A stretch of 55,825 bases of DNA from Candidatus Yanofskybacteria bacterium (GTDB lineage: Bacteria; Patescibacteriota; Minisyncoccia; 2-02-FULL-40-12; GWA2-44-9), in the NCBI GenBank assembly GCA_016185505.1, contig JACPNL010000010.1, positions 1 through 55,825 of the forward strand. Reading direction: 5' to 3'. Under the pieces are notes generated by a model. It saw only the letters and a list, made by a program, of their open reading frames with translations, had not been told where the DNA came from and searched no databases. The translations under genes and the position numbers were made by a program. Shown here one piece after another: positions 1-55,825 of this stretch. Every line of letters begins with the position of its first letter. Positions within the stretch are counted from its first letter, which is position 1.

Positions 1-442
1 AGGCGGGTTCATCAACTTCTTCTGTCTCGTCGTCTTCCCGCCCAAAAGTTGGGCGAGGCTCGCCCGCCTTTGGCGAGGCGGCTTCATTTAAATCGTCGTC
101 TAAGTCGTCGGCTTGGACGGCAACGGGAATAGCAACCGGCCTCTTCGGCTCAACGCGAGAAACAGCCCCGGCACGGTGGTGTTCAGTTTTGGTTGACAGC
201 ACGTCAAAGTTATATTTCTTCGCTAGCTCATTTACCTTTGGATTTGAACATAAAAAGGAGATAGATTTGTCCGAGTTCTTGGCTTCGTCCGCCAGTACTA
301 CAAAATGCTCCTCTGGCTTGAATGCTCTGGTCTGTTTAGGCAACACAAACACGACTTCCGAAGCGTCGGTTTCTTTAACGATATCCAAAAGTTCCTCAAA
401 TTTATCGTCTTTCAGAACATTGATAATTTTCGTCGCGCCCAT
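1..442 (-). CDS. N-terminal part of a hypothetical protein (runs off the left edge)
   Basis: ATG at 442-440 directly downstream of dus. Open frame MGATKIINVLKDDKFEELLDIVKETDASEVVFVLPK... continues to the window edge. Not in the ORF track because it is truncated. Confidence 0.75.
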   Translation of the reverse strand, partial: MGATKIINVLKDDKFEELLDIVKETDASEVVFVLPKQTRAFKPEEHFVVLADEAKNSDKSISFLCSNPKVNELAKKYNFDVLSTKTEHHRAGAVSRVEPKRPVAIPVAVQADDLDDDLNEAASPKAGEPRPTFGREDDETEEVDEPA

Positions 443-454
443 ATATTAAATGTA

Positions 455-1453
455 TCACAACTGATTTTGTAAAATATCAACAACCTCTTTTTTATTCTTG
501 ACGGTCATTAACTTAGCCCTTAATTCCTTCGCGCCGTCCCTGTCTGCCATGCCTGCCCTGCATGCGCAGGCATGGCAGACAGGGCAGGCAGGCCAACCAG
601 ATATATAAACCTTAAAAAACTTTTTCATCGTATCAAATCTTTTATCATCCCCCCATAATTTTTCAAAGTTATCTAAATGCTCTCTCAATAGTTCTATTCT
701 TTGTCCGGGTTTAATCTCCTTGATATCAACCTTTTCATTAAAAAACCAAGGATTGGCGAATATCCCTCGCCCGACCATAATACCATCGAGGCTATAGTCC
801 TTCGCTTTTTGTCTTGCGTCATCCATGTCGACGATATCTCCGTTGCCGATTATTAATGTTTTAGTATCTTTTGCCATTTCTGCCGCTTTGCCTATTTCTT
901 CCCAGTGGGCCGGAACTTGAGATATTTCTTTTCTTGTTCTACCGTGAACTATAATCGCGGCTAGTTCTGTTTCCAGTAAAATTGACACCCATTCCTTCGT
1001 GATTATTTTGTTATAACCGAGTCGTGTTTTAACCGAAACCGGTAAATCTCCCGCGCCTCTTTGGGTTTCTTTTACTATTTCTTGAGCCAGTTTATGATTC
1101 TTTATCAATGCTGCACCGGCGCCCTGCTTTTCAACGTTTCTATCCGGACAGCCCATATTTATATCTATGCCGTCAAATCCAAGCTCCCGCGCAAGTTGAG
1201 CGCATTTATAAAAATTCTCCGGCTTTGAACCAAAGAATTGAACGACAATCGGTTTCTCGGATTTTTCAAAATATAATTCTTTTTCAAATTTTGTTTTGTC
1301 GTGTAAGATTCCGTCGCAAGACAAAAACTCCGTATAAAAAACATTTGGCCGTCCGCACTTGGCGACTACTTTCCTGAAAGCCCAGTCGGTTACATTCGCC
1401 ATCGGCGCTAGGACAAAAAACGGCTTATTTAGTTTTTCCCAAAAATTTGACAT
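455..1453 (-). CDS. dus: tRNA-dihydrouridine synthase (Dus family)
   Basis: LAPMA, IDINMGCP, SVKTRLG, VHGRT, GNGD and MVGRG motifs. Confidence 0.95.
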   Translation of the reverse strand: MSNFWEKLNKPFFVLAPMANVTDWAFRKVVAKCGRPNVFYTEFLSCDGILHDKTKFEKELYFEKSEKPIVVQFFGSKPENFYKCAQLARELGFDGIDINMGCPDRNVEKQGAGAALIKNHKLAQEIVKETQRGAGDLPVSVKTRLGYNKIITKEWVSILLETELAAIIVHGRTRKEISQVPAHWEEIGKAAEMAKDTKTLIIGNGDIVDMDDARQKAKDYSLDGIMVGRGIFANPWFFNEKVDIKEIKPGQRIELLREHLDNFEKLWGDDKRFDTMKKFFKVYISGWPACPVCHACACRAGMADRDGAKELRAKLMTVKNKKEVVDILQNQL

Positions 1454-1514
1454 GTCTAATGTGCATATGCTATCTTCAGAAGGGAAGATTTACAACAAGA
1501 ATAAGGACACGGAA

Positions 1515-1724
1515 ATGGACACGGAAATGTCAGACCCGGCAGATATTGTAGAACTGCGCAGAAAGGTTGAAGAAGAGATCAAAGATCATCCAAAATGGTG
1601 CGGTCCTAATTGTAAGCCGGGTAATACATTCTTGCCCTATGCATATCGCCAGGCGCGGCTGGTTCATGGACACAGCGCCAAAACAGTCCAAGACAATTAC
1701 GATCTCTGTCATATATTCAGATAA
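1515..1724 (+). CDS. small hypothetical protein (about 65-69 aa)
   Basis: TTGACA(1448)-18 nt-TATCTT promoter, AAGGA RBS, ATG at 1515 or 1527 (12-bp duplication), terminator directly after the stop. Confidence 0.55.
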   Translation: MDTEMSDPADIVELRRKVEEEIKDHPKWCGPNCKPGNTFLPYAYRQARLVHGHSAKTVQDNYDLCHIFR

Positions 1725-1746
1725 GCCCCTTCGGGCTTTTTTGTTT
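1723..1746 (+). terminator. intrinsic terminator
   Basis: aagccc-cttc-gggctt followed by a T-run. Confidence 0.7.
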
Positions 1747-1784
1747 CGACATCATTCTCAAATTCTTGAGAATTTGAGAATAGA

Positions 1785-3665
1785 TTATTCCACAGTTGCC
1801 CGAATTCGGCGGATTCCGGCGCTTACGGATTCTTCTTTGGTTATTTTGAACTTGCCTATCTCGGCAGTGTTTGAAACATGAGGTCCTCCGCACAATTCTT
1901 TAGAAAAGAATTGTCCTGAGCTGGTCGAATTAGAGAGTTCGCGGTTAAACGGCTCAACGGCTTTATCCGTTGAGCCGTTTATTGAATTATCGGTTGTTTT
2001 GGGACCGATCGTATAAACTGTTACGCGATCAGGATATTTTTCTTTGAAAAACGCTAAAGCGCCTGATTTTATCGCATCTTCATAAGACATTTCGGTTTTA
2101 GTAACCGGCAGTTCTTTTTTTACAGCATCGTTAACCATATCCTCTACTTGCTTGAGTTCCTCGAGTGTTAATTTACGCGGGAATGTGAAATCAAACCTCA
2201 ACCGTTCCGGGGTTATATCAGAGCCCTGCTGTTTCACCTCTTCTCCAAGAATTTTTCTCAATGCTGCGTGAAGCAAATGTGTAGCGGTATGAAGACGGGT
2301 TTTCTTTTTCATCTCTTCGGCATTGGCGGCGGTCAAATCCCCTTCCGTTATCATGCCATGTCCACCAAATTTTTTCTCCGCTCCGGCGCGGGATATTTCT
2401 TGATGTTTTCTAAATTCCTCATCGAAATTCTCACGAGAAAGCTCTGTTGTTTTTTCTTTTCCTAATTCTTTAATAACTTCAAAAGGTAGGCCGTAACTTT
2501 CGTATAGTTTAAAGGCGTTCTCGGCATTTACGGATGGCATCTTTCCAAGCTCCTTTAGCCCTTGAGATAATGTCTTTTCAAATTTTTCTTTTTCTCGGTC
2601 AAACTCATGAATTATTAAATCGGCATTCAGTTCGGGATAATATTGCCCATAGATCTCTAATATTTTCGCAAAAATATCATGCATTAAAGATAGGTCAGAC
2701 CTGTGGATAAACGACTTCGCAAGTCGTTTATCCACAGGTGGGGTGGATTGAGTGGCGGTATAAAAATAAGTTATCACTCTCCTCATTAGCCGGCGCAAAA
2801 CATAACCCTGCTCTTTGTTTGACGGCCTGACCCCGTCGGTGATAAGAAATGCGATGGCCCGTGAATGGTCGGCGATAATTCTTTTAGCTCTAATATCTAA
2901 CTCCGAGGGCGCGAGTTTGATTATCGGTTCCAAAAGATCCGTTTCAAAAATATTTTTAACTCCCTGTACAACCATAGCAAGACGCTCTAATCCCATACCG
3001 GTGTCTATGCCAGCTGGTTTTAAGTGTTTAAATTTTGAAGGGTCGGTTTCTTTGAGCATTTGCTCTCTATTCCCTTTATAATAAAATTCGTTGAAGACGA
3101 TATTCCAAATCTCAACTCCGTCCACATATATTTCTGTTGTCGGACCGCATGGACCCTCATTCCCGGTCGGGCCCCAGGTGTTATCCTCAATACCCATTTT
3201 CTTAACCTCAATTGCGACGTTGTTGTTTTTAGCTATTTCTTTCCATATCAATTCTGATTCTTCATCTGCGGGCATACCTTCCGAACCGCTGAAAACAGAA
3301 ACGTAGTCAACCTTGAGTCCCAGTTCTTTTGTAATAAATTCGTATGCCCAAGTGATGGATGCTTCTTTCCAATACCCACCAAAAGAAAAATTGCCAAGCA
3401 TTTCGAAAAAAGTGAGATGTGATTCGTCTCCAACTTCGTCTATGTCCGAAGTTCGCATTGATTTCTGAATTGAAACAGTATTCAAGGAACCGAAATCCTT
3501 CATCGCGTCGGCCTCGCCGGTATAGTAGGGCTTGAACTGTTGCATTCCGGCGGTTGTGAAAAGCACCGACGGATCAGTTGGCAAAAGAGAAGATGACTCC
3601 ACCCACTTATGGTTTCTCTTCTCAAAAAAATCTTTAAATTTTTTACGTATCTTTTGATGTGTCAT
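1785..3665 (-). CDS. alaS: alanine--tRNA ligase (short form, no C-Ala domain)
   Basis: LFTTAGMQQFK, HLTFFEMLGNFSFG, IDTGMGLER, editing motifs HTATHLL and ELCGGPH. Confidence 0.97.
   Translation of the reverse strand: MTHQKIRKKFKDFFEKRNHKWVESSSLLPTDPSVLFTTAGMQQFKPYYTGEADAMKDFGSLNTVSIQKSMRTSDIDEVGDESHLTFFEMLGNFSFGGYWKEASITWAYEFITKELGLKVDYVSVFSGSEGMPADEESELIWKEIAKNNNVAIEVKKMGIEDNTWGPTGNEGPCGPTTEIYVDGVEIWNIVFNEFYYKGNREQMLKETDPSKFKHLKPAGIDTGMGLERLAMVVQGVKNIFETDLLEPIIKLAPSELDIRAKRIIADHSRAIAFLITDGVRPSNKEQGYVLRRLMRRVITYFYTATQSTPPVDKRLAKSFIHRSDLSLMHDIFAKILEIYGQYYPELNADLIIHEFDREKEKFEKTLSQGLKELGKMPSVNAENAFKLYESYGLPFEVIKELGKEKTTELSRENFDEEFRKHQEISRAGAEKKFGGHGMITEGDLTAANAEEMKKKTRLHTATHLLHAALRKILGEEVKQQGSDITPERLRFDFTFPRKLTLEELKQVEDMVNDAVKKELPVTKTEMSYEDAIKSGALAFFKEKYPDRVTVYTIGPKTTDNSINGSTDKAVEPFNRELSNSTSSGQFFSKELCGGPHVSNTAEIGKFKITKEESVSAGIRRIRATVE
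2700..2738. repeat. 39-bp palindromic element, in frame in alaS
   Basis: cctgtggataaacgactt-cgc-aagtcgtttatccacagg encodes PVDKRLAKSFIHR. Also present twice in mnmA. Confidence 0.95.
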
Positions 3666-3704
3666 AAATTAAATATATCAAAACCTTGTCACTTCAACAA
3701 ACAA

Positions 3705-3744
3705 TGTTTCCTAAAACTATCATATGATAGTTTTAGGAAACATT
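3705..3744. repeat. perfect intergenic palindrome (atcatatgat core)
   Basis: atgtttcctaaaactatcatatgatagttttaggaaacat. Related copy at about 46907-46944. Confidence 0.8.
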
Positions 3745-3804
3745 TCAAACTGTTTAATTTCGAATTTCGAATAAAGTCAAATAAAATAAGAGCCGTAATG
3801 GCTC

Positions 3805-5181
3805 TTATGCTAACTTTTCCAGAGTCAACATCTGTGTAAGGGTTGATGGAACTTTGGCCTTTCGCAGGACGTCGCCGAAGTGCGAGGTCAGCCCCACGTT
3901 TCCGCAGACCCGGATGCCGAGGTTCTCCGCCTGCGCCCGCAAGGTCAGCTCCCGGAGCGCTTCCAGGCCGGCTTCGGTATGGAACGTCAGCCAGTCCTTG
4001 GGGATTCCGGGATAGATAATGTTGCCGGCTGTTGCCGTTCTGCCGCGGTGCAACTGGACAACCCAGGCAAGACGGCCGTCGTAGACCCATTCAAAACGGG
4101 CCGGGCCGAGCTTCTCCTGGATCCTCTCGTGTAGGAAGGTAACTTCCCCCTGCACTTGGCTTGGCAGAGCTTCCGGCGCCCTATCGCCAGTCATGAACTT
4201 GTCACCATAACCTCGGCATCCTTCCAGAACCAAATTGTCTGTACTGTCGGTGATGGCCGAGCCGGAGTAGTGCGCTTTCAGGCCGTGCTGGATGATGATT
4301 GCCGCGATCTTACTGTTGTCGGGGTCGTCTTCCTGCATGATGGCGAAGGGGTCTTTCCAGCCGCGGATGGTCTGGAACTTGCCCGGGGTCTGGATCTTGG
4401 GAACGGTCCTGACCCAGTCGGGTTCCTCGCTGTGGATCTTCTTGCCGAAGTTGAACAACGGGATCATCCGGCTGACAACGGTCGTGTACGGGACCGGCAA
4501 GCCGATGACGGCAGCCATGAGCAGGCCATAGGCCTTGTCGCCCATCGCAGAACTCATTCTGTTGGGCCATTCAATTTCGGGAGCAGGCGGCAGAAGCGCG
4601 GGGTCATAGTCCTCGGCCTGCCAGATGATTTGCTTTTCCTGGGCATAGCCGACACGATGCGGATGCACCGAGAACTCCACTCGGTGTGTGCTGGTGAACG
4701 GCATGTGGAACGGGAATCCGTAGACGGCCTTGATGAGGTCAAAGCCGATAGTCCTCGGTAATCTCATGCATCCGGCTTTTTCCACACACCTGGGTGTGTC
4801 GCCGGGCGCGCCTTCCATCAGGTTGCCGAAGAGAACTCCCGAGAAGCCGCCGTCATCAATGCGAACGTTCTCGTTCACGATAACGTAAAGGCCTTGACTA
4901 AGAAATCCTTCAATCATGCCTTTCGCCTCAAGAACGTCGTTGAGGTTCATTTTGAAAGGATTTCCGTCGGGCTTGTCGAGCAGGAACGTTCTGATGTTGA
5001 TCCTGCCGTTGCCGGACTTGGACATGAGGGTGTCCAGCGCCGTATTGACGTCGTTGAACACCTGGTCGGGACTGGTCCCGTTTATGCGCGAGAACCTCTG
5101 GCCTTCAGGGCCGAAGCTCACGAACTGGGCGACGTTGCCGCCTTCTTGGGCGAGTTTGTCGAGAACTTCATCTTTGAACAC
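3805..5181 (-). CDS. ATP-grasp / PPDK-N-like hypothetical protein, GC-rich
   Basis: 458 aa. Two lobes with VNE..GGFSGV / VEFSVH and IQHG..YSG / FEWVYDG..WVVQL signatures. Visibly higher GC than its flanks. Confidence 0.6.
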   Translation of the reverse strand: MFKDEVLDKLAQEGGNVAQFVSFGPEGQRFSRINGTSPDQVFNDVNTALDTLMSKSGNGRINIRTFLLDKPDGNPFKMNLNDVLEAKGMIEGFLSQGLYVIVNENVRIDDGGFSGVLFGNLMEGAPGDTPRCVEKAGCMRLPRTIGFDLIKAVYGFPFHMPFTSTHRVEFSVHPHRVGYAQEKQIIWQAEDYDPALLPPAPEIEWPNRMSSAMGDKAYGLLMAAVIGLPVPYTTVVSRMIPLFNFGKKIHSEEPDWVRTVPKIQTPGKFQTIRGWKDPFAIMQEDDPDNSKIAAIIIQHGLKAHYSGSAITDSTDNLVLEGCRGYGDKFMTGDRAPEALPSQVQGEVTFLHERIQEKLGPARFEWVYDGRLAWVVQLHRGRTATAGNIIYPGIPKDWLTFHTEAGLEALRELTLRAQAENLGIRVCGNVGLTSHFGDVLRKAKVPSTLTQMLTLEKLA

Positions 5182-5214
5182 AATATCCTCTGTTGTTAAA
5201 AATCGTTGGACAAA

Positions 5215-5242
5215 TTATACTAAAGAAGCGTTGACAGTCAAA
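5215..5242 (-). promoter_or_regulatory. sigma70-type promoter of the 3805-5181 gene
   Basis: TTGACT-16 nt-TATAAT on the minus strand. Confidence 0.65.
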
Positions 5243-5375
5243 TAAAAACGGCTAGTTAGCCGTGTTCTAATCACTGATTGCAGATTTCAGCGATCGCTGA
5301 AAAATGCAATTATATTTTTTTCAAACTTCGAATTCGTATAATTCAATTTCTCCATTTCTTAATTTCTAAATATCT

Positions 5376-5636
5376 CTATTTCTTTTCTACCGCCCACGTT
5401 TTTAATTCCTCGTAAGTCGCCTCGCCGCAGATGGTCTTTTGAGTGTCGGTGTTCACAAAAAATGGTACGCCCATACAAATACCTCGGGCTTCGTCGGCCC
5501 ATTTTTTCTCATTGCTCTCGTCGTGCCAGACCTCCATTCGCTGAACTTTAACCCCAAGCTCCTGTTCCAGCTTGTCTATAAGCGGCTCCATCTTTTGGCA
5601 ATGGCCGCATTCTTTACCGTAGAATTCCATTAACAT
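5376..5636 (-). CDS. thioredoxin/glutaredoxin-like protein
   Basis: EFYGKECGHC (CxxC) and cis-Pro GVP motif. Confidence 0.9.
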   Translation of the reverse strand: MLMEFYGKECGHCQKMEPLIDKLEQELGVKVQRMEVWHDESNEKKWADEARGICMGVPFFVNTDTQKTICGEATYEELKTWAVEKK

Positions 5637-5640
5637 GTTT

Positions 5641-5760
5641 CAAATTTAAAATTTAAAAATCAAAATTAAAAATGACAGTTTAAAATTCAAAATGATTTAG
5701 ATTTAAAATTTTAACATTTTTCATTGTCATTTTCCATTTTAATATTTGCATTTTACATTA
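5641..5760. repeat. low-complexity foldback repeat (about 7-nt period)
   Basis: A-rich arm (aaattta/aaatcaa, containing aaaatgaca) faces a T-rich arm (containing tgtcatttt). Confidence 0.7.
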
Positions 5761-5830
5761 TCTAACGCTATTATACCACCCAATAGTTTTTTGAAAAAGT
5801 CCTTCGATAAACTCAGGGCAAGGAGCAACT

Positions 5831-6943
5831 ATGCCAGTGATGAAACACAGGCACCTTGATGGCGATAGAACGATGGTTGAGGCAATGCCTCTTCTTCATT
5901 CCGCAACCCACGACGATTTTTTATTGAAGGCATATCCTTTCGATACGAACCGGTGGTCTGGTCACGCCGAAGCAATATCCCATTGGTTTTTGGAAGGCGG
6001 ACTTCATAAGAACTTAGTCGAAAAATTCAAAGTTACCACCGGCGTAATGCAGAATCCATTCACGATATTTTATGCGGTTAAAAATTTTGTTGTGATAAAC
6101 GGCAGACGAGGATTTTGCGGCGAATTTATAATTGCGCCGCAATATCATGTTTTTGGAGACGCCTGCTGTCCGCAAGGAACGCTTACAGAAAAAGATGTAA
6201 TGAATATTGTGATAAAAGGCATTAAGGCGGGCGAAAAGCAACTGAAAAAAGAGGGCGTGAACACTACGTTTAATGTCTGGTGGGGAATCGGAAGAGAGGT
6301 CTCTCCGGAGGAAGCAGTACGCCTTACTCGAGTAGCGCTGGAGTACGACCCTGATGATGTTCTCGGCATATCACTTGTATGCCATGAACCAAGCGCTCCT
6401 CCGGAGAAATTTGTTGATGCTTTCCGACTCGCCAAAAGAGAAAAGCGGAAGACTGCTTGTCATGTTGAATGGGTTAAAGACAGAAAAGAAAATGAAAAAG
6501 ATACACCCGATAAAATACATAGAAATTTTCAGGAAGATTTGCCGCAACTAACTAAGAATTTAACGACAGCCATTTTTGATCTGGATGTTGACCAGATAGA
6601 CCATGGCTTTGGCCTTGCCGAAAACCCCGAACTCATGAAAGTTGTCGCCGATAAGGGCACAGTAGTTACGGTTTGCCCGGGTTCGCTTCTGACTACTCGG
6701 CTTATTAATAACATCAAAATGCTCAAGATAAGAGAAATGCTTGATGCCGGAATTTTACTTTGCTGGGATGTTGACGATGATATTTGTATGCCCGCTTACA
6801 ACCAACTGGAACAAATGTATAGAGAGGCCTATGCCAAACCGCCTTCAGCCGAAAACCTGGACCGTCTGAAAGAAGACCTTGATAAACTTGAAAGAAATGC
6901 CGAACTGGCATTATTTGGGAACAGAAAAGAACACAAGTGCTAA
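5831..6943 (+). CDS. adenosine/AMP deaminase-family metallohydrolase (divergent)
   Basis: HRHLDG, TACHVE, IDHG, VCPGS and DVDDD motifs. Confidence 0.8.
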   Translation: MPVMKHRHLDGDRTMVEAMPLLHSATHDDFLLKAYPFDTNRWSGHAEAISHWFLEGGLHKNLVEKFKVTTGVMQNPFTIFYAVKNFVVINGRRGFCGEFIIAPQYHVFGDACCPQGTLTEKDVMNIVIKGIKAGEKQLKKEGVNTTFNVWWGIGREVSPEEAVRLTRVALEYDPDDVLGISLVCHEPSAPPEKFVDAFRLAKREKRKTACHVEWVKDRKENEKDTPDKIHRNFQEDLPQLTKNLTTAIFDLDVDQIDHGFGLAENPELMKVVADKGTVVTVCPGSLLTTRLINNIKMLKIREMLDAGILLCWDVDDDICMPAYNQLEQMYREAYAKPPSAENLDRLKEDLDKLERNAELALFGNRKEHKC

Positions 6944-6969
6944 AAAGAAAATCCCCGCTTAAGGCGGGG

Positions 6970-7731
6970 TTAATTATTGCATGCCGGAGCAATATTGTAT
7001 GGGTGCTGGAATTTACCTATATCATGATCATAGACCCACGAACTGTACCAATAAAAGCAATTTATTGGTACGGCAAAATCAATATTTTCGGGAGTACTTT
7101 CACGAGGCACATCGGATGTTCGATATAAACAAAGTTTAAAAGCCAGAGACGTGTTCTTGGCATTGTTATTCATATGAAACGCAACGCCCGGTATATCAGT
7201 GATATATAGCTTAGGATAACTTGGTTTTTCAATACCGTAGAATCTTTCTGTATTTCTACTGACGGACCCTCGTTTGGTATTCCACTTATAGTTGAAATGG
7301 CGTGATTGTGGAGTTGAAAAATATATAGGGTCTGTATCAATCGATTCAACCGTCCAATCTTTATAATTAAAAAAGGACATCTCGCCAAAGTTAATATGAA
7401 CAACTGATTTGGGAAATACTTCCCCGGTATCATGGGAATAATATTTGCACCCCTTAATAAACTGCACAAACGCATAATTCTCAAGATTTTCTACTGTATC
7501 AGTGGTATAATGAGCAAAAAACCGGGTCCCGTAATTCATGCCTCCGCCGACTAGAATCTCATAATCTTCGGCCAAATAGCGTATTTGTGTCAGGTCGCAT
7601 GTGTTTGTGGCGGCGCAGTCGGTGTTATTAAACACCTTCCCGGAACGACTGGTTATTCTTGGATTTCCGCCATATTGGGCCGTTACTGCAACTGACGCTA
7701 AAAGAAACAGCACCACAACAACTTGTTTCAT
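6970..7731 (-). CDS. secreted hypothetical protein
   Basis: 253 aa, N-terminal signal peptide, several Cys. Confidence 0.7.
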   Translation of the reverse strand: MKQVVVVLFLLASVAVTAQYGGNPRITSRSGKVFNNTDCAATNTCDLTQIRYLAEDYEILVGGGMNYGTRFFAHYTTDTVENLENYAFVQFIKGCKYYSHDTGEVFPKSVVHINFGEMSFFNYKDWTVESIDTDPIYFSTPQSRHFNYKWNTKRGSVSRNTERFYGIEKPSYPKLYITDIPGVAFHMNNNAKNTSLAFKLCLYRTSDVPRESTPENIDFAVPINCFYWYSSWVYDHDIGKFQHPYNIAPACNN

Positions 7732-7889
7732 TGTTTAATTCTCAAGGTGCAAACTATTTACAGTATAGATTCTCACAAATCATTCCGTTAAGCAACTCAA
7801 AAAAAACCGCCCTGACTTTATTCATTGAATAGGCGGTTTTTACTTGTCTCAATTTTCCTCGTACGAGGAAAATTGAGACCAATTGTTCC

Positions 7890-7965
7890 TGGGGTGCCCG
7901 ACCGGGATCGAACCGGCAACCGCTCGGACCACAACCGAGTGCTCTACCATTGAGCTACGGGCACC
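7890..7965 (-). tRNA. tRNA-His(GTG)
   Basis: GGTGCCCGTAGCTCAATGG...CTCGG-TTGTGGT-CCGAG...GGTTCGATCC...GGGCACCCCA, with G-1 and encoded CCA. Confidence 0.97.
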
Positions 7966-8007
7966 ATTAAGTGTATATATTTTACACTAAAACGACGCTA
8001 TTGTAAA

Positions 8008-8868
8008 TCATTCTTCATATACCTTCTCGTTCGCCGAGAGCATTAGATCCAGATTATGCAGCAACTCTTCAAATTCATTGTCATCGGCGAAATTTGGATT
8101 TGACCTTATCTTGTCTCTGACTAGTTTTATCGCCTCTTTGTGGCCCTTTTTACCCCTTCGTCTGAAGGCATCGTATTTGTCCAGTATGATTATGAGTTTT
8201 TCGGCTCTGTCAAAAAACACGTTGTCTCCGAAATATTTGGTGAACCTGCCGTCTTTGTCTACTATTTCTTCCGGATTTATACCTTCCAGCATATGATGAG
8301 TTGCCGCAGCGGCGACTGCTTCCGGCGGCACACCGTCACCGCTGATTATTTCAAGCGTCCATTTCGGATGAAGATTATAGAATTCTCGCATTGATATCTC
8401 TCCGTCTATTCCCATTTCTTTCAGCATTGCCAATCTGTCAGTTGCGTCTTCCGCGAAATTATCGTTGATGAATTGCTCCAGCGTTACTTTTGTGGGATCT
8501 ATAATGCCTTCTATCTCGTAAATATCCAGCATGAGTTTCTCCTGTTCCGATGTGGCATTCCGAGGACCGGTCTTACCAATATCCGTGAACATCGTGCCTA
8601 TCAAAACAGTTCTCTGCTCTGTGTCGGTAAATTTTTCATCAGGTAAATTCTTTTCATAATATCTGAACAGTGCCCGAGCTACGTGAACAGACCGCTCCTC
8701 GTCCTTGAACGTTTCTGTTCTGTCATTCAGAAGAAGAAGTTTTCTGACAATATTCGGATTCATTTTCTCCACATCAAGGCCGAGCTCTTCAAAAAGTTCC
8801 CTCATGTGGTCTCGTTCGGCCTCAAATCCAGTTTGTGACGTTGTCATATGTTCTTTGATCATCTTCAT
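8008..8868 (-). CDS. HD-domain-like protein (degenerate HD)
   Basis: FTDIGK, HPKW, ATHH, LDKYDA pattern of HD/HD-GYP folds. Confidence 0.65.
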   Translation of the reverse strand: MKMIKEHMTTSQTGFEAERDHMRELFEELGLDVEKMNPNIVRKLLLLNDRTETFKDEERSVHVARALFRYYEKNLPDEKFTDTEQRTVLIGTMFTDIGKTGPRNATSEQEKLMLDIYEIEGIIDPTKVTLEQFINDNFAEDATDRLAMLKEMGIDGEISMREFYNLHPKWTLEIISGDGVPPEAVAAAATHHMLEGINPEEIVDKDGRFTKYFGDNVFFDRAEKLIIILDKYDAFRRRGKKGHKEAIKLVRDKIRSNPNFADDNEFEELLHNLDLMLSANEKVYEE

Positions 8869-9228
8869 TATTTTAATACTTGGGATGAAAATTTAAAGAC
8901 CCCTATTGGGGCCTCTTGTATCTTATCACGAAAAACAAACTCCGTATTTTTCACAAGCTAACACAAAATCTCTGATAAAAGGACCCTCTATCATGTCTAA
9001 TAAATTATGCCGTCTTCCTTGTGTTTTTATCCATGCCCCCGTCTTTTTTAAGAAAGAGGAATTCGGAGAATTTATCCCACGGATAGCGACTTATTACGGA
9101 TAACCGCTCAAGGTGTTCGGGGCCTTGCATAGATAAAAATCGTCCATCAAAAGACACCCGCAACTTTCTCACTTAGCGCTCCGTATACACCCCATAAAAC
9201 AAAAGGTCAACGAGTGTTGATAAGATCA

Positions 9229-9257
9229 TTGACTTTTCACATACCATTTGCTATTCT
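9229..9257 (+). promoter_or_regulatory. sigma70 promoter with no downstream ORF
   Basis: TTGACT-17 nt-TATTCT with extended TG. Confidence 0.55.
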
Positions 9258-9438
9258 TACATCATAAACGGCTTCGGCCTCGAAACACCCGCAAGGGTGT
9301 TTCAGACTTTTAGGGCTTAAAGAGCTTTTACCGCCTTATCCAGTTTATTGAATTGGTCTTCGGGCAGAGTGGCTATTTTATCTAATCCATCATCTGATTT
9401 TCTTGCGTCCCCCTTTGTGACGAATTCGGCCTATAATT

Positions 9439-9477
9439 TCGGGCCGCCCAGAGTCGAACTGGGTCTAACTGGTCCCA
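9439..9477 (-). pseudogene. orphan 3' half of tRNA-Pro(TGG)
   Basis: 39 bp matching 9712-9750 with one mismatch, beginning at the anticodon. Confidence 0.85.
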
Positions 9478-9504
9478 CCCTGAAGTAGAATTTTGCGAAT
9501 CTTG

Positions 9505-9907
9505 TCGGACTGCCCGGATTCGAACCGGGACTAACCTACAACTTTGACCTCTTTCCGTCGGTCAAGTCGCAGGCCCGCCTCATGGCTGAAAATCGCCGAT
9601 TGCGATTTTCAGCATCGCTCCGGCACTTGAATCGTAAAGAAAACATAAAGCAGTTTATGTTTTCTTTACGATTCAAGCATCCCAACCTATGGTAGAATTT
9701 GGCCTAATATGTCGGGCCGCCCAGAATCGAACTGGGTCTAACTGGTCCCAAACCAGTCGTACCACCATCATACGCCGGCCCGATTAAGAGCCAAATTCTA
9801 CCATAGGTCAAGAACGTCTCGCCTGCCCCGCACCAACCCCGCCCCCTTTTTGAATGGCGGTCAGCGGATAAGGTTGGTGCGGGGTGCTACCGTTACACTA
9901 CAGTCCG
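9505..9907 (-). tRNA. split/interrupted tRNA-Pro-like gene (5' half 9907-9884, 3' half 9535-9505)
   Basis: CGGACTG-TA-GTGTAACGGTAGCAC ... TAGTCCCGGTTCGAATCCGGG-CAGTCCG-A. Perfect 7-bp acceptor stem with Pro identity (C1-G72, A73). About 350-nt insert in the anticodon arm. Anticodon not determinable. Confidence 0.75.
9712..9782 (-). tRNA. tRNA-Pro(TGG), nested inside the split tRNA
   Basis: CGGGCCG...ACTGG-TTTGGGA-CCAGT...CCCAGTTCGATTCTGGG-CGGCCCG-A. Confidence 0.93.
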
Positions 9908-9944
9908 GTCTTAACGCAAAATTCACTACGAAACTTAATTTTTG

Positions 9945-10016
9945 TCTCCTCGCGAGGAATCGAACCTCGATTCGCGGCTTAGAAGGCCGCTGTTTTATCC
10001 GTTAAACTACGAGGAG
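9945..10016 (-). tRNA. tRNA-Arg(TCT)
   Basis: CTCCTCG...GCGGC-CTTCTAA-GCCGC...CGAGGTTCGATTCCTCG-CGAGGAG-A. Confidence 0.95.
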
Positions 10017-10336
10017 GTTGATTTTTTGCCTAAATTTAAAAACTGATTATAACTTTTACGTCTGTGACAATTGGCACATCGTATCTTGCACTTTTTAATT
10101 TCTAAGAGTATAGATCTCCAGGAATTATGTCCCGATAACATTTTTGCAATCGGCCTTCTTTTCCGACTAGGATTTATATGATCAAAATCTAGAACTCTAG
10201 GATCTTTTTCCCCACAATCAACACATTTTTTATTTGATAAAAAAGCTGCCATTTGCTCTCTTATCCTAATTCTGTATCTCTTTTGTGCTTTATATAATTG
10301 TTCCCTGTATTTGTATGGCATTTTTGGGTTATACAC
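10007..10336 (-). CDS. HNH endonuclease-like protein
   Basis: CVDCG..LDFDH..KC..RCANCH. The stop codon lies inside the 5' end of tRNA-Arg. Confidence 0.85.
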   Translation of the reverse strand: MYNPKMPYKYREQLYKAQKRYRIRIREQMAAFLSNKKCVDCGEKDPRVLDFDHINPSRKRRPIAKMLSGHNSWRSILLEIKKCKIRCANCHRRKSYNQFLNLGKKSTSS

Positions 10337-10363
10337 TACCTATTCTAACCCGACTTTGATTGC

Positions 10364-10402
10364 ATTACAAGCTATCTGTTCTGTCCATTGAACTACGAGG
10401 GG
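10364..10402 (-). pseudogene. orphan 5' half of a tRNA-Arg-like gene
   Basis: CCCCTCG-TA-GTTCAATGGACAGAAC-A-GATAG-CTTGTAA, with no matching 3' stem or T arm afterwards. Confidence 0.7.
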
Positions 10403-10493
10403 AAATTTTTGTGTTAATTTTACCACATTTTGCCTCGTATATCAAAATTTATGGGGTTTTACTTATTTCATAAAATATGATAAATCATTGTAC

Positions 10494-11849
10494 ATGTCGT
10501 ATCCCTTTGAGCCGTATAAAATAAAGGTGCTAGATTCTATAAAGATCTTGAGCGAAAGCGACCGCGTTCAAATTTTAAAGTCGGCTGCTTATAATCTTTT
10601 TAAAGTTCCTTCCGAAAAAATAACCGTTGACTTGCTCACCGATTCCGGTACATCGGCTCTTTCCCAGGAACAGCTGGCTCAAATGATGCTGGGCGATGAA
10701 TCCTACGCATCGGCAAAAAGTTGGGAGAGATTTGAAACTGCAGTTAAAAATTTTACCGGCAAAAAAGAAGTTATCCCCGTGCATCAGGGCCGAGCGGCAG
10801 AAAAAATTATTGCTGAAATTCTTCTGGAAAAAAACGACATTGCTTTCTCAAATAGTTTTTTTGATACTACAAGGGCGAATTTTGAACATCGAGGAGCGGT
10901 GTGCTTGGATGTCCCTACGGAAAAATCGGCCGATCTTTTGAGGCCAAAATTATTCAAAGGCGATGTTGACACGAAAAAACTTAAAAAGCTTTTAAGCCGC
11001 TATAAAAAACGGGCAAAAATAATCTTAATGACATTAACCAACAATACCGGCGGCGGACAGCCGGCCTCTCTCAAAAATATAAATTCTGCCGCCGCTATAG
11101 CGTCTAAAACAAATCTGACTTTTATTATTGATGCTTGTAGAATCGCTGAAAACGCCTATTTTATTTGGCTTCACGAACAAAAGAAAAAAGGCAACATTAA
11201 ACAAATAATCCGCAATCTTTTTGCACTGACTGACATTGCTTACATGAGCGCTAAAAAAGACGGTTTGGCAAATAGCGGCGGTTTTATCGTTACTAACGAT
11301 AAAATTTTAGCCGCAAAATTAAGAGAGTTGGCGGTACTCTATGAAGGGTTCATTACTTATGGCGGAATGGCGGGCAGAGAAATGGAAACGATAGCTCGCG
11401 GTCTTGAGGAGGTTGTTAGTCCGGCTTATCTTGAACACAGAATCGGTCAAATTGCCTACCTTCATACTGAACTGGCTAAAATTGGCGTTCCGCTGATTCA
11501 TCCTCCTGGCGGACATGCTGTTTATGTTGATGCCGGTAAATTTTTCTCCCACATACCACGAAACGAATTTCCCGGCCAAGCGCTAGTTGTTGCTCTTTAT
11601 CGGGAAGGCGGCATAAGAAGCGTAGAGATCGGCTCTTTAATGCTTGATAAAGCATCCAAATCAGAATTAGTTCGTCTGGCAATCCCGAGAAGAACTTGTA
11701 CTCAATCGCATTTTGATTATGTCGTTGAAATATTTAAAAAAATTCTAGTTAATAAAAAACAGTACAAAGGATTCAAAATAGCTTGGCAACCGTCAACCCT
11801 AAGGCATTTCACGTGTAAATTAAAGCTCACAGAAAAGAAATTCCGGTAA
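10494..11849 (+). CDS. tnaA: tryptophanase (PLP beta-eliminating lyase)
   Basis: DLLTDSGT, HQGRAAE, FDTTR, MSAKKD (PLP Lys), RLAIPRR. C-terminal LRHFT favours TnaA over tyrosine phenol-lyase (LRFFT). Confidence 0.85.
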   Translation: MSYPFEPYKIKVLDSIKILSESDRVQILKSAAYNLFKVPSEKITVDLLTDSGTSALSQEQLAQMMLGDESYASAKSWERFETAVKNFTGKKEVIPVHQGRAAEKIIAEILLEKNDIAFSNSFFDTTRANFEHRGAVCLDVPTEKSADLLRPKLFKGDVDTKKLKKLLSRYKKRAKIILMTLTNNTGGGQPASLKNINSAAAIASKTNLTFIIDACRIAENAYFIWLHEQKKKGNIKQIIRNLFALTDIAYMSAKKDGLANSGGFIVTNDKILAAKLRELAVLYEGFITYGGMAGREMETIARGLEEVVSPAYLEHRIGQIAYLHTELAKIGVPLIHPPGGHAVYVDAGKFFSHIPRNEFPGQALVVALYREGGIRSVEIGSLMLDKASKSELVRLAIPRRTCTQSHFDYVVEIFKKILVNKKQYKGFKIAWQPSTLRHFTCKLKLTEKKFR

Positions 11850-11915
11850 ATGATAAATAAGTTATGTAATATGATGTTTTTGTTTAGGAATTAAAAAACG
11901 GAATTAAGATTCCGT

Positions 11916-12353
11916 CTATGTAAATAGTTTTAGTTTTACTCCTGCTTCTTCAAATTGTTCTGTGGCCAACTTGAAGTCTTCTGCCCAGCGGGGGTTATCG
12001 GAAAAAGGAGCAACCGCTTCAATAATCCCAGCCTGTATCATCATTGACGCGCAAGGAGAGCAGGACATAAACGGCCAAGTATATAAACGACATCCTTTTA
12101 CGGATTCGTGGGCAAATATCAACGCGTTCCGTTCACAGTGAACGGTCAGTTTATATTTGAGTTCGCGATTGTTAAGCCGCTCCGGAAGATCAGCAACTCC
12201 TTGCGGAAAACCATTATACCCAACGGATACTATTCTGTTTTCGGGATCAACAATTACGGCTCCGGTTTTTGTTGAAGGATCTTTACTCCACTGCGCAATA
12301 AATTCAGCGAGAGCCAAAAAACGCCTATCCCATTTCTCTGTTCTTGGCGACAT
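11916..12353 (-). CDS. dCMP deaminase family protein
   Basis: SKDPSTKTGA, VGYNGFP, HCERNA, CSPC zinc motifs. Confidence 0.93.
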   Translation of the reverse strand: MSPRTEKWDRRFLALAEFIAQWSKDPSTKTGAVIVDPENRIVSVGYNGFPQGVADLPERLNNRELKYKLTVHCERNALIFAHESVKGCRLYTWPFMSCSPCASMMIQAGIIEAVAPFSDNPRWAEDFKLATEQFEEAGVKLKLFT

Positions 12354-12502
12354 CGTTGCTCGTTTGTGTTTGTTTAAGTTCTAACCGACATTATTATCAA
12401 AACCAAAAAGAAAGTCAACATTCTTAAAAATTATTTGCGTTGCCGTAGTAAATAAGATAATCTATCAGATAAATAGTTGTTTAAAAACGAAAGGAGACTA
12501 AA

Positions 12503-13645
12503 ATGAATCAGTTTTTGGTTTTGTTTTTTCTGGTCTTTAATTTTGCTTTTATCGATACGGCATGCCAACCTGACACATCGGACAAACAGACAATTCAAGT
12601 CATTTACGGCAAACCGGATTTTAATAAACTCACCAACATAATCTCTGAAAATGATGCCCGCAGTCTTGTTGAATTGTTAACTCATCCCGTATTGGAAGGC
12701 CGCTTTGCCAATAGCGAAGAATTTGATTTTGCGGCTAGATTTACAGAACGAGAACTCAAGCTTCTGGGGTATAAGCCGGTTTTTAAAGATACGGCTTCCC
12801 TGCTGAATAATTTCCGATACAGAAACGTAATATATGACTATGATCCGGAAAAAGATAATTATGCTAATCCAAGAACGGTGTATCAAAAAAGCAATAATGT
12901 AATCGGCTGGATTCCCGGCACCACTAATGAAATTGTCGTAATAAGCGCCCACCTGGATCATGTCGGACGCGATATGAAAACTGGCGCCTATTTCCCGGGC
13001 GCGGATGATAACGCTTCCGGAACCGCCGCTGTTCTTCAGATTGCCAGAGCGTTTTCTTCAATACACAAAACCGGCTATCGATTAAGACGAGGTGTTGTTA
13101 TTGCTCTTTGGGGCGCGGAAGAACTCGGCTTGTTTGGATCAAGGGATTTTGTAAAAAATATTGAAAACGGAAACTTACCATTTAAGATGGAGAATATCGT
13201 TTTAGTAGTAAATCTGGATATGGTCGGCAGAAAATTTGAGCATGACAGCCAACTCAAAGATGGCCCCAAAAGCGTACTGATCGTAGGGGCTGACGAAGTG
13301 AGCACTGCTCGGGATCTTCAGGAGAAAAATCCGATTCTTATAGACAACTTGGACAAAATCATAGCTACAACAGACCCATCAATGTCTCTTCTTTTTGATG
13401 ATGGAGGCAAGCATTTTTTCCGCCGCACAGATACTTTTTCTTTTGTTTCCGCAAAACCGGATGTTGCTACTATTTTCTTTACTGGACCGGAACATAAAGA
13501 TTATCATGCTATAACTGATACGGCCGAAAAGCTGGATTATAACCGCTTGGCTCGCATAGCCAAAATAGCCTTTCTTCTGTCAGCAAATTTTGCGGATTCA
13601 GATCTAACGCCAAGGTGCGCCGATTGTTTTGTTCCTAAAGAATAA
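12503..13645 (+). CDS. M28 family metallopeptidase, exported
   Basis: SAHLDH, GADDNASG, AEELGLFGS, NLDMVG, YH motifs and a signal peptide. Confidence 0.93.
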   Translation: MNQFLVLFFLVFNFAFIDTACQPDTSDKQTIQVIYGKPDFNKLTNIISENDARSLVELLTHPVLEGRFANSEEFDFAARFTERELKLLGYKPVFKDTASLLNNFRYRNVIYDYDPEKDNYANPRTVYQKSNNVIGWIPGTTNEIVVISAHLDHVGRDMKTGAYFPGADDNASGTAAVLQIARAFSSIHKTGYRLRRGVVIALWGAEELGLFGSRDFVKNIENGNLPFKMENIVLVVNLDMVGRKFEHDSQLKDGPKSVLIVGADEVSTARDLQEKNPILIDNLDKIIATTDPSMSLLFDDGGKHFFRRTDTFSFVSAKPDVATIFFTGPEHKDYHAITDTAEKLDYNRLARIAKIAFLLSANFADSDLTPRCADCFVPKE

Positions 13646-13714
13646 TTACGCGTCAGATTATTAATCAGTATGGCTTAAAAAGCCATATTTTTATTGGCGC
13701 CGGAGAATGGTGGT

Positions 13715-13788
13715 TGGAGCGGGTAAGGGGATTTGCACCCCTGCCAATTGCTTGGAAGGCAATTATACTACTACTATACGATACCCGC
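13715..13788 (-). tRNA. tRNA-Gly(TCC) with non-canonical D and T loops
   Basis: GCGGGTA...ATTGC-CTTCCAA-GCAAT...AGGGG-TGCAAAT-CCCCT-TACCCGC-TCCA. Confidence 0.9.
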
Positions 13789-13849
13789 GGATAAATCTTA
13801 TTTTACCACATAAAGACCCTCTTTAATAGAGGGTTTAATTGCAAAAAGA

Positions 13850-15139
13850 TTATCGAGTGTGATTTAAAATTTGAATTGCTTGGAGACAATCGCCATTGGT
13901 TCTTATAAACGGGATCCCTTTTATATTCAGCCCGAGCTCTTTGGAGATTTTCAGAACGGCATTGTGGCCGGAACGCATCAAATGGGCCGCTTGAGCTTGA
14001 GTAAAGTTGGTGAAGTCGAAAGGAATCGCTTGTTCCGGATTAGAGATCATCACTCTTTGCGGCGCGTGCTTGTCATGAAGACGCAAGCGACCATAATTCA
14101 TATCATCGAGTATGCCGTCTAAAAGTTTTAAAACAACATCTATGTCTTCGGGACGGCTAGACAACTGCTTGGCTTTTGCCAATTCCTCTCTGGCAACGGC
14201 AATCTTGTTTTTTGTGTTTATCTCTGCGTCAATTCGATCCTGTACGTTGAGGATTAACCGATCATGAGTCGTAGACCGTATTGATAACGCTCTTAAAATC
14301 CTCGTGAGAATGTCGTAATGAGTATTTATGTCAAAATCGCCGATCTGCACTCCTTGGATGTCAAATATAAATATGACATTATAACCGATCGGCTCTCTTA
14401 TGGCCTCGTCTATAAGAAGACCGGAGCTATATCCCCCATCTATCAGAAGGAGGTTATCAAAATCCGGATGAGTTTTGTCAACAAGTTTCAGTTCTTTTGG
14501 ATGATCAATGGTCGTGGCTGGAAATTGAGGCACAAGCCCCATCGAACCTAGAATGGCCGGAAAAAGCCAATCCTTATGCTCCGGAATTTTATTGGAGAAG
14601 ACAACCTGTTGACCTGTCCAAAAGTCTGTCGCCCCGATTTTCATCAAAATAGCGTCCGGCCCAAATATTCTATCCAGGTACGGCCAGGTGTGTTTTATGA
14701 GAAGAGCGCATAGAACTTTATTATCGATAATATGGCCCGCTTTGATCTTTTCCAATAGTTCTTTGGTTTTACCTAGGTCCTGGAATAAACCCTTTCTTTC
14801 TTGAGCCAAAGCTTTCCACTCTAGAATGCCAGCCCCCTTAAGGTGCAAAATCATGTCGATCACTTTGGAGAGGTGTTTTACGCTCTTGAAATCCTCCATA
14901 TTGCCGACAATGTCTTGCGGGGTAATTCTTAACAGAATGTCACAAAGTTTTCTTTCTTCGCCTATGCAACTCAAAACGGCGACAGGAGAAGGGCCGGATA
15001 CGGCATATATACCGGCAAGATCATGTCCATTTAGACGAAGGATTTTTCTCAAAGTTCGAACCGCCTGCCCACAGAAAAATAGATTATCAGGTCCGCCGCG
15101 ACAAACGGCGGCGAACAGAGCGCCTTCTTGAAATTGCAT
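13850..15139 (-). CDS. patatin-like phospholipase (divergent)
   Basis: CRGG, AVSGPS, ATD..TG and LIDGG motifs. Likely start MQFQEG at 15139. Confidence 0.65.
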   Translation of the reverse strand: MQFQEGALFAAVCRGGPDNLFFCGQAVRTLRKILRLNGHDLAGIYAVSGPSPVAVLSCIGEERKLCDILLRITPQDIVGNMEDFKSVKHLSKVIDMILHLKGAGILEWKALAQERKGLFQDLGKTKELLEKIKAGHIIDNKVLCALLIKHTWPYLDRIFGPDAILMKIGATDFWTGQQVVFSNKIPEHKDWLFPAILGSMGLVPQFPATTIDHPKELKLVDKTHPDFDNLLLIDGGYSSGLLIDEAIREPIGYNVIFIFDIQGVQIGDFDINTHYDILTRILRALSIRSTTHDRLILNVQDRIDAEINTKNKIAVAREELAKAKQLSSRPEDIDVVLKLLDGILDDMNYGRLRLHDKHAPQRVMISNPEQAIPFDFTNFTQAQAAHLMRSGHNAVLKISKELGLNIKGIPFIRTNGDCLQAIQILNHTR

Positions 15140-15285
15140 ATTCTCTCCAATTGTCAAAGACCCGTATACTCTTGCTATACAACAAATAACAAAAAACCGC
15201 AACCGTAACGGTTGGGTTTTTGTTAAAAACAATATTTCAGATCTGAAATATTCGTATGTGCCTATTCGTTAAGGCTATTCGCATA

Positions 15286-15567
15286 CTACTTAATTGCTTC
15301 TTTGAGCAACTTACCGGCGGTGAATCTCGGCTTCTTGGAGGCTTTGATCTGAATGGTCTCGCCTGTTCGAGGATTTCTGCCCTCTCTGGCTTTCCTGTCG
15401 GCAACCTTGAAGATACCAAAACCGGTAATGTTGACCTTGTCGCCTTTTCTCAAAGCGTCGGTGACCATGTCAACAAAAGCGTCTAACCATTCCACGCCCT
15501 GTTTGTTGGTAACACCCATCTTTTCAGCCAACATTTTGGCTAATTGTCCCTTTTTTACAGTTTGCAT
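15286..15567 (-). CDS. hup: histone-like DNA-binding protein HU
   Basis: GFGIF..RKAREGRNPRTGETIQI..PRFTAGK. Confidence 0.97.
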   Translation of the reverse strand: MQTVKKGQLAKMLAEKMGVTNKQGVEWLDAFVDMVTDALRKGDKVNITGFGIFKVADRKAREGRNPRTGETIQIKASKKPRFTAGKLLKEAIK

Positions 15568-15920
15568 TTATTTATATGTAATTAAGTAATTGATAATTGG
15601 GTAATTTATTGCCTCTAACCTCTGACCATAATTACCTAATTACCTAATTACTTAATGACTATCTTGTTTATTTAACTATTCTTAAATGACCTCTCTATTC
15701 GACCCCTAGGGAGGACTATTTACTTACTTTTTGTATTCTCTAGGTTTTATGCGGAAAATGCAAGCCCCGCCTATCAACAGGGCTTGATTGTTGATAGGCG
15801 GGGTTTAATATTTCCTTAATTTTGTCGCTTTCAGCGACCATGGGACTTTTCCATAAACCTCGGAAACGCGAGAAAAATTTAGTCACTCAGGATTCGTTAA
15901 TTAAGATTATCAACAATTTC

Positions 15921-16037
15921 TTGACTTTCTATGCTTAAGCATGCTATATTTAATGTGTGCTTGCGGAGCGTAAGCTCCTATCAACATCAGAGTTGATAGC
16001 AAGCATACTAAAAAACCGCCTTTTACGGCGATTTTTT
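15921..16037 (+). ncRNA. candidate small RNA with promoter and terminator
   Basis: TTGACT..TGcTATATT, then a three-way junction (gtgtgcttgc/gcaagcatac enclosing two hairpins), then a bidirectional terminator. Confidence 0.35.
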
Positions 16038-16421
16038 AGTATCTTTTTGCATTATGCTGTAGAAGTGTTTATTGCCGTTGCCGACTTGTCTGATTATTAA
16101 CTTTATAGTGATTATCCCGAAAGTATTTATGAGAGCCCATTCTTTTATAATCTTGCCTTTCTTTTTCTTCTCTCTATAATCTTCTATTACTTTAGATTCT
16201 AATATTATTCTCTTGGCAAACGGTATCAACCCAAATCTTCTTTTTTGTTCGTTTCTCGATCTGATCTTTAGTTTTCTGATAAGATGCCCGAAGCCAGTGG
16301 CATTGAAATATATCTTTTCACTATCTAATATTGGACAAACAACTTCCCCAATTTTCTTATAGATAGATTTGGCTATTCTTTTTGTTCTTTTGTATCCAAA
16401 ACTTTTCGGTATTTTCTTCAT
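16023..16421 (-). CDS. basic hypothetical protein, possibly RelE/barnase-like nuclease fold
   Basis: 132 aa, Lys-rich. FNATGFGHL and KLIIRQVGNGNKHFYSI pattern. The fold is inferred. Confidence 0.5.
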   Translation of the reverse strand: MKKIPKSFGYKRTKRIAKSIYKKIGEVVCPILDSEKIYFNATGFGHLIRKLKIRSRNEQKRRFGLIPFAKRIILESKVIEDYREKKKKGKIIKEWALINTFGIITIKLIIRQVGNGNKHFYSIMQKDTKKSP

Positions 16422-16435
16422 AACTTGAAAATCTA

Positions 16436-17968
16436 CTACCTTGCGTATTCTATCGCCCTCGTTTCGCGTATGACATTAACCTTTATTTCTCCCGGATATT
16501 TCATTTCTTCCTCTATTTTCTTAGCAATGTCTTTAGCCATTTTCAGGGCGCTCAAGTCGTCTATTTTAGTAGGTGTGACGAATATTCTTAATTCTCGGCC
16601 TGCTTGTATGGCGTAGGATTTATCCACTCCATCAAAAGAGTTGGATATTCTTTCCAAGTCCTCCAAACGCTTTAAATATATCTCTACCGTATCGCGCCTT
16701 GCCCCCGGTCTTGCGCCGGATATGGCATCTGCCGTTTGTACCACTCTTGATTCAAGAGTTACATACGGGTATTCCTCGTGATGAGCTTCCATTCCCTGAA
16801 TGGCTCTTGGATCAATTCCGAATTTTTGGAGTATCTTCCTCCCTATTTCCACGTGAGTTCCCTGCACTTCATGGTCAACCGCCTTGCCTATGTCGTGGAA
16901 AAGCGCCGCTTTTTTAGTGATAGGAACATCCAGCCCCAATTCCGCGGCAAGCATTCCCGCTATGTGAGTCATCTCTATAGAGTGAAGAAGTACATTCTGC
17001 CCGAAACTGGTCCTGAACGCTAATCGACCAAGCAAGTACGTTAGTTTTGGATCCATCGGACCGACGCCGGTCTCGAATAGCGCCGCCTCTCCCGCCTCCT
17101 TTATCTTTTCGTTTATCTCGCTTTTTGCTTTTTCAACCATCTCTTCGATCTTCGCCGGATGTATCCTCCCGTCGGCTATCAGTTTGTCTATCGCCAATTT
17201 CGCTATCTGTCTCCGGACGGGATCATAACCCGAAACCACCAGCGCTTCGGGGGTATCATCTATAATGATATCAACGCCGGTAAGCCGCTCTATTGTCTTG
17301 ATATTTCTCCCCTCCTTGCCGATTATCTTTCCCTTTACTTCATCGGAAGGCAAACTAACCACCGTTGTTGTTACATCGGCTATATGAGAAGCCGCGTAGC
17401 GTTGAATAGCCGTGGTCAATATCTCGCGGGCCTTCTTGTCTAATTCTTCCTTATTCTCCTGCTCAAGCCGTTTGAGCTGCTTGTACAGATCGTCTTTATA
17501 TTCCTCTTCAACTCTGGACAGCATCTCGCCTCTGGCTTGATCTCTGTTCAGACCGGATATTTTTTCCAGTTCTCCGAGTTGCTTTGACTTAACCTGTTCA
17601 AGTTCGGTTTTCGCGGTTGCAAGCTCGGTGTTTTTGGCTTTTAAGGTTTCTTTTTCTTCGGTTAGTTCTTTTGCTCTTGATTCAAGCTCACTTTCTTTCT
17701 TGGTCAAAATATTCTCTATTCTTGAGAGTTGGACATTGCGTTCTTTCTCTTCTTTTTTAGCATCTTCTAAAACCTTAATAGCCCTGTTTTTGGCTTCAAG
17801 GAGTATGTCCTGCGACTTTGATTTTGAATCGTTGAGTATTGCCTCGGCCTTTGACTCCGCCGAGCTTACGCTCTTACTTGCTAGAAGTTGCCTGACAAGG
17901 TACCCGATTATTATACCAGGTAATAACGCTGAAACTGCCGCTACGAGAGGGCTTAGTTGTGAAAACAT
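16436..17968 (-). CDS. rny: ribonuclease Y
   Basis: TM anchor, coiled coil, KH (KGKIIGKEGRNI), HD (HDIGK), YAIQAGRE. Confidence 0.98.
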   Translation of the reverse strand: MFSQLSPLVAAVSALLPGIIIGYLVRQLLASKSVSSAESKAEAILNDSKSKSQDILLEAKNRAIKVLEDAKKEEKERNVQLSRIENILTKKESELESRAKELTEEKETLKAKNTELATAKTELEQVKSKQLGELEKISGLNRDQARGEMLSRVEEEYKDDLYKQLKRLEQENKEELDKKAREILTTAIQRYAASHIADVTTTVVSLPSDEVKGKIIGKEGRNIKTIERLTGVDIIIDDTPEALVVSGYDPVRRQIAKLAIDKLIADGRIHPAKIEEMVEKAKSEINEKIKEAGEAALFETGVGPMDPKLTYLLGRLAFRTSFGQNVLLHSIEMTHIAGMLAAELGLDVPITKKAALFHDIGKAVDHEVQGTHVEIGRKILQKFGIDPRAIQGMEAHHEEYPYVTLESRVVQTADAISGARPGARRDTVEIYLKRLEDLERISNSFDGVDKSYAIQAGRELRIFVTPTKIDDLSALKMAKDIAKKIEEEMKYPGEIKVNVIRETRAIEYAR

Positions 17969-18138
17969 GTTGTTTGATTAGTGTCATTAAGTATGTAGAA
18001 TGCGGTATGTTGAATGTAGTATTTTTATAAAATTTTGATGTCCTTACGACATTCCACTTTCTACTCTCTACACTCTTAAAATTGAACTAAATTAAAACTT
18101 CTCTTTCATTATAGCAGAGAATAAAATATAATGCAAAT

Positions 18139-19707
18139 ATGAAACCTGTCGTTCTAACAATTCTTGACGGCTGGGGATACTCGCCGCAAAAACACGGCAA
18201 TGCTATTTTATACGCGCGGACGCCTTTTGTTGAGCTCATTCAGCGCAATTATCCTTCTTTGCTTTTACAGGCCTCGGGAAAAGCGGTGGGGATGACTTGG
18301 GGCGAGGCGGGCAATAGCGAGGTCGGCCACTTGACTATCGGCGCGGGCAGAACCATATTTCAATATCTAAGCCGGATAAATAAAGCCATAAGCGACGGCA
18401 GTTTTTACCAAAACGAAGCGCTATTGGGAGCAGTCAAACACGCTAAGGAAAATTATTCTACTCTCCATGTTGCCGGTCTTTTGACATCCGGCTCGGTACA
18501 TGCCCACATCAGTCATTTATTGGCGCTAATAGACCTGGCTGCCAAGAATGATTTTGCTAACATCAGAATTCATCTTTTTACCGATGGCAAGGACTCTGGA
18601 CTGAAAGAAGCGCCGTTCTTGATCAAAAAGTTCCAAGATCATGCCTCTAAGGTTGGAGTTGGGGTGATAACGACGCTTATTGGCAGGGATTACGCGATGG
18701 ATAGGGCTAAGAATTGGGATGACACAAGAAAAGCATACGATCTCCTCGTCCGCGGAGCAGGAGATCCCGTAAAATCACAAGGCGATAACGGGGCAGGAAA
18801 AACAGACGATATCTTTTCAAAAATAGAGACGGCATACCAGATGGGATACATTGATTCTAATTTGCCCCCATTGATAACCGACAAACAAGGCGTCATTAAA
18901 GACGGCGACGCGTTGATATTCTTCAACTTCAGAGAGGACTCGATGCGCCAGCTCACAAGAAGTTTCATAGAAGATGACTTCCAAATTTTTCCGGTGGAAA
19001 AATTTGGCAATTTATATGTCGTTACCATGACCCAATACCTTGATGATCCCCGCCTAAAAGTCGCCTTTCCTTTGCCGGAAATAAAAAACGGCCTTGCGGA
19101 AGTTTTAGCCTTGAACGGAAAAACTCAACTGCATATTGCTGAATCGGAAAAGTACGCCCACGCCACGTATTTCTTTAATGGCTTGAATAACACGCCTTAT
19201 TCCGGCGAAACGGATATATTTATAGAATCATTAAAAGACCACGCTCTTAATCCGGAAATGAGAGCTCCTGACATAGCGGATAAAGTAATAGAATATCTAA
19301 AACAGGATCAGTATGACTTTTATATCATAAATTTTGCCAATCCGGACGTTTTGGCGCATACCGGAGACCTGGAGACGACAATAAGAGGAGTAGAGACGAT
19401 AGACGAAGCGTTAAAACAAATAACAGAAGCCGTCTTGAACAAAGAAGGTATGATGCTCATTACAGCCGACCACGGTAACGCGGAGTCAATGGTGTATGAG
19501 TCCTCGGGTGAGAAAAAGTCAAGACACGAAGAAAGCCCTGTGCCTTTCTATCTAATAGGCAAACAGTTCGCGAGAGAACGCGAAATAGAAGAGGTTGAAA
19601 AGTCCTTCTCGCAAGTCAGTGGCATATTGAGTGATATCGCGCCCACCGTGCTGGAATTAATGGAAATACCAAAACCCGAAGAAATGACAGGGAACTCTCT
19701 TTTGTAA
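18139..19707 (+). CDS. gpmI: 2,3-bisphosphoglycerate-independent phosphoglycerate mutase
   Basis: ILDGWG, GNSEVGH, GRDYAMDR, NFRED, EKYAH, TADHGNAE. Confidence 0.97.
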   Translation: MKPVVLTILDGWGYSPQKHGNAILYARTPFVELIQRNYPSLLLQASGKAVGMTWGEAGNSEVGHLTIGAGRTIFQYLSRINKAISDGSFYQNEALLGAVKHAKENYSTLHVAGLLTSGSVHAHISHLLALIDLAAKNDFANIRIHLFTDGKDSGLKEAPFLIKKFQDHASKVGVGVITTLIGRDYAMDRAKNWDDTRKAYDLLVRGAGDPVKSQGDNGAGKTDDIFSKIETAYQMGYIDSNLPPLITDKQGVIKDGDALIFFNFREDSMRQLTRSFIEDDFQIFPVEKFGNLYVVTMTQYLDDPRLKVAFPLPEIKNGLAEVLALNGKTQLHIAESEKYAHATYFFNGLNNTPYSGETDIFIESLKDHALNPEMRAPDIADKVIEYLKQDQYDFYIINFANPDVLAHTGDLETTIRGVETIDEALKQITEAVLNKEGMMLITADHGNAESMVYESSGEKKSRHEESPVPFYLIGKQFAREREIEEVEKSFSQVSGILSDIAPTVLELMEIPKPEEMTGNSLL

Positions 19708-19782
19708 TTACTGACATAATCGCAAAAGAACAAATTTTTGAGTTTGTTTAGAATTTACCAATTGACGCGTTAAAGTCTGCTA

Positions 19783-20190
19783 TTAATCTTCGTATGTTTT
19801 TTTATATCCACTAATTTGTCCGGATATTGCTAAGAGATTCGAGCCAATGATTTTTAATAAAGCGGCCACTTTGGTTGTATTCGGATTAGCCGCATACCGT
19901 TTGATAACTTCATTTATGGCTTCTCCCGCCTCCCATTCATCTTGCGCTTCTGAAACAACAAATTCAAAATTTACAACTTGCTGAAGTTGGCTGACTGTAT
20001 CTGTATCTTTGATTTGCTTATCTCTAAGAAGCATCCTTATCCCCACATCTGCTTTTAAGAGAGTCTTATTATCTTTCTCCAATTCAAAGAACCGTTCGCC
20101 TTCTAGATTATACATATCTTGAAACTCTTTGCTGATTTCATCTGTTTCGGCGGTGTTAGCAGGCGGTAATTTTTCTTTTATATTTGTCAT
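19783..20190 (-). CDS. hypothetical protein
   Basis: 135-aa ORF directly downstream of mnmA. Confidence 0.6.
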   Translation of the reverse strand: MTNIKEKLPPANTAETDEISKEFQDMYNLEGERFFELEKDNKTLLKADVGIRMLLRDKQIKDTDTVSQLQQVVNFEFVVSEAQDEWEAGEAINEVIKRYAANPNTTKVAALLKIIGSNLLAISGQISGYKKTYED

Positions 20191-20202
20191 AGTATATTTA
20201 TC

Positions 20203-21360
20203 TTACAATATTATTCCCCCTCCGAGAAGCTGCTGACCTTTATAAAATACGGCTGATTGACCGGGGGTTACGGCTGACTCTGGTTTTTTGAACACGATTT
20301 CGCCACTATTTTTTACAACCGCTTTAGACAACGGCGCCCTATAGCGCGTCCGCGCATCCAACTCCTCGCCCCTGTGGATAAACGACTTGCGAAGTCGTTT
20401 ATCCACAGGTTGAGCTATTGGATTTATCCAGTTTATAGCGGTTAATTTGAAATTTTGAGAGAGTAGATCTTTCTTCGAACCGACGTAAATGATGTTATTT
20501 TTGATATCTTTCCTAACAACAAAATAGGGGCCCTTGCCGTTCTTTATATCCAGACCGTGCCTTTGGCCGATGGTATAGTAGAACACGCCATCGTGTTGTC
20601 CAACAACACGCCCTGAGCGAGCAAAACGAGTCGAATGGGCAACATCCAACAAGATAATATTTCCGATCTTTGGCTTGATATAATTTTTTAAAAATTCTTT
20701 CATGTTTAACGGCCCGATGAAGCACACTCCCTGGCTATCTTTCTTGTCAGCCGTCGACAGGCCGAATTTTTTAGCCATTCTCCTAACCTCCGGTTTTGTA
20801 TAGTCACCAATCGGAAAGAAGCAATGTTTCAACTGCCTCTGGGTTAAGGTCCAGAGAAAATAGGATTGATCTTTGTTCTGGTCAACAGCTTTTAATAATT
20901 TATAGTCATTAATTTTTAATTTTTCATTTTTATTTTTTAATTTTCTTATGTAGTGTCCCGTCGCAATGTAATCCGCTCCTTCTTCCAATGCCTTCTCCAA
21001 AAATAGCCCGAACTTGATATGCTTATTGCACATTACATCCGGATTAGGCGTTTGACCGGTTTTATATTCTCGTATCATGTAGTCAGCCACTTCTTTTTTA
21101 TATTCTTGTGAAAAGTCCCACGTCAAAAGAGGAATGCCAATTTTTGCCGCTACCCGCATCGCGTCTTCTCGGTCTTGCTTCCAAAGACACCTGTGGATAA
21201 ACGACTTCGCAAGTCGTTTATCCACAGGTGGGCTCCATGGTTTCATAAAAACACCGGTTACATCGTAACCTTGTTTTTTCAACAGAGCAGCAGCCACAGA
21301 AGAGTCAACTCCTCCGGACATAGCAACATAAATCTTTTGTTTTTTAACTTGACGTTTCAT
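20203..21360 (-). CDS. mnmA: tRNA 2-thiouridylase MnmA
   Basis: AMSGGVDSS, TPNPDVMCN, ATGHY, KDQSYFL, DSQGVCF, TPGQSAVFY. Confidence 0.98.
   Translation of the reverse strand: MKRQVKKQKIYVAMSGGVDSSVAAALLKKQGYDVTGVFMKPWSPPVDKRLAKSFIHRCLWKQDREDAMRVAAKIGIPLLTWDFSQEYKKEVADYMIREYKTGQTPNPDVMCNKHIKFGLFLEKALEEGADYIATGHYIRKLKNKNEKLKINDYKLLKAVDQNKDQSYFLWTLTQRQLKHCFFPIGDYTKPEVRRMAKKFGLSTADKKDSQGVCFIGPLNMKEFLKNYIKPKIGNIILLDVAHSTRFARSGRVVGQHDGVFYYTIGQRHGLDIKNGKGPYFVVRKDIKNNIIYVGSKKDLLSQNFKLTAINWINPIAQPVDKRLRKSFIHRGEELDARTRYRAPLSKAVVKNSGEIVFKKPESAVTPGQSAVFYKGQQLLGGGIIL
20371..20409. repeat. 39-bp palindromic element, in frame in mnmA (opposite orientation)
   Basis: Loop reads gcg on +. Encodes PVDKRLRKSFIHR. 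Confidence 0.95.
21190..21228. repeat. 39-bp palindromic element, in frame in mnmA
   Basis: Identical to 2700-2738. Encodes PVDKRLAKSFIHR. Confidence 0.95.
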
Positions 21361-21420
21361 AGATTTTAAATTATAGTATGAAAAGCATTTTTTGACAATT
21401 CAATCGAAAAAAGGGGGGGC

Positions 21421-21918
21421 TTGATGATTGATATTTTTACTATCATCGGAGCACTTTTGTTTTTCAGCGTCACACCTTTTCTCGAAGAAAATATAAGAGG
21501 GGGGAAATGGCTAATATTGCTTTGTACTCTTTTTATTTTGATGGCCATATTAAGAATTCCGCTATCAGGAGGAATTTCCGAATTTACTCAAATTATAAAA
21601 ATTGGCGTAATTGCAATTCTTTTATTGCTATGGTTTAAAAACAAAACCCAACTAGGATTCCTTGTAATAAGTATGGGGCTGGCCAGCAATACTTTGGTGA
21701 TATTTGTAAACGGGGGCATGCCTGTATCCTCTGATTTTAGCGGTGATTTTATTCTCCCGACCGGGTACCTAATAGCGAACGACCAAACTGTTCTTACGGT
21801 TTTGAGCGATTGGATTCCGGGGTTGTTTTGGGAAGAATATGTTTCTCCGGGTGATTATTTATTGTCTTCAGCGTTTTATATTTTTTGGTTCCAAAATAGA
21901 AAAAATAAACCGGCCTGA
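21421..21918 (+). CDS. membrane protein, DUF5317-like
   Basis: Hydrophobic. SN..VI..NGGMPVS, LSDWIP and SPGD motifs. Confidence 0.7.
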   Translation: MMIDIFTIIGALLFFSVTPFLEENIRGGKWLILLCTLFILMAILRIPLSGGISEFTQIIKIGVIAILLLLWFKNKTQLGFLVISMGLASNTLVIFVNGGMPVSSDFSGDFILPTGYLIANDQTVLTVLSDWIPGLFWEEYVSPGDYLLSSAFYIFWFQNRKNKPA

Positions 21919-21989
21919 CGGCCGGTATTTAATTAGCCCAACAACTCAATGGACGCGCCCATTGAGTTGTTGGGCATAAAAGACTCTGT

Positions 21990-23357
21990 TTAATCAAATA
22001 TTTTCAGCTCTCTTATCATTCTAAATTTCCTTAAAAAGTCCCTAGTTTCGGGCACCGCTCCGCGAGAGTTTAAGTCCAACCCGCCGGTAGTTAAATTATA
22101 CTTACTTGGACCGCCGTTATATATCATTCCCCTTACTTCATTTAGTTGATCCGGGGTTAAACCGTTAAACACCGCTCTGGCCCGTGAACCCCCGTTTTGA
22201 ACTCTATTTACAACGGTAGCCATGTGGTCGTCAAATACAAGAATTTGGGCCTTTATGGAATTTTTTATATCAATCCTGCCGATATCGGTATCTTTTATTA
22301 AATTGGCGGAAAGAAAACCGACAACCATGCTGTCATAAGTGCGGGGCATAATTTGGTTGGCGCCGGAGGCGCCGGTCTTAGAAACGGTATATCGAAACGC
22401 TTTTTCTCCATTGGCGCCGAAACGCCACAAAACTCTTTCAGCCTGTTCTCGGCCGCCATCCTCCGATGCAAACATCAGTTTGGGATCTGTTTGTTCGGTT
22501 AGGGTAATTTCTTTAACGAATTTCTGGGTCATCGTGTCGGTAACTAATTTACCCGGAAAAGCCTTGGATTCAACTCCGGCTTTTTCTAACTCCTCAAACG
22601 CTTGCGCGACATGAATATCTAGAAAGTCCTTACCGGAATCAACTATCGCGGGATCGCGTACTGACTTAGAATAAGGCGCGTATACAACATCAGAATATTT
22701 AGGGCCGGTCTTATCTTCGAGATATGCCAGACCGTCGTTACTCATCAAGAACTTATTGCCGATAACAATATATCTTGCCGGCTCACTAATCTTAACCTCA
22801 TCTGACTCAAGAACCGATCCAACAACGCCTAGATCAGAATTAAAATTATTCCACCAATATACAACAACCGATAGCTCGTCTTGATCATCCACGGGTTGAA
22901 AATAAGGCATACTTGTAGGATTCGGTTCGTAGTTTCTTCTCATTCTGTTGGCAATTTGTATCTCTTTTTCGTCCAGCCAATAGCGTCTAAGAAAGACCGC
23001 GCCCGCATCCGCGCTTATATTTGTATCAAGAATAGCTAACTCAATTTCTTTGCCGGTTAATCTGTTGTTTTTTTCTTCGAATTGAAGAGAAGGAGATTGT
23101 TCAAGATATGTTTTTGCCAATTCCATTTGATCAGCCAGAGTCCAGACGGGCATTTGAGGCAAAGGCGATACTTCAAGGTCAATAGTCTTACTCGGCAACG
23201 CCTCGGATATTTGAGCGGCTATTTGCGCGGATAGTTGAGTATATTTGGCGCCCAAAACAAATGCTGATATCACGAGAACTGTTAAAACAAGGAGAAGAAT
23301 TTTGCCGGGAAATTTTTTGAGTTGCATTTTGAGTTGCCTTAGTTTATCAAAGGACAT
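21990..23357 (-). CDS. membrane-anchored lytic transglycosylase (SLT)-like protein
   Basis: SKTGASGANQIMPRTY and YNGGP motifs, N-terminal TM. Confidence 0.7.
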   Translation of the reverse strand: MSFDKLRQLKMQLKKFPGKILLLVLTVLVISAFVLGAKYTQLSAQIAAQISEALPSKTIDLEVSPLPQMPVWTLADQMELAKTYLEQSPSLQFEEKNNRLTGKEIELAILDTNISADAGAVFLRRYWLDEKEIQIANRMRRNYEPNPTSMPYFQPVDDQDELSVVVYWWNNFNSDLGVVGSVLESDEVKISEPARYIVIGNKFLMSNDGLAYLEDKTGPKYSDVVYAPYSKSVRDPAIVDSGKDFLDIHVAQAFEELEKAGVESKAFPGKLVTDTMTQKFVKEITLTEQTDPKLMFASEDGGREQAERVLWRFGANGEKAFRYTVSKTGASGANQIMPRTYDSMVVGFLSANLIKDTDIGRIDIKNSIKAQILVFDDHMATVVNRVQNGGSRARAVFNGLTPDQLNEVRGMIYNGGPSKYNLTTGGLDLNSRGAVPETRDFLRKFRMIRELKIFD

Positions 23358-23372
23358 AGGAGTAAATTAACA

Positions 23373-23581
23373 TAATTAACCTAATTATTCTAATTAACCT
23401 AATTGACCTAAATAAATCCTCCCGATTTTGTCTGCTTCGCAGAAACAAAATCGAGGATCCTCGATATTCGCAAGCGAATATCGGGACAATGACCTAATAA
23501 CCAATGCCTGAAGGTTTTAGACATTAAAAATTAGGTATTATTTAGAATAATTAGAGCAATTAGAATAATTAGAATAATTTT
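23373..23581. repeat. 9-nt-period foldback element with a nested palindrome
   Basis: taattattc/taattaacc/taattgacc arm versus aattagaat/aattagagc arm. Related to 42899-43043 and 46271-46413. Confidence 0.85.
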
Positions 23582-24913
23582 CTATAGGTTCTTTTCTATC
23601 TCATCAGCCTTGTTCAAAACAGTTCTTGAATAATAGTTACATATGCTTGATGAGCACTTCGTGCTGCCTCCGATATACGCGCGGGCCGCGCCGCTTTCGG
23701 CTGTCCTTGTTTTTTTGTCTGCTCCTCCATTAGCTAATTTGATTGCCGAGGCCATAAAAGCATCCTCTATACTCCACGGATTTGGCGGATTGTGGCCGGT
23801 CAGGCGCGCTACTTCTTCCGCGTAAGCAAGCCACGTTGACGGTATGAATTGGGCCGGCCCCATCGCTCCGCCGCAACCGTAATTTGGTTCGCGGGATACC
23901 TTAACGGAGTTAGGATCAATGCCCAGTTGGCTGGTTATCTTTAGAAAGGCTGCTTCCTCCGTGGCCGCTCTCTGATAGTAATAAGTTCTCCTGTGCGGAT
24001 ACCAGATATCGCCTAAACGCCTGTAGCAAAGGACCATATCGTCCTGCCAATTGCCGGAGCCAACATTCTGTCCAAGACGGGACTCTATTTCCAAAATGGC
24101 AAGCAGGAACGCCGGCCTTATACCGGCTCTGATAGCGGCAAGTTGAGCATACCTTACCGCGTCTTCAGCGGTAATTCCGTGTTGGGTAAGAAAGGTCAGC
24201 TGTTCCCTGATTTTTTCTATATCTCTCTGCGATTTTTGGATCAGTTCCTGAAATTTTGATTCTTGCCCTTTTGTTTCTTTCAGTATGGTATCCTTTTCTT
24301 TTTTATTGATGTCCAAACTCCTTTTCTGAACCGCTTGGATCCCGATTAAATGTTCCAAGTCGGTCTTTTTCCCCTCCAACGAGATTTGGCGGTCTTCCAG
24401 ATCAGTTTTCAGTTGCCTTATGTTCTGGATGGCAATCTTTAGATTATCCTGGGTATTCGCAAGGTCATTAAGATAATTAAAAAAATCGGATAGATTTTCA
24501 TTATTGAATAAAATTTCAGTCAGCGTGATCTGATCGTTCTGATAGGCAATTTTTAGGTATTGAGCCAGAGCGTTTTTGTGTTTTTCTAGCGCTTGTTCCG
24601 ATTCGCCTATTTGTTTTTCTGTCTCCCCTATTTCTAATTTTGTTTTACTTACGGAGAGCTCAAGCCCCCTGATCTCAAGGGTTATTTGGTTAATCTTCGC
24701 GTTCAATTTCCCTATCTCGTTTTCAAGAGTTCTTGATTGTCCCCGAGTTATGTCTATCTGGCTTTGGTATTCATTAATCTGCCTCTGCAGCTCTTCTATC
24801 TGCCTCTGGCGTTCGGCTATCTCATCCTGCACGCCTGCTTTTCCATCCGATACAAAAATTGACAACGACAAAACTACCAAAAAAATAATCAGAAATTTTA
24901 TATATTTTTTCAT
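23582..24913 (-). CDS. coiled-coil plus lytic murein transglycosylase protein
   Basis: Signal peptide, long coiled coil, LEIES and GAMGPAQFIPSTW. Likely start MKKYIK. Confidence 0.85.
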   Translation of the reverse strand: MKKYIKFLIIFLVVLSLSIFVSDGKAGVQDEIAERQRQIEELQRQINEYQSQIDITRGQSRTLENEIGKLNAKINQITLEIRGLELSVSKTKLEIGETEKQIGESEQALEKHKNALAQYLKIAYQNDQITLTEILFNNENLSDFFNYLNDLANTQDNLKIAIQNIRQLKTDLEDRQISLEGKKTDLEHLIGIQAVQKRSLDINKKEKDTILKETKGQESKFQELIQKSQRDIEKIREQLTFLTQHGITAEDAVRYAQLAAIRAGIRPAFLLAILEIESRLGQNVGSGNWQDDMVLCYRRLGDIWYPHRRTYYYQRAATEEAAFLKITSQLGIDPNSVKVSREPNYGCGGAMGPAQFIPSTWLAYAEEVARLTGHNPPNPWSIEDAFMASAIKLANGGADKKTRTAESGAARAYIGGSTKCSSSICNYYSRTVLNKADEIEKNL

Positions 24914-25004
24914 TTCTTTACTACTCACTACATACCACACTCTACTTACCGCTATCTCACTGTTGATTATATCACATGACTCTTAAAGCGATATATCGTA
25001 TAAT

Positions 25005-27044
25005 TTGATTATGATGTTACTCAATAAAAAAGCAACGCGTTTTTTAACTATTTTAATACTCTTGGTTATTTCTGGAGCTTATTTAACTTCAGATATTTCT
25101 GCCGCCCCAAACGAAGAATCAACCGTCATTCAAATAAACAATCAAAACCCCGGCCTGATAAGCAGCACTCCGGATATTTTTACCAACCTTGTTGCCTGCG
25201 CTCTGTGGCAAAAAGACAGCAACTGGGGACGAAACGGCAAACGAGGCAATCCTAACGATTTAAGCAATGACGCTATCGCCTATAAAAATTCTGCCAGCAT
25301 CGGCCTTGGCGGAGTGGATATTATTGATATTATAGGCGGCGTTGACGGACCCGACCCCCAGCCCGGTTGGATTGATGTCACCCAGCCGGGTGTTGCCGGC
25401 GTTTGGGTCAAGCCAGATCCCTGTAGCGGCGCCGGAGGGCCGCCCGGTCCGGGCGGTGGAGGCGGCGGTGTTCCAGTCGGCTCAAATCTTGGTATTAGCG
25501 GTGATACATTCACTATCGGCGGAGTTTCTAAATTTTTGGTTCTAGCTTCATATTTTGACGCCTTAGACGCTTCTAACCTCGGCGGCGATTTAGATTATCT
25601 AAAATCAAAAGGAATTGACGGGATAAGAATATTCCCGAACTGGTGGGATTTTGATCCGGATAGCCAGACCTTTAATCCCGGAAACACCCTAATGGACGTA
25701 AATGGGAATATTAGTAGTAGCCGCATGAGCGATCTGTTAAGCGTTTTAAGCGCGGCAAAGAGCAGAAACATGATAGTAGACGTAACTTTTGCCAGAGAAA
25801 CAGTGCCCGGACCATGCGACGGGGACAGAATCCCAAATGTAATGTGCATGTCCGAATTTATGGAAGGAACAGAATCGGCAGTAAGACAGATTAACTCGGC
25901 CGGATACGGCAATGTGTTTTTTGACATCCAAAACGAATTTGAACAATTCAACTTTTCAAATTCTGACTTAATAGCGATTAAAAATAGAATTAAAAGTGTA
26001 AATTCAAATTTTATAGTTTCCGCTTCAGAAGTCGGGGGCGGTTCCGGCATCGCGGTGAGCACCGGCATGGACATAGTGAACACTCACGAACCCAGAGACA
26101 ATTGGCCCTCAAGTGTCTCTAGCGTCGTCTCCTCTGCGACTTCAACCAGAAAGCCAATTTATCTTGGCGAGTCGGCCAGAGTTGGCGATGGAGCCGACAG
26201 TACTCAAGAGTTCATCACCGCTGTAAGCGATACAAAAAGAGCCGGCGGAGCGGCTTGGACTTTTCATAGCCGAGCTAATTTTAATCTGGACAACTCATCT
26301 TTACAGAACAATTATAACCAAATAGAGAAAGATTTTCTTGACCAGTTTTTGTCTTCATTAAACAGGGTCACTTGGGGCGCAACGGGAATAACGAGCGGAG
26401 GCGGAGGAACCCTACCACCCCCCGGTCCCGGCCCGGGGCCAGCGCCAGAACCATCCGGCCCTCCAATTATTAACGGCATTAGCCCGCAAAAAGCGGTCGT
26501 GGGAGAAACGGTAGAAATTATCGGTTCTAATCTGACAACATCCGTAAAACTAGAAAATCTTGAAAACGAAAATTTCTATACAATTACCGCGTTTGTTCGT
26601 CAAAATAATACGATTGCTTCCTTTCAAGTACCTGATCTTTCAGGCGGTGTTTACAAAATTTTTAGTTTAAGTCCGCAAGGAGACACGGAAAGTCCGCAAA
26701 ATCTTACAATCAGGTCAGGCGGCAATCCTTTCGGTCAGTCGGTCCAGCCCACCATCCCAACTGAAGGACTATTGGGATTCGGTCAACTTATAGCAATGAT
26801 CTTCACCTGGTCTCTCAATATTCTGGGCATTGTTGTTTTCGTAATGATATTCTTTGCCGGATTTCAGTGGTTCACCGCCGCCGGCAATACGGCAAAAGTA
26901 AATGAGGCCAAGTCCAGAATAACCAATGCGATCACCGGAGCTCTTATCCTTCTGGCGGCGTGGATAATATTATATACGATAAACCCTGATCTGGTCGGGG
27001 GCACGTTCACTTTGCCGGGGGCAGGGATAGAAAATAGTAATTAA
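25005..27044 (+). CDS. exported GH-A (GH5-like) glycoside hydrolase + IPT domain + C-terminal T4SS-type pilin
   Basis: GIDGIRIF, DIQNE, NTHEPR and PIYLGE motifs. P/G linkers. C-terminal G..WFTAAGN...AK..ITNA..G pilin-like hairpin. Confidence 0.7.
   Translation: MIMMLLNKKATRFLTILILLVISGAYLTSDISAAPNEESTVIQINNQNPGLISSTPDIFTNLVACALWQKDSNWGRNGKRGNPNDLSNDAIAYKNSASIGLGGVDIIDIIGGVDGPDPQPGWIDVTQPGVAGVWVKPDPCSGAGGPPGPGGGGGGVPVGSNLGISGDTFTIGGVSKFLVLASYFDALDASNLGGDLDYLKSKGIDGIRIFPNWWDFDPDSQTFNPGNTLMDVNGNISSSRMSDLLSVLSAAKSRNMIVDVTFARETVPGPCDGDRIPNVMCMSEFMEGTESAVRQINSAGYGNVFFDIQNEFEQFNFSNSDLIAIKNRIKSVNSNFIVSASEVGGGSGIAVSTGMDIVNTHEPRDNWPSSVSSVVSSATSTRKPIYLGESARVGDGADSTQEFITAVSDTKRAGGAAWTFHSRANFNLDNSSLQNNYNQIEKDFLDQFLSSLNRVTWGATGITSGGGGTLPPPGPGPGPAPEPSGPPIINGISPQKAVVGETVEIIGSNLTTSVKLENLENENFYTITAFVRQNNTIASFQVPDLSGGVYKIFSLSPQGDTESPQNLTIRSGGNPFGQSVQPTIPTEGLLGFGQLIAMIFTWSLNILGIVVFVMIFFAGFQWFTAAGNTAKVNEAKSRITNAITGALILLAAWIILYTINPDLVGGTFTLPGAGIENSN
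26754..27001 (+). repeat. 248-bp direct repeat copy 1 (pilin module)
   Basis: Near-identical to 28925-29172. Confidence 0.93.
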
Positions 27045-27070
27045 GTAATTAGGTAATTGTGTAATTTTTT

Positions 27071-29221
27071 ATGAAAAAATATTTACCCATCGGCTTCTTT
27101 TCTCTCCTTTATCTTTTTAGTATCTCTCCTGTAGCCGTTGCAAATACTTTGCCCGCGCCTAACCACTCTATTTTTTTTGGTTACTATCATGCGGACGCTC
27201 AATACGGCGATTTTAAAAATGAAGTCAAAGATTACACGAACACTCAAATAATTATCGGCGATAGCTGGATCAGGCCGCCTGATGTCGCGGAATCGGATAT
27301 CCAGAAATTAAACGAAGCTCTTAGCGAAACCGCCGCTCTCGGCCAAAAAATTGTTCTTATTCCTTCGGGTGATTTAGATATTATACTGAATGCGGCTGCG
27401 CCATTTTGGGATAATGTCGCGTTTATTTATTTTGCCGATGAACCGAATTGGGATAAAGCCACAACCGAGGAAAATATCGGCTCATTTAAAAATAAAATTC
27501 GCAGGGCCGGGCTTTCTCAAAAAGAAATTGCCATAAATTATACTCCTGAACAGATACTTTCAGGAACGGGGTACCAAGCCGGTAATTTGAATATAGTCGG
27601 ATTTGAAGCATATGTTGACCCCGCGCAACAAAATAACCAGGATATCGTCGCTGACTTAAACGCGCAGATAGACAATCTCAAACAAAAAATAGGCAATAAA
27701 CAAATGTTCATCGTAATTCAGGCCTACGACAGAAATGGGGATTGGAAAAATATAACCTCACTCCAAAATATTCAAATACCGCCCTATCTGGCCGCTTATA
27801 ATGACGAACGTGTCATCGGATTGCTGATGTTCTCTTATGCCAGACCGGGAGGCACGCGGGATAACCCTATCTTAGCAGAACAGCATCGTTTGATCTGGCA
27901 AGCGATGCAAGGATTAACTGTTGACGTTGATCCTAAGAATATACCGGCCGTTGCGCCTACAAGCGTCTGGAGTCCTTCTCAAACCAATAACGGCTGGTGG
28001 CCGTCTTTGTCCCCGGACGGCAAATACGTTGCCTATGGTAATTTCGGCGAGAGCTGGGTAACTGACCTTTCAACTGGACAAAACTATGACCTTTCAAAGC
28101 CAGCAGGCCTGCCAGATGGAGCCCGTTGCAGGGGCGGACAATGGATAACATCAAGCAAGGTCACTTTTATTTGCGACAGCATTCCGGGGATAACTGGATT
28201 TTACCGATATGAAGCAGCCATTGGCGAGTGGATAGCGAGAAAAACCGATGACGACCCGAACAACGTAGTGAGCAGTATATTTGTCGCAAAAGACGGCCAC
28301 TGGGCATCTTTCTTAGCTCTAACCAGAATTATTAAAGACAACACAGTCCTTACCGATAACCAACCCGGAGGGGCAATAGCCATAAGCGGTGACTTGCTAG
28401 TAAACGCCTGCACCAACGAGAACCAGCAGATCTGCGTATGGGACAGGACTAACCTTTCTACGTCTTACGATGTCAGAACTCCCTTATTTGAAATGGATAT
28501 GGAAGATGGATATATTACTTATGGCGGATTTGGACCGATCCGAGGTATAGACCCGAGCGGAAAAGATATTGATCTGACGGCAACTGCCTGGAAACGAGAA
28601 GGATCGCCAAGAGTATTAATGGTCAACGGACAACCTTGGGTCGCCACTTATACTTGGGACGACACGTTGGGAGTTTCCAACGTATTGATCCGGCCGTGGG
28701 GAGAAAGAAAAAGTATCGTCTTGCAAATGGATGCGGCATCTTTAAGCGTGGTTTACACAAACGGAAACTTCATAGTTGCGGCTAATAACGATCGGGGCGG
28801 ATTAATAGTTCAAACCATCCCCGCGGATTCGCCAAGAGTTGATCTATCAGGCGGCTTGCCGTCAGAAACACCGGGGTTAAGTCCTGCAAACAAAAAGAGC
28901 TTTTCAAGTCCGGTTTTACCCGTTATCCCCACTGAAGGCCTCCCTTCTTTCGGCCAACTTATAGCCACGATCTTCACCTGGTCTCTCAATATTTTGGGCA
29001 TTGTGGTTTTTGTCATGATATTCTTTGCCGGATTTCAGTGGTTCACCGCCGCCGGCAATACGGCAAAAGTAAATGAGGCCAAGTCCAGAATAACCAATGC
29101 GATCACCGGAGCTCTTATACTTCTTGCGGCGTGGATAATATTATATACGATAAACCCTGATCTGGTCGGGGGAGTACTTACGCTACCGGGGGTAGGAACG
29201 GAAACAGAAACTGGAAATTAA
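27071..29221 (+). CDS. exported GH-like TIM barrel + beta-propeller + C-terminal T4SS-type pilin
   Basis: Signal peptide, FADEP, PSLSPDGKYVAY (TolB/PD40-like), same C-terminal pilin module. Confidence 0.65.
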   Translation: MKKYLPIGFFSLLYLFSISPVAVANTLPAPNHSIFFGYYHADAQYGDFKNEVKDYTNTQIIIGDSWIRPPDVAESDIQKLNEALSETAALGQKIVLIPSGDLDIILNAAAPFWDNVAFIYFADEPNWDKATTEENIGSFKNKIRRAGLSQKEIAINYTPEQILSGTGYQAGNLNIVGFEAYVDPAQQNNQDIVADLNAQIDNLKQKIGNKQMFIVIQAYDRNGDWKNITSLQNIQIPPYLAAYNDERVIGLLMFSYARPGGTRDNPILAEQHRLIWQAMQGLTVDVDPKNIPAVAPTSVWSPSQTNNGWWPSLSPDGKYVAYGNFGESWVTDLSTGQNYDLSKPAGLPDGARCRGGQWITSSKVTFICDSIPGITGFYRYEAAIGEWIARKTDDDPNNVVSSIFVAKDGHWASFLALTRIIKDNTVLTDNQPGGAIAISGDLLVNACTNENQQICVWDRTNLSTSYDVRTPLFEMDMEDGYITYGGFGPIRGIDPSGKDIDLTATAWKREGSPRVLMVNGQPWVATYTWDDTLGVSNVLIRPWGERKSIVLQMDAASLSVVYTNGNFIVAANNDRGGLIVQTIPADSPRVDLSGGLPSETPGLSPANKKSFSSPVLPVIPTEGLPSFGQLIATIFTWSLNILGIVVFVMIFFAGFQWFTAAGNTAKVNEAKSRITNAITGALILLAAWIILYTINPDLVGGVLTLPGVGTETETGN
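28925..29172 (+). repeat. 248-bp direct repeat copy 2 (pilin module)
   Basis: Near-identical to 26754-27001. Confidence 0.93.
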
Positions 29222-29226
29222 GAAAT

Positions 29227-29265
29227 GGACTTCGCAAGTCCGTTGGACTTGCGAAGTCGTTAATT
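29227..29265. repeat. 39-bp double gactt-cgc-aagtc hairpin element
   Basis: Reverse complement of 43783-43821 with one mismatch. Shares its core with the 39-bp coding element. Confidence 0.9.
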
Positions 29266-29277
29266 CTGGTTGCTAAC

Positions 29278-29721
29278 ATGGTCTACATACTCAGCTTGAT
29301 ATTGGTTCTGAGTCTGATTTTTTCGGCTACAACCGGGGTGAGTTTTTTCGGCGATATTTGGAATAAACTGACGAGCAATATAAGCGAATTCGCTTTCCCG
29401 AAGTCCCAGAGAGAAATAGTGATAGACAACTTAAAATCACAATCAAATCTACTGGACAGGTTTTTCTCTGACACAGCGCTGGACTTGCTTCAAGACGAAA
29501 ACGTCTCTCCTGAAGATAAAAAAGCAATTCAAAAAGCCATCCAATCCTTTGGCGAATCCAAAAACCTCGTCTCCCAAATAGAAAATTTAACCAAGAACGA
29601 CAAGAGCATAACCAAGGCCCTTATTGAGAAAGTATTCGACCTGAATACCGAACCCTCACCGGCTAGCGAACCCGATCCCACCAGCATCCCCCCGAATTGC
29701 AACTTAGTGTGTGGTGAGTAG
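29278..29721 (+). CDS. exported hypothetical protein
   Basis: 147 aa with a hydrophobic N-terminus. Confidence 0.7.
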   Translation: MVYILSLILVLSLIFSATTGVSFFGDIWNKLTSNISEFAFPKSQREIVIDNLKSQSNLLDRFFSDTALDLLQDENVSPEDKKAIQKAIQSFGESKNLVSQIENLTKNDKSITKALIEKVFDLNTEPSPASEPDPTSIPPNCNLVCGE

Positions 29722-29727
29722 ATATGA

Positions 29728-30100
29728 AAAGGCCTCGCAATCACGGGGCCTTCCGGTATAGGTTACCGGATTTTGTCAGACGGCGGTGACCGCCTGAATC
29801 TGGCGGCGCCGGATGCGGGACAGACGGAGGTTTTCCGTCTTCTCGGCCGAACGCTGCCGGTTGGAACGGGGGCTGCCCCGCCCCGGTGGAACCGGCGGTG
29901 TGTCTTCTCGTATGGAGGCGGACAGGCACCCGGCTGGGTCGTTTAGCGCCTAAACCCGCCAATCAGATGGCGTATTGAATTTTATAATATGCTCGTACGA
30001 TAGCTTTATAAAAACTATATTTCTAGGTGGTAGGTCAAGCCTTCCAGGGAGCGAAACTGAGCTTGGTGAATAATCCAATTATCCCATTCATCCCCCTAAT
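29728..30100 (+). ncRNA. candidate structured RNA (about 370 nt)
   Basis: Consecutive hairpins, with G-U pairs consistent with the + strand. No credible ORF. Confidence 0.4.
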
Positions 30101-30152
30101 TTTACTTAAAGATCTTCTTTTGCGTTAGTTTCTTGAACTCACTATCTCTCAG

Positions 30153-30185
30153 TTTGACACAGATGTCAAAATATATTATATTATA
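30153..30185 (+). promoter_or_regulatory. pncA promoter overlapping a palindrome
   Basis: tttgaca-caga-tgtcaaa. TTGACA then TATATT/TATTAT about 17 nt downstream. Confidence 0.55.
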
Positions 30186-30211
30186 AGGGCAATCCGAAAG
30201 GAGTTGGCACC

Positions 30212-30825
30212 TTGAAAAAAGCACTGTTGATAGTCGACGTTCAGAGAGACTTTTGTCCGGGTGGAGCGTTGGCCGTGCCAAACGGCGATGAGGTCATTGA
30301 GCCGTTGAACAGAATGGTTGACTTTGCTACCCAAGACGAACAACATTGGGCTGAATGGACTATTTTTGCTTCAGGCGATCAGCATCCGAGAAAAACAAAA
30401 CACTTTAAAAAGTGGGGCGGTCTTTGGCCGATCCACTGCGTAGCGGGTACGCCTGGTGCCGAGTTTCACCCCGAACTAAAACTGAATACCCGGAATTCGG
30501 CGTTATTGCTGTTTCAAAAGGTACTGTACCTAACGAAAACGGGTACTCGGCATTTGAAGCAAGAACGAGTTGGGGTCAATCGTTCGAAAAATATTTCAGG
30601 AGCTGCTGCATTCAAGAAGTTTATATCGGCGGCCTTGCTACCGATTACTGCGTCAAGGCGACGGTGTTGGATGCAATCAAATTAGGGTTCAAGACATATC
30701 TGCTCATCGATGCCTGCCGAGCAGTCAACGTGAATCCGGGAGATGATGTTCGCGCATTGAGCGAAATGGCAAATGCCGGTGTTAAATTCATCACCACTGA
30801 CGAGGTGATCTATGGCACCGTCTAA
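30212..30825 (+). pseudogene. pncA: nicotinamidase/pyrazinamidase, split by a -1 frameshift near 30478
   Basis: VDVQRDFCPGGALAV, WPIHCV and GAEFHP in one frame. SKG, YSAF and GLATDYCV in the -1 frame. Confidence 0.85.
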
Positions 30826-32056
30826 GGCCCGTCTGCCACTCGAAACATTCGATATTCCCGTTCATAAGCTTCGCCAAGGAAGTTTTAGCGCCAAATATTT
30901 TGTGCGAACAAAAGAATTGCTGGAAGCGCTGAATTATTCCAGAACCGTTCTAATGCAGGTCTTCCAAAAGAAAGACGCTGTTCTGTGCGGGACCGATGAA
31001 GTAATCGCTGTACTAAAACTCTGCAGCGGATATTACATCCAACCGGAAAAGGCTAAACAGTTGTTCAAGAAGTGGGAAGAATTGGATAAGAAAATCAGAA
31101 ATCTAAACTACATGTCCCGCATAATTCCAGTACAAGAGCTGGTTGACGCTGTAAACGAACAAGTTCAATTGGAAATCCGACTTGATTCACTTTGGGTCAA
31201 CGTTTTTGAACGTTTAGATGTCCGCGCTCTCCGCGACGGATGGATGATCTCGCCTTGGGAGACGGTTATGACAATTAAGGGACCACCTCAATATTTCACT
31301 CATCTTGAATCAATTTATCTCGGTATCCTTGCTCGCTCAACAATGGTTGCAACAAATGTCAGAAAAGTTGTTGAAGCCGCTCAAGGCAAACCGGTTTTGT
31401 TTTTTGCTGACAGATTTGACCACTATAAGATGCAGCCCAACGACGGCTATGCCGCGACAATAGGCGGCGTTCAGGCCGTAGCAACTGACGCGCACGGTGA
31501 ATGGACGGGAAAAGAGGGTTCCGGCACAATGCCTCACGCGCTGATTGCTTGTTTTGACGGTAATACTGTTTGGGCAACTCGCGCTTTTGCTATGAAATAT
31601 CCGGACGTTCCTTGTATATCGCTTGTGGATTTTGGAAACGATTGCGTGAAAACGGCGTTAGAAGTTGCTGACCACTTCCGGCTTAATGGTTGGAAACTCT
31701 GGGGAGTCCGCCTAGATACGTCAGAAAACATGGTTGACCAATCACTGACAGAGCTCAATCGGCTTGGCAGCGATAAACCAACCGGCGTTAATCCGATCTT
31801 AGTAAACAATGTTCGCCGTGTTCTGGATTCTCACGGCCATCAAGATGTGAAAATTGTCGTCTCCGGCGGGTTTACCGCAGAAAAGATAGAATATTTCGAG
31901 AAAAATAAAATTCCCGTTGACGCCTACGGCTGCGGCAGTTCTCTGATAAAGGACGGAGGCGACTTCACGGCCGATATCGTCAAAATTGACGGAAAACCCT
32001 GCGCCAAGAAGGGGCGCCGGGAGAGACCGAATGTAAGATTGCAATTAGTTCAATAA
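30812..32056 (+). CDS. pncB: nicotinate phosphoribosyltransferase-like protein
   Basis: SAKYF, GTMPHALI, LVDF, GVRLDT, IVVSGGF, DFTAD. Overlaps the pncA stop. Confidence 0.85.
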   Translation: MAPSKARLPLETFDIPVHKLRQGSFSAKYFVRTKELLEALNYSRTVLMQVFQKKDAVLCGTDEVIAVLKLCSGYYIQPEKAKQLFKKWEELDKKIRNLNYMSRIIPVQELVDAVNEQVQLEIRLDSLWVNVFERLDVRALRDGWMISPWETVMTIKGPPQYFTHLESIYLGILARSTMVATNVRKVVEAAQGKPVLFFADRFDHYKMQPNDGYAATIGGVQAVATDAHGEWTGKEGSGTMPHALIACFDGNTVWATRAFAMKYPDVPCISLVDFGNDCVKTALEVADHFRLNGWKLWGVRLDTSENMVDQSLTELNRLGSDKPTGVNPILVNNVRRVLDSHGHQDVKIVVSGGFTAEKIEYFEKNKIPVDAYGCGSSLIKDGGDFTADIVKIDGKPCAKKGRRERPNVRLQLVQ

Positions 32057-32078
32057 AGACCGCATACGCGGTCTTTTA
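32056..32078. terminator. bidirectional terminator between convergent genes
   Basis: aaagaccgc-atac-gcggtctttt. Confidence 0.75.
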
Positions 32079-32090
32079 TCTTTGAGCGGT

Positions 32091-33650
32091 CTATGGCCTG
32101 CTATAAAATTTTGTTTTGTCTCCCTTATGAAGTTGGACTGCTAATTTGAATATTTTGAGATACTCTTTGGCTGATTTTCCCCAAGAGAAGTCCTTAGCCA
32201 TAGCTCTTTTCATAAGTTTTTCCCACTCTTTTTTTTGTTTGAATATTTCAAAAGCTCTGACGAAGGTTATTATAAATGCCAAAGAGTCGTATCTTTCAAA
32301 AACAAAACCTGTTCCCTTATTGTTCTGCGGGTCAAAGTCGTCAACAGAGTCAGCTAGTCCTCCAACTTTTCGAACTATCGGAATACACCCATATCTCATC
32401 GCTTCCAGTTGAACAAGGCCGGACGGTTCATACTTAGACGGTATCAGAACCGCGTCAGCCCCGCCGAATATCAATCTTGGGAGCACGGAATCAAAAGTAT
32501 AGTGAGTCCCGATCCTATCAGGATATTTGATCTTCAGATCATCTATAACCTTTCGGTATTTTGATTCGCCTTCGCCGACAAGAACAAACTGAAAGTCAAT
32601 ATTTTCCATCAGCGATTCCATGCTTTGTTCAAGAAGATCAAATCCTTTTTGACCAGTTATCCTGGTTACCATTCCAACGATAAATTTATCTTTATCCACC
32701 GGCAAACCAAATTGTTTTTGAAGGGCAATCTTGTTTTCAGAACGTTTTTCTAACAATTTCAGAGAATAGTTTGAAGCCAATGTCTCGTCAGTTTCCGGAT
32801 TAAAGGACTCCACATCAATCCCGTTAAGAATGCCGAAAACACGTTCTTTGCGTTCGCTTAGCAACTTGTCTAATTTCTCCCCGAATTCTTCAGTTACAAT
32901 TTCTCGAGCGTAAGCCGGTGAAACCGTAATCATAGCATCGGCATACTTAATTCCTCTTCGCATACCATTCATATATTTCATACGAGAGTCAAAAAACTCC
33001 GGAACCGGACTCTGGCCGGCATCAAGATCCATTTCTGACACCAAAGCTGGATCAAAAGTACCTTGATGTTTCAAGTTGTGTATTGAGAAAACATCGGTAA
33101 TTTCAGAAATAACTGGGTCGTCTTTGTATTCCGTATGCATTAAATTTGGGATGAATCCCGTTTGCCAATCGGCCGCAACAATAATGTCCGGTTTCCAGTC
33201 GGAAACCTTAATAAACTCCAAAGCTCCCCGAGAAAGCAAGACCCACCTGGTCGTATCGTCCCCATAGCCGTAGACATTGGCGCGTTTCTCGTAGTACTCC
33301 ATATTTTCAAGAAAATATGTAATCACCCCATCCTCTGCCCCCTCATGTTTCAAAACATTTGAAACAAGTAATCTATTAGGGTCGTTATTTTCTTTTTCCA
33401 GCGTAAGCCCGTGGTATTCCAAATGAACCGGAAATTTATCAATATCCATCGTGGCATATTTAGGTATCATAACTCTTGCGTCATAACCAAGTTCACGCAT
33501 GGCTTTAGGCAAAGAGTACATAACTTCACCAAGCCCGCCGACTTTAACAAAAGGCGCCGCCTCCGATGCGACAAAAAGTATTTTGTATTTTCCTGTTTTA
33601 TTAAATAAGCCCATCCCGTTAATTATACCATCTTTTATTTTTTCTTTCAA
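32091..33650 (-). CDS. glgA: glycogen synthase (GT5)
   Basis: EAAPFVKVGGLG, ADWQTG, ILNGID, QKGFD, PSKYEPSGL. Confidence 0.95.
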   Translation of the reverse strand: MKEKIKDGIINGMGLFNKTGKYKILFVASEAAPFVKVGGLGEVMYSLPKAMRELGYDARVMIPKYATMDIDKFPVHLEYHGLTLEKENNDPNRLLVSNVLKHEGAEDGVITYFLENMEYYEKRANVYGYGDDTTRWVLLSRGALEFIKVSDWKPDIIVAADWQTGFIPNLMHTEYKDDPVISEITDVFSIHNLKHQGTFDPALVSEMDLDAGQSPVPEFFDSRMKYMNGMRRGIKYADAMITVSPAYAREIVTEEFGEKLDKLLSERKERVFGILNGIDVESFNPETDETLASNYSLKLLEKRSENKIALQKQFGLPVDKDKFIVGMVTRITGQKGFDLLEQSMESLMENIDFQFVLVGEGESKYRKVIDDLKIKYPDRIGTHYTFDSVLPRLIFGGADAVLIPSKYEPSGLVQLEAMRYGCIPIVRKVGGLADSVDDFDPQNNKGTGFVFERYDSLAFIITFVRAFEIFKQKKEWEKLMKRAMAKDFSWGKSAKEYLKIFKLAVQLHKGDKTKFYSRP

Positions 33651-34806
33651 AAATAAGTTGCTTATAAAAATTTAAGGCGTCTTCATTAATATTATTCCAA
33701 GGCATCGGCCGCCTTATATCAGCATCGCTGTATTCTGCTTGACCTCTCGCCATGTCTTGAGAAATGCCCGCCTCTGACCCGTAGAAAATATTAACTGGAT
33801 TATTCTGTTCTAACTGGAAGCGTACTATTTGTTTTACTTTATCCCAATCGTGACCACATTCAAAAATTAATCTATTAAAGTCAGGGTTATCTACTACGGA
33901 AATTAACGGATAATCTTTGGGGTAAAACTTATAGTGAAGTTTGGTTAAAAATTTAGCAAAACCCCAATTTGGTTTTTTCTTTTTTGCTATCTGGCTGACG
34001 ACGATGTCCCTAAATCTAAAGTCCAGCATAGCATCAAAATGTTTTATATAATGATGTATTAACATCTCACTAGGATTGAATTTAAGAAGTGAAGAGAGGT
34101 AGAGAAAATATTTAAACTTAATTTTTAGAGTGGGGAGTTCTGTCCGCTTAAGTCCTTGTTTGACCGCTTCGCCGACCAAGATCACACCCGGAAATTCTCT
34201 TCTGACAAAATCCGTGAATTCTTTCCAAAAATTATGGGAAATTCCTAGAACGTGATCTAACCGCATCCCGTCAATTCCTTGCTTTAACCAAAATCGAGTT
34301 GCTTCAAATATATACTCACTTACCGGCGGATATTCTAAGTTTAATTTCGGTAAAGTCGTAATTTCCAGAAAACTTTTGTAGCTATCAGAAGATTTATAAA
34401 AATAAAACCACTTGCGGTATTCACTATCCTCGTTTTGTAAAGCGTCAACAAAATACGGATGTTTCCAAGAAACATGATTTATCGTCCAGTCCATTATCAC
34501 CTTCATCTCTTTTTTGTGGGCTTCCGATATTAAATTTTTAAGATCGTCTAACGTTCCGAATCTAGAGTCAACCGCGAAAAAGTCGGTTATATGATAGCCG
34601 TGATATTCTATGCCTTTGTTAAAAGGAGTCAGTAGTAAAATATCTACTCCTAGATCTTTTAGATAGTCCAAACGCTCTGTAATCCCTTTTAGATTACCGC
34701 CACAGAAATTAGGACCATCACAAATCCAAGGCTCTTTGTCTAGTTCTTTTCCTCTGGAAAAACGATCAATGAGTATATTGTAAAAAACGGCGTTTTTAAG
34801 GTTCAT
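33619..34806 (-). CDS. alpha-amylase family (GH13) glycoside hydrolase
   Basis: GGNLKGI, YHGY, DWTINH, GMRLD, LVGE. Confidence 0.92.
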   Translation of the reverse strand: MNLKNAVFYNILIDRFSRGKELDKEPWICDGPNFCGGNLKGITERLDYLKDLGVDILLLTPFNKGIEYHGYHITDFFAVDSRFGTLDDLKNLISEAHKKEMKVIMDWTINHVSWKHPYFVDALQNEDSEYRKWFYFYKSSDSYKSFLEITTLPKLNLEYPPVSEYIFEATRFWLKQGIDGMRLDHVLGISHNFWKEFTDFVRREFPGVILVGEAVKQGLKRTELPTLKIKFKYFLYLSSLLKFNPSEMLIHHYIKHFDAMLDFRFRDIVVSQIAKKKKPNWGFAKFLTKLHYKFYPKDYPLISVVDNPDFNRLIFECGHDWDKVKQIVRFQLEQNNPVNIFYGSEAGISQDMARGQAEYSDADIRRPMPWNNINEDALNFYKQLIFERKNKRWYN

Positions 34807-34818
34807 AACCGAAACTGA

Positions 34819-35421
34819 TTAAAGAAGAAGGCGCAATTTTTCTTCGACCTTTTTATCGTCTTTGTATTGCATTGCTCGCCACCCTCTGACTTCGGCAGTT
34901 TCTACATTTTGCTCACTATCATCAATAAATAAATATTCTTCGGGTTTATGACCCAACTCTCCTTCTACATATTTCCACGCTTCCGCGTCCTTTTTTGTTT
35001 TACCGATTTGATATGAAAGAAATACCTTATCAAAGACATCATAGAGACCCCTCGCGTTCATGCGCGCCGATAACGCTTCAGAGACGTTTGAGAAACAAGC
35101 GATCTCGTATTTATCTTTTAGGTTTTTTATGAGGTTAATCAGCTCGTTGTTCACTATCAAAAACTCATCATCCCAAGAGTTTAAATCTTTTTCGAGATCT
35201 TTAGCGGTACAGTGGAGATTAAAATAAGCGACGATATCGTCTATGAATTGGCTCTCTTCTTTTTCACCTGTATCTAGCCCGACCGCGGCTTTGTTGACAA
35301 AAATACCCCACTCTTCTTTGTTAATGGAGTATTTATTAAGCAACGCCTCGCCTGTTTGCTGAGGAAAATTATTTACCACTACACCAAAAAAATCAAATAC
35401 GATGACTTTAATATCTTCCAT
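34819..35421 (-). CDS. HAD-family phosphatase
   Basis: FDFFGV, FSN, K, FIDD..NV motifs. Confidence 0.9.
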   Translation of the reverse strand: MEDIKVIVFDFFGVVVNNFPQQTGEALLNKYSINKEEWGIFVNKAAVGLDTGEKEESQFIDDIVAYFNLHCTAKDLEKDLNSWDDEFLIVNNELINLIKNLKDKYEIACFSNVSEALSARMNARGLYDVFDKVFLSYQIGKTKKDAEAWKYVEGELGHKPEEYLFIDDSEQNVETAEVRGWRAMQYKDDKKVEEKLRLLL

Positions 35422-35468
35422 AATCTTAATTAAAATATACTATTTTCTATCTCAAAAATCAATTAGTA

Positions 35469-35518
35469 AACAAACCGCCGTAAAACTAGCAATTGCTAGT
35501 TTTACGGCGGTTTGTTTC
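35469..35518. repeat. perfect 50-bp intergenic palindrome
   Basis: aaacaaaccgccgtaaaactagcaattgctagttttacggcggtttgttt. Confidence 0.85.
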
Positions 35519-35553
35519 AAAATAGCCGATTTTCTGATATACTTTCACAAATA

Positions 35554-36390
35554 ATGAGAAAAATATCACTATATTTAATACTACTAATAACGGCTCTTGG
35601 GGCCGGTATTTTTATTTCTTTCATTGCTTTAAGGTCAATAAATAGGCCCGCTATCCGCCCTAGCTCGCTACCGGGGTTTGAATCAGACCCAAACGTCCCG
35701 ACTTCGTCTCCTTCGGAGCAACGAAGTCGAGGATCCTCGATTTCTCAGCCCCGCCAAGGCGGGGGAGAAATCGGGACGACTCAAACTCCAACAAAGACAC
35801 CTGGTCCCAACACAATAATTTATGACGTCCCCTTTACTCCCCAAGCGCCTTTCAGCGAATGGAGTAATCCCAAACTAAGCAACGGCTGCGAGGAGGCCTC
35901 AGCTCTTATGGCTATGTCGTGGGTAAGAGGTACAACGTTCACGCAAGAAGAAGCAAGGCGAGAAATTATCGCCGTTTCCGACTACGAATTGGCGAATCAC
36001 GGCGTGTATCTGGATACATCTTCCCAAGATACCTTTGATTGGATATTCAAAGAATATTACGGATATAACAAGGTAGAACTTTTCTACGATATTTCCGTTG
36101 AAGACATTAAAAAAGAATTGCGCGGCGGCAATTTGGTCATCGTGCCCGTGAACGGGCAGGAACTGCATAACCCCTACTACACACAGCCCGGGCCTCTGCG
36201 CCACAAAGTCGTAATAATCGGATACGATCCGGACAACAAAGAATTCATCACCAATGACCCCGGCACCCGGCTCGGAAAGCAGTACCGCTACCCGGAACAA
36301 GTGTTATTCAACGCGATACACGACTATCTGACCGGCAATGACCTCCCGTTGCCGCCAAAGCGCACCGCGATGATAGTTGTAAAAAAATAA
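35554..36390 (+). CDS. C39-like peptidase, membrane anchored
   Basis: VPFTPQAP, GCEEAS, HKVVIIGYD, NDPGT. Likely start MRKISL. Confidence 0.88.
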   Translation: MRKISLYLILLITALGAGIFISFIALRSINRPAIRPSSLPGFESDPNVPTSSPSEQRSRGSSISQPRQGGGEIGTTQTPTKTPGPNTIIYDVPFTPQAPFSEWSNPKLSNGCEEASALMAMSWVRGTTFTQEEARREIIAVSDYELANHGVYLDTSSQDTFDWIFKEYYGYNKVELFYDISVEDIKKELRGGNLVIVPVNGQELHNPYYTQPGPLRHKVVIIGYDPDNKEFITNDPGTRLGKQYRYPEQVLFNAIHDYLTGNDLPLPPKRTAMIVVKK

Positions 36391-36393
36391 AAC

Positions 36394-37119
36394 TTACTTT
36401 GACCACCACGAGGAAATATAGGTGGCGACTTCGCTCATTTTGAGAGGGGTGGTGGCATTGCCGGTGCGAATGTAAAAATTCTCGCCGTCCCCCGTTTTCA
36501 AGTACACCGGCTTATAGCTTGGCTCAATGCTTGCCAAACAAACTATCTTGTCGCCTACGCTATCAAATTTTAACTTAACAAACCGCCTGAATTCAGCCCC
36601 GATCATGTTGTTAAAAAGGTTATTGAAATGATTTTCAAATCCGTCAGCATCTTGTTTAACAAGAGTAACGATGTCATTTTCCAGCCCCACCGTTTCACCA
36701 CCATCATCTACGCCGATCAATAAATGCCCGCCGTCTGAATTTAAAAAAGCGGCAATGGTCTTCATAACCGCTTTTTCCAGCTCCTTATTTACCGTGCCCC
36801 GTTTTACATCCCAACGAAGAGATGCCTTGAATTCTAACTTTTCGTGCTCGCCGGATTTAATTACTTCTTCAACATTTTTTTCTTCATTCATGGCCTTGGC
36901 AAAAACAAAAATGATCAACCCCAGTTGAGACAAGATAAGCAAAAAGAACTCAACCACTTCAAATCTAATGTAGCCGGATACGGCAAGACCCTCATATACA
37001 TCTCCCCAGTCAGCAGCCAAAGCAAGAACCAAAAAAGTTAAATAAAACAGCGCCTCAATGACAATAAGATTCCTGAAAACTACAAATAATTTATCGTGCT
37101 TTAAGACCCGCCATTTCAT
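36394..37119 (-). CDS. 2-TM protein with Schlafen/AlbA_2 domain
   Basis: EHEKLEFKAS, IAAFLNSDGGHLLIGVDD, FYIRTG. Confidence 0.9.
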   Translation of the reverse strand: MKWRVLKHDKLFVVFRNLIVIEALFYLTFLVLALAADWGDVYEGLAVSGYIRFEVVEFFLLILSQLGLIIFVFAKAMNEEKNVEEVIKSGEHEKLEFKASLRWDVKRGTVNKELEKAVMKTIAAFLNSDGGHLLIGVDDGGETVGLENDIVTLVKQDADGFENHFNNLFNNMIGAEFRRFVKLKFDSVGDKIVCLASIEPSYKPVYLKTGDGENFYIRTGNATTPLKMSEVATYISSWWSK

Positions 37120-37230
37120 ATAATTAAGTGTAGGATTATTTATACTTTTTTCAAGTAGACCAACCTTGCGCTATTTATGCTTATGCAACATTAAACCTCG
37201 CGTACATGCGAGGTTTAATGTTGTTTATCT

Positions 37231-37854
37231 TTATGGGGTTGGAGTTGGGGTGGGACTCTCACTAGTGGTAGGTGTAGGAGTCACACACTTAGATTCAGCT
37301 TTTAGTAACCTGGGTTTCCCTAAATGTTTTAAGGCATTGAATATCCCTTTTTCAGCCGCAGCTTTTGCTTCCGGACTCATATTGTCATAAGCGGCCTGTA
37401 TGGCATTTCTTGCTTCAACGGCTCCAACCGTAGCCTGACAAGCATCCTGGTCCGGTAAAGTTGATACCCAAGCCAGCAGATTAGACAAAGCAGAATCTAT
37501 AAGGTCTAAATGATTCTGTTTTTCTTCTTCAGTTAACGTACCCGGCGCGCGCTGTGCTTCCTCATAAGACTTCACCGCCTTAAATAAGGCTCCGTAATAT
37601 CTCATTTCTTGAGAATTCCTGAAATCCCTAAGCACGTCCTTTAAGCGGCGGCCCAAATGAAATCCCCGACCCTGAAGATCCGCGGGGCGATGGAATACGG
37701 CATCATAAAGAGAGTCTAATGTGTCACTGTCAACGGTTGCATCATTATCAGCGAATACGGTGGTTGGCCCTCTCGACACTAAAAAACCAACTAGCATACC
37801 GAACGAAAGAACACTCACGACTCCGACAGCCACTATTTTTTTTGATATATTCAC
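37231..37854 (-). CDS. exported hypothetical protein with PT-rich tail
   Basis: Signal/TM N-terminus and TPTPT C-terminus. Confidence 0.7.
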   Translation of the reverse strand: MNISKKIVAVGVVSVLSFGMLVGFLVSRGPTTVFADNDATVDSDTLDSLYDAVFHRPADLQGRGFHLGRRLKDVLRDFRNSQEMRYYGALFKAVKSYEEAQRAPGTLTEEEKQNHLDLIDSALSNLLAWVSTLPDQDACQATVGAVEARNAIQAAYDNMSPEAKAAAEKGIFNALKHLGKPRLLKAESKCVTPTPTTSESPTPTPTP

Positions 37855-38095
37855 AAGTTTTTTGTCAGCAATAAATTTTGCTTATTTTGCTAATAATATT
37901 AGCCAAATACGTAAAATTTTGCTTTTATTTAAAACTTTCTTGTAATTAACTGAACTGTACACAAATTATACTTTTTAATCAATCTCCTCAACCCACAGAC
38001 AAATATGGCCTGATTTCCGGAACAAGACAAAGGCCGCGTGATACGCGGCCTTTGTCTTGTTCTTTCCCTCTTAATCAATTTAGGGATTGGTCTGA

Positions 38096-39400
38096 TTAGG
38101 GATTGGTCTGATTTCCGGTAATACTCTCTTCTGCGTCAACTAATCCATAACCATAGAAGTTGTCAAATCCGTCTCCATTAACGTCGTCGGCTGTAGCGAT
38201 AAGGTTTGCTCTTACTTCTACTGGATCCCAGACTCCGTCGCTATCTGTATCATAGGCAACAGGAATGGCTGTTCCAAGAATTAAGACAACCGTCCCAGCA
38301 ACATGCGGTGAAGCCATAGAAGTCCCGCTGATGGTATAGTATGAGCCATCATTCCATGTTGAGCGAATACTCACTCCGGGAGCAGCTAACTCAACTTCTG
38401 CGCCTTCTGAACTCCAATAAGGAGTAGAGTCGTCAGAAGCAGTCGCGGCTACGGCAATGACCGAAGAATATTTTGCAGGATAACTTATTTCATTGGTTGT
38501 ACCGTCACCGTCACCGGAATTTCCAGCCGCGGCTACCAGCACTACACCGGCGGCATATGCCGCATCCACGGCATCATGAAGCGCTTGAATATCGCTTGTG
38601 GTGCCTAAACTCATGTTTACGACGTCTATATCGTTGTTCATGGCCCAAGTGATACCTTCAATAACATCACTCGTATAACCCGAGCCGTTTCGATCAAGAA
38701 CCTTTACCGCATAAAGGTAAGCTTCCGGCGCAACGCCTACAACTCCAAATGTATTATCTGAAGCCGCTATAATACCGGCAACATGAGTACCGTGGCCATT
38801 ATCGTCGTTCCAGTTATTGGGATCAGCAGGTTTGCGGGGGCCCTTTGAAACAAAATTTACTCCGCCTTTTAAGTTGCCGACTAAATCAGCGTGGTCTTGA
38901 TCTATACCAGTATCAACTACCGCAACTTTGACAGCAGCGCCTCGGCTTGTTCCCCAAGCTAATTCAGCGTCAATCCTATCAACACCCCATTCAAGTGATT
39001 GGGGATCTGGCGTCGGTTCCGGGGTTGGATCTGAACCTCCACCCGGTCCGCCGTTGTGGCCTTCTCGATGATGCAAAGCAAGTACTCTTGCGTCCGGCTC
39101 GACTCTTTTAACGCCGGCCAATGTCCCTACGCCAGGCACCATAGCTTCGTCTGGAAGAAGAACTACTGCGCCGTCTACTAATGGTAATTCTTTTAGTATT
39201 TTTCCGCCCTTGTTTTCAAGAGCTTCTCGCGCGCTCTCATTTACCGGGTCCTCAAAGGTTACAATGACCCGATAAGGATTTCCGGCGTGAGCCGAGTTTG
39301 ACTCGGCCGCCTGCGAGACTAAACCGCTTACTCCGACTGAACCTAAAACCAAAGCAATGACGGTTAAGCTTGCAGACAAAAATTTAAATTTATTTTTCAT
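38096..39400 (-). CDS. subtilisin-like S8 serine peptidase
   Basis: VVDTG, HGTHVAG, GTSMASPH catalytic triad, signal peptide and propeptide. Confidence 0.97.
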   Translation of the reverse strand: MKNKFKFLSASLTVIALVLGSVGVSGLVSQAAESNSAHAGNPYRVIVTFEDPVNESAREALENKGGKILKELPLVDGAVVLLPDEAMVPGVGTLAGVKRVEPDARVLALHHREGHNGGPGGGSDPTPEPTPDPQSLEWGVDRIDAELAWGTSRGAAVKVAVVDTGIDQDHADLVGNLKGGVNFVSKGPRKPADPNNWNDDNGHGTHVAGIIAASDNTFGVVGVAPEAYLYAVKVLDRNGSGYTSDVIEGITWAMNNDIDVVNMSLGTTSDIQALHDAVDAAYAAGVVLVAAAGNSGDGDGTTNEISYPAKYSSVIAVAATASDDSTPYWSSEGAEVELAAPGVSIRSTWNDGSYYTISGTSMASPHVAGTVVLILGTAIPVAYDTDSDGVWDPVEVRANLIATADDVNGDGFDNFYGYGLVDAEESITGNQTNP

Positions 39401-39661
39401 ATATATTTAATTTAATTTTTTATTACTAATTTTGAAATCGACCTGCCACCACTAAGATTTGAGTCTTAGCGAGACTAATTCAGCAATTTTATCAATATCT
39501 GAATCCTGGTCAAGCGTGGCCTAGTTTATACTCTATATGTTAACACAAAATATGATTTAAGTCAAGGAACCACTGGGCTTGGCTTTGTCTGAATTTCTGA
39601 TTTGATCACATACAGACTTACCGAAGCAAGTCTATATGACTGCGAGCCGTAGCGCGCTACG

Positions 39662-40141
39662 CTATAATATTTTGCGCCAAATTTGGCCGGGTTCGCCGTC
39701 AGGAGCTATCACCTCTCCGACTCTTTCAAAATCTAATTTATCATGAAAACCCCATGATTCCTTGTGCGAGTTGGGGCTATAAAATACGGCTTCAGTAAAT
39801 CCAAGCTTTTTCGCTTCTTCAATCCTTTTTAATCTTAGAGCCTTGCCAATCTCTCTGCCTTTATACTTTGCCGCAAGAATATAAAATTCTACGGGATTGT
39901 TTGTTTTTGCGTATAGTTTTATGTGGCTTGGCGCACTCCTGAAACCCGCAATTCCCACAACTTCACCCTTTTCTTCTGCCACAAAGAATCTGTATTTTTC
40001 ATTAATATATTCGTCGGTCTTATCAATACACATCTTTAGTTTAAGCGAAAGTTTTTTTAGAAATTCTGGGTCAGTCCAATATAGAGCAAAAATTTCTTCT
40101 ACCGCTTCCAAGTCATCTTTTTTAAAATCTCGTATAATCAT
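39662..40141 (-). CDS. GNAT family acetyltransferase
   Basis: FVAEEKGEVVG, YKGREIGKAL, FHDKLDF. Confidence 0.85.
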   Translation of the reverse strand: MIIRDFKKDDLEAVEEIFALYWTDPEFLKKLSLKLKMCIDKTDEYINEKYRFFVAEEKGEVVGIAGFRSAPSHIKLYAKTNNPVEFYILAAKYKGREIGKALRLKRIEEAKKLGFTEAVFYSPNSHKESWGFHDKLDFERVGEVIAPDGEPGQIWRKIL

Positions 40142-40191
40142 GCGTTTAATAAATTATTGGCTGCCGGGTCAAGAGTGTATTCCGGCTTGAG

Positions 40192-40262
40192 CTGGGGGGA
40201 TAGGATTCGGACCTATATAGACGGTACCAAAAACCGTAGTCCTACCATTAGACGACCCCCCA
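40192..40262 (-). tRNA. tRNA-Gln(TTG)
   Basis: TGGGGGG...ACGGT-TTTTGGT-ACCGT...ATAGG-TCCGAAT-CCTAT-CCCCCCA-G. Confidence 0.92.
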
Positions 40263-40474
40263 GCTCAAGCAAGAATTATTTTTTTAAACCCATTTCCCCT
40301 CATTTGTCCCACCTCGACACAGTCCCGCAATATTCGCTAATTTTACAATAAAAAACGGCGTTTTACAATCGGGTAGTGAAATTTCCTGAATTTAAAAATG
40401 CGGCTTAATTAGCCGCAACAGGAAATTCTACTACCCGACAATGCCGTTATGCTTCTTGATATAAATAAGGTCCT

Positions 40475-41701
40475 TTATTTCTTTATCGTGAAAAGAAGCG
40501 CTAATATGGCAACGACTGAAAGACCAAATCCGTAGGTAAAAGGATATGCAGGATTCATGTTCCACAGAAGTCCGGCCATAAGACCGGCAGGAATCAGTGC
40601 CAGGCCTGTAGATGTTTCAAACGCGCCGAGCGATGTAGCTCTGTCTTGGACCGGCGACAGGTCGGAGACAAAAGCCCTTTGGCTCGCGTCTATGAATGCT
40701 TTGAACGCGCCATAAAGCGCGAATAAACCCAGAAGCGCAAATAAACTGTCTGCAAAAACAAAGCCAAGGGACGTAACCGAGAACAAAGAATAACCGATAA
40801 GCACAACCGGCTTTCGGCCTATTTTATCGGACAATCGCCCGGCCGGAACTGATAGAGACGCGTCAAAAATATTGTAAAAAATGTAAAGCAGTATCGGCAA
40901 ACCAATGGCTAGTTTTTCCGGTTCGAATGAAGTTACAAAAAATCTTAAGAATTGATACGAAGCCAAATTACCTAAGTCCTTGAACCCTTCGCTGGCTTTA
41001 AGGATAAAGAACATAAAATTAAAATTCGCCAGATGAAATAAAGTGGCAACAACCATAAATTTCTTTAATGGCGGGGATAAATTTTTAAAACTCAGTTTTT
41101 TGTGATTTACTCCCTTTTCTTTCAGTGATTTGGGCTCTCGAACAAATACTAAAGGAAGAAGCGCGGTAACGGCTATAATGGCGGCGATTAAAAATATAAC
41201 TCGGAAGGAAATATCAAAATCAACAAAAAGAATATATACGACGATAGACCCGATGATAGCCCCCGCGCCATCCATTGCTCTTTGAACACCAAATCCAAGG
41301 CCGCGTCTTTTATCGACTATACCGGTCTGATCGGTATAGTCGGCCGACTCGGAGACAATCGCATCTCGCGGGGCATCGCGAAGTCCCTTGCCAATTCTTT
41401 CAACCGGACGCAAGACCAAAATATGCGACCAGGTTCTCGCCAATGGAAAGAAAAACTTAGCTAAAGCCGAAAAACCATAACCCCAAAAAACAAACTTCTT
41501 ATATTTCTTACTCTGATCAGCCCAATGGCCGGAAAGGACTTTGAAAATTGAGGCAAGGGCATCACCGCCTCCGCCTACCAAACCAACGGCAATCCCCGCT
41601 CCGCCAAGAGCGGTAATGAAGAAAGGCAGTAGCGGCTGTATCATCTCGCTTGAAAAATCAGCCAATAAAGAAGTAAGACCGAGAAGAATAATGTTCTTCA
41701 T
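40475..41701 (-). CDS. MFS transporter
   Basis: About 12 TM segments, ERIGKGLRDAPRDA, GRLSDKIGRK. Confidence 0.95.
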   Translation of the reverse strand: MKNIILLGLTSLLADFSSEMIQPLLPFFITALGGAGIAVGLVGGGGDALASIFKVLSGHWADQSKKYKKFVFWGYGFSALAKFFFPLARTWSHILVLRPVERIGKGLRDAPRDAIVSESADYTDQTGIVDKRRGLGFGVQRAMDGAGAIIGSIVVYILFVDFDISFRVIFLIAAIIAVTALLPLVFVREPKSLKEKGVNHKKLSFKNLSPPLKKFMVVATLFHLANFNFMFFILKASEGFKDLGNLASYQFLRFFVTSFEPEKLAIGLPILLYIFYNIFDASLSVPAGRLSDKIGRKPVVLIGYSLFSVTSLGFVFADSLFALLGLFALYGAFKAFIDASQRAFVSDLSPVQDRATSLGAFETSTGLALIPAGLMAGLLWNMNPAYPFTYGFGLSVVAILALLFTIKK

Positions 41702-41753
41702 AAATTTAGCTGGTAAGCAAATAAGCCAACTAGCTTATTAGCTTATACGCTTA

Positions 41754-42893
41754 CTAGCTCGTTAATTCGATGACTGCCAACTCTAACGGCAACTGCGGGA
41801 CGGGAGAGTGTTTTATCTCATTTCGAGCATTGGAAAAACTAACTATCATTTTAATCAACCGTTGGCTATCTACGCTTTGCCCCAGCGTTGAGATATTTTT
41901 TGTTTCCTCGTCGTTCATACCGCTTACGGAAGCAAGCACGGCCGGATTTATTTTTGCCATCAGAACGTTTCTTAGATACTCCACCAAATTGCCGGTGAAA
42001 TTTTCCATATCAGCCCCGGACATATGAATTTTTTGGATAACTTCCATAGAGCCAACCCTGTCATTATTTAAAAGACGGCCAAGAAATTCTGGGTAATATT
42101 TATACGAAACCAAACTCAATATTTCGTTCACGTCTTCAGCGGAAACCTCTTTGTTCGGATCAACGGAAGCATGGATTTTAGTCAGAGCCACTTCCGCGTC
42201 ACGCAACGCTCCGTCGGCAGACATGGCTATGGTTTTTATCGCTTCGTCATTTATCTTAATCCCCTCTTTACCGGCCATCATTTTTAATTTTTCAGAAATT
42301 TGGCCATGATTTAACCGTTTGAAATCAAATCTTTGCACACGGGATAATACCGTCGGCAATATCTTGTGCGGTTCGGTCGTAGCAAGAATAAAAATAACAT
42401 GCGCCGGCGGTTCTTCAAGCGTTTTTAATAAAGCGTTAAAAGCAGATTTTGAAAGCATGTGAACCTCGTCAATGAGAAATATTTTGTATCCCCCGCCCGG
42501 CGCGGCAACCATCGCCGAATCGTTCAGCTCCCGGATATCATCAACCCCCGTCCGCGAAGCGGCGTCTATCTCAATGAGGTCAAGTGAATTCCCCTGACTC
42601 GCGGCAAGACAAAAATGGCAGTTATCACACGGCTCCGTTAACACAGCTTCCGGCCTTCGGCTATCTGCTTTCAGCTGATTGCCGATTACTGGTTGCTGGT
42701 TGCGACGATAGTCACAGTTAAGCGCTTTAGCAAAAATACGGGCCAAAGACGTTTTGCCGGTCCCTCGAGAACCGGTGAATAAATAAGCGTGGCCCACCCG
42801 GCCGCTCTCTAATGCTCCTTGCAGGGTCTTTACTACATGCTCTTGACCCACTATTTCCGAGAATTTTTGCGGACGATACTTACGATATAACAT
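41754..42893 (-). CDS. dnaX: DNA polymerase III subunit gamma/tau (short)
   Basis: YRKYRP, GSRGTGKT, EIDAAS, IDEVHMLS, LKTLEEPP. Confidence 0.97.
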   Translation of the reverse strand: MLYRKYRPQKFSEIVGQEHVVKTLQGALESGRVGHAYLFTGSRGTGKTSLARIFAKALNCDYRRNQQPVIGNQLKADSRRPEAVLTEPCDNCHFCLAASQGNSLDLIEIDAASRTGVDDIRELNDSAMVAAPGGGYKIFLIDEVHMLSKSAFNALLKTLEEPPAHVIFILATTEPHKILPTVLSRVQRFDFKRLNHGQISEKLKMMAGKEGIKINDEAIKTIAMSADGALRDAEVALTKIHASVDPNKEVSAEDVNEILSLVSYKYYPEFLGRLLNNDRVGSMEVIQKIHMSGADMENFTGNLVEYLRNVLMAKINPAVLASVSGMNDEETKNISTLGQSVDSQRLIKMIVSFSNARNEIKHSPVPQLPLELAVIELTS

Positions 42894-42898
42894 AAAAA

Positions 42899-43043
42899 AT
42901 TAACCTAATTATTCTAATTGCTCTAATTGACCTAAATAAACCCTAATGACCGAATAACTAATGACCAAAGGTTTGAGGATTAGACATTAGAAATTGTGAT
43001 TTATTTAGAATAATTAGAATAATTAGGTTAATTAGAATAATTT
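42899..43043. repeat. 9-nt-period foldback element
   Basis: Same arms as 23373-23581 and 46271-46413. Confidence 0.85.
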
Positions 43044-43695
43044 ATTTTCGGAATACTGTCATCTTGACTCCTATAAAACTTACCACTAACGCCGCTGCCG
43101 AACCGGCGATTCCGCCGGCATTGGCCCACTGATCACTGCTCAAGTCGAACATTGGATCTAAAAAATTTACTAAACCAGAAGCTATTCCAATATTCACAAG
43201 TCCGGCGATAATGTAAGCAGTAAAAAATTTTCCCAACTCTGCGGCGTTAATTTTGTTTTCCTCGCCAGAGGCGTTAACGCCCACCAGAGGCGGGTCAACC
43301 TCTGGTTGAGAAAATACCCAGAATTTGTTCCAAAAATAACTGTGAAATGTTGCTATAATAAACGCCGACGCGACGAAAATTGAATACCATAATCCCTTAT
43401 TTATATCCGACCAAGATATTAAAACATTCAAAATCCCAAAATATACCGCCGCGTTGGTAAAACCAACAGCAGAAAATTTGCCGAACTGACCGAAGAATGC
43501 CAGCCACCGCCCCAAAAAATATCCAAGATTTACCCCCAGTATCCAAAGAATGGGAACAAAAATAATCAACCAAGCATAAGATACACTGACAAATTCCGGC
43601 AATTCAAGAAAAACAAATATCCGCCACGCGATCAAACCGGTTATGAGTCCGGTTATTACTGAAAAATAAAAATCTTTGCGAGAAAATTGATGCAC
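43042..43695 (-). CDS. GtrA family membrane protein
   Basis: QFGKFSAVG, SYFWNKFWVF, multiple TMs. Confidence 0.88.
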   Translation of the reverse strand: MHQFSRKDFYFSVITGLITGLIAWRIFVFLELPEFVSVSYAWLIIFVPILWILGVNLGYFLGRWLAFFGQFGKFSAVGFTNAAVYFGILNVLISWSDINKGLWYSIFVASAFIIATFHSYFWNKFWVFSQPEVDPPLVGVNASGEENKINAAELGKFFTAYIIAGLVNIGIASGLVNFLDPMFDLSSDQWANAGGIAGSAAALVVSFIGVKMTVFRK

Positions 43696-43782
43696 ATTGT
43701 TACATTGTTACGTTGCTACATTGCTAAAAACAATTTAACAATATAACAATTTAACAATACGATAGATTCTCTTAGTTTCTAT

Positions 43783-43821
43783 AATTAACGACTTCGCAAG
43801 TCCGACGGACTTGCGAAGTCC
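43783..43821. repeat. 39-bp double hairpin element
   Basis: Inverted copy of 29227-29265. Confidence 0.9.
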
Positions 43822-43830
43822 TCTACTGCG

Positions 43831-46266
43831 CTACCCACTACTACCTACTGCGCTGAATTTAGATTTTATCTCCTCCTCTACCTCTTCCCTTGGCCGGCCG
43901 TATTTTAATTTTGACATTTTGTTTATTTCCAGAGCCAATTCTCTGTCACCGGCGCCAAATACCTTTTCGGTATCAACTTTAATATTGAAAGGGCGGGTCG
44001 TCTGGCCACCAACCAATAAACTAGCATAAGCGTTTAAGTTGTCTATGTTGACGAGATCTTGCGGAGTGAAAACCGGTTCAAATTTATTCTTCATAAACTC
44101 GGCGTCATCCGGACCAATCCTGAAAGAAATAATGGAGCCGACATTGCCGAAAACAGCGTCTCTAATCCCTTCCTTAAGTTGTTTTATAAATTGATGGGCA
44201 ATAACCAGATCGAGGCGATACTTTCGCGCTTCCGATAATATCGTTGAAATACTGTCAGTAGTGAAATTCTGAAACTCGTCAATGTAAAGATAAAAATCCT
44301 GGCGCGTTTCATCCGGAATATCCACGCGCGATAAAGCCGCCATCAAGAGCTTGCCGACAATGATCATACCGAGGAGATCTGCGTTCAGAGCGCCTATTTT
44401 GCCCTTGGACAGATTAACCACCAGAATTTTCCTGTTATCCATCGATTCCCGAAAATTTAACGCGCTCTTTTTCTGATTTATAATCGGACGCAAAAATTCG
44501 TTGTAAACAAACGAGGTTATTTTTGAAGAAATATAAGGGGCCATGTTTGCCAAACTTTGCTCGCCTTGCGCTTTCTGCGCTTCAAGTTCCCAGAATTCTC
44601 TAACCAAAGGATTTGTCTCGCGAGAAAGTTTGTCTTTTCTGTAAGCGTCGTCAACCAAAACTCGTGAAATATCAGCCAATACAGGAATTTCATAACGATA
44701 ATCGTCAAGCAAAAGCAAAGCGGAATTCTTGAAATATTTTTCAAACATCGGTCCGCCGGTTGTTCTTAAGTCATACAATTTATTAAATATCTCAAAGAGT
44801 TCGTCTATAACCATTGTTTTTTGCTCGGGATGATCAGGGTTTATCTCAAGCATATTCAAACCCATCGGCCGGGAAATATCACCGGGATCAAAATAAACAA
44901 CATCATTAGTTCTGTCTTTGGGAATAATAGATAAAACAAATTCAGCAAATTCTCCGTGCGGATCAATCACGCAAACCCCTTTGCCGTTCTCTATGTCCTG
45001 CCGAATCATTGACTCCATAAAAACCGACTTGCCCGTGCCGGTCTGACCGATAATATACAAATGCCTTCGCCTGTCGGCATCACTCATTTTGACTAATGTT
45101 TCAACGCCTCGAAAAATATTTTTGCCTAAAACAATCCCCTCCTGTGGCAGATTCGGCGGTGGTTCGGCCGGCTTAGAACGCAAGAATTTTATCCTCGGCG
45201 CAAGAGTGGACGCCAACGGAAAGTGATATAAACTGGTTATTTCTTCCGAGGACAGAAACGTAGACTGCGAATTGTCAAAAAGCCGGAAAGAAAAATTAAA
45301 TAATAACTTTTTTAGCGTTCTGGACGACATATTGATTATTTTTAGACTGTTCATCTCGCCGGCCGCGAACTGCGCTAGTGAACCGTCTATGTCCCCAAGC
45401 AGTTGTTTAGCCCTCATCTCGCTACCAGCCGAAACAACCACCCTTATATTTGTATCAAAAAGCGGCTTCGTCGCCTTGGACTGAATGTTTTTGATTATCT
45501 CCTCGTCAAATGGCGTAACAACACGAAGTTGTTGGTTGTCAGTTGTTGGTTGTTGGTCTTTCTTCGGCTTATGCTTAGCTCGAGACAACGCCTCTGAAAA
45601 CTTATACCCCGATTGCATTTCACGAGCTGTTTTTTGAGCAAGTTTCCGCATATCATCCCGATGCGACGGCCGCATCAATATCTGAACAGCCGCACCTTCG
45701 CCTTCTTTTTCAAGTTTGGACAAAGAAGTGGCTATCTCGCTTAATGGATCGGCCTGCAAATTCTGATATGTCTTGAAGGGTAATAGTGGAATTTTGGACA
45801 GTTTCACATACGCGCCCAGCGCGACGCCGTCAGGATTGAATATATTATAGTCCTTAACTTTCTCCACCTCCGCGGTAGGGAAAAATCCATGAACTTGTTT
45901 TTCAAATACCTGCTCATACGTCTTGGGAACAGCTATGTAGAAAAATATCTCCTCGCCAACATGATGAACCGCCATTTCAAGGGAAATATACGGCTCGCCA
46001 TAAATAAATTTATTCCAACCCCTTGAGTGGATATTGGAAAAAGACGAATACAATTGCTCCATTACGGAAATAAGGTCTTTTTCGGTTTTCTGTTGCGCTT
46101 GCCCTGATCCTGTCGAAGGATCGCGCGGAAGAGTTATCAAAAAAAGTGACATATTGAGCGCCCTTGCTATGTGACCCTTGGTCCTCAAGGAACCAAACAA
46201 CACCAAAGCGGCGACAAAGATAATGGCGATGACAACTAAGTAAGTAATTATCAAAAACAGAGACAA
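43831..46266 (-). CDS. TraD/VirD4-like (HerA-FtsK superfamily) ATPase
   Basis: N-terminal TM, RHLYIIGQTGTGKS, IDPHGE, LYIDEFQNF, SEARKY, AHQ. Confidence 0.9.
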   Translation of the reverse strand: MSLFLIITYLVVIAIIFVAALVLFGSLRTKGHIARALNMSLFLITLPRDPSTGSGQAQQKTEKDLISVMEQLYSSFSNIHSRGWNKFIYGEPYISLEMAVHHVGEEIFFYIAVPKTYEQVFEKQVHGFFPTAEVEKVKDYNIFNPDGVALGAYVKLSKIPLLPFKTYQNLQADPLSEIATSLSKLEKEGEGAAVQILMRPSHRDDMRKLAQKTAREMQSGYKFSEALSRAKHKPKKDQQPTTDNQQLRVVTPFDEEIIKNIQSKATKPLFDTNIRVVVSAGSEMRAKQLLGDIDGSLAQFAAGEMNSLKIINMSSRTLKKLLFNFSFRLFDNSQSTFLSSEEITSLYHFPLASTLAPRIKFLRSKPAEPPPNLPQEGIVLGKNIFRGVETLVKMSDADRRRHLYIIGQTGTGKSVFMESMIRQDIENGKGVCVIDPHGEFAEFVLSIIPKDRTNDVVYFDPGDISRPMGLNMLEINPDHPEQKTMVIDELFEIFNKLYDLRTTGGPMFEKYFKNSALLLLDDYRYEIPVLADISRVLVDDAYRKDKLSRETNPLVREFWELEAQKAQGEQSLANMAPYISSKITSFVYNEFLRPIINQKKSALNFRESMDNRKILVVNLSKGKIGALNADLLGMIIVGKLLMAALSRVDIPDETRQDFYLYIDEFQNFTTDSISTILSEARKYRLDLVIAHQFIKQLKEGIRDAVFGNVGSIISFRIGPDDAEFMKNKFEPVFTPQDLVNIDNLNAYASLLVGGQTTRPFNIKVDTEKVFGAGDRELALEINKMSKLKYGRPREEVEEEIKSKFSAVGSSG

Positions 46267-46270
46267 GGTA

Positions 46271-46413
46271 AAATTAAATTATTCTAATTTCTAATTAACC
46301 TAATTGACCTAAATAAATCCCAATGACCTAATGCCTAAAAACTTATTTCGCTATTTGGGTATTAGACATTAGTCATTATTTAGAATAATTAGAGCAATTA
46401 GAATAATTAGGTC
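46271..46413. repeat. 9-nt-period foldback element
   Basis: Same arms as 23373-23581, without the nested palindrome. Confidence 0.85.
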
Positions 46414-46853
46414 AATTTTTCCAGTTTCTTTCTTTCCACTAACATATTATAAAGTTCATCCACCAAAACATCATGGAACGCGTCTATGAGAGCGGGATTA
46501 TTAGACCTTACGGCTTCTTTGACGCCGTCGTCCAGTCCTTTATTGAAAACCATATTAATAAGCGCCTGAACTTTTTCTTTCAACTCCGGCAAAACATAAC
46601 TTAACGCGCTGTCGTCAAGTCCAACTTGGCCGTCGTCCTGTTGCGGCCGAGTCGAACTGGGCTGGGGCTTGGTTGGCGACGGTTGATACTGTGGGATTTG
46701 CTGTTGAATTTTTTCTCCGATAATTTCACGCAGGGTTTCTTTTTCGTGTGGCGATTCCGGCGCCACCTCGCCATGTCCCAAAGCCGCGCGCTTTTCGGCG
46801 ATCTGTTGTTCCAGTTGCGCTATCTCTTGTTCAATAGTCGGCTGATTTTCCAT
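46407..46853 (-). CDS. hypothetical protein upstream of the TraD-like ATPase
   Basis: 148 aa, NPALIDAFHD C-terminal motif. Confidence 0.75.
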   Translation of the reverse strand: MENQPTIEQEIAQLEQQIAEKRAALGHGEVAPESPHEKETLREIIGEKIQQQIPQYQPSPTKPQPSSTRPQQDDGQVGLDDSALSYVLPELKEKVQALINMVFNKGLDDGVKEAVRSNNPALIDAFHDVLVDELYNMLVERKKLEKLT

Positions 46854-47061
46854 ACTAACATTTTAACATAAATAAATTTACATTAATCAACAATGCGCAT
46901 AACTATAATTCTACGAAATTATCATATGATAATTTCGTAGAATTATTCCGAGATTAATACAAAACAAATTATCAAGTTTGAAATCAAAAACCGCCTCCGA
47001 TGGGCGGCCCAGTCAAGCTGGGCTCGCCCTCGGGGCGGTCGCCCTTCGACGATGCTCAGGG

Positions 47062-47510
47062 CTAGCTGCGCTCGGGGCCGCAGGGCGGAATGTTGACCGC
47101 CCTTTCGATCGGCCGACGCGGGTTGATCTCCAGATACTCCGCAAACCAATCCGTCCCGAACCCATGACCCTCTACACTTTCACTGAAAACGAGTTCACGG
47201 TCTAACCTGATACTTCCTTTCGGAAGTGTCGGGTCGTTGGTAACGACCCGCAGTGTCCGCCGACCGAAGTTATCGTGACGGGCGACGAACTGCGCCCGCC
47301 GCGACCGATCGGCTCCACCGAAATGGACATCGTAGACCGTCGAACCGTCCGACATCCGACAGGTGTGAAAATCGTGATACGCCACGACCTCGCCAATGGT
47401 GATGTCGGTCACACTAACCGTCGTCGAGAGACTACTGGATACGGAAAACGCGACCACGACGGCAACGACGGCGACAACGGCAACAACGGCGACGTAGTCG
47501 ATTGCTCTCA
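47062..47510 (-). CDS. GC-rich exported hypothetical protein
   Basis: AGGAGG RBS before MRAIDY, (VVA)n signal segment, own TTGACA..TATAAT promoter near 47572-47602. Confidence 0.65.
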
Positions 47511-47701
47511 TTTTTTTCCTCCTGATGCTCTGGATTGGCTGCCAGAGTGCTGCTCTCAACTGGATACTTTAATTATAACATATCCGGCACAGATTTGTCA
47601 ATAGTTCGACGGATTCGACGAACTCACCGCAGGCAAGCTCACCATAATATCTTAAAAATCGGCCTAAAAGGCCGATTTTCGTATCATTTACCAAGTATAA
47701 A

Positions 47702-50230
47702 TTAAGATGCTGACCTCCATGATTCTCCGTTTGCAGAACTAATTTTAATCTTGGAAACACCTGTTCCTATATATTTTTCCAAAACCTTAACATCCTCTCT
47801 GTCTAGCCGAATACACCCATGGCTAGGATGAAGAATATTATCTGAATCGGTCGGGTTTGAGTGTATTAGTTCAGCACGTCCCGCTAATCTATACGATATC
47901 GGCCCAAACGGATTTTGGTCCCAACGCTCCATCAACCCGCCCATTGTGTAAAAATCCAGCTTGGCAAGCGGCGACTCTCCCCTTGACCTTTCTTTCAAGT
48001 GCCTAAGATGCTCCTCTGATTTATTGGGTTGAATTTTGTTGCCTTGATCAAAATATGTTGCCTCCGGACCGGTTGCCGGATACCATTTGTCATGATACTT
48101 ATATTCAACCTCTCCGGATCCTCCCAAACGTATCTCGGCGCCATAAGGCAAGAACGAATCTTTCCAGCGCAAAGTTGAATAGCCATATTCAACGGAGGAT
48201 ATCGTAAATATTCCGTCCGGCGTACGCCCATATCCGAGGGACTTGAAAGCCGGCCCGCCATCCTTCGGCACATTCATAAACCCAGCTCTTGAGGCGTAAG
48301 TGTCTATAAGATGACCATTGTGAACGACATTAAAAATTCCTTCTTCCTGGTTAAAGTAAATGCTCGATTTGCCGGCCGCTTTCCTTAAAATAAGCTCCCA
48401 TTTCTTTAAATCCTTTTTAGATAAGTCAGCCAATTTCGGCGAGAGATCTTCTTCCGAAGTAATTTTCAAAGCAAACTCGTATGCTTTTGCCGCTCCGAAG
48501 TTTGCCTCGAGAAAATTGCTAAATTTCTGATATGTTTCGAGAGCAGAACCGGTTTGTTCCTGTCCAGAATAAAGCTGGACAAAAGCATCCATATAATTTC
48601 TCACGGTATGTTTATCAAGAGTAGTAAAACGGTTATTGCGGCGTATTTCCGAAAAATTATTTATATAATCACTGAGGGACTCTTCATACATTTTTTCCGC
48701 CTTATCTTCCAACCCCAAGACATCCGCCGCTTTGATTGCTTCTAATTGAAAATAGTCATCAGAACCCACATATCTTGCCGCAAGATATGGTTTGACGCTA
48801 TATCTGGCCGCTTCTTTTGCCATCATTGTCGGTAACTCGGTTGGAACATCGATATCGGGAACCCTATCCAATATATTCGCTATCATATCCGGCGCTTTCG
48901 GTAAATCTTCATAGACCTCACCTTTCCACGCTCCTAATGTCAACAGTCCGGCGCCAACATAGATGAGAGCTTTTTTTCTCACACGGTCTCGTATTTTTTG
49001 TAAAAATGTTTTTCTCTCTGGGATTTTTATTTCGGGAATGATATCTTCAGGGACTACTTTTTCGGTTTTGGGGATTATTGTTTTAATCTCCGACTCAGAG
49101 GGTGTTTCTTTGGGTACTTCTTTAATTTCTGACGCAACCTCTTCGGTAACCGTTTCGCCAGCCTCCAATGAAGTCCCGAGAGTAAGTACTGCTTGATCAA
49201 TCGCGTCGTCTATAGTAGCTCTATCTTCTTCCACAACTTCTATTTTTTGAACAGGGACTGAAAGTTCTGACGACTCCTCTTCGACGCCTTCCAAAAACAG
49301 ACGGTCAATCTCATCTTTTTGCTCAATAGTAATGACTGGCACAAATTCCTGTTTTGACCTCTGCGCAATTTCTGGCTTGGATTTCGGCTCTGTTTTCGGC
49401 TCCGTTTCTGGTTTTAATTCTGTCTCAACGCTTTCCTTCGCCCCCGTCTTTCTGCTTTTTCCAAGACGTGCTTTTTCTTTCTCTAAAGCCTCGATCTCCT
49501 CCTCAAGCGGCCGACGGTTAATAACGCCCGCTTCTTGGCGCAATATTTTGTATTTCTCCAATAGTTGGCTATCAATTTCTTTGATCCTGTCAGGAACGTC
49601 TTCGGTCTTCTTTATAGCCGCTTTTGCTTCCCAATAAGCAAGCTCAAGGGGTTTTCCTGTGTCTATAGAGTAATCAATCATTCTATCAATCTCGGCGTTT
49701 ATTGTGTCTTTTCTTTCCTTGCGCCTTTCTTGAAATTCACGCCTCTTGTCCTCCCAATAAGCCGACTCCAATGGCCTTGCTGTGTCTTTGGCATATTGAA
49801 GCATCTTTTCAATCTCATCTAGGGTTGCTTCTTTTTCTGTTTCTGGTGTTTCGATCCCAAATCGTAATCGTTTCTTCTTGTCCTTAGTTTGTTGGCCAGA
49901 AGAAAGCTCCGCTTCAATCTTACTTAAACTTGTAGTTTGGTTAGTTTTTTCTTTATCTTCATCAGATAATTTTTCAAAGGATCCTAAGAAGAGTTTTCTT
50001 TTCCGGTCGTATTCCCTTCCGATTCTTTCATATTCAACAACTTGCGGGTCTGTCTTAAGCTTGCTTTCATCCATGTTGTCTATGCGCTTGTTGATCTCGC
50101 GGCGGATCGAATCCATTTCGGTTTTAGACAATAAAACATCCCTCTTCAGTCTAAGAGTGTCTGCGTAAAGTTCTTCACGGCTTCTCTCCGGCGCAACAGG
50201 CCATTCTTGTTGTTTCATACGTTCCGTCAT
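47702..50230 (-). CDS. large protein with C-terminal L,D-transpeptidase (YkuD-like) domain
   Basis: Charged N-terminus, single TM, RTPDGIF and LIH..SHGCIRL. Confidence 0.75.
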   Translation of the reverse strand: MTERMKQQEWPVAPERSREELYADTLRLKRDVLLSKTEMDSIRREINKRIDNMDESKLKTDPQVVEYERIGREYDRKRKLFLGSFEKLSDEDKEKTNQTTSLSKIEAELSSGQQTKDKKKRLRFGIETPETEKEATLDEIEKMLQYAKDTARPLESAYWEDKRREFQERRKERKDTINAEIDRMIDYSIDTGKPLELAYWEAKAAIKKTEDVPDRIKEIDSQLLEKYKILRQEAGVINRRPLEEEIEALEKEKARLGKSRKTGAKESVETELKPETEPKTEPKSKPEIAQRSKQEFVPVITIEQKDEIDRLFLEGVEEESSELSVPVQKIEVVEEDRATIDDAIDQAVLTLGTSLEAGETVTEEVASEIKEVPKETPSESEIKTIIPKTEKVVPEDIIPEIKIPERKTFLQKIRDRVRKKALIYVGAGLLTLGAWKGEVYEDLPKAPDMIANILDRVPDIDVPTELPTMMAKEAARYSVKPYLAARYVGSDDYFQLEAIKAADVLGLEDKAEKMYEESLSDYINNFSEIRRNNRFTTLDKHTVRNYMDAFVQLYSGQEQTGSALETYQKFSNFLEANFGAAKAYEFALKITSEEDLSPKLADLSKKDLKKWELILRKAAGKSSIYFNQEEGIFNVVHNGHLIDTYASRAGFMNVPKDGGPAFKSLGYGRTPDGIFTISSVEYGYSTLRWKDSFLPYGAEIRLGGSGEVEYKYHDKWYPATGPEATYFDQGNKIQPNKSEEHLRHLKERSRGESPLAKLDFYTMGGLMERWDQNPFGPISYRLAGRAELIHSNPTDSDNILHPSHGCIRLDREDVKVLEKYIGTGVSKIKISSANGESWRSAS

Positions 50231-50340
50231 ATTTAACTAATTTTAAACTTATCAAACAATTTTTACAACGGAAGAGCAGGATTCAAACTATCCACATTAG
50301 CCGTGCCCATTTGACGCTATTTTTGCTACAATGTATTTAA

Positions 50341-51432
50341 ATGTCACGAGGCAAATGTATCTTGGTATTAATAATTGCCGTTGCTATCCTTACACGACTG
50401 TACGGCTTGGATTTTGAATTGCTTTCGCTTGAACAAAAAACGTCTGTTCTGCTTTCCGTTTCGGCGGGAGTGCTATCAGTTGTCGGACTCTATTTTTTAG
50501 TCAAAGAGTTATTTGATGAAAAATTAGCCGCAATATCTTCTTTTCTCCTTGCTGTATCTTTCTGGCACGTCCTCGTATCCAAACTTGGCGCTAAAGATAT
50601 CTTCACGTCTTTCGCTCTCATATTCGCATTTTATTTTATATGGCACGGATTGAAATATAATCGTATTTTTAACTTCTTTTTGGCGGGTTTATTTCTGGGA
50701 GCGGGATTTTATGCCGGCAAAGGATTCTTCTTGGCGCCGGTAGTTGTTTTACTGGTATTCTGGAACTACTGGGACTACATTAAGAAAGACTTCTCGCTCT
50801 CAAAATACGAGCAAACCAAAAGCGAAGTTCTCGCCGGTTTTTCGCTGTTAATGCTGACAACTCTAGCGGTTGCTCTGCCCGTTGGATTTTACTTATGGCA
50901 AAACCCGCCACTTTTGCTGTCCGCGGACAACTCCATATTCGCGAGGCCAAATCCTTTCACTCAAATACGCGACAATCTCGGATGGGTAGTCGACAAAATT
51001 CTGCTCATAGAATTCGGTTCGCCAACTAGCAGAGCAAATTTAATATCGTGGCCGTTGAGCATATTCTTCGCCATAGGATTTATCAAAGAACTCATCCACT
51101 GGCTGAAAAGAAAGCACGGCCACTTCTCGGTAGCTCATACTTTTATTTTCTCGTGGTTATTTGTAATGCTGATACCAACCCTATTATCTTCCAACCCGCT
51201 TGCGGTGAACGGAGTCGAACCGTCGGTTATTGGCTTGAGCATAATACTGCCACTCATAATGCTCTTGTCAGCAAAAGGTCTCTGGTGGGTTATAGAAAAA
51301 TTGAACAAGTGGGATAGGGCGCTTTATCCCCTCTATACGAAACACTGGGGCGGTCTTGATACCGGACCGTTCCTGGCAATGATTGCTTTGCTGTTATCGA
51401 TAGCGATATTGGAGATAGCTAAGCTAATATAG
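50341..51432 (+). CDS. GT-C (ArnT/PMT-like) membrane glycosyltransferase, short
   Basis: LYFLVKELF..AAISSFLLAVSFWHV..SK, many TMs. Confidence 0.75.
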   Translation: MSRGKCILVLIIAVAILTRLYGLDFELLSLEQKTSVLLSVSAGVLSVVGLYFLVKELFDEKLAAISSFLLAVSFWHVLVSKLGAKDIFTSFALIFAFYFIWHGLKYNRIFNFFLAGLFLGAGFYAGKGFFLAPVVVLLVFWNYWDYIKKDFSLSKYEQTKSEVLAGFSLLMLTTLAVALPVGFYLWQNPPLLLSADNSIFARPNPFTQIRDNLGWVVDKILLIEFGSPTSRANLISWPLSIFFAIGFIKELIHWLKRKHGHFSVAHTFIFSWLFVMLIPTLLSSNPLAVNGVEPSVIGLSIILPLIMLLSAKGLWWVIEKLNKWDRALYPLYTKHWGGLDTGPFLAMIALLLSIAILEIAKLI

Positions 51433-51435
51433 ACA

Positions 51436-51650
51436 GGAAAATAGTTAAGAGAGAATAGAAAATGGTATAGAAACATAGAAATAGGTTGTTGGAAATTGGA
51501 AAATGGTATAGAAAGTGGAAAATGGAAAAAGGGTTAAGAAAAAGGGAGGAAAGAAGATGAAAAAACGGTTAATTTCTATTTTCTTATTTACTAACCAATT
51601 TCTAATTTCTATCTTCCATACCAACTTCCATTTTCCATATCACCAATTTC
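51436..51650. repeat. empty foldback element (purine arm / pyrimidine arm, about 7-nt period)
   Basis: Arms resemble those flanking the four-helix-bundle gene (tagaaataggttgt, aaatggtatagaaa). Confidence 0.8.
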
Positions 51651-51676
51651 TGGATTGCGCGTGGCGCCAACGAATA

Positions 51677-53560
51677 ATGTCATATAAAAAACTCTCCATA
51701 TTAGTAATATTAGTTGCGCTGGTTTTGTCCATAACAAGCTTGTGGGACGACTCTTTCATCGTTGATGAGGTACCTCATGTCGGAGCCGGATATTCATATA
51801 TTACAAAAGGCGATATGCGGTTAAATCCCGAACACCCACCTCTGGCAAAAGATATAGCCGGAGCAGCTTTATCTTTTCTGGCTATAGATCAAACGGTATT
51901 TTCAACACAATATTGGGTTACTGATATAAATGGACAATGGAATTTCGGAAGAATTTTGATATATAACTCATCAAATGACGTTAATGCTATCACGAGAACC
52001 GCTAAAACGACGATGCTCATATTTTTCGTATTATCGGCTATCCTGATATACCGGTGGACGCGAGAACGATATGGAGATAGGGCGGCCTTCATCGCAACTT
52101 TGTTGTTTTCTTTCTCGCCCACGGTTCTGGCCCACTCGCGTTTTGTCACCACCGATATGCCGGCGCTGTTCGGAGTGCTTCTCGGTACTTACTTTTTTAT
52201 CAAATATTTACAGAAGCCGTCTCGAAGAACATTCTGGCTCGCGGTTCTGGCATTCGGCGTTGCCCAACTAACCAAATTTTCCGTTGTGCTTCTCGCGCCT
52301 CTATTCATATTGATGGTAATCGCGTGGTGCATAGCAAATTCATTATCTTTCAGAAAGTCGGCTGTTTTAGCCACTCGCTCACTGGTGTTGATGACGACGG
52401 GAATCATTCTTGTTGTCTGGCCGGTTTACGCTCTCCATACGATGAATTATCCGCCGGAGAAACAAAGCGCCGACACGGAATTTCATCTTGGTTCTTACGG
52501 CAACCGTTTATTTGCTGATCCCGTTGTATGGGCGTCAGACAAACCAGTCATAAGACCACTCGCCTATTATGCCACCGGAATTCTTATGGTTAATCAGAGA
52601 GCCATAGGCGGCAATAACACATTCTTTCTCGGCGAAGTAAGAAACTATGCCTGGAAACATTATTTTCCCGTCGTGTATGGGATAAAGGAACCAATTGCGT
52701 TTTGGGGATTGGTGGTAATCGTACTTTTGGCTTTGAGCCTGAAGGTTAAAAATTGCCCCGCACCAAACTTTTCCGCTGACCCCGCAGGAAGTTTTCCCGC
52801 TGACCGCCAATCAGATAGAGGGCGGACTTCCAGCGGGGCAGGCCGCCATTCAGAAAAGAGGCGGGTTTGGTACGGGGTTAGTTTTTGTTTCCAATCGCTT
52901 CGCTCTTGGACAAAAACTAACTTCGTTGAGTTCTCAATGCTGTTGTGGCTCGCGATATATTGGTATTTAAGTATTCGTGCCAATTTGAACATCGGGGTTA
53001 GGCACCTACTGCCCACTTACGGGTTTGTATTTATATTACTGGCTGGCCAGCTAGAGCGTATTACGTATTACGTATTACGTATTAAGAGGAAAATAGTCCT
53101 TACTACTTACTGCTTACTACTTACTGCTTTGCTTGGTTGGTATATCGTAGATGTCGTCCGAGTACACCCCTACTATTTAACTTATTTCAATCAACTGGCG
53201 GGCGGACCGGCGGGTGGCCACCGATACGCCGTTGATTCTAACTTGGACTGGGGACAGGACTTAAAGCGGTTAGCAGACTGGGTTGAAAAACGAGGGATAA
53301 ATAAAATTCACTTGGATTATTTTGGTTGGGCTGACCAAGGTTATTATTTAAAAGACAAACTTGTATGGATAAACGCAGGAACATATAAAGACGCTCGTGA
53401 CTTTCTCGCTCAAAATCCTAATGGTGGGCATATCGCCGTATCGGCTTCATTCTACACGGGTTCACGAGGCGACCCGGTCAACAACTACATCTGGCTGGAC
53501 GCGTATCGTCCAATAGCAACTATCGGGAACTCTATATTTGTGTGGAAAATTAGACCTTGA
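51677..53560 (+). CDS. GT39/ArnT-like membrane glycosyltransferase
   Basis: DEVPH, NPEHPPL, AHSRFVTTD, DSNLDWGQDL. The upstream ORF extension is repeat DNA. Confidence 0.9.
   Translation: MSYKKLSILVILVALVLSITSLWDDSFIVDEVPHVGAGYSYITKGDMRLNPEHPPLAKDIAGAALSFLAIDQTVFSTQYWVTDINGQWNFGRILIYNSSNDVNAITRTAKTTMLIFFVLSAILIYRWTRERYGDRAAFIATLLFSFSPTVLAHSRFVTTDMPALFGVLLGTYFFIKYLQKPSRRTFWLAVLAFGVAQLTKFSVVLLAPLFILMVIAWCIANSLSFRKSAVLATRSLVLMTTGIILVVWPVYALHTMNYPPEKQSADTEFHLGSYGNRLFADPVVWASDKPVIRPLAYYATGILMVNQRAIGGNNTFFLGEVRNYAWKHYFPVVYGIKEPIAFWGLVVIVLLALSLKVKNCPAPNFSADPAGSFPADRQSDRGRTSSGAGRHSEKRRVWYGVSFCFQSLRSWTKTNFVEFSMLLWLAIYWYLSIRANLNIGVRHLLPTYGFVFILLAGQLERITYYVLRIKRKIVLTTYCLLLTALLGWYIVDVVRVHPYYLTYFNQLAGGPAGGHRYAVDSNLDWGQDLKRLADWVEKRGINKIHLDYFGWADQGYYLKDKLVWINAGTYKDARDFLAQNPNGGHIAVSASFYTGSRGDPVNNYIWLDAYRPIATIGNSIFVWKIRP
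52756..52877. repeat. nested palindromic elements in frame in the glycosyltransferase
   Basis: The outer ccccgcacc...ggtacgggg element contains a 63-bp sister element (52780-52842). The outer element matches 9822-9884 (reverse strand). Confidence 0.85.
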
Positions 53561-53564
53561 TTTA

Positions 53565-54083
53565 TAGAAATAGGTTGTCAGAAATTAGAAAGTGGTATGG
53601 AGAATGGAGGATAGAAACTGGTATTCGTATACAAGTTAGTCATTCTCATGAAAATTTTTCCATACTTCACGAAGACGAAATAGCTGACGCGAAGAACTAT
53701 CATAAGAATCTATAAGTTCACTGCAAAGTTTAATATCAATATTGTTAAAATAAACATCACGACACACAGACAGGTGGTTAATCATTTCATTACACTCACC
53801 GATTGCGTCATCAAGATATTTTTGCCAATTTTTTCTTTGGTAGCGTTTAGCGAATCCTTCCGCTAAAAGAGCGCATGGCGCTTTACAAGATCTTCTCATT
53901 TGAGATGCTAGATCATATTTTTCCTCTTTTGGCAGACGGGGAACAACCTGTGTCAAAATAATAATCTGATTTTTATAAAGTTGCTGATATACCCGCAAAT
54001 CTTGAAAACTCTTAATGGTTTTATTACCGTTATCCATTTTCTAATTTCTATACCATTTTCTATTTTCTAGCAACTACTTTCTA
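53565..54083. mobile_element. putative foldback element carrying a four-helix-bundle gene
   Basis: Imperfect inverted arms 53565-53620 and 54032-54083 enclose the ORF. Confidence 0.5.
53636..54037 (-). CDS. four helix bundle protein (23S rRNA IVS protein/bAvd-like family)
   Basis: IKSFQDLRVYQ, LPKEEKYDLASQMRRS, LAEG. Confidence 0.93.
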   Translation of the reverse strand: MDNGNKTIKSFQDLRVYQQLYKNQIIILTQVVPRLPKEEKYDLASQMRRSCKAPCALLAEGFAKRYQRKNWQKYLDDAIGECNEMINHLSVCRDVYFNNIDIKLCSELIDSYDSSSRQLFRLREVWKNFHEND

Positions 54084-54087
54084 AAAC

Positions 54088-55025
54088 AAAAGGTCCTCCA
54101 GCTCCGACTATAGCCGGAACGAGGACCGTGGGTGTTTGTACCCCTTGATTCCACCATTTCCAAGGGGCTCACTTCGCCTAGGGGCGAGAGTGAGAGCGCC
54201 GAAACCGCCAGGCGATCTGGGATTTTTAGGCCCCAGGAATTTTCAATTCGCCTCGCCTCGCGCGGTTTCGGCAATTTGGGGGGGTCACGCCATTCGGTCT
54301 CCAGTTTTTAGTGGGTCGCCCCGACACGCACCTCGCGCGCCGGACCCCGGACCTATTGACCACCGTTTTTATCGGTGGCTGGCGTGACCTTCTCGGTGGC
54401 TGAGGGACAGTGCGATTACTGGCCGGGAACTCATCATCGCCGGTGCTTCATCGTTGCACCGCCTTCAGCCATCTTTTTGGGCCCTACAATTATTTTTTAG
54501 AAATCCTCCCCGAAGAGAGTTGTATTTGAATGGGCCCGAGAGAAACCAATAAAACTTTAAGGCGATATCGTCCTTCGATCCTGTCAGACCATTAGTATCT
54601 TACTTGAATGTCTGGATTACAATGCTTTATTGGCTTGTCTCGAGCCCGTTGCCGAGCCCAAGTCTTATATAAGGTACTTGAGATATATGTTATCACATCT
54701 ATCCCTTTCTGTAAACCCTTATTCAAGGATTCACGGAAAGAGATGCTGGTTTTTTGCCGGACCAGCAAACCGTGGGAATTTGTGCTCGCGGGGGTCCCCC
54801 GCCAGTTTTATCGTTTCAAGCCCTTTTCACCTATTCCTTTCTGCCGGCTAACATATGGGAGCGCGGGCAGTACACGAACCCCGCTCCGGGTGAAAACGAG
54901 CCGCAGAACTTTTTTTACTAGCGCTTTACGATGCGCCAGCGTCCGCGGCGGTGGCATCAGTAAACCCTACGCTTAACAATGATGCGGAGGGCCTCTGGAG
55001 GGTACAGTCCTGTACCCTCCTCTGA
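54088..55025 (+). ncRNA. candidate large structured RNA (about 940 nt)
   Basis: Tightly packed long helices with G-U pairs mostly favouring the + strand. No credible ORF. Confidence 0.45.
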
Positions 55026-55045
55026 CGAAAGGAGTCGAGGTTGGC

Positions 55046-55288
55046 CTAGAGCCGAGCATTCCGTGCGTGGTTTGCCCAGCGCCGCCCGGCTAGCCGGCCG
55101 ATGGCGGGTACGTCCTCGATGGGAACGAATCGCCGAAGCGGGTCGCGTCCGAAGACGCGCTCGTCTTCCTCACGCGCCTCCTCGCATCCGAAATAGGACG
55201 CAAGGACCGCGCCGTCGTTTCGACTGTTGTCGAGGACGAACGTGCCGCCGAATTGAGCGAAATTCTGCTCCGAACCTACTCTTGCCAT
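55046..55288 (-). CDS. small GC-rich hypothetical protein
   Basis: GGAGG RBS before ATG, promoter-like TTGCAA..TGTTATAA upstream. Confidence 0.55.
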   Translation of the reverse strand: MARVGSEQNFAQFGGTFVLDNSRNDGAVLASYFGCEEAREEDERVFGRDPLRRFVPIEDVPAIGRLAGRRWANHARNARL

Positions 55289-55384
55289 TTTTGCCTCCGC
55301 GAAAAGGGTGTTAATAAGAACAAACTCGTACCCTATCTTATAACATACCCCAAAAATTTTTGCAATAGGTCAAAAATCGGCCTT

Positions 55385-55762
55385 TTAAGCCGATTTTGGG
55401 TGTTGTTCTGTCTTTTCCTCGCAATCTTTACATCGAACCGCAAAAGGCATGGCTATCAAACGCTTCTGGGATATATCCTCTCCGCAATCAACACAAAGGC
55501 CATATTCGTCTTGTTCAAGACGTTCTAGCGCCATCTCGACTTGCCTTAACTCCGTATTTCTTATTTCAATTAAACGAGCGGTAAGCTCTGGATCAAAGTT
55601 TTCTACATCGTCACTTTCTCCATTACAACTACAACTCATCCGCGCTATTCTTGACAAACCTTGGCCTTCTTCTCTAAGCTCTTGGAGCTTGCTTTGAATT
55701 TCGGTGACAATTTGTCTTTTTTGTTCTAGGAGTTTTTCTTTGATTCCATTTTTTGATTCCAC
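55385..55762 (-). CDS. TraR/DksA C4 zinc-finger protein
   Basis: ALERL..YGLCVDCGEDI..RL..MPFAVRCKDC. Confidence 0.92.
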   Translation of the reverse strand: MESKNGIKEKLLEQKRQIVTEIQSKLQELREEGQGLSRIARMSCSCNGESDDVENFDPELTARLIEIRNTELRQVEMALERLEQDEYGLCVDCGEDISQKRLIAMPFAVRCKDCEEKTEQHPKSA

Positions 55763-55825
55763 TTATTTTCCCCTCTTGTTAAAGGCCATTCTAAATCTAG
55801 GCACAGAATACATGATAACTCTTAA

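What the first reader, a model, noticed from the sequence alone, without database searches (positions are those of the whole stretch)
2700..21228. The same 39-bp palindrome is inserted in frame three times in core tRNA enzymes (AlaS, MnmA x2)
cctgtggataaacgactt-cgc-aagtcgtttatccacagg occurs at 2700-2738, 21190-21228 and, inverted, at 20371-20409. It is 13 codons long and stop-free in the frame used in both orientations, adding PVDKRL(A/R)KSFIHR to unrelated proteins. The copies are identical, which implies recent spread. This is analogous to Rickettsia palindromic elements but much shorter. Relatives sharing the gactt-cgc-aagtc core are intergenic (29227-29265, 43783-43821). No cognate transposase is present in the window.
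Basis: seen in the sequence. Interest (0 to 1): 0.82.

Follow-up and report, generated by a model that had tools for sequence, protein, structure and literature searches.

The report
Palindromic REP repeats inside essential genes
The 39-base palindrome is a REP-type repeat tied to a tyrosine transposase encoded elsewhere in this small groundwater bacterial genome, and copies sit in frame inside essential genes at sites shared between species, staying near-identical while the surrounding genes diverge.

Summary
An exact 39-bp palindrome lies at 2700-2738, 20371-20409 and 21190-21228, in frame in AlaS and twice in MnmA.

It belongs to a 28-copy family in the 681-kb genome. Twenty copies are 39-bp type and 8 are 109-123-bp composites. 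At least 10 intact copies lie inside conserved ORFs.

A cognate gene exists outside the window, at G000:C3:19795-20481. It encodes a 229-aa RAYT-like Y1 (HUH) transposase bracketed by two copies, the REPtron layout. Close homologues in 10 of 12 loci examined from related genomes are bracketed by their own lineage-specific hairpins.

The "recent spread" reading is only partly right. The AlaS and N-terminal MnmA copies are specific to this species. However, 25 of 29 copies examined in three sister species occupy sites orthologous to copies here, including MnmA C-site, TGT and an IscS-like gene.

Flanks are about 65% identical and neutral sites about 0.8 substitutions/site apart. The elements are about 90% identical between species and identical within the genome, and they carry species-specific compensatory variants. 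This indicates concerted evolution, probably RAYT-linked overwriting.

Intragenic REPs and REPtrons are already described, so this is a new member of a known kind.

The parts
2700..2738 (.). REP copy (39-bp palindrome, loop CGC on + strand) in frame in alaS. Adds PVDKRLAKSFIHR at residues 310-322. Specific to this species.
20371..20409 (.). REP copy (loop GCG on + strand) in frame in mnmA, at the start of the C-terminal barrel domain (residues 318-330, PVDKRLRKSFIHR). The same site is filled in all 4 species of the genus, each with its own variant, and is empty in two other genera.
21190..21228 (.). REP copy (loop CGC on + strand) in frame in mnmA, in the variable loop after FMKPW (residues 45-57, PVDKRLAKSFIHR). 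Specific to this species. It replaces about 4 native codons.
1785..3665 (-). alaS host gene (626 aa; tRNA-synt_2c, tRNA_SAD).
20203..21360 (-). mnmA host gene (385 aa; tRNA_Me_trans HUP, PRC-barrel and beta-barrel domains).
29228..29258 (.). Related repeat: inverted doublet of the core hairpin GACTT-CGC-AAGTC, lying between ORFs 27071-29218(+) and 29278-29718(+).
43790..43820 (.). Related repeat: inverted doublet of the same core hairpin, lying between ORFs 43045-43695(-) and 43834-46266(-).

Best explanation
The 39-bp palindrome is a REP-type hairpin repeat belonging to a REP/RAYT (REPtron) system.

A single-copy, syntenic gene outside the window (G000:C3:19795-20481, minus strand, 229 aa) encodes an HUH/Y1 transposase of the TnpA-REP (RAYT) type. 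Two copies of the palindrome bracket this gene.

By analogy with studied RAYTs, the enzyme would bind the folded single-stranded hairpin. The core is an 8-bp stem ACGACTT.. with a 3-nt loop, preceded on either strand by CC-T-GTGG-ATA. The enzyme would then cut beside the hairpin and rejoin strands. That activity would both seed new copies and overwrite resident ones.

The unit is 13 codons long and stop-free in two of three frames in both orientations. The genome is about 87% ORF. Insertions into tolerant loops of genes therefore survive and are translated as passenger peptides: PVDKRL(A/R)KSFIHR or LWIND(F/L)(A/R)SRLST.

Most sites are old and are shared between species, while the sequence at each site is kept to the genome's current master variant (concerted evolution).

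Shown here: the repeat family, its coding positions and frames, empty and filled orthologous sites, the bracketed RAYT-like gene with intact catalytic motifs, co-variation of hairpin and gene across lineages, and the conservation excess.

Inferred: that this enzyme cuts and moves or overwrites these repeats, and that the peptides are made.
For: 1. Family. There are 28 copies in 681 kb. Seventeen are identical 39-mers apart from loop orientation.

2. Insertions. AlaS and the MnmA N-site are empty in 5 of 5 relatives compared. The MnmA C-site is filled in 4 of 4 congeners and empty in 2 of 2 other genera. In the alignment of 108 distant MnmA homologues, 96 have at most 4 residues at the C-site, and none of the 150 listed hits has the peptide. 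There are gaps of 7 and 11 residues against MnmA 2HMA and 17 residues against AlaRS 9JC7.

3. RAYT. Pfam Y1_Tnp scores 38.9 bits against a cut-off of 23. The best NCBIfam model is REP_Tyr_transpos, E 7.9e-13. The HUH motif (H85, H87) and YIHFNP are invariant in 13 homologues. Y---NP is the TnpA-REP class signature according to PMC6006769 (passages).

4. REPtron layout. The gene is bracketed by palindromes 3 bp and 33 bp from its ends. Ten of 12 homologue loci have perfect hairpins within about 60 bp of the gene (9 on both sides, 1 on one side). Their stems differ by lineage around a shared ..CGAC..GTCG.. core.

5. Co-occurrence. All 11 genomes with at least 2 core hairpins have a RAYT hit. The 28 RAYT-negative genomes have at most 1.

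6. Stem covariation. The 5 abundant variants are fully paired and use different base pairs at 4 variable positions.

7. Age and homogenisation. 25 of 29 relatives' copies map to 15 of this genome's 28 sites. In 17 orthologous pairs the flanks are 65% identical and the elements 90.5% identical. Four-fold-site identity is 0.47-0.52 against a chance value of 0.25. All copies in a genome share species-specific compensatory variants. G001 is a mosaic of two types and has one chimeric copy.

8. Translation filter. No internal coding copy uses the stop-containing frame. Lengths of nested or related repeats inside ORFs are multiples of 3 in 9 of 10 cases, against 7 of 20 elsewhere (Fisher one-sided p 0.0056).

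9. No target duplication. This fits HUH-type elements and not DDE-type elements.
Against: - The NCBIfam RAYT model scores 48.5 bits, below its curated cut-off of 80.
- Sequence matches to solved Y1 transposases are weak, E 0.03, covering the HUH region only.
- The repeat carries GTGG, not the canonical GTAG tag.
- No activity, RNA or protein data exist for this organism.
- Homogenisation could come from RecA-type gene conversion or from selection by another binder. Each arm holds a perfect DnaA-box 9-mer.
- Relatives' copies were picked by likeness to this genome's arm, which favours conserved copies.
- Genes were called from ORFs only, and the genome is a 32-contig assembly.
- Three coding copies (TGT, IscS-like, MnmA N-site) replace native codons rather than adding a clean 39 bp. 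A simple cut-and-paste does not explain this.
Confidence: 0.85

Rival explanations
1. The palindromes are kept mainly because the host uses them as DNA sites, for example paired DnaA boxes that titrate DnaA, or sites for another dimeric DNA-binding protein. The transposase link would then be secondary.
For: - Each arm holds the 9-mer TTATCCACA.
- 52 of the genome's 76 perfect copies of that 9-mer lie in the elements, and the 24 outside still exceed the roughly 7 expected.
- One perfect box lies in the AT-rich dnaA-dnaN spacer.
- Conservation far above neutral fits a functional site.
- GTGGATA is the least variable part of the element among the four species.
Against: - Sister genera keep the hairpin core and the bracketed gene without any DnaA box.
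- Subfamilies break the box (GTTG..CAAC in G003, GTAG..CTAC in G001) yet stay palindromic.
- Copies do not cluster around dnaA.
- A second repeat family shares only CCTGTGGA..TCCACAGG. This points to a transposase tag rather than a DnaA box.
- Species-wide switches of variant need copying between sites, not just selection.
Confidence: 0.08
2. The repeats act at the RNA level as stable hairpins that end transcripts, protect mRNA or pause ribosomes, and are kept for that reason.
For: - The RNA hairpin is -28 kcal/mol.
- Three copies sit at ORF 3' ends and supply the stop codon, and 5 sit just upstream of likely starts.
- REPs elsewhere are reported mostly downstream of genes (PMC3733652 passages).
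Against: - No Rfam family matches.
- Copies occur in both orientations and inside domains of essential genes, where a strong hairpin has no evident benefit.
- Sequence, not only structure, is identical within a genome.
- No RNA data could be found.
Confidence: 0.05
3. It is a miniature inverted-repeat element of a DDE transposon (18-bp terminal inverted repeats), unrelated to the Y1 gene.
For: The ends are perfect 18-bp inverted repeats. Two rve-type integrase-core hits exist on small contigs C12 and C16.
Against: - There is no target-site duplication at any of the copies inspected.
- The rve contigs carry none of the arm motifs.
- There is no DDE_Tnp_1 or TnpB hit.
- Only a few transposase families were searched, and Pfam was run on 140 of 700 ORFs plus 23 chosen ones.
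Confidence: 0.02

Closest known systems
REP/RAYT systems (REPtrons), especially group-3 TnpA-REP with perfect-palindrome REPs such as Stenotrophomonas maltophilia (PMC8266576 and PMC3333891; passages and search listing seen)
   Same: - A single Y1/HUH gene with the Y---NP motif, bracketed by inverted copies of a short hairpin repeat that is also dispersed in the genome.
- The core is an 8-bp perfect stem with a 3-nt loop, preceded by a tetranucleotide.
- Repeats are lineage-specific.
- There is no target duplication.
   Different: - The tag is GTGG rather than GTAG.
- The tag and spacer are themselves paired, so one 39-bp palindrome presents the same REP on both strands.
- 12 of 28 copies lie inside ORFs.
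- The protein is below NCBIfam's RAYT cut-off.
- The host is a 0.7-Mb groundwater bacterium whose RAYT look-alikes are commonest in Minisyncoccota.
Intragenic GTAG/CGTC REPs (Di Nocera et al. 2013, PMC3733652; passages seen)
   Same: REPs occur inside known genes, including tRNA synthetases and a tRNA pseudouridine synthase. Some genes are hit twice. Copies at ORF 5' ends are probably extragenic.
   Different: - Here the share of intragenic copies is high.
- Orthologous coding sites are traced across species and genera.
- The coding copies take part in concerted evolution.
- I could not see that paper's supplementary tables, which list their intragenic cases.
Rickettsia palindromic elements (RPE; described in PMC3733652 passages, otherwise recalled)
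   Same: Palindromic repeats are inserted in frame in functional genes and are tolerated in the proteins.
   Different: As recalled, RPE-1 units are about 100-150 bp and have no known cognate transposase. Here the unit is 39 bp and a bracketed RAYT-like gene is present.
REPIN populations and 'overwriting' at conserved positions (REPORTH preprint 10.1101/2024.10.14.618302; passages seen)
   Same: Repeats stay at the same genomic position while their sequence changes to match the genome's predominant type.
   Different: That work compares strains less than 4% apart and looks at extragenic spaces. Here the species are about 0.8 substitutions per neutral site apart and the sites include essential coding sequence.
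IS200/IS605 elements and their miniature derivatives
   Same: Y1/HUH chemistry on single-stranded hairpins, with no target duplication.
   Different: That class has the Y---Q motif (PMC6006769 passages). Here the motif is Y---NP, there is no TnpB, and the gene is single-copy and syntenic.

Membership tests
REP/RAYT system (REPtron) | Y1 transposase with an HUH motif and a catalytic Tyr in a Y---NP context | tested here: met
   PNHYHLLL and YIHFNP are invariant in 13 homologues. The definition is taken from PMC6006769 passages.
REP/RAYT system (REPtron) | Curated family models | tested here: inconclusive
   Pfam Y1_Tnp scores 38.9 bits, above its cut-off of 23. NCBIfam REP_Tyr_transpos scores 48.5 bits, below its cut-off of 80.
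REP/RAYT system (REPtron) | The gene is bracketed by inverted copies of the dispersed repeat | tested here: met
   This genome. Relatives: 10 of 12 homologue loci.
REP/RAYT system (REPtron) | Single-copy, vertically inherited gene | tested here: met
   There is one close copy per genome in the 4 congeners, plus a 38%-identical paralogue here. The gene's flanks are orthologous in the congeners.
REP/RAYT system (REPtron) | Conserved GTAG tetranucleotide 5' of the hairpin | tested here: not met
   The tag is GTGG in nearly all copies. GTAG occurs in one G001 copy and GTTG in a G003 subfamily.
REP/RAYT system (REPtron) | Extragenic location | tested here: not met
   12 of 28 copies are internal to ORFs. 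Three more supply a stop codon.
REP/RAYT system (REPtron) | The enzyme cleaves and rejoins its single-stranded REP | not testable with these tools
   Needs biochemistry.
DDE-type MITE | Target-site duplication and a parent transposon with the same ends | tested here: not met
   No duplication was seen. No parent transposon was found.
Rickettsia palindromic elements | In-frame palindromic insertion in functional genes | tested here: met
   Likeness of sequence to RPEs was not tested.
IS200/IS605 | Y---Q catalytic context, often with TnpB | tested here: not met

The most novel reading that the evidence does not exclude
A RAYT-linked copy-over process keeps about 20 repeats identical across about 0.8 substitutions per neutral site of divergence, including those embedded in essential genes (mnmA, tgt, an iscS-like gene, membrane proteins). 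Thirteen-residue segments of unrelated proteins would then evolve in concert, dictated by DNA-level homogenisation.

This family, together with at least one other palindromic family in the same genome (in frame in nusA, an ileS-like gene, tgt and a C39-like peptidase), would be a general source of the in-frame insertions seen in proteins of these small-genome bacteria.
Probability: 0.45. Interest if true: 0.7.

Novelty: new member of a known kind. Interest (0 to 1): 0.55.

Why it matters
How REPs spread and why they persist are open questions. RAYT activity has been shown in vitro for a few proteobacterial enzymes only (PMC8266576 passages).

This lineage offers a compact natural test bed with these features:
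- a perfectly symmetric REP;
- a tiny genome;
- dated gains (AlaS, MnmA N-site);
- sites retained across species and genera;
- visible half-converted and mosaic states;
- copies whose every DNA change is also an amino-acid change in an essential enzyme.

It also gives a concrete mechanism for some of the extra loops in proteins of these bacteria. It warns annotators that identical 13-residue motifs in unrelated proteins can be repeat-derived.

Tried and rejected
- Rfam found nothing at gathering score on a long-form locus or on the window except 4 tRNAs.
- Sequence searches of solved structures with the RAYT-like protein or its profile gave only a weak ISDra2 transposase match at the HUH motif.
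'Surface loop' therefore rests only on alignment gaps against solved MnmA and AlaRS.
- Sequencing runs: no RNA holder was listed.
  - Four DNA runs of one study, possibly the source of this assembly, were laid as contigs.
  - Contigs break inside the palindromes.
  - One contig (X2 record 16, 18940-21218) bridges the MnmA C-site copy.
  - No 39-bp left-out form was listed.
  - Joints between the two mnmA copies have sides of only 20-23 letters, and I read them as repeat artefacts.
- PlsY-like host: no orthologue was found in 5 relatives by protein or by Pfam family, so no empty-site test was possible there.
- My first idea, that the short form is a deletion derivative of the long form, was replaced by the nested-insertion reading. 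It is not excluded.
- Origin clustering: dnaA lies on C7 at about 35-36 kb, away from the clusters on C1 and C3.
- Enrichment for tRNA enzymes is nominal (3 of 6 host genes, binomial p 0.006 at an assumed 7% background). It is post hoc and I do not rely on it.
- Pfam was run on 140 of 700 ORFs plus 23 chosen ones, not on the whole genome.
Full report
**Observation.** The 39-mer occurs exactly at 2700-2738 and 21190-21228. With its 3-nt loop inverted it also occurs at 20371-20409. None of 100 shuffles gave a match. It is a perfect palindrome of 18-bp arms plus a CGC or GCG loop, and as RNA it folds at -28 kcal/mol.

The first copy lies in ORF 1785-3665(-), an AlaRS by Pfam. The other two lie in ORF 20203-21360(-), an MnmA. 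The encoded peptides are PVDKRLAKSFIHR and PVDKRLRKSFIHR. The doublets at 29228-29258 and 43790-43820 share the GACTT-CGC-AAGTC hairpin and lie between ORFs.

**Whole-genome census.** The window is contig C8 of a 681-kb, 32-contig assembly rated 95% complete. I found 28 members.
- 17 are 39-mers with perfect arms (10 with loop CGC, 7 with GCG on the plus strand).
- 2 are variant 39-mers next to the transposase gene.
- 1 is a degenerate copy.
- 8 are long forms of 109, 111 or 123 bp with the same ends, one of them degenerate.

Using ORFs of at least 70 aa as gene calls (no gene finder was available), the positions are as follows.
- 7 short copies are internal to ORFs.
- 3 long copies are internal to ORFs.
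- 2 degenerate copies lie in GT2 genes.
- 5 lie within the first 22 codons of an ORF and are probably upstream of the true start.
- 3 supply the TAA stop of the upstream ORF.
- 8 are intergenic.

Internal hosts are AlaS, MnmA (twice), TGT, a class-V aminotransferase (IscS-like), a PlsY-like protein, a 609-aa membrane protein, a 716-aa TPR protein and a Wzy_C-like protein (twice). Frame 1 gives the basic peptide and frame 2 gives LWIND(F/L)(A/R)SRLST. Frame 3 has TAA and is used only where the element ends an ORF.

**Are they insertions?**
- In alignments with three congeners (G001-G003) and two other genera (G004, G009), the AlaS copy and the MnmA N-site copy are present only here.
- The MnmA C-site is filled in all four congeners and empty in both other genera.
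- In an alignment of 108 of the 150 listed MnmA homologues from a 1.8-billion-protein library, 96 have at most 4 residues where this protein has the 13 at the C-site. The N-site is a loop of 2-28 residues. No listed protein has the peptide.
- Against solved structures the inserts appear as gaps of 7 and 11 residues (MnmA 2HMA) and 17 residues (AlaRS 9JC7).
- The frame-2 copy in the 609-aa protein sits at the same site in G003, within well-conserved flanks.
- No target duplication is seen.
- In the IscS-like gene, TGT and the MnmA N-site the element replaces some native codons rather than adding a clean 39 bp.

**The cognate gene.** A Pfam scan of 140 ORFs found Y1_Tnp in a 229-aa ORF at G000:C3:19795-20481(-).
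- It has PNHYHLLL and YIHFNP. Both are invariant in 13 homologues.
- Y---NP is the context of the catalytic tyrosine that defines the TnpA-REP class, against Y---Q for IS200 (PMC6006769, passages).
- NCBIfam's best model is REP_Tyr_transpos, at 48.5 bits against a cut-off of 80.
- The gene is bracketed by a variant palindrome 3 bp past its stop and a canonical one 33 bp before its start. It sits in a dense cluster of copies at C3 14.5-21 kb.
- Homologues occur in 33 of 61 related genomes.
- In 10 of the 12 best loci, perfect hairpins lie within about 60 bp of the gene (9 on both sides). Their stems differ by lineage around a shared CGAC...GTCG core.
- A degenerate core pattern gives 20, 18, 21 and 14 hits in the four congeners, 12 and 8 in two genomes of genus g5, and at most 4 elsewhere. 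All 11 genomes with at least 2 hits have the gene, and the 28 genomes without it have at most 1 hit.
- The five abundant hairpin variants are fully paired with different base pairs at four variable positions.
- No DDE_Tnp_1 or TnpB was found. Two rve hits on small contigs have no link to the arms.

**Age and concerted evolution.** I fetched loci around 29 copies in G001-G003. These were chosen by at most 1 mismatch to this genome's arm, plus the mnmA loci.
- Flank searches place 25 of the 29 at 15 of this genome's 28 sites. Four are not orthologous or are unresolved.
- In 17 short-versus-short orthologous pairs the junctions coincide. The 120-bp flanks average 65% identity and the elements average 90.5%.
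- Third positions of four-fold codons in MnmA, TGT and the IscS-like gene are 47-52% identical between species, against a chance value of 25%. That corresponds to about 0.8 substitutions per site.
- The differences between species are compensatory arm changes or loop changes, shared by the copies of one genome. Examples are AAACGACTT here, AATCGACTT in G003, and AAACGACAT with a TGA/TCA loop in G002. Loop inversions also occur at the same site.
- G001 carries two types side by side and one copy with arms of different types.
- The TGT site is also filled in G036 of genus g5, with that genus's core hairpin and a residual TCCACAGG.
- In g5, GT4 and GT2 genes of two species carry different variants at the same sites.

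Identity within a genome therefore does not date the insertions. The AlaS and MnmA N-site copies do show that new sites are still being gained.

**Long forms.** The long forms are the 39-mer with a 70-, 72- or 84-bp unit of a second family in its loop. This second family has about 40 hits. Its layout is TCCCGAT - hairpin - ATCGAGGATCCTCGAT - hairpin - ATCGGGA. At five sites this genome has a composite where relatives have the plain 39-mer. The composites fall into near-identical subfamilies, which suggests that whole units replace residents at existing sites.

**Translation.** There are no RNA or protein data. The indirect evidence is as follows.
- Internal coding copies avoid the stop frame.
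- Copies stay open at orthologous sites in up to four species although each variant changes residues (for example K to N paired with F to I).
- Lengths are multiples of three in 9 of 10 composite or second-family units inside ORFs, against 7 of 20 elsewhere (p 0.0056). The degenerate C21 copy was left out of this count.

**Mechanism.** What is shown is the anatomy, the distribution, the bracketed gene with intact motifs, the covariation and the conservation excess. The rest is inferred from studied RAYTs. Those enzymes bind single-stranded REP hairpins, use the 5' tetranucleotide in choosing the cut site, and cleave and rejoin strands. In one system, changing GTAG to GTGG moved cutting to CC (PMC8266576 passages). 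Here CC-T-GTGG precedes the core hairpin on both strands. Overwriting of repeats at conserved positions has been proposed for Pseudomonas REPINs (preprint 10.1101/2024.10.14.618302, passages).

**Known or new.** REPtrons and intragenic REPs, including in tRNA synthetases, are described (PMC3733652 passages). My searches found no paper linking REPs or RAYTs with Patescibacteria or Candidate Phyla Radiation terms. Look-alikes of the protein are commonest in Minisyncoccota. I file this as a new member of a known kind. Its noteworthy traits are the symmetric 13-codon unit, the high intragenic share, and concerted evolution at deep orthologous coding sites.

**Limits.**
- Gene calls are ORF-based.
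- Only part of the genome was scanned with Pfam.
- Relatives' copies were sampled by similarity.
- Kin are not independent.
- The four DNA runs that hold the stretch may be the source of the assembly and were available only as contigs.
- No structure prediction was possible.

Noticed in passing
window 23420-23486 and 35696-35776; also G000:C1:20624-20707, C7:23371-23412, C11:26842-26910: A second palindromic repeat family with about 40 core hits. Its layout is TCCCGAT - variable hairpin - ATCGAGGATCCTCGAT - variable hairpin - ATCGGGA. Copies lie in frame in a Peptidase_C39_2-like ORF (window 35512-36390), NusA, an IleRS-like gene and TGT. A unit of this family in the loop of the 39-mer makes the long forms. 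No Rfam match was found.
   Followed up: partly
G000:C29:23418-24020 with palindromes at C29:22823-22847 and 23386-23406; also C11:24371, C26:10224: A second Y1_Tnp paralogue, 38% identical, lies beside a different palindrome, CCTGTGGAGGGC(G/C)GCCCTCCACAGG. That palindrome shares only the outer CCTGTGGA..TCCACAGG with the main family.
   Followed up: partly
G000:C3:18237-19791: A 1.5-kb segment with two or three ORFs of no known family is bounded by two variant palindromes directly 3' of the RAYT-like gene. G001 and G003 have a single palindrome at that place.
   Followed up: partly
G000:C3:35065-35088; window 54997-55020; C19:387; C25:14212: A 24-bp palindrome, GGAGGGTACAGT(A/C)CTGTACCCTCC, is repeated in the genome. 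One copy lies in frame directly after the 123-bp composite in the TPR protein, adding GGYSTVPS relative to G003.
   Followed up: no
window 7846-7879, 46905-46946, 3703-3744, 35468-35517, 9626-9677: Further long perfect palindromes in the window. Two belong to multi-copy families (GTCTCAATTTTCCTCGTACGAGG.. and TTCTACGAAATTATCATATGATAATTTCGTAGAA) that are seen on other contigs.
   Followed up: no
G000:C4 (L028:3788-4804 minus strand, 4831-5202 plus strand): A reverse transcriptase (RVT_1) lies next to a bAvd-like ORF, the layout of a diversity-generating retroelement.
   Followed up: no
G000:C7:51500-52440: The ksgA/rsmA-like gene just downstream of a REP copy is split between two frames within a short NFQ-rich repeat stretch. 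This is either a frameshift or an assembly error.
   Followed up: no
L014 (G001 mnmA), the loop homologous to window 21190-21228: In G001 the same MnmA loop holds four tandem copies of an 8-bp unit (GAAATATC) instead of the palindrome. This loop therefore collects different repeats in different species.
   Followed up: no
G000:C12:1200-1460 and C16:831-1103: Two rve-type integrase-core hits on contigs under 2 kb. These are probably insertion-sequence fragments at assembly breaks.
   Followed up: partly
G000:C1:12460-13641: The PlsY-like host of one frame-2 copy has no counterpart in 5 relatives, whether searched by protein or by Pfam family. It may lie in a region acquired only by this species.
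   Followed up: partly

Follow-up and report, generated by a model that had tools for sequence, protein, structure and literature searches.

Organization of the locus

The stretch of DNA analysed here (the window) comprises 55,825 nucleotides of contig JACPNL010000010.1 from a Candidatus Yanofskybacteria bacterium. On its minus strand, a small ORF predicted to encode an HNH endonuclease runs directly into an intact tRNA-Arg(UCU) gene, and is preceded by a conserved signal, a fragment derived from a tRNA-Arg gene and a promoter-like sequence. In the direction of reading, the features of this part of the locus are:

10445-10417, minus strand: putative sigma70-like promoter (TTGATA, 17 nt, TAAAAT, with TG before the -10; 10/12 in a consensus scan)
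10402-10364, minus strand: orphan 5' fragment derived from tRNA-Arg(UCU) (acceptor 5' strand, D arm, decayed anticodon stem and loop-like CTTGTAA)
10351-10326, minus strand: upstream signal conserved in the HNH family (GGGTTAGAAT, spacer, TATAACCC; it ends 4 nt before the ATG)
10321-10007, minus strand: predicted HNH endonuclease ORF (104 amino acids plus stop; TAG at 10009-10007 inside the tRNA)
10016-9944, minus strand: intact tRNA-Arg(UCU), the partner of the HNH ORF (ARAGORN; Rfam tRNA, 66.9 bits)

This tRNA-Arg is the only one found in the 55.8-kb window. The ORF has two candidate start codons, GTG at 10336 and ATG at 10321, the latter being the family start MPYK. Its TAG stop codon coincides with nucleotides 8-10 of the tRNA. 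A preliminary description of this DNA had already placed the stop within the first 10 nt of the tRNA, and all the features that it listed are present where it put them, far above chance; the overlap, however, turned out to be the norm of the family and not special to the window.

The predicted HNH protein

Alignment of 29 family sequences revealed the invariant motifs CxxC, DH and CxNCH. The residues Cys38, Cys41, Cys87 and Cys90 are identical in all 29 sequences, forming two CxxC zinc-binding pairs that flank the core, and Asp52, His53, Asn89 and His91 are likewise invariant. By analogy with known HNH motifs, His53 of the D-H pair is assigned as the putative catalytic histidine, and Asn89 and His91 as the likely distal N/H of the motif. 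The protein matches two PHROG HNH families at 1.2e-23 and 1.2e-21. The match to Pfam PF01844 (E=0.011, 16.3 bits) lies below the cut-off of 21.4, and 11 of the 29 family members give a Pfam HNH match at E<=0.01. Searches of NCBIfam and of PDB sequences with the window protein yielded no match. A PADLOC defence-system search gave no match to the gene either, and its membership of a defence system was dropped on this ground. The structure model has a pLDDT of 81.9, with strands at residues 49-53 and 83-87 and a helix at 88-98. In a Foldseek comparison with the PDB the top matches are HNH nucleases (Cap5, Gme HNH, GVE2 HNH and the Cas9 HNH domain), with a best E-value of only 0.25. The product is predicted to be a small phage-type HNH nuclease, the support for the HNH fold being indirect. 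Among 300 protein candidates for the family, 299 scored at E<=0.001; the 120 candidates listed share about 60-81% identity, except for one 100% match.

Conservation of the HNH and tRNA-Arg(UCU) unit

A genome scan found tblastn-confirmed relatives of the ~103-aa protein in at least 584 species genomes of Patescibacteria. The detailed comparison covers the best 80 of these relatives, or 81 loci when the window is added. All 80 loci come from MAGs and encode proteins 54-72% identical to the window HNH, and the named lineages among them are Patescibacteria groups, apart from two labelled proteobacteria. The loci were picked through the HNH gene itself, hence all of them carry it. A co-oriented tRNA-Arg(UCU) lies directly 3' of the HNH gene in 79 of these 80 best loci, comprising 77 whole tRNA-Arg(TCT) genes and the genes of loci L034 and L064, which begin as expected and are then cut by a contig end. 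In the remaining locus, L078, the contig stops inside the HNH gene and no tRNA-Arg is seen. The stop codon is formed by tRNA nucleotides 8-10 in 47/79 loci, as in the window, the offset between ORF and tRNA is -10 in 45/77, and the ORF overlaps the tRNA, with its stop inside, in 59/77. Linkage of HNH to tRNA-Arg(UCU) and overlap between the two are family-wide. The preliminary description had tied the HNH gene to tRNA genes and proposed a survey of family neighbourhoods; that survey bore out the tie, in 79 of the 80 patescibacterial loci and in 14 of 19 records of phage relatives (see below).

The HNH gene is flanked on both sides by tRNA genes, or by a small conserved gene on one side and tRNA-Arg on the other, and no intron was found around it. 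The small upstream gene is kept in 32 of the 81 loci. Other neighbours vary. A tRNA-Val(tac) occurs within 1 kb of the unit downstream on the same strand (18 loci) or the opposite strand (10), and upstream on the same strand (11) or the opposite strand (3). A tRNA-Pro is found near the HNH gene in 8/81 loci, upstream on the opposite strand in five and downstream on the same strand in three. The unit therefore keeps its internal structure while its place and orientation relative to neighbouring tRNA genes vary. When 10 window proteins were compared with the 80 loci, L074 was the only locus to share the flanking genes of the window (AlaRS and RNase Y). The HNH copy of L044 contains an in-frame stop. 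Our literature searches found no description, for Patescibacteria or for the Candidate Phyla Radiation at large, of a unit made of HNH and tRNA-Arg(UCU); a candidate preprint names both, but in unconnected passages.

Signals upstream of the HNH gene

The signal ahead of the ORF recurs in most HNH relatives as GGTTAGAAy-N4-5-TGnTATAATCC. In an alignment of 67 loci, conservation reaches 90% or more in the columns GGTTAGA and TA.AA.C. The element TGnTATAAT is present upstream of the HNH gene in 53/81 loci, and in 41 of these 53 it lies 6 nt from the start codon. The ORF is thus preceded by a conserved signal. It could be drawn as a GGGTTA/TAAYCC hairpin, of which 93% of the pairs form; the covariation was no better than in shuffles, and it was treated as a DNA signal. 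A reading of the stretch before the ORF as the decayed T arm of an orphan tRNA was likewise set aside, since this stretch is the conserved HNH signal of nearly all loci. The second candidate promoter, at 10445-10417, lies just upstream of the orphan tRNA-Arg fragment, and a promoter-like stretch also precedes the fragment of L074, as judged by eye in the alignment. From its sequence, this element may function as a sigma70-like promoter.

The orphan tRNA-Arg fragment

The fragment at 10402-10364 is 75% identical over 36 nt to the 5' half of the resident tRNA-Arg (repeat family D2). A profile of 78 tRNA-Arg(TCT) 5' halves matches 10401-10376, corresponding to tRNA positions 2-27, at E=1.1e-5 in 710 kb (nhmmer), and the remaining nucleotides 10375-10364 keep only the loop pattern CTTnTAA. 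The fragment had been described as a tRNA-Arg 5' half ending at its anticodon loop; the half itself is real, whereas an end at the loop is plausible but weaker, and the fragments of L044, L074 and L060 end near tRNA positions 18-28, short of the anticodon loop. The fragment is identical to the tRNA-Arg of L019 at 34/38 positions, and the resident copy, with 28/39, ranks only 34th of 78. The fragment thus appears to stem from a tRNA-Arg allele other than the resident one.

All seven non-tRNA matches of the 5'-half profile at E<0.05 adjoin an HNH gene. Four of the seven, those of the window, L044, L074 and L060, are co-oriented fragments 68-126 nt upstream of the HNH start; an upstream fragment occurs in only 4/81 loci. 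A profile of tRNA-Arg 3' halves revealed no orphan 3' half in the HNH loci, its one non-tRNA match at E<0.2 being the L034 tRNA at a contig end. tRNA fragments beside the HNH gene are a recurrent feature of such loci. The fragments of the window and L074 are identical at 23 of 27 positions, though neutral sites between the two are saturated (0.29-0.33). An inherited decaying relic would have been randomised; the fragments would therefore be under constraint, or would have arisen separately in each lineage. The L074 fragment stands without any tRNA-Pro debris. A further repeat, D3, of 21 nt and 76% identity after tRNA-Arg and before the fragment, was discarded, as about a dozen chance matches per 1.2 kb are expected by a rough estimate.

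The tRNA-Pro region

Downstream of tRNA-Arg, an intact tRNA-Pro gene is nested within the parts of a second, broken one:

9907-9884, minus strand: 5' part of the broken outer tRNA-Pro-like gene (tRNA positions 1-24/25)
9884-9826, minus strand: GC-rich palindromic repeat with 13-bp perfect arms, at tRNA position 25/26 of the outer gene
9808-9790 and 9703-9685, minus strand: 19-bp perfect inverted repeats enclosing tRNA-Pro(UGG), the right arm being part of the tRNA trailer
9782-9711, minus strand: intact tRNA-Pro(UGG) (ARAGORN; Rfam, 47 bits)
9677-9626 (24-bp arms) and 9613-9585 (12-bp arms), minus strand: two perfect hairpins inside the outer gene (inverted-repeat search)
9543-9488, minus strand: 3' part of the outer tRNA-Pro-like gene with trailer (repeat family D1, 64% identity)
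9477-9422, minus strand: orphan tRNA-Pro(UGG) 3' half (9477-9439) with trailer, the second unit of a 66-nt tandem with 9543-9488

The intact tRNA-Pro is 91% identical to that of L074. The 5' part of the outer gene is identical at 20 of 24 positions to the tRNA-Pro of L019 and of L034 (by eye, among eight tRNA-Pro(TGG) compared), and its 3' part at 9534-9504 matches positions 42-72 of the Pro profile at E=0.001. The acceptor strands of the two parts (the 5' part against 9511-9505) are complementary at 7/7 positions, and the anticodon arm is absent. Nested Pro tRNAs had been proposed: the inner one is intact and both outer parts exist, but the outer gene lacks the anticodon arm and was not called by ARAGORN, which, with introns of up to 600 nt allowed, called only the two intact tRNAs. 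An Rfam search of 9200-10600 found no intron family at E<=10. As there is neither an Rfam match nor an ARAGORN intron call, an intron, of group I or of another kind, was rejected for both split tRNAs. A tmRNA or other tRNA-like RNA was rejected for the outer Pro structure, since ARAGORN reported nothing beyond five tRNA genes for the window and Rfam gave no such family here. The fold of 9920-9430 has a z of -10.9.

The orphan Pro 3' half, also part of the preliminary description, was confirmed. Including 18 nt of trailer, it is 91% identical over 56 nt to 9750-9695 (D1; BLAST E=1.5e-14), and it matches positions 33-71 of the Pro profile at E=7e-7. Together with the other copies it makes up three related "3' half plus trailer" units, 64-91% identical, of which two stand in the 66-nt tandem. 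By eye, it differs from the inner intact copy at one of 39 tRNA positions, and the differing base is shared with L074; the half is therefore of the type proper to this lineage and was duplicated locally and recently. Such repeats, running from the anticodon past the tRNA 3' end and in tandem, are reportedly the usual anatomy of tRNA attachment sites, and the 3' halves could be scars of a lost tRNA-Pro-targeting element unrelated to the HNH gene. We consider this history quite unlikely: between the intact tRNA-Pro and the repeated 3' parts there is hairpin DNA alone, about 230 nt of it, the similarity extends some 25 nt beyond the tRNA and then restarts, more like a tandem duplication, and a scan of 24 large ORFs of the window detected no integrase or recombinase domain. 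The latter result also agrees with the preliminary description, in which the locus was free of integrases.

Four perfect inverted repeats of 12-24 bp within 400 nt, in what is probably a metagenome assembly as judged from relatives that are all MAGs, might also suggest that strain variants were assembled into a chimera or that the region was distorted by amplification. Such an origin is hardly credible. One of the hairpins, the palindromic repeat, belongs to a family with a second copy at 52756-52880, about 43 kb away, which is self-nested and diverged; the three Pro units differ from one another as old duplicates do; and 79 independent assemblies have a matching HNH and tRNA-Arg part. For the hairpins at 9677-9585, no further copy was found within the window at E<0.5.

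The preliminary description had joined all these features into one homing cassette, 10402-9439, which replaced the DNA between cuts in the anticodon loops of a resident tRNA-Arg and a resident tRNA-Pro and brought in the HNH gene with new, putatively cleavage-resistant copies of both tRNAs. Both orphan pieces do exist, each starting or ending near the anticodon loop, and the Arg fragment appears to come from an allele other than the resident tRNA-Arg. In L062, tRNA-Arg is followed by tRNA-Pro 11 nt on, making an ancestral Arg-Pro tandem possible, and on a gene-order reading the block from promoter to tRNA-Pro is inverted relative to L074, with ends that coincide with the two orphan pieces. However, only HNH and tRNA-Arg are constant among the loci, and tRNA-Pro stands outside the conserved unit, in 8/81 loci and on either side and in either orientation. 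The orphan Pro pieces are private to the window, being found in none of the seven other loci with a tRNA-Pro, and L074 has its Arg fragment without them. The orphan Pro half, moreover, looks like a recent local duplicate and is one of three related units, and the outer Pro gene is broken by a repeat that is dispersed in the window. The tRNA-Pro debris is not part of the HNH unit, and a single cassette is very improbable.

Phage relatives and comparison with known systems

HNH genes in phage tRNA arrays are known and poorly understood. According to two published accounts, no other coding genes are as widespread in phage tRNA arrays as those of HNH endonucleases, which are suspected of spreading tRNA genes (PMC5966550, PMC6409571). 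The tblastn search with the window HNH matched 478 phage records, of which 205 cover at least 80% of the query, with a best E of 4e-17. These relatives are 37-47% identical to the window protein, and its look-alikes in the Atlas are phage HNH clusters (0.97). In 14 of 19 phage records examined, the HNH gene is followed on its 3' side, within 240 nt, by a co-oriented tRNA, namely in 7 of 9 hand-picked top matches (<=240 nt) and 7 of 11 taken evenly down the ranking (<=40 nt), ANB28 being in both sets. The ORF-tRNA offsets of Francesca (-10), Jada (-13), crAss001 (-14), KoPa-4 (-15) and Wofford (-38) are overlaps. In their tRNA arrays, the phage relatives are thus placed like the window gene, immediately 5' of tRNA genes, and these 14 of 19 records support the idea that the HNH gene lives on tRNA genes. 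Duplicated tRNAs flanking phage HNH genes (Met/Met, Gly/Gly, Thr/Thr) were considered as recent copies and rejected, only 41-48 of about 72 nt being identical.

Similar to the window family, the HNH genes in the tRNA arrays of cluster M and C mycobacteriophages, Streptomyces Stanwilliamsviridae, crAss001 (gp8) and FelixO1-like phages are free-standing small ORFs 5' of a co-oriented tRNA, and they also often end inside it. In contrast to them, the window family is chromosomal, in free-living or episymbiotic bacteria, is single-copy per locus beside one tRNA, Arg(UCU), where the phage genes adjoin many different tRNAs, is shorter (~103 aa against ~125-200 aa), and, with its synonymous sites saturated, is conserved in many candidate phyla-level groups.

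Phage T4 SegB is likewise encoded by a free-standing nuclease gene between tRNA genes; it is, however, a GIY-YIG and not an HNH enzyme, and acts in phage co-infection with an activity shown experimentally, whereas the window protein is known from sequence. tRNA-targeting integrative elements, which use integrases and duplicate the 3' part of the tRNA, also leave a partial tRNA copy beside an intact gene and keep the tRNA functional after insertion. The piece beside the HNH gene, unlike theirs, is always a tRNA 5' part (five fragments against no 3' part), and no integrase turned up among the 24 large ORFs scanned. Group I introns with homing ORFs in the anticodon loops of bacterial tRNAs likewise place a nuclease ORF between a tRNA 5' half and the rest of the gene; the window, by contrast, lacks an intron core, its ORF runs on into a complete tRNA, and the orphan fragment could not pair with the resident 3' half.

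Age, selection and composition of the HNH gene

Among 66 HNH sequences (2093 pairs), 4-fold degenerate sites are 0.317 identical against 0.270 expected at saturation, whereas amino-acid identity is 0.655. Because synonymous sites are saturated while the proteins remain 66% identical, the HNH unit is ancient and selected, and the gene is old and under strong purifying selection. At this age, the unit is no recent arrival. In the 31 loci that share the small upstream gene with one another, the HNH proteins are 66% identical and that neighbour only 19%, and HNH distances track the neighbour weakly (rho 0.15; Mantel 13/999). The HNH tree, built without L044, L078 and L080, which are too short, has good support for 4 of 75 inner branches, as there are few columns. 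Saturation, 66% identity and an upstream gene kept in 32/81 loci are at least as compatible with a host gene inherited vertically as with a selfish gene.

The composition of the gene looks foreign. Its GC content is 0.38 against 0.45 in the flanks, and is lower than that of the flanks in 76/81 loci. AGA and AGG make up 57% of its arginine codons against 27% in the flanking frames, which were taken from stop to stop with a minimum of 200 codons and include some non-genes, and the AGA/AGG share of the HNH gene exceeds the GC3 prediction (44%) in 67/81 loci. Position-locked AGR codons were looked for and rejected, no arginine position being consistently AGR.

These data bear on a different explanation, in which the HNH gene has been domesticated, its protein now has a cellular function linked to tRNA-Arg(UCU), and all movement has ceased. 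We hold this to be somewhat unlikely. As possible variants, ribosomes on the AGA/AGG-rich ORF might enter the tRNA, where they would compete with folding and with processing by RNase P, giving a translation-coupled feedback, or the nuclease might act in tRNA or DNA metabolism; the Arg fragment would be either a leader element that is conserved or a side effect of local duplication. The purifying selection at saturated synonymous sites and a conservation far above that of the neighbour gene (66% against 19%) argue for such a role, as do the specific partner, tRNA-Arg(UCU) in 79/80 loci, the AGA/AGG share above both the flanks and the GC3 prediction, the stop codon within the tRNA in 59/77 loci, and the Arg fragment kept between the window and L074 despite saturated neutral sites. 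However, no arginine position is consistently AGR, the flank statistics include frames that are not genes, and a mechanism of the leader-peptide type needs no conserved nuclease residues. The low GC content in 76/81 loci and the in-frame stop of the L044 copy also speak against domestication. In addition, the phage relatives adjoin many different tRNAs; therefore, the placement would be a habit of the family and not an Arg-specific device.

Proposed history of the locus

Based on these comparisons, we propose that the window probably holds an ordinary copy of a conserved HNH and tRNA-Arg(UCU) unit, with the Arg fragment as the remnant of an earlier gene and the Pro debris as the product of a separate local history. 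In this unit, a phage-type free-standing HNH gene lies directly 5' of tRNA-Arg(UCU) and is read into it, so that U8-A9-G10 of the tRNA supply the stop codon. The upstream signal may act as an extended -10 promoter giving a leaderless mRNA, and HNH and tRNA-Arg would be carried on one transcript, from which RNase P processing of the tRNA would strip the stop codon off the ORF, thereby holding HNH expression low. The protein is presumably, or descends from, a homing-type nuclease whose landing site would be the 5' edge or 5' half of the tRNA gene. The Arg 5' fragment with its own promoter would then be what is left of an earlier tRNA-Arg(UCU), the unit having been copied into or in front of that gene. 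Downstream, a tRNA-Pro-like gene may have been split by the dispersed palindromic repeat and other hairpin DNA, with the working tRNA-Pro(UGG) now inside it and the "3' half plus trailer" units duplicated in tandem.

A more far-reaching version, whose parts taken jointly we regard as unlikely, would make the phage-derived HNH homing endonuclease a drive-like or addictive passenger of tRNA-Arg(UCU) throughout the history of a large share of the Patescibacteria. The unit would supply the promoter of tRNA-Arg, and the stop codon taken from the tRNA would let RNase P processing gate expression of the HNH gene. The nuclease would still re-invade HNH-free or divergent tRNA-Arg alleles taken up as DNA, leaving co-oriented 5' tRNA fragments that would also provide an upstream homology arm when the unit is copied again. 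If true, this version would account for an ORF rich in AGR codons and in AT, for a unit that has flipped repeatedly among tRNA genes, and for fragments of younger appearance than their genomes.

Implications

In the annotation of Patescibacteria, the ~103-aa ORF that precedes tRNA-Arg(UCU) is to be treated as a real gene starting at MPYK. The family obeys in these bacteria the placement rule of phages, directly 5' of a tRNA and with a stop codon often borrowed from it, and is frozen, under strong selection, beside one tRNA across hundreds of genomes of a major uncultured lineage. With its large natural data set and its simple protein of 104 aa, it lends itself to the questions of what tRNA-associated HNH nucleases recognise, whether a selfish nuclease can persist or be domesticated over deep time, and whether tRNA processing can gate the expression of an upstream ORF.

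Organization of the locus

The sequence elements listed in a preliminary description of this locus were all found at their reported positions, with match statistics far from chance. On the minus strand a promoter, a tRNA-Arg fragment, a conserved signal, the HNH ORF and an intact tRNA-Arg are followed by the tRNA-Pro pieces.

Features of the locus, in order along the minus strand
10445-10417, minus: sigma70-like promoter (TTGATA, 17 nt, TAAAAT, with TG), directly upstream of the tRNA-Arg fragment
10402-10364, minus: tRNA-Arg-like 5' fragment, matched by a profile of 78 tRNA-Arg 5' halves
10351-10326, minus: conserved 26-nt upstream signal
10321-10007, minus: HNH ORF; its TAG stop is nucleotides 8-10 of tRNA-Arg(TCT)
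10016-9944, minus: intact (resident) tRNA-Arg(TCT)
9907-9884, minus: outer tRNA-Pro-like gene, 5' 24-25 nucleotides
between the two parts of the outer gene, minus: perfect hairpins, about 340 nt, around the intact tRNA-Pro
9782-9711, minus: intact tRNA-Pro(TGG), enclosed by the perfect hairpins
9534-9504 (tRNA part), minus: outer tRNA-Pro-like gene, 3' part with trailer
9477-9439 (tRNA part), minus: orphan tRNA-Pro 3' half with a trailer like that of the outer gene

Outside this locus the sequence resembles an ordinary patescibacterial chromosome, with Pfam matches including the alanyl-tRNA synthetase (AlaRS), dihydrouridine synthase, RNase Y, phosphoglycerate mutase, tRNA methyltransferase and DNA polymerase III gamma/tau families and pilin-domain proteins. 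Two neighbouring large ORFs at 25005-29221 (679 and 716 aa) each end in a type IV secretion pilin-like domain, an arrangement typical of Patescibacteria surface proteins.

The HNH protein family

The protein search gave E<=0.001 for 299 of 300 scored candidates, mostly 100-105 aa long. The 120 matches listed are about 60-81% identical to the window protein, with one exception at 100%, and all lineage-naming entries among them belong to Patescibacteria groups. The family start, MPYK, corresponds to the ATG at 10321 in the window, and the '..YNP..' extensions of some database entries are translated conserved upstream DNA. Two CxxC pairs, a D-H pair and CxNCH are invariant in the family. The match of the window protein to the Pfam HNH model falls below its cut-off, and searches of NCBIfam, PADLOC and PDB sequences gave no match. 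Two PHROG HNH families match the protein at 1e-23 and 1e-21, and its look-alikes in the Atlas are phage HNH clusters. The AlphaFold model (pLDDT 81.9) contains the expected strand-strand-helix core, and its nearest PDB structures are HNH nucleases, none of them significant. Support for the predicted HNH endonuclease is thus good but indirect.

Linkage to tRNA-Arg(UCU)

In a single scan of 185,579 species genomes at least 584 HNH relatives were confirmed, and the best 80 loci were retained. ARAGORN placed tRNA-Arg(TCT) directly 3' of the HNH gene, on the same strand, in 77 of these 80. Two more (L034 and L064) lie on contigs that stop 44 and 31 nt past the HNH gene, with the first 38 nt of the tRNA visible, and the L078 contig stops within the HNH gene. 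Therefore, this survey of HNH neighbourhoods found tRNA-Arg(UCU) wherever it could be visible, in 79 of 79 loci. Measured from the stop codon, the tRNA start lies at -10 in 45 of the 77 loci, and L034 and L064 have this value too; 59 of the 77 show a negative offset and 18 an offset of +1 to +71. The location of the HNH stop inside tRNA-Arg, first reported for the window, is therefore the family norm. The family of putative nucleases really is associated with a tRNA gene and integrase-free; its members may still home or may have been domesticated.

Among 66 full-length HNH genes, identity at 4-fold degenerate sites is 31.7% against 27.0% expected at saturation, and protein identity is 65.5%. 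These comparisons show an old gene under strong constraint, and replace the picture of a recent cassette with that of an ancient, conserved HNH and tRNA-Arg unit; they are as compatible with horizontal movement as with its absence. The commonest upstream neighbour, absent from that position in the window, is a gene for a small predicted membrane protein (about 100-140 aa, ending ..(V/I)DPS), which lies just upstream of the HNH gene in 32 of 81 loci (e.g. L014, L022 and L038). Across 31 loci with this neighbour the mean identity is 19% for the neighbour versus 66% for HNH. Only 4 of 75 inner branches of the HNH protein tree are well supported, and HNH and neighbour-gene distances show a weak positive correlation (rho 0.15; Mantel 13 of 999). 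The G+C content of the HNH gene is below that of its flanks in 76 of 81 loci (0.38 vs 0.45). AGA and AGG make up 57% of its arginine codons versus 27% in flanking frames (81 loci), exceeding the GC3 prediction in 67 of 81 loci; no arginine position is fixed as AGR in the family. The excess is notable in that the adjoining tRNA reads AGA and, by wobble, AGG.

The HNH and tRNA-Arg unit moves as a block among tRNA genes. Within 1 kb, tRNA-Val(tac) lies downstream on the same strand in 18 loci and on the opposite strand in 10, and upstream on the same strand in 11 and on the opposite strand in 3. For tRNA-Pro(tgg), 5 loci have the gene upstream in opposite orientation, and 3, the window among them, have it downstream in the same orientation; the same paired arrangements are seen for tRNA-His, tRNA-Phe and tRNA-Gly. 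L074, another Yanofskybacteria locus, is the only one of the 80 sharing flanking genes with the window (amino-acid identity 63% for AlaRS and 73% for RNase Y). On our reading of the gene orders, the block of promoter, fragment, HNH, tRNA-Arg and tRNA-Pro is inverted in the window relative to L074.

Phage relatives

A tblastn search against phages gave 478 records at 37-47% identity. Nine top hits, picked from different host genera, formed a first set; in seven of them a tRNA in the same orientation follows the HNH gene within 240 nt (Paradiddles +118, Jada -13, Tribute +6, Francesca -10, Vibrio D254 +2, LilhomieP +240, crAss001 -14), the other two being ANB28 and Phrank15. A second set comprised 12 rows evenly spaced over the full ranking, of which 11 were examined; Quasimodo was omitted as a near-duplicate of Astraea, and ANB28 is common to both sets. 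A co-oriented tRNA overlaps the gene or lies within 40 nt in 7 of the 11 (Wofford, BPS17L1, Astraea, EP1, Aeromonas 4_4572, Bobbio and KoPa-4) and is absent from that range in ANB28, S-RIM12, VLCpiM5a and Tomas (4/11). Combined, 14 of 19 distinct records have a co-oriented tRNA 3' of HNH. The phage relatives thus follow the same placement rule as the window family, directly 5' of a co-oriented tRNA.

In crAss001, the Streptomyces phages Jada and Wofford, the Rhodococcus phage Francesca and the Pseudomonas phage KoPa-4 (loci L083, L085, L088, L090 and L099), the HNH ORF as annotated extends 10-38 nt into the tRNA gene that follows. In Jada, Wofford, crAss001, Paradiddles and Astraea, tRNAs for the same amino acid flank HNH on both sides; the flanking pairs compared are not near-identical.

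According to passages of two papers, no coding genes are more widespread in the tRNA arrays of mycobacteria and phages than those for HNH endonucleases, and these are suspected, by analogy with T4 SegB, of spreading tRNA genes (PMC5966550, PMC6409571). Given the placement in phage relatives and these published genes, the kind of element is already known. The literature searches turned up no account of an HNH gene fixed next to a single tRNA across a whole bacterial lineage.

Upstream signal and expression

The signal upstream of the ORF reads GGTTAGAAy, 4-5 nt, TGnTATAATCC. Of 81 loci, 53 contain TGnTATAAT, and 41 of these have 6 nt between its end and the start codon; the window has a TATAAC variant, shared with L021, L036, L050, L053, L075 and L076. 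Between signal and HNH start there is no room for a ribosome-binding site. Because the 'n' is variable and the single possible hairpin in the signal lacks covariation, the signal fits an extended -10 promoter that would yield a leaderless HNH mRNA. Because the ORF extends into the tRNA in 59 of 77 loci, a separate tRNA promoter would have no space there, and tRNA-Arg is presumably produced from the HNH transcript. An RNase P cut at tRNA +1 would then strip the HNH message of its stop codon.

The tRNA-Pro side

The orphan Pro half is matched at E=7e-7 by a tRNA-Pro profile and at E=1.5e-14 by BLAST within the window, where three related units of tRNA-Pro 3' half plus a trailer of about 25 nt are found. 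The outer and orphan units form a 66-nt tandem, with the next unit restarting at the anticodon after each trailer. The outer gene belongs to the ordinary U8-A9 type; a GC-rich palindromic element (9826-9884; about 59 nt with 13-bp arms) splits it at position 25/26. A second copy (52756-52880), nested inside another copy, sits in a PMT_2-family glycosyltransferase ORF (51515-53560) whose reading frame stays open. The repeat looks like a small mobile hairpin element able to insert into its own loop. The same ORF contains a short tandem array of a 7-nt unit at 53055-53085 (ACGTATT, about four copies). A 19-bp perfect inverted repeat, built from the tRNA's own trailer, flanks the working tRNA-Pro on both sides, and the remaining Pro-side hairpins have no other copy within the window. 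In the working tRNA-Pro(UGG) of the window (9711-9782) and L074 (3897-3968), G8 and C9 replace the usual U8 and A9; the window gene reaches only 47 bits against the Rfam tRNA model and escaped the whole-window gathering-threshold run.

We read the Pro side as the product of local duplication and of the insertion of repeat elements into a tRNA cluster prone to recombination. Less likely alternatives are an integrase scar and a misassembly. No integrase domain occurs among the 24 large window ORFs scanned, and neither Rfam nor ARAGORN with introns allowed detected an intron signature at the locus. The orphan half differs from the intact inner tRNA at 1 of 39 positions, in the T loop, where it has the base of L074. 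The orphan Pro pieces occur in the window only and in none of the seven other loci with tRNA-Pro near HNH. Thus the Pro half does not hold as the other boundary of the cassette. The tRNA-Pro side has a history separate from the HNH unit, which is HNH plus tRNA-Arg only; the association of an integrase-free HNH gene with tRNA and the tRNA-Arg footprint are what stand of the initial interpretation.

The tRNA-Arg fragment

The window fragment is matched at E=1.1e-5 by the 5'-half profile in a search of 710 kb. All seven non-tRNA matches at E<0.05 lie beside an HNH gene: two contig-cut tRNAs, one fragment directly after the L044 HNH gene, and four fragments (window, L044, L074 and L060) that precede the HNH start by 68-126 nt in the same orientation. 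No orphan tRNA-Arg 3' half was found, the single 3'-half-profile match below E=0.2 being the contig-cut L034 tRNA. In L044 (4900-5460), HNH has an in-frame stop in the conserved AQK motif; besides the upstream fragment, a second, fused to the HNH 3' end, breaks off near the anticodon loop, and a complete tRNA-Arg lies 71 nt beyond it.

The window fragment is identical to the functional tRNA-Arg of L019 at 34 of 38 positions (25 of 26 over the first 26 nt) versus 28 of 39 for the resident tRNA-Arg, which ranks 34th of 78. In L044, L074 and L060 the resident tRNA-Arg ranks only 48th to 60th against its own fragment. Recent copying of the neighbouring tRNA therefore does not account for the fragments. 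The tRNA-Arg 5' half is genuine and resembles what a displaced tRNA-Arg allele would leave behind. The strong promoter directly upstream is as expected for a former tRNA gene, and a comparable one, identified by eye, precedes the L074 fragment (about 3060-3100).

The window (10376-10402) and L074 (3110-3136) fragments are identical at 23 of 27 positions despite saturation (0.29-0.33) of the 4-fold sites in AlaRS and RNase Y, the genes that both loci share, so a simple decaying relic does not fit. Either the fragment is under constraint in the window/L074 clade, or similar tRNA-Arg alleles gave rise to it independently, and not long ago, in the two lineages. If the latter, HNH-free alleles would have existed recently.

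Follow-up and report, generated by a model that had tools for sequence, protein, structure and literature searches.

How one bacterial tRNA gene can come to lie inside another of the same anticodon, and which of the two does the work, is the question raised by a locus on the minus strand of the window, the whole 55,825-nt stretch of Candidatus Yanofskybacteria DNA that was analysed. An earlier note on this DNA had described an intact tRNA-Pro(TGG) enclosed between the two halves of a second tRNA-Pro and had offered two readings, a multi-hairpin tRNA intron or a mobile cassette that replaces a same-isotype tRNA. The source genome (G000) comprises 681 kb in 32 contigs and is 95% complete, and the stretch was found in 16 DNA runs, which are groundwater metagenomes. 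All features of the earlier note were recovered at the same positions or a few bases away. We consider that three small insertions have probably broken a resident type-B tRNA-Pro(UGG) gene at this locus, and that its work is done by an intact type-A tRNA-Pro(UGG) within the middle one.

On the minus strand, to which all features given below belong, the order is tRNA-Arg(TCT), a repeat arm, a tRNA 5' half, the insert, a tRNA 3' half, a second repeat arm and a tRNA-Pro fragment. The tRNA-Arg(TCT) gene (9944 to 10016) was called by ARAGORN and scored 66.9 bits with the Rfam tRNA model; as the upstream neighbour, it probably forms one transcription unit with the nested locus. The type-B tRNA-Pro is bracketed by an outer inverted repeat, whose left arm (16 nt, 9915 to 9930) and right arm (9485 to 9497) were delimited by repeat search and, for the left arm, from the sequence. 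Ten nt of the arms pair perfectly (9488 to 9497 with 9915 to 9924), and about 13 bp with a 2-nt bulge can be drawn from the sequence, in agreement with the outer repeat reported earlier. The 5' part of the broken type-B tRNA-Pro(TGG) gene (24 nt, 9884 to 9907) consists of the acceptor 5' strand and the D arm, and the 3' part (30 nt, 9505 to 9534) consists of the variable loop, the T arm, the acceptor 3' strand and the discriminator. The two halves (9907 to 9884 and 9534 to 9505) enclose 349 nt, and the outer acceptor strands (9907 to 9901 and 9512 to 9506) pair perfectly over 7 bp, just as the note had seen in halves about 350 nt apart. The D arm of the 5' half recurs in the intact B genes of two other genomes (G001 and G015), and the 3' half is 97% identical to the 3' ends of intact plain type-B tRNA-Pro(TGG) genes of a sister family. 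Beyond the right arm lies a displaced 3' fragment of an older type-A tRNA-Pro (9440 to 9477, with a 3' flank to 9422), which begins inside the anticodon loop. It was recognised from a direct repeat that is 91% identical to 9695 to 9750, at the inner gene.

The insert is a mosaic of three modules and two remnants of the B gene. The first module is a dispersed palindromic repeat, the P-element (63 nt, 9821 to 9883), located at tRNA position 25/26. It is followed by 8 retained nt of the B gene (9813 to 9820), namely position 26, the 5' strand of the anticodon stem, U32 and U33. The second module is the cassette (128 nt, 9685 to 9812), a clean insertion between U33 and U34 that was delimited by sequence, ARAGORN, the repeats, Rfam and the empty allele described below. 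In order, it contains 4 nt, a repeat arm (9808 to 9790), a 7-nt spacer, the type-A tRNA-Pro(TGG) (9782 to 9712), an 8-nt spacer and the other arm (9703 to 9685). Then come 5 retained nt of the B anticodon loop (9680 to 9684), consisting of the anticodon TGG and positions 37 and 38, and the third module, M (145 nt, 9535 to 9679), which has replaced 4 nt in the anticodon stem of B and was defined by a covariance model (R1) and by covariation. M is composed of hairpin H1 (9677 to 9626), a conserved core (9625 to 9613), hairpin H2 (9613 to 9585), a conserved stretch (9584 to 9573) and helix P3 (9573 to 9535). An ORF check revealed no protein-coding gene in the 349-nt insert. The 63-bp palindromic element and the three further hairpins seen earlier are thus present, but the former is a separate dispersed repeat and not part of one insert, and the latter are not independent hairpins but one recurrent module that follows many tRNA and tmRNA genes.

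The inner tRNA-Pro(TGG) of type A was called intact by ARAGORN (9711 to 9782) and matched Rfam RF00005 at 47.0 bits (E 7e-9; gathering score 29). The inverted repeat around it (9685 to 9703 and 9790 to 9808) is 100% complementary over 19 nt, as had been claimed. Further inverted repeats were found at 9826 to 9838 and 9872 to 9884 (13 nt), at 9626 to 9649 and 9654 to 9677 (24 nt), and at 9585 to 9596 and 9602 to 9613 (12 nt); the longest perfect inverted repeat between 9300 and 10100 was 24 nt, compared with a maximum of 13 nt in 60 shuffles. The RNA of the minus strand from 9500 to 9912 was predicted to fold at −217 kcal/mol (z = −13.4), none of 100 shuffles being as stable, and the predicted fold contains the outer acceptor stem, the 19-bp helix and the inner cloverleaf. 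Among the 36 tRNAs called by ARAGORN in the assembly, strong flanking inverted repeats were found only at two nested ones (19 and 15 nt), apart from one AT-rich 11-mer. The 36 include a single Pro(TGG), which is the inner gene, together with Pro(CGG) and Pro(GGG). The possibility of a missing Pro anticodon, raised earlier, was therefore not borne out: CGG, GGG and TGG are all encoded. Since the inner gene is the only Pro(TGG) copy in the assembly, it is likely to be the working tRNA-Pro(UGG).

Contigs of four other runs (X2, X3, X4 and X5) were aligned to the window. Contigs of X4 (depth 4.6) and X5 (depth 5.1) contain a joint of 9534 to 9884 that skips the 349 nt and has 17 letters between. 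The reverse complement of these letters gives position 26, both strands of the anticodon stem, and a loop with the anticodon TGG. Because the 17 letters complete the anticodon arm, the empty form is an ordinary tRNA-Pro(TGG) with the exact outer halves of the window, and the outer anticodon, which the earlier note could not reconstruct, is given by this allele as TGG. Letters 1 to 8 of the 17 are the 8 retained nt and letters 9 to 13 are the 5 retained nt, so that the filled and empty alleles together account for the 349 nt as 63 + 8 retained + 128 + 5 retained + 145, with 4 nt lost. The P-element is absent from the empty allele, and comparison with it revealed no target-site duplication at the cassette (U33/U34). 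The left outer arm is also present in the empty form (X4 contig over 9884 to 9930), and the right outer arm is covered by the X5 empty-allele contig over 9376 to 9534, which has 4 differences from the window. As this contig covers 9376 to 9534, the A fragment (9477 to 9440) also lies beside the empty allele. The empty-allele contigs are short, of low depth and metagenomic. X4 and X5, two other groundwater samples, thus carry the window flanks joined by 17 nt, which make a type-B tRNA-Pro(TGG), and X4 contains both the empty and the filled forms; filled and empty alleles therefore coexist in one habitat. The orthologous locus, to which the note had pointed as informative, carries an intact B gene in G001, a genome of the same genus, upstream of the ortholog of window ORF 8008-8868.

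The nested arrangement recurs in other genomes. G030, an independent genome of another genus, shares all three insertions, which lie at the same places and in identical order on a 306-kb contig, and the identical 5 nt (the anticodon TGG and positions 37 and 38) follow the helix. In each of G000 and G030 the helix arms measure 19 nt and pair, with no shared sequence between the genomes and identical adjoining flanks, and the outer acceptor stems have two compensatory pair differences. The arms thus conserve pairing and not sequence, which is a misfit with terminal repeats of the transposase type. A second nested locus in G000 (contig C25) has a 15-bp helix that encloses a tRNA-Val(CAC), both lying in the anticodon loop of another tRNA-Val(CAC) of a second type, so that a tRNA flanked by an inverted repeat does occur elsewhere, as the earlier cassette model had implied. 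The outer Val gene has M in its variable loop and keeps all four outer helices. Its 5' half, used as a 24-mer, had no match in five genomes; a later DNA search located the intact second-type tRNA-Val(CAC) gene, which is present in G071, G073, G015 and G036. In a sister family (f4; G048 and G045), the order is reversed, in that B lies in a 13-bp helix inside A at position 37/38 and is followed by a small hairpin, and a genus mate of this pair (G039) has an intact A gene, the same hairpin and a decayed A fragment at the orthologous locus. The proposal of a mobile cassette of the same isotype was broadly right in view of the empty allele and of the recurrence with Pro and Val, but the insert consists of three modules instead of one unit and its terminal repeats are not conserved in sequence.

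The insertion point of the Pro cassette (33/34) is nearly the same as that of the Val cassette on C25, and that of f4 is 37/38. Such near-identity at two independent loci argues for a site-specific step and against chance. In the Pro and Val cases nesting is always within one anticodon. Furthermore, because the B gene has repeat arms of its own and an A fragment lies 3' of B, the locus can be read as a series in which an A remnant was followed by B and then by A. The outer genes decay in other lineages, as dead genes would be expected to do: G030 has a truncated outer T arm, G034 lacks the outer 3' half, and G065 and G001 lack the outer 5' half.

According to the reading that we favour, the outer gene would be a dead shell. 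The array would be transcribed with tRNA-Arg as a single precursor, in which the 19-bp helix would clamp the ends of the inner tRNA and let it fold apart from the look-alike shell. The inner tRNA would then be released by RNase P and 3' processing, and the helix may be cut by RNase III, which is encoded in the genome. The insertions themselves would have been made by recombination targeting tRNA and tmRNA genes, with the enzyme supplied in trans, leaving behind a regenerated gene and a displaced fragment. The finished block may spread between strains as an allele by recombining within the flanking tRNA halves, and cells presumably tolerate it since a tRNA with the same anticodon comes with it. 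As the flanking halves could move the block into any B-type gene, such spread would explain the shared anticodon of host and cargo. With 24 and 30 nt, the flanking halves offer little length for homologous recombination. Helix arms that differ yet pair, or compensatory pairs in the acceptor stem, could mean selection beyond the inner tRNA. The best reading of the acceptor changes is that the live B gene of each lineage was itself invaded, and on this reading they give no evidence of shell function.

Module M proved to be widespread. It begins with a hairpin, followed by sequence with complementarity to the T stem and T loop; next come a conserved core, which two short helices close beneath a hairpin of free sequence, and a third helix. 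The final part repeats, in the same sense, the last ~20 nt of the neighbouring tRNA. R1 matched the window copy (C8:9511-9637) at 93 bits. In the predicted pairing, 89% of cells are paired, compared with 37 to 41% when the partners were slid, and 107 double changes were counted, compared with 17 to 29; none of 500 shuffles reached the observed score. The tRNA-sense strand of M has many G-U pairs. The covariance model superseded an exact 13-mer scan of the order, in which about 10 of 33 matches lay inside ORFs by chance, and revealed about 240 matches to M, spread over 46 of the family's 62 genomes; a genome has at most 19 copies, and G000 has five. Copy numbers among the genus mates were 5, 1, 1 and 2. 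In a sample of 40 further M loci, ARAGORN called a tRNA upstream in 32; the M tail was identical to the 3' end of the upstream tRNA at 15 or more of 20 positions in 27 of these 32, and a flanking repeat of at least 10 nt was found in none of them. In the loci inspected before this sample, M likewise came after tRNA genes. One G000 copy (on C32) lies after the tmRNA gene (105 bits) and mimics the tmRNA 3' end.

The boundaries of M fall in the T loop of the target gene. Most copies are of a plain form without any outer 5' strand, such as B then M or A then M, and many lie at contig ends. The copy on C14 has no cognate tRNA in the assembly, and its in-silico excision gave no tRNA call by ARAGORN; for a copy on contig C11 of G030, neither a cognate tRNA nor a larger island was found in its genus. 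Searches against Rfam 15 gave no family for M or for the palindrome, with only tRNAs matching (E ≤ 10 for the window and E ≤ 1 for seven other M loci). A collection-wide search with the M core and a loose second motif yielded at least six true copies after filtering, most of the 120 matches listed being due to chance, and among the matches listed the M-bearing contigs were labelled Candidatus Yanofskybacteria or Patescibacteria. A search of viral contigs with an M-core 15-mer gave no true M copy among the 120 matches listed. These results indicate that M is a multi-copy, covarying, structured RNA-like family, new to Rfam, whose copies are associated with the 3' ends of tRNA and tmRNA genes. 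The identification of M as a tmRNA was rejected, because a normal tmRNA gene exists and the M tails have many different acceptor sequences. A guide RNA of the TnpB or IS110 type was set aside, as PF07282 and PF02371 gave no match in G000 and the intact upstream tRNA would itself be a target. The conserved left junction was also inspected visually as a candidate promoter, a reading that was not kept.

It is possible, though we think it unlikely, that the locus is an active composite mobile element. In this case, a dedicated site-specific enzyme whose gene lies elsewhere would move the cassette as a unit, either by itself or together with M. The enzyme might be a recombinase of the tyrosine/Xer type, a Y1/HUH protein acting on folded single strands, or an integron-like structure reader; it would recognise the anticodon or T loops of tRNAs, and the helix arms would be its substrate and not an RNA clamp. 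The clean insertion of the cassette at U33/U34 with no loss of target, the nearly identical position of the Val cassette and arms that keep pairing but not sequence are all in line with this, as is the varying copy number of M among the genus mates. The borders of M in the T loop and its location after tRNA and tmRNA genes also resemble integrase targets as described for the Islander database (PMC4383910). The genome encodes one tyrosine recombinase, one serine recombinase, two Y1 transposase-like proteins and one reverse transcriptase; none of these genes adjoins the insert, and the sole PF00589 match is on contig C22. However, an enzyme gene was found beside M at none of 63 loci inspected, the cassette has no target duplication, and no excised or circular cassette was seen in the contigs of the four other runs. 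On C25, retained tRNA sequence separates the cassette from M, which indicates separate insertions, and the G-U pairs that M has on its tRNA-sense strand are in keeping with an RNA. A locus built up by separate insertions, with the inner tRNA clamped in RNA, remains the preferred reading.

A related and more speculative reading, to which we give a rather low probability, concerns M itself. M might be the RNA, or folded single-strand, part of an undescribed integration system that targets the tRNA and tmRNA genes of CPR bacteria. The target would be read by the segment of M that is complementary to the T arm and by the tail that is identical to the tRNA, and the helix-clamped cassettes would be the cargo. 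The whole would amount to a nearly protein-free 'tRNA gene parasite' that invades and kills a gene of the same anticodon, after which the cell depends on the copy brought in. If true, such parasitism would lead to the turnover of tRNA genes seen as A in B, B in A and Val in Val, and a role of M in a targeting mechanism, if borne out, would make this a compact site-specific insertion system of a new kind.

Among known systems, the nearest is the tRNA-dependent lysogeny of actinobacteriophages, where a host tRNA gene is disrupted by the phage, which supplies a same-isotype substitute (Guerrero-Bustamante & Hatfull, mBio 2024, PMC10865867). The two have in common that an essential tRNA gene is broken by integration and not rebuilt, which fits the Pro(TGG) and Val(CAC) loci. 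In that system, however, the element is a temperate phage that has a tyrosine integrase of its own and shares a short common core, whereas the insert here is 349 nt with no protein gene. The present locus also differs in that the replacement tRNA lies inside the anticodon loop of its victim, between helix arms, and that a structured module is associated with it. Williams is said to have reported, in 2002, preferred positions of island integration within tRNA. Genomic islands that tyrosine integrases insert into tDNA have tRNA and tmRNA genes as targets, and their ends are marked by a regenerated gene and a displaced 3' fragment (Islander database, PMC4383910). The resemblance extends to the tRNA and tmRNA targets and to borders in the anticodon or T loop, and M and the A fragment (9477 to 9440) match the signature. 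The M elements, unlike tDNA islands, are 130 to 200 nt long, without an integrase and with a structured RNA-like module; moreover, the nested cassette brings a whole tRNA, not a 3' part, and the outer gene is not regenerated. No description of a bacterial tRNA gene nested in another was found in a full-text literature search that covered journals other than subscription journals.

Improbable, in our estimation, is that the outer halves and M together form a functional tRNA-like RNA, with acceptor, D and T arms and with P3 replacing the anticodon arm, from which the nested tRNA is processed out. Such an RNA could be a handle for RNase P or the CCA-adding enzyme, a regulator, or a decoy for tRNA-binding factors. 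All 7 bp of the outer acceptor stem match and are closed in the predicted fold, the T arm is intact in the window, and all four outer helices are kept on C25. In addition, M is under structural selection, and its tails are nearly identical to their own tRNA even between genera. But the halves in the window are those of the live empty allele, and their good state may mean only that the event was recent; besides, the shells decay in G030, G034, G065 and G001, and most M copies, being of the plain form, have no outer 5' strand. The dead shell with a working inner tRNA accommodates this decay.

A true tRNA intron, that is, removal of the 349 nt from the RNA by self-splicing or by a protein enzyme to give a second functional tRNA, with the inner tRNA freed from the intron, is very improbable. 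The insert lies in the anticodon region and resembles group I introns of bacterial tRNAs in being a long structured insert in the anticodon loop, and the lineage does have group I introns in tRNA genes (tRNA-Phe in G000; tRNA-Met in G003 and G072). However, the group I and group II models gave no match between 9350 and 10050 at E ≤ 10, and the group I model works in this genome, since RF00028 found five group I introns elsewhere in G000, one of 293 nt in tRNA-Phe(GAA) and others adjoining rRNA. The earlier observation that no group I core is present therefore holds. The tRNA splicing endonuclease EndA (PF01974) had no match in the 95% complete G000, in a search whose control detected PF01974 in four archaea, and the RtcB-type ligase (PF01139) likewise had no match in G000. 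With long-intron settings, by which the earlier note had hoped to recover the outer tRNA, ARAGORN did not call it. The anticodon stem lacks 4 nt and position 25/26 is interrupted by 63 nt, so that the outer tRNA cannot be restored by splicing of any kind. Unlike a group I intron, then, the insert has no core, its exons cannot be rejoined to a tRNA, and it is a mosaic of three independent repeats, each of which occurs alone elsewhere. We conclude that the 349-nt insert is not an intron, and the intron reading of the earlier note was abandoned.

The disrupted tRNA genes of archaea and algae, which are split, permuted or multi-intron and have bulge-helix-bulge motifs according to a review (PMC3978253), share with this locus halves that lie apart in the DNA and a helix that joins the two sides. 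In those systems, the halves are rejoined by EndA and a ligase, whereas in G000 neither was found and the anticodon arm is incomplete.

An assembly artefact, with the repeats (tRNA halves, palindrome and M) misjoined, is extremely improbable: every module is a repeat, metagenome contigs break at 9740 to 9747 and at module borders, and many M copies lie at contig ends, but the filled form is tiled with 0 differences by contigs of three other runs (X2, X3 and X4), of which single ones bridge 9747 to 9913 and 9505 to 9740, so that every module border is spanned and the only stretch that none bridges (9740 to 9747) lies inside the inner tRNA, the two 19-nt arms, on different contigs there, are perfectly complementary and unique in the genome, and the 306-kb contig of G030 has the same order.

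The nested locus as we prefer to read it, a broken B gene served by an inner A gene, would be a natural knock-out and replacement of an essential tRNA gene within a few hundred bases, by an insert that encodes no protein. It suggests that nested replacement is a route by which the tRNA genes of very small genomes can be turned over. In tRNA annotation such loci will be counted wrongly, as fragments or as missed genes.

Palindromic repeats of the REP/RAYT or MITE-like type are short, dispersed palindromes, and the 63-nt P-element resembles them in being short and dispersed, in its covarying stem and in inserting into itself; the two Y1 transposase-like genes of the genome are a further point of likeness. 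It differs in that its conserved internal loop could also mark a small RNA. Further copies are located in G000 on C6, C17, C19 and C8:52756-52843 (positions 52756 to 52843 of the window), and many were found in relatives; the stem covaries between copies, and one copy sits inside another. Spikes of metagenome depth were observed over the palindrome of the nested locus (9838 to 9878).

A second nested tRNA locus was found at C25:28480-28810(-) in G000, the genome that holds the window (C numbers denote contigs). There, a second-type tRNA-Val(CAC) gene holds another tRNA-Val(CAC) gene, enclosed by a 15-bp helix, in its anticodon loop, and the variable loop of the outer gene carries module M, the structured, covarying RNA-like element that follows tRNA and tmRNA genes and whose tail copies the 3′ end of the gene concerned. 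In a sister family the nesting is reversed: a type-B tRNA-Pro(TGG) gene lies inside a type-A gene at position 37/38, within a 13-bp helix. This reversed arrangement was observed at L034 (G048:C19, about 1165-1377) and L035 (G045:C2, about 352-560); downstream of the latter, a short stretch of the tRNA 3′ end is repeated once more.

G000 contains five copies of module M, located at positions 9511-9637(-) of the window, C25:28494-28620(-), C14:2830-2954(+), C2:21-196(-), and C32:8178-8345(-). Approximately 240 matches were spread over 46 of the 62 family genomes, and no Rfam family corresponds to the element. Since many of the copies sit at contig ends, this repeat probably breaks assemblies. 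The C32 copy is situated 82 nt downstream of a tmRNA gene (C32:8427-8787(-); Rfam, 105 bits) that was missed by ARAGORN, and its tail mimics the tmRNA 3′ end. At C2:1-430(-), a tRNA-Ser(GCT) gene is directly followed by a partial tRNA, comprising the 3′ two-thirds of a second long-arm species, then by a hairpin and finally by module M, the tail of which matches this partial tRNA. This locus looks like another tRNA replacement, arranged side by side rather than nested. The tail of the C14 copy, in the region C14:2700-2960(+), has no cognate tRNA anywhere in the assembly, and the 100 nt preceding this copy showed no recognisable fold and gave no ARAGORN or Rfam call.

Among the tRNAs of G000 that are "missing" when ARAGORN is run plainly is tRNA-Phe(GAA), whose gene was located at C7:13549-13861(-) and is interrupted by a group I intron of 293 nt (Rfam, 68 bits). 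G000 has further group I matches within or beside rRNA genes on C17 and C24. Among the relatives, group I introns interrupt tRNA-Met genes that are followed by module M at L355 (G003:C1; 48 bits) and L325 (G072:C1; 25 bits), and a tRNA gene at L349 (G014:C9) has an insert of approximately 215 nt in its anticodon loop. tRNA-Met was not among the tRNAs called in G000, and an interruption by an intron or insert, as in these three loci, may be the reason.

The palindrome at positions 9821-9883 of the window belongs to a dispersed repeat of approximately 63-68 nt, whose inner loop is conserved and whose stem covaries among copies. Further copies were found at positions 52756-52843 of the window, where one lies within another, and at C6:2959-3023, C17:7582-7641, and C19:18414-18479; related genomes also carry many copies. 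Two Y1 transposase-like genes of G000 (C29:23604-23840 and C3:20044-20301) might mobilise this repeat.

On contigs of other, more abundant community members, the joint at 9782/9946 of the window places a tRNA-Arg gene and a type-A tRNA-Pro gene just 5 nt apart. Therefore, tight Arg-Pro tRNA pairs occur in relatives. G000 also contains a reverse transcriptase gene at C4:3980-4588(-) (RVT_1, 78 bits; open frame of 341 aa), and ARAGORN called a tRNA-Ile at C7:11085-11157 with the anticodon TAT, which is unusual among bacteria.

Follow-up and report, generated by a model that had tools for sequence, protein, structure and literature searches.

The window analyzed here is a stretch of 55,825 nucleotides from Candidatus Yanofskybacteria bacterium (GCA_016185505.1, JACPNL010000010.1:1-55825) that has a G+C content of 43% and resembles a chromosome of Patescibacteria type. 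A gene on the minus strand at 53636..54037 encodes a protein of 133 aa that was assigned by profile matches to the four-helix-bundle family (PF05635/TIGR02436), which is also designated S23p or '23S rRNA IVS protein'. The ORF matched PF05635 (23S_rRNA_IVP) with an E-value of 6.7e-15 and a score of 55.7 bits compared to a cut-off of 33.8, and matched TIGR02436 ('four helix bundle protein') with 53.3 bits compared to a cut-off of 24. A protein search recovered 382 homologs at E ≤ 0.001, the best of which was 97% identical and many of which were 60–77% identical. As noted in the initial annotation, the gene is antisense to the upstream operon, in which two plus-strand genes for PMT_2 glycosyltransferases were identified by ORF calling and Pfam matching. 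The first gene extends from 50341 to 51432. The second ends at 53560 and may be read from 51515 or 51677, of which the ATG at 51677 is the likely start; the GTG at 51515 is located within a hairpin that is described below and opens a spurious N-terminal extension of the glycosyltransferase.

The 133-aa protein was modeled with AlphaFold2 from an input of 35 sequences, which yielded four helices with a mean pLDDT of 90.4. The top Foldseek match of the model was Xcc0516 (2gsc_B) with TM-scores of 0.79/0.89, and 2gsc also was matched by the sequence profile at E 1.3e-5. The comparison with BT_0352 (2rld_B) gave TM-scores of 0.69/0.81. Avd chains of DGRs fitted the model more weakly with TM-scores of 0.56–0.70, including 0.56/0.66 for 8ube_D. 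The family membership and the relation to Avd that had been recognized previously thus were both recovered, the latter as the more distant of the two. PF05635 and TIGR02436 were the sole matches of the protein among Pfam and TIGR profiles, and no transposase, nuclease or other recombinase domain was found with these collections. The phage collection contained no protein match to the four-helix-bundle protein. No rRNA match was detected in the window, nor at 51300-55825 with E ≤ 1, and no Rfam family matched the arms that flank the gene, the ORF-less hairpin or the adjoining GC-rich region.

The fold shared with the DGR accessory protein Avd raises the prospect that the locus is a remnant or accessory of a DGR, in which case the gene would be an Avd gene and the repeats that flank it would derive from template and variable repeats. 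The protein does match the Avd model NF033474, but weakly, with 17 bits compared to a cut-off of 80. Moreover, no reverse-transcriptase domain was present among the 46 window ORFs that were scanned, and the flanking arms are short-period arrays instead of a template/variable repeat pair. A DGR origin is highly improbable and was rejected on the absence of a reverse transcriptase from these 46 ORFs and on the score of the Avd model.

Both sides of the gene are occupied by arms that are composed of ~7-nt units. The purine-rich arm on the plus strand (53565..53622), which is the 3′ arm in the sense of the gene, starts 5 nt past the stop codon of the upstream glycosyltransferase gene, and its inner end is ~13 nt from the stop codon of the four-helix-bundle gene. 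The pyrimidine-rich arm on the plus strand (54027..54083) is the purine-rich 5′ arm in the gene sense, and the start codon of the four-helix-bundle gene (54035-54037) falls inside its inner end. When the region 53555-54095 was folded as RNA, the segment 53565-53622 was paired with 54027-54083. The plus-strand fold had an energy of −142.5 kcal/mol with a z-score of −6.45 that was equaled by 0 of 100 shuffles, and the minus-strand fold had an energy of −129.4 kcal/mol with a z-score of −3.95. The arm duplex alone comprised 52 pairs including 8 G-U pairs on the plus strand (−55.8 kcal/mol) and 44 pairs including 2 G-U pairs on the minus strand (−37.9 kcal/mol). Whichever strand is transcribed, the RNA is predicted to form a ~50-bp stem that encloses the ORF. 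Flank complementarity placed the 53636..54037 ORF first among 168 window ORFs. The folds and this ranking support the initial description of a gene that is set between complementary periodic arms.

A gene-less copy of the arms 2 kb away also had been proposed, and was located as a hairpin at 51476-51650 between the two glycosyltransferase genes on the basis of its fold and repeats. The left, purine-rich arm (51476..51532, plus strand) has a period of 7 with the unit TGGAAAA, the loop (51533..51571) is about 39 nt and gene-free, and the right, pyrimidine-rich arm (51572..51650, plus strand) again was delimited by fold and repeats. The hairpin folded with −57.7 kcal/mol (z −4.1) on the plus strand and −46.9 kcal/mol (z −4.0) on the minus strand. 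An additional purine-rich repeat block is situated to the left of the hairpin on the plus strand (51437..51473); this block is locally unpaired and is 86% complementary to 54045-54081. The left arm of the ORF-less hairpin (51475-51528) is 81% identical to 53564-53617 in the gene-bearing cassette and 81% complementary to 54027-54083. A search for an ORF remnant in the loop disclosed just one alignment, which reached into the first codons and was weak and of low complexity. Within the window, a 16-mer core was found without mismatch at the cassette and ORF-less hairpin sites only. Tandem Repeats Finder reported a period of 7 in three of the four arms, at 54036-54069 (consensus ATTTTCT), 51490-51529 and 51570-51611, and returned no row with a score of ≥30 for the 53565-53620 arm.

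Several other features were observed in the window. A region of ~1 kb without a convincing ORF adjoins the cassette at 54085-55045, within a GC-rich stretch that continues to about 55300; strong secondary structure is predicted for each strand of this region (z −7.3 and −8.5). For the interval 54085-55330, no Rfam match was obtained at E ≤ 1, the ORFs had no Pfam match, and no similarity was seen elsewhere in the window or in the examined loci; the GC-rich segment could be a large unclassified RNA or decayed foreign DNA. The second PMT_2 ORF includes a G+C-rich inverted repeat in frame at 52748-52926 (−78.9 kcal/mol, z −4.7) which looks like a palindromic insertion that is tolerated in coding sequence. 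The same ORF contains perfect or near-perfect heptad arrays, (CGTATTA)x4 and (CTTACTA)x4.4, at 53057-53129, which formed no significant hairpin on folding. Distant from the cassette, an isolated TTTCT-type pyrimidine array without a visible partner (5340-5390) and a separate A-rich periodic hairpin (5640-5760) flank an 86-aa ORF on the minus strand (5376-5636).

Homologous loci were collected in a scan of one genome per species that produced 40 loci. Most of the titles denote Patescibacteria-group lineages, 11 denote uncultured Gammaproteobacteria, and Bacteroidota and Tritonobacter are represented by one row each. The titles of the loci ascribed to uncultured Gammaproteobacteria (L005, L007, L010, L012, L014, L023, L028, and others) may be unreliable; L010, for example, is syntenic with L030 and L029, which are titled Patescibacteria or Woesebacteria. 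Counts are given for 39 loci, comprising the window and 38 others; L029 was excluded because its contig breaks off within the gene, and L040 because the match, from an archaeal MAG, spans 24 aa. Flank complementarity reached z ≥ 5 compared to shuffles in 27 of the 39 loci, and was weaker (z < 5) in 12, among them L013, L015, L017, L019, and L022. Measured against 126 control ORFs from the same loci, complementarity was above the 95th percentile in 30/39 cases and above the 99th percentile in 8/39. The arms abut the ORF at the homologous loci, and the 5′ arm is purine-rich in the gene sense in 36/39. The rRNA context was absent at all 40 loci. The gene is co-directional with both neighbors in 20/39 loci and antisense to both in 6/39, including the window. 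The scan matches each derive from a different MAG, and second copies are present in L022 and L038 only, at a spacing of about 1–1.5 kb. The two copies in L022 are located at 1858-2262 and 3001-3390; those in L038 are at 2909-3444 and 4291-4813, the second of which is reversed and looks broken. The genes in L030, L031, L039, and possibly L008, L023, and L038 have a frameshifted or truncated appearance, which assembly error may explain.

A translated plasmid search recovered 24 cyanobacterial records, from which 16 loci were examined. Purine-rich arrays of 7–9-nt units were present just 5′ of the ATG in 15 of the 16 loci, and a pyrimidine-rich complement just 3′ of the stop codon in 13, although these counts are non-independent as several Nostocales plasmid loci are orthologous. 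The arrays were absent at one locus and were direct, not inverted, at two, e.g., in Pseudanabaena with (AAAAGCT)14 upstream and (CCAAAAG)n downstream. Thus, the stem is not universal. On two whole plasmids, the four-helix-bundle gene ranked first in flank complementarity among 38 and 31 annotated CDS, respectively. The architecture therefore recurs around homologs in Patescibacteria and Cyanobacteria, and homologs generally are flanked by such arms (27/39 and 15/16 loci, respectively), as the proposal in the initial annotation entailed. A tyrosine recombinase/integrase gene adjoins the four-helix-bundle gene in 7/16 plasmid loci (L041, L043, L049, L050, L052, L053, and L055), many of which probably are orthologous. 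In L044 the gene is positioned between cas6 and cas4, and in L045 between cas10/cmr2 and cmr3.

The relationship between the arms and the proteins was assessed across the loci. Close relatives of the 133-aa protein (clade A) possess TAGAAAT-type units, and autocorrelation in this clade (n = 29) was 0.45, 0.40, and 0.39 at lags 7, 14, and 21, respectively, compared to 0.26–0.29 in controls. The distant clade B (8 rows, 100% support) is characterized by TTGAAGT/CTTGAA units with a period of ~7.5–8 nt, and a third, G-rich type of arm occurs in L022 and L031. Both main clades were found in Levybacteria, and the difference in repeat type therefore cannot be attributed to host taxon. Furthermore, the two L022 paralogs, which are 1 kb apart, each have a different arm type. 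Judged from the sequences, repeat type tracks protein clade at a coarse level. The proposed covariation of arm unit with protein phylogeny therefore stands for the clades and the L022 paralogs, but not at a fine scale: within the close clade, arm variants were distributed over the protein tree without clustering (10 changes versus 9 in shuffles), although the resolution of this tree is low, as 20 of its 36 inner branches are open.

The initial annotation also had remarked that mismatches between the arms are mostly G-U compatible on the plus strand, and had suggested that an operon read-through transcript could loop the gene out. The G-U excess on the plus strand is evident at this locus, as described above, but did not extend to the family: across the 39 loci, wobble-compatible mismatches numbered 76 in the sense and 71 in the antisense direction alongside 178 transversions, and the duplex energy favored sense in 24 loci and antisense in 15. 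Selection for RNA pairing on one strand therefore is unsupported, and a loop-out by read-through transcription is not a feature of the family. In addition, the 3′ arm of the same locus was the best partner of the 5′ arm in just 4/39 loci, and was among the top three in 10/39. Arm complementarity thus largely reflects a shared motif. Taken together, the own-arm pairing and the mismatch data imply that the conserved feature is mainly a motif array in mirror orientation, an outcome that recognition by a factor explains no less well than structure alone does.

Comparison of related loci revealed how the gene-bearing and gene-less forms differ in stability. ORF-less hairpins composed of the same repeats were found a few kb from the gene in 4/28 other clade-A loci (L009, L013, L018, and L020). 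Among these, L018 and L020 are syntenic and 87–91% identical. At the site that follows a permease gene, L018 possesses an ORF-less hairpin of the four-helix-bundle type (4710-4870), and L020 possesses a cassette (4719-5222) with a GxxExxY/PDDEXK_3 gene (140 aa; TIGR04256, E 1.6e-20) that is flanked by its own periodic inverted arms with a unit of about ACTCGAAT. At a second site, an unrelated palindrome in L018 corresponds to an ORF-less hairpin of the four-helix-bundle type in L020. The cassette architecture thus is also used by a second, unrelated small-gene family, the L020 gene being the only GxxExxY gene in the DNA examined. Gene-bearing cassettes, in contrast, did not differ in site within any of the four syntenic pairs (L018/L020, L010/L030, L034/L038, and L032/L039). 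In the last of these pairs, the ORF has opposite orientations with respect to a shared flanking gene in L032 (about 2840-3620) and L039 (about 2780-3530); either the ORF was inverted between its arms, or two insertions occurred in opposite orientations. Overall, position is conserved for the gene-bearing copy, whereas the gene-less hairpins are subject to turnover, so that the latter and the former differ in that the anticipated variation among relatives was observed for the hairpins but not for the gene-bearing copy.

The initial annotation had interpreted the gene-bearing and gene-less copies as an autonomous/non-autonomous pair. In this explanation the cassette is a foldback element at the DNA level whose arms are terminal inverted repeats, the ORF-less hairpin is a non-autonomous derivative of the autonomous gene copy, and the four-helix-bundle protein recognizes the ends, with host enzymes performing cutting and joining. 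The inverted arms and the ORF-less copy that is 81% alike are in keeping with such an element, as are the different elements at the orthologous L018/L020 sites, one of which is a GxxExxY/PDDEXK_3 cassette, and the flipped ORF at the L032/L039 site. The lack of an RNA strand bias also fits a constraint at the DNA level. Family members are scattered further: 23S_rRNA_IVP genes are reported inside cas loci (PMC3936711), a placement that was also observed here on two plasmids, and the PF05635 family also occurs in CPR rRNA insertions (PMC11270868). IS/MITE pairs and foldback transposons likewise have inverted ends made of sub-repeats and exist in gene-bearing and gene-less versions, but the cassette differs from these in that no transposase or nuclease domain was found in the protein, and the gene-bearing copy is low in number, with one MAG per scan match and few second copies, and stable in position, with the same site filled in 4/4 syntenic pairs. 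No target-site duplication was seen at the boundaries of the window cassette or at those of L018/L020, although degenerate arm ends blur the boundaries in both instances. Positional stability similarly is a property of the heptamer arrays of Xanthomonas, 83% of which are conserved in position between two species (PMC4692102). A transposon-like pair thus was not sustained, and a foldback element is an unlikely explanation of the locus.

The positional stability of the sites instead could reflect a host gene that is stably inherited and for which the arms serve as ordinary expression signals. The 5′ purine array would be a Shine–Dalgarno-like leader or operator, the 3′ complement would be a stabilizer or terminator, and the ORF-less hairpins would have no relation to the cassette, being intergenic terminators or insulators that arose from the same slippage-prone motif. 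The arms indeed abut the start and stop codons, GGA/GAGG-like motifs are present within the units, and solo hairpins directly follow stop codons inside operons. Nevertheless, neighboring genes at the same loci and plasmids are without such flanks, the two paralogs in the L022 genome have different arms, and the same architecture is maintained across phyla despite different repeat units. Additionally, the occurrence of the family in rRNA insertions and cas operons in the two sources just mentioned has no obvious connection with a host role. That the arms are no more than expression signals is a rather improbable proposition.

The arrangement of the cassette corresponds most closely to that of intervening sequences (IVSs) in 23S rRNA. 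ORF-bearing IVSs, such as those of Coxiella and Leptospira with an S23p ORF, share the protein family with the window cassette and enclose the ORF in a stem of inverted repeats as in the folds obtained here. In the Coxiella 23S IVS, a tandem array of GACAGAT heptamers immediately precedes the S23p start (PMC4990558), at the same position as the 5′ arm in the window. The same article describes experimental demonstration that RNase III excises this IVS, and indicates that the Coxiella S23p protein seemingly is not made in vivo. Inverted ~7-nt arrays that bracket an ORF are the architecture of ORF-bearing 23S rRNA intervening sequences. The window cassette and all 40 related loci differ in being outside rRNA, the cassette arms are longer with arrays of 7–8 units, and excision by RNase III is putative here. 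The interpretation that we prefer, to which we assign about an even chance, is that the cassette is a free-standing element of IVS type in an intergenic spacer and that the protein most likely binds its own repeat arrays.

In this IVS-type interpretation, the stem would be a substrate of RNase III as in rRNA IVSs, and cleavage would insulate the cassette or excise it from surrounding transcripts. A cut on the plus strand would detach the cassette from RNA that reads through from the glycosyltransferase operon, and a cut on the minus strand would trim the leader of the four-helix-bundle gene. The protein, which probably is a pentamer, may recognize in cis the heptad arrays that are cognate to it, with a role in autoregulation or protection, and may bind ORF-less hairpins such as 51476-51650 in trans. 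Xcc0516 is a homopentameric toroid as cited in PMC4990558, and Avd, which likewise is pentameric, binds a stem-loop of RNA (bioRxiv 10.1101/2023.10.23.563531). Binding of the protein to the arrays is inferred from this RNA binding by Avd together with the clade specificity of the repeats. The whole might operate as a pair of cis-element and trans-factor that would be comparable to the REPIN-RAYT system.

RAYT is a Y1 transposase whose gene usually is single-copy, positionally stable, and flanked by inverted copies of a short element, and this element also is dispersed as gene-less hairpin doublets. The four-helix-bundle protein differs from RAYT in the lack of a recognized catalytic domain, and the arms of the cassette are periodic arrays instead of a single palindrome. 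With its stable gene copy and changeable gene-less hairpins, the system nonetheless resembles REPIN-RAYT more than it does an active transposon.

Heptameric arrays also have been described in other bacteria. In X. campestris, 186 GGGAATC arrays were enumerated with 70 cases of convergent intergenic pairs (Rehm et al., 2015; PMC4692102). The Nostoc heptameric repeat is GGGGA(C/T)T, and cyanobacterial STRR heptanucleotides are mentioned in the same article, in which heptameric repeats are treated as G-quadruplex-forming simple repeats of a function unknown to the authors. Like those of the cassette, the arrays in Xanthomonas and Nostoc have 7-nt units in short intergenic spacers and often form convergent pairs with the purine-rich member first as in the ORF-less hairpin here, but they are G-rich whereas the units here are A-rich. 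The four-unit GGGAATC array in row 15 of S2 Table A (PMC4692102), located 6 nt after bccP, overlaps the start codon of XCC0516, which is the gene of the crystallized protein 2gsc; the article provides no comment from the authors on this array and contains zero occurrences of the S23 or four-helix-bundle family. A search of openly available full-text literature found no link between free-standing four-helix-bundle genes and flanking periodic arms. The cross-phylum link between the four-helix-bundle family and heptamer arrays thus appears to be undescribed.

Tentatively, and with somewhat less assurance than attaches to the IVS-type interpretation of the locus itself, these parallels raise the possibility that S23p/Avd-like four-helix-bundle proteins are the trans-acting partners of over-represented bacterial heptameric arrays, with one or a few gene-bearing 'master' cassettes and many gene-less hairpins per genome. 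Such a relationship would cover the GGGAATC pairs of Xanthomonas, the STRR-type repeats of Cyanobacteria, and the TAGAAAT hairpins of Patescibacteria, and the GxxExxY genes, which encode a nuclease fold and are unrelated, may be a parallel system of their own. There are practical implications for annotation, as heptad arrays can extend ORF calls, which is exemplified by the GTG at 51515. More speculatively, the arrays might be misread as CRISPR-like repeats, 23S_rRNA_IVP genes having been reported with cas loci. The S23p/four-helix-bundle family is very large. If the proposed partnership is correct, the family would be part of a new cis-element/trans-factor, or selfish, system that includes the ORF-bearing intervening sequences of rRNA as one particular case, and one explanation would account for three puzzles, namely, the conserved ORF of intervening sequences, the role of S23p outside DGRs, and the excess of intergenic heptamers in bacterial genomes.

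Follow-up and report, generated by a model that had tools for sequence, protein, structure and literature searches.

We found that a hairpin-dense stretch of 938 nt (54088-55025) in what appears to be a chromosome piece of a CPR/Patescibacteria-type bacterium folds well in excess of expectation, does not code for protein, matches no known RNA family, prefers the minus strand in its predicted structural ensemble and has a terminator-like end on that strand. Our favored, still tentative explanation is that the minus strand may specify a structured RNA that is new and an orphan; it would form the tail of the transcript of a small conserved protein gene (ORF80), or derive from that tail, and would end at an intrinsic terminator. 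As no homologue or paralogue was found, we treat it as an orphan candidate, and the case for it is built on folding energy and sequence features. A first-pass annotation had described the region as a large structured RNA; the dense pairing, the non-coding character and the lack of a known family hold up, and this is still the most natural reading, whereas the strand and the architecture are revised here.

Genomic setting of the region

The window, that is, the whole stretch of 55,825 nt that was analyzed, has a G+C content of 43% and resembles part of the chromosome of a bacterium of the CPR/Patescibacteria type. Pfam matches in it comprise alaS, dus, RNase Y, iPGM, mnmA and dnaX, as well as two PMT-family glycosyltransferases and proteins with type IV pilin domains, and ARAGORN and Rfam together give five tRNA genes. 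The hairpin-dense region lies near the right end of the window, where its near neighbors are all on the minus strand. Read along that strand, the series begins with a zinc-finger gene of the dksA/traR type (55385-55762), whose hairpin terminator lies at 55373-55397. It is followed by ORF80 (55046-55288), a gene of 63% G+C that encodes a conserved protein of 80 aa behind a GGAGG ribosome-binding site (55293-55297), then by the region itself, identified by its folding and lack of a recognizable ORF, with the minus strand favored. The series ends with a four-helix-bundle (4HB) gene of the 23S rRNA IVS protein/Avd-like type (PF05635, E 6.7e-15; TIGR02436, E 2.7e-14), which occupies 53636-54037 directly downstream on the minus strand, and the adjacency to a four-helix-bundle element that had been noted earlier is thereby confirmed.

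The region, which lies between ORF80 and the 4HB gene, is part of a G+C-rich island, with a G+C content of 53% for the region and 55% for the region and ORF80 together. According to one report (PMC8632094), structured RNAs can be found by looking for long intergenic regions of high G+C content in A+T-rich genomes. G+C-rich patches are also present elsewhere in the window.

Folding in excess of shuffled and coding sequence

The predicted minimum free energy (MFE) of 54088-55025 was -400.9 kcal/mol on the minus strand compared to -314.2±7.3 kcal/mol for dinucleotide shuffles (z -11.8), and -379.4 kcal/mol on the plus strand compared to -312.4±8.2 kcal/mol (z -8.1), with none of 20 shuffles as good on either strand, while a second run with 18 shuffles per strand gave z-scores of -9.1 (plus) and -9.2 (minus). 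This check, which the first-pass annotation had proposed, thus yields a clear excess over dinucleotide shuffles on both strands, at z about -8 to -12, as is generically expected of a structured RNA. Helices of at least 8 contiguous bp numbered 12 on the plus and 13 on the minus strand, whereas shuffles led us to expect 5.4 and 4.7, and upon cutting the region into domains at natural boundaries, z was at or below -3.2 in 9 of 11 domains on the minus strand and at or below -3.0 in 7 of 11 on the plus strand. Four coding windows of equal length, used as controls, gave minus-strand z-scores of -2.7, +0.9, -0.7 and -1.5. All ten arm pairs read by eye at the outset were present at their places (10/10), each in the MFE structure of at least one strand.

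An inverted-repeat search recovered perfect repeats of 11 bp (54198-54208/54262-54272), again of 11 bp (54997-55007/55010-55020) and of 10 bp (54283-54292/54380-54389), and an imperfect one with 30-nt arms that are 80% complementary lies in 54475-54662. The strongest helices are perfect Watson-Crick stems and the z-scores are high on both strands, as with DNA palindromes, which counts against an RNA reading.

Hairpins elsewhere in the window

Other hot spots of the same length occur at 34801-35738 (z -5.5) and at 9001-9938 (z -14.6), the latter being a cluster of a tRNA and palindromes with giant hairpins; the region is thus not unique in a palindrome-rich window. When scored in fixed 200-nt windows, which cut through domains of 80-190 nt and have a background mean z of -0.8 (sd 1.9), the region's five-window z sum ranks only 15-19 of 275. 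The whole window holds 84 perfect inverted repeats of at least 9 bp in 54 kb, and the region contains 3 of them. The remainder of the window averages 1.46 per 938 nt, and shuffles average 0.40, with 4 of 500 reaching 3. Multi-copy palindromic elements (repeat families D5 and D12) are found in the genome, some even within genes. The ORF-free length, which had been called unusual for a compact genome, proved not to be the sole one of its kind: ranked by the length free of any ORF of 90 aa, the region comes second in the window, after 8869-10006. Overall, the region clearly exceeds chance and coding background, yet this genome is fond of hairpins, and part of the folding signal could reflect a genomic habit of a generally palindrome-rich window and not selection on an RNA.

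Such a background lends itself to an explanation at the DNA level, whereby the hairpins would be palindromic debris without RNA function, i.e., unique inverted repeats on a G+C-rich, horizontally acquired island that also carries ORF80. They might derive from the ends of mobile elements, or be quasi-palindromes that template switching in replication has perfected. We consider this explanation rather doubtful, although several of the observations fit it well: z is high on both strands and folds restricted to Watson-Crick pairs (G-U forbidden) are symmetric, at -336.1 kcal/mol (minus) versus -332.6 kcal/mol (plus); the strongest stems are perfect; and the palindromic families, the giant hairpins at 9001-9938, the G+C-rich patches in the window and a density of perfect inverted repeats only about twice the window average all count in its favor. 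An ORF80 relative without the region at a second locus (L001, see below) points the same way. The copy number of the hairpins does not, as the known palindromic families here are multi-copy, whereas we sought copies of the region's hairpins, which the first-pass annotation had allowed might each be an independent dispersed repeat, in the 55.8-kb window and the 11-kb locus L001 and found none. A self-search of the window for a paralogue or a TR/VR pair likewise recovered only an AT-rich module beside the 4HB gene. Linkers of 0-4 nt between domains over about 600 nt and a strand-specific terminator at the region's end also argue against debris, as does the difference between the two strands in how well their ensembles are defined, which would be unexpected for pure DNA palindromes.

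Preference for the minus strand

The G-U pairs, which had been thought to favor the plus strand, do not do so, with near-equal counts of 36 in the plus-strand and 33 in the minus-strand MFE structure. The MFE of the minus strand lies 21.5 kcal/mol below that of the plus strand while the shuffle means are equal, and the summed domain energies are -373 on the minus compared to -340 on the plus strand. This margin is clear at 54091-54127, 54475-54662, 54663-54745 and 54898-54952, and opposite at 54395-54474. The predicted ensembles also differ: on the minus strand, 199 pairs have p>0.9, far above the 71.7±28.5 in shuffles (maximum 118, n=9), at a mean positional entropy of 0.51 compared to 1.07±0.16 (n=9), whereas the plus strand, with 113 such pairs versus 86±43 and an entropy of 0.90 versus 1.01±0.24, is indistinguishable from shuffles. 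Of the single mismatches within helices, 3-4 read as G-U on the minus strand and one does so on the plus strand, which are small numbers. Appositions at helix ends showed no asymmetry as a strand signal (10 G-U versus 12 A-C), and adenine in unpaired minus-strand positions was no more frequent than in shuffles (0.439 versus 0.434), so that loop adenine enrichment carries no strand or RNA signal. From the MFE, the sharpness of the ensemble and the terminator, we conclude that the minus strand of the region is the one most likely to be read.

For a structured RNA on the plus strand, transcription could be driven by the plus-oriented, promoter-like AT-rich module at 53564-53629, ~480 nt upstream, and run antisense through the 4HB gene; we regard such an RNA as quite unlikely. 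While the plus-strand z of -8.1 to -9.1, the two closing helices that are longer there via G-U pairs (15 versus 10 bp and 12 versus 7 bp) and the domain 54395-54474, stabler by 7 kcal/mol on that strand, would suit such an RNA, the plus-strand MFE is 21 kcal/mol weaker and its ensemble is no better defined than that of shuffles (113 versus 86±43 pairs). Moreover, the plus strand has sites with a hairpin and a U-run inside the region (54208-54229 and 54788-54811), and we found no plus-strand terminator at its 3' edge near 55020-55050, so that the transcript would run antisense into ORF80.

Ends of the region and putative transcription signals

On the minus strand, the region ends in an intrinsic-terminator-like element at 54083-54127, composed of a stem at 54127-54092 and a U-tract, TTTTGTTTT, at 54091-54083. 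It has the G+C-rich hairpin followed by a U-run that defines an intrinsic (Rho-independent) terminator, with a hairpin energy of -24.7 kcal/mol on the minus strand (z -5.6, 0/60 shuffles) versus -16.1 kcal/mol on the plus strand, and no other terminator-like site occurs on the minus strand from the ORF80 stop to the 4HB gene. No promoter-like site was found after that stop and ahead of the first hairpin. Upstream of ORF80, after the dksA terminator, we read by eye a putative minus-strand promoter, TTGCAA-N17-TATAAG, at 55337-55365, which the promoter scan skipped because its rule requires the second hexamer to end in T.

Abutting the terminator is an AT-rich, promoter-like module of ~50 nt (54034-54083, minus strand) that holds the 4HB start codon. 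Further copies of the module were present, inverted, at 53564-53629 beyond the 4HB gene and, as a third, at 51437-51528 before the start of a PMT gene. The position of this third copy gives the module the look of a promoter and leader, not of a transposon end.

A chain of local domains

Pairs with p>0.9 span at most 116 nt on the plus strand and 180 nt on the minus strand and are thus all short-range, which describes a string of local domains and not a globally closed molecule like RNase P or an intron. The long-range helices of the plus-strand MFE are not confident. We delimited ~12 local units, several of them multibranched with closing helices of 7-13 bp, and the abutting units over 54141-54662 are separated by linkers of 0-4 nt. 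No similarity among the domains and no tandem duplication was detected. The candidate structured RNA as a whole would measure ~960 nt (54083-55045, minus strand), from the ORF80 stop to the terminator U-tract. The lack of a confident long-range closure, unlike most catalytic or ornate RNAs, counts against an RNA reading.

Moving from the terminator toward ORF80, and giving minus-strand structures throughout, we first find two abutting hairpins at 54141-54195, with a 7-bp stem and 13-nt loop and with an ~11-bp stem and tetraloop (z -3.3 on the minus, -3.1 on the plus strand). They are followed by a multibranch domain at 54197-54273 with a perfect closing helix of 11-12 bp that has p>0.9 on both strands (z -4.5 minus, -5.0 plus), and by a second multibranch domain at 54277-54395 (z -3.3 minus, -3.1 plus), with a perfect closing helix of 10 bp that grows to 15 bp via 3 G-U pairs on the plus strand only. 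The domain at 54395-54474, closed by 7 bp (12 bp on the plus strand), is the sole one that is stabler on the plus strand, at -40.0 kcal/mol (z -5.2) versus -32.9 kcal/mol (z -3.4). Next to it, the largest domain (54475-54662) forms a long imperfect stem with inner hairpins that include a cUUCGg loop; it reaches -66.9 kcal/mol (z -7.1) on the minus strand compared to -53.2 kcal/mol (z -4.0) on the plus strand, with p>0.9 pairs on the minus strand only. A long hairpin domain at 54663-54745 is again stabler on the minus strand, at -25.9 kcal/mol (z -4.3) versus -17.5 kcal/mol (z -1.8). The stretch at 54743-54900 folds no better than shuffles on either strand (z of its halves -0.5 and -0.3 on the minus, -1.1 and +0.3 on the plus strand), which again counts against an RNA reading. 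Three 5'-proximal hairpins at 54898-55022 (z -3.3 and -3.7), including the perfect 10-bp hairpin 54997-55020, complete the chain.

Absence of coding

The longest ORF in the region, of 122 aa, is without a Pfam match or a homologue, and a stop-free frame of 100 aa is likewise without a homologue. When both translated frames were compared with 5.8 billion predicted proteins, neither a similar protein nor a self-match was found, and the missing self-match means that gene callers had not called them. No frame spans the region under table 11, table 4, TAG=Q or TAA=Q. Hence we found neither the open frame of a protein-coding gene nor the broken-frame similarity of a pseudogene.

ORF80 itself belongs to a family with 29 cluster representatives at E<=1e-3, and 7 homologues, all metagenomic, have 55-81% identity to it. 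By length, nineteen family members fall at 69-109 aa, three at 115-136 aa and eight at 189-244 aa, the long forms bearing an extra C-terminal domain of ~130 aa, while one match of 1376 aa is probably spurious. Searches with ORF80 in Pfam, PHROGs, NCBIfam and ESM Atlas gave no lead, and neither ORF80 nor a long-form relative had a tblastn match in phages or plasmids. A genome scan with the ORF80 alignment confirmed 1 of 432 pattern matches, namely L001 in a Ca. Liptonbacteria MAG, where a relative of 115 aa (56% identity over 52 residues) lies between gatB and miaA. This relative likewise exceeds its genome in G+C content (63% versus 52%) and is followed by a plain terminator, without the structured region, so that the RNA is not an obligatory companion of the ORF80 family.

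The remaining alternative, decayed coding sequence in the form of an unrelated pseudogene or of the C-terminal domain lost from a ~200-aa long form, is very unlikely: ORF80 could indeed be truncated, since 8 of the 29 representatives (189-244 aa) carry the extra ~130-aa domain, yet 19 of the 29 are short forms of 69-109 aa like ORF80, tblastn of 34 proteins against 54000-55400 returned only ORF80 itself (other best E 0.007-0.04), the tested frames are without a Pfam match and none opens under other genetic codes, and gene decay does not yield a folding excess of z -8 to -12. A decayed long-form C-terminal domain was sought directly in the region, and was rejected when tblastn gave no match in any frame.

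Comparison with known RNAs and repeats

A search of the whole window with Rfam 15 at the gathering threshold returned 4 tRNAs only. At E<=0.5, the whole window gave 13 matches, of which only 5 tRNAs are credible and none is in the region, and at E<=10 over 53500-55400 there were 6 chance-level matches, the best with 21 bits versus a gathering score of 80. The region therefore belongs to none of the Rfam 15 families, including OLE, GOLLD, ROOL, HEARO and raiA. By the same Rfam search, RNase P and group I/II introns, which had not been matched by eye, remained without a hit, and so did tmRNA, with ARAGORN in agreement. Comparing 54040-55330 by blastn with phage and plasmid collections gave no match, and our literature searches turned up neither a large RNA described from CPR bacteria nor any account of the region.

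REP/BIME units are multi-copy, head-to-tail hairpins that are alike one another. The region resembles them in its head-to-tail hairpins between co-directional genes and in a genome with other palindromic elements, but its hairpins are each unique within 55 kb and its domains are mutually dissimilar.

Among large RNAs, OLE, an ornate non-coding RNA of ~600 nt, forms an RNP with OapA-C, as described in three reports (PMC3413148, PMC7936274, PMC9723947). OLE and the candidate RNA are both large, highly structured and bacterial, and lie beside genes for small proteins, which in OLE are partner proteins; unlike OLE, the region has no OLE model match, a CPR-like host in place of a Gram-positive extremophile, and ORF80 and a four-helix-bundle protein as neighbors in place of Oap proteins. 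GOLLD and ROOL are giant ornate RNAs of 0.6-0.8 kb that self-assemble, according to another report (PMC12286853). The region (~0.95 kb) falls in a similar size class and shares with them many helices and a function not known; it differs in having neither an Rfam match nor a tRNA or prophage context, and in being a predicted chain of local domains without a confident long-range or multi-way core.

The neighboring 4HB protein offers only a loose parallel. In CPR bacteria, 23S_rRNA_IVP ORFs occur in insertions of both 16S and 23S rRNA genes, as stated in one report (PMC11270868). The likeness is that a four-helix-bundle family adjoins or sits within a structured RNA gene, whereas here there is no rRNA, the 4HB gene stands after the terminator of the candidate RNA and not inside it, and the repeats that flank it look like promoter modules. 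The protein also matched the PHROG 'Avd protein of DGR' (E 3.3e-5) and, weakly, NF033474 (17 bits versus a cutoff of 80). However, none of 49 ORFs scanned in the window, which ends 780 nt past the region, has an RT domain (0/49), and with neither an RT nor a TR matching a VR within the window, and no second copy of the region, the locus lacks the hallmarks of a diversity-generating retroelement there.

A possible RNA tail of the ORF80 message

The simplest reading of these signals is that a single minus-strand transcript of ~1.25 kb would comprise ORF80 and ~960 nt of structured RNA. Under the orphan-RNA explanation that we favor, transcription would start at the promoter-like site upstream of ORF80, read through ORF80 and then through ~960 nt without a minus-strand terminator, and stop at the hairpin and U-tract 54127-54083, directly before the 4HB promoter module. 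During its synthesis, the RNA may fold into some twelve domains, stem-loops and multibranch structures that abut one another in a chain, without a globally closed core. The product would either remain attached to the ORF80 message, as a long structured extension at its 3' end, or be released from it by cleavage. A protein-binding scaffold would be the likeliest role, and candidate partners are ORF80, which has a basic tail, and the Avd-like four-helix-bundle protein. That the candidate RNA is transcribed, shares a transcript with ORF80 and has a function is what we infer from this arrangement.

The 23S_rRNA_IVP/Avd-like family is, to our knowledge, tied to structured RNAs, namely rRNA insertions and the DGR template RNA, and we know of no independent role for it; it is this tie that makes the adjacency to the four-helix-bundle gene suggestive. 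Very few bacterial non-coding RNAs besides rRNA exceed 500 nt, and OLE, GOLLD and ROOL have each led to unexpected biology. As the genomes of CPR bacteria are tiny and have little DNA to spare, ~1 kb of retained, tightly folding non-coding sequence would imply a function. If the hairpins were instead DNA-level palindromes, the region would be ordinary acquired junk in a palindrome-rich genome.

A bolder version, which we offer as a long shot, is that the region might be the founding example of a new CPR/Patescibacteria class of ~1-kb structured RNAs. It would itself be made as the tail of the ORF80 message and act as a modular RNP scaffold, binding ORF80 and/or the 4HB protein via its repeated A-rich CUAAAAA loops and its dozen independent domains. 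If true, it would provide the first RNA partner outside rRNA insertions and DGRs for the very common, function-less 23S_rRNA_IVP family. The CTAAAAA (CUAAAAA) heptamer, a motif chosen after inspection of the sequence, stands in unpaired minus-strand positions 3 times versus 0.22 expected, with 1 of 2000 shuffles reaching 3. Runs of at least five A number 7 against 3.06 expected, a count reached in 23 of 2000 shuffles, while T-runs number none.

An AT-rich module at gene starts

We found three copies in the window of an AT-rich module of ~50 nt (51437-51528, 53564-53629 and 54034-54083), which follows the pattern TTGnnA...TATAGA-like and ends in GAAAATGG. The start codons of a PMT-family glycosyltransferase gene and of the four-helix-bundle gene (23S rRNA IVS protein/Avd-like; 53636-54037, minus strand) fall within copies of this module, and the four-helix-bundle gene is bracketed by copies that are inverted relative to each other. 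The module is probably a promoter or leader module, rather than the end of a mobile element.

The ORF80 protein family

ORF80, the small conserved protein gene adjoining the candidate structured RNA (55046-55288, minus strand; 80 aa), and its 115-aa relative at 9893-10240 of L001, a locus in a Ca. Liptonbacteria metagenome-assembled genome, belong to one unannotated family of small proteins, which numbers 29 cluster representatives. Family members share a conserved N-terminal core, FGGTFV...EE(D/E)ERVFG.DPLRRF, and come in a short (~70-100 aa) and a long (~200-240 aa) class; in both hosts seen, the genes are G+C-rich relative to the host genome.

Other hairpin-rich and G+C-rich regions

The longest stretch without an ORF in the window, 8869-10006 (1138 nt), is also the most strongly folding ORF-free stretch, with its strongest folding at 9001-9938 (z = -14.6 against shuffled sequences). 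It contains genes for tRNA-Pro and tRNA-Arg and three repeats resembling tRNA 3' halves (9422-9477, 9488-9543 and 9695-9750). It also contains perfect hairpins with stems of ~25 bp, and two of these flank tRNA-Pro on either side. Hairpins also cluster in a second G+C-rich (59%) intergenic region at 29651-30000, after the gene that ends at 29721; an Rfam search of this cluster returned no match, and the 490-nt gap that holds it, folded whole, gave z = -2.7, with 2 of 100 shuffles folding as well. Because further G+C-rich patches (58%) occur at 3801-5175 and 46951-47500, the genome is compositionally patchy. These patches coincide with ORFs at 3805-5181 (458 aa) and 47062-47559 (165 aa), neither of which has a Pfam match.

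Repeats within and between genes

A near-perfect 44-nt palindrome occurs three times in the window, always within an intact ORF: once in alaS (2699-2742) and twice in mnmA (20370-20413 and 21189-21232). Each copy is translated in frame into ~16 residues, with the core PPVDKRLAKSFIHR common to all, and the element may resemble the palindromic elements that occur in frame in Rickettsia. Three intergenic regions (23365-23581, 42898-43044 and 46275-46419) contain arrays built of 9-nt units similar to AATTAGAATAATTAG (repeat families D2 and D3). At 25005-29221, two neighbouring paralogous genes of ~700 aa each encode a C-terminal type IV secretion pilin domain, and a 256-nt repeat with 91% identity is present at the 3' end of both (26778-27033 and 28949-29204).
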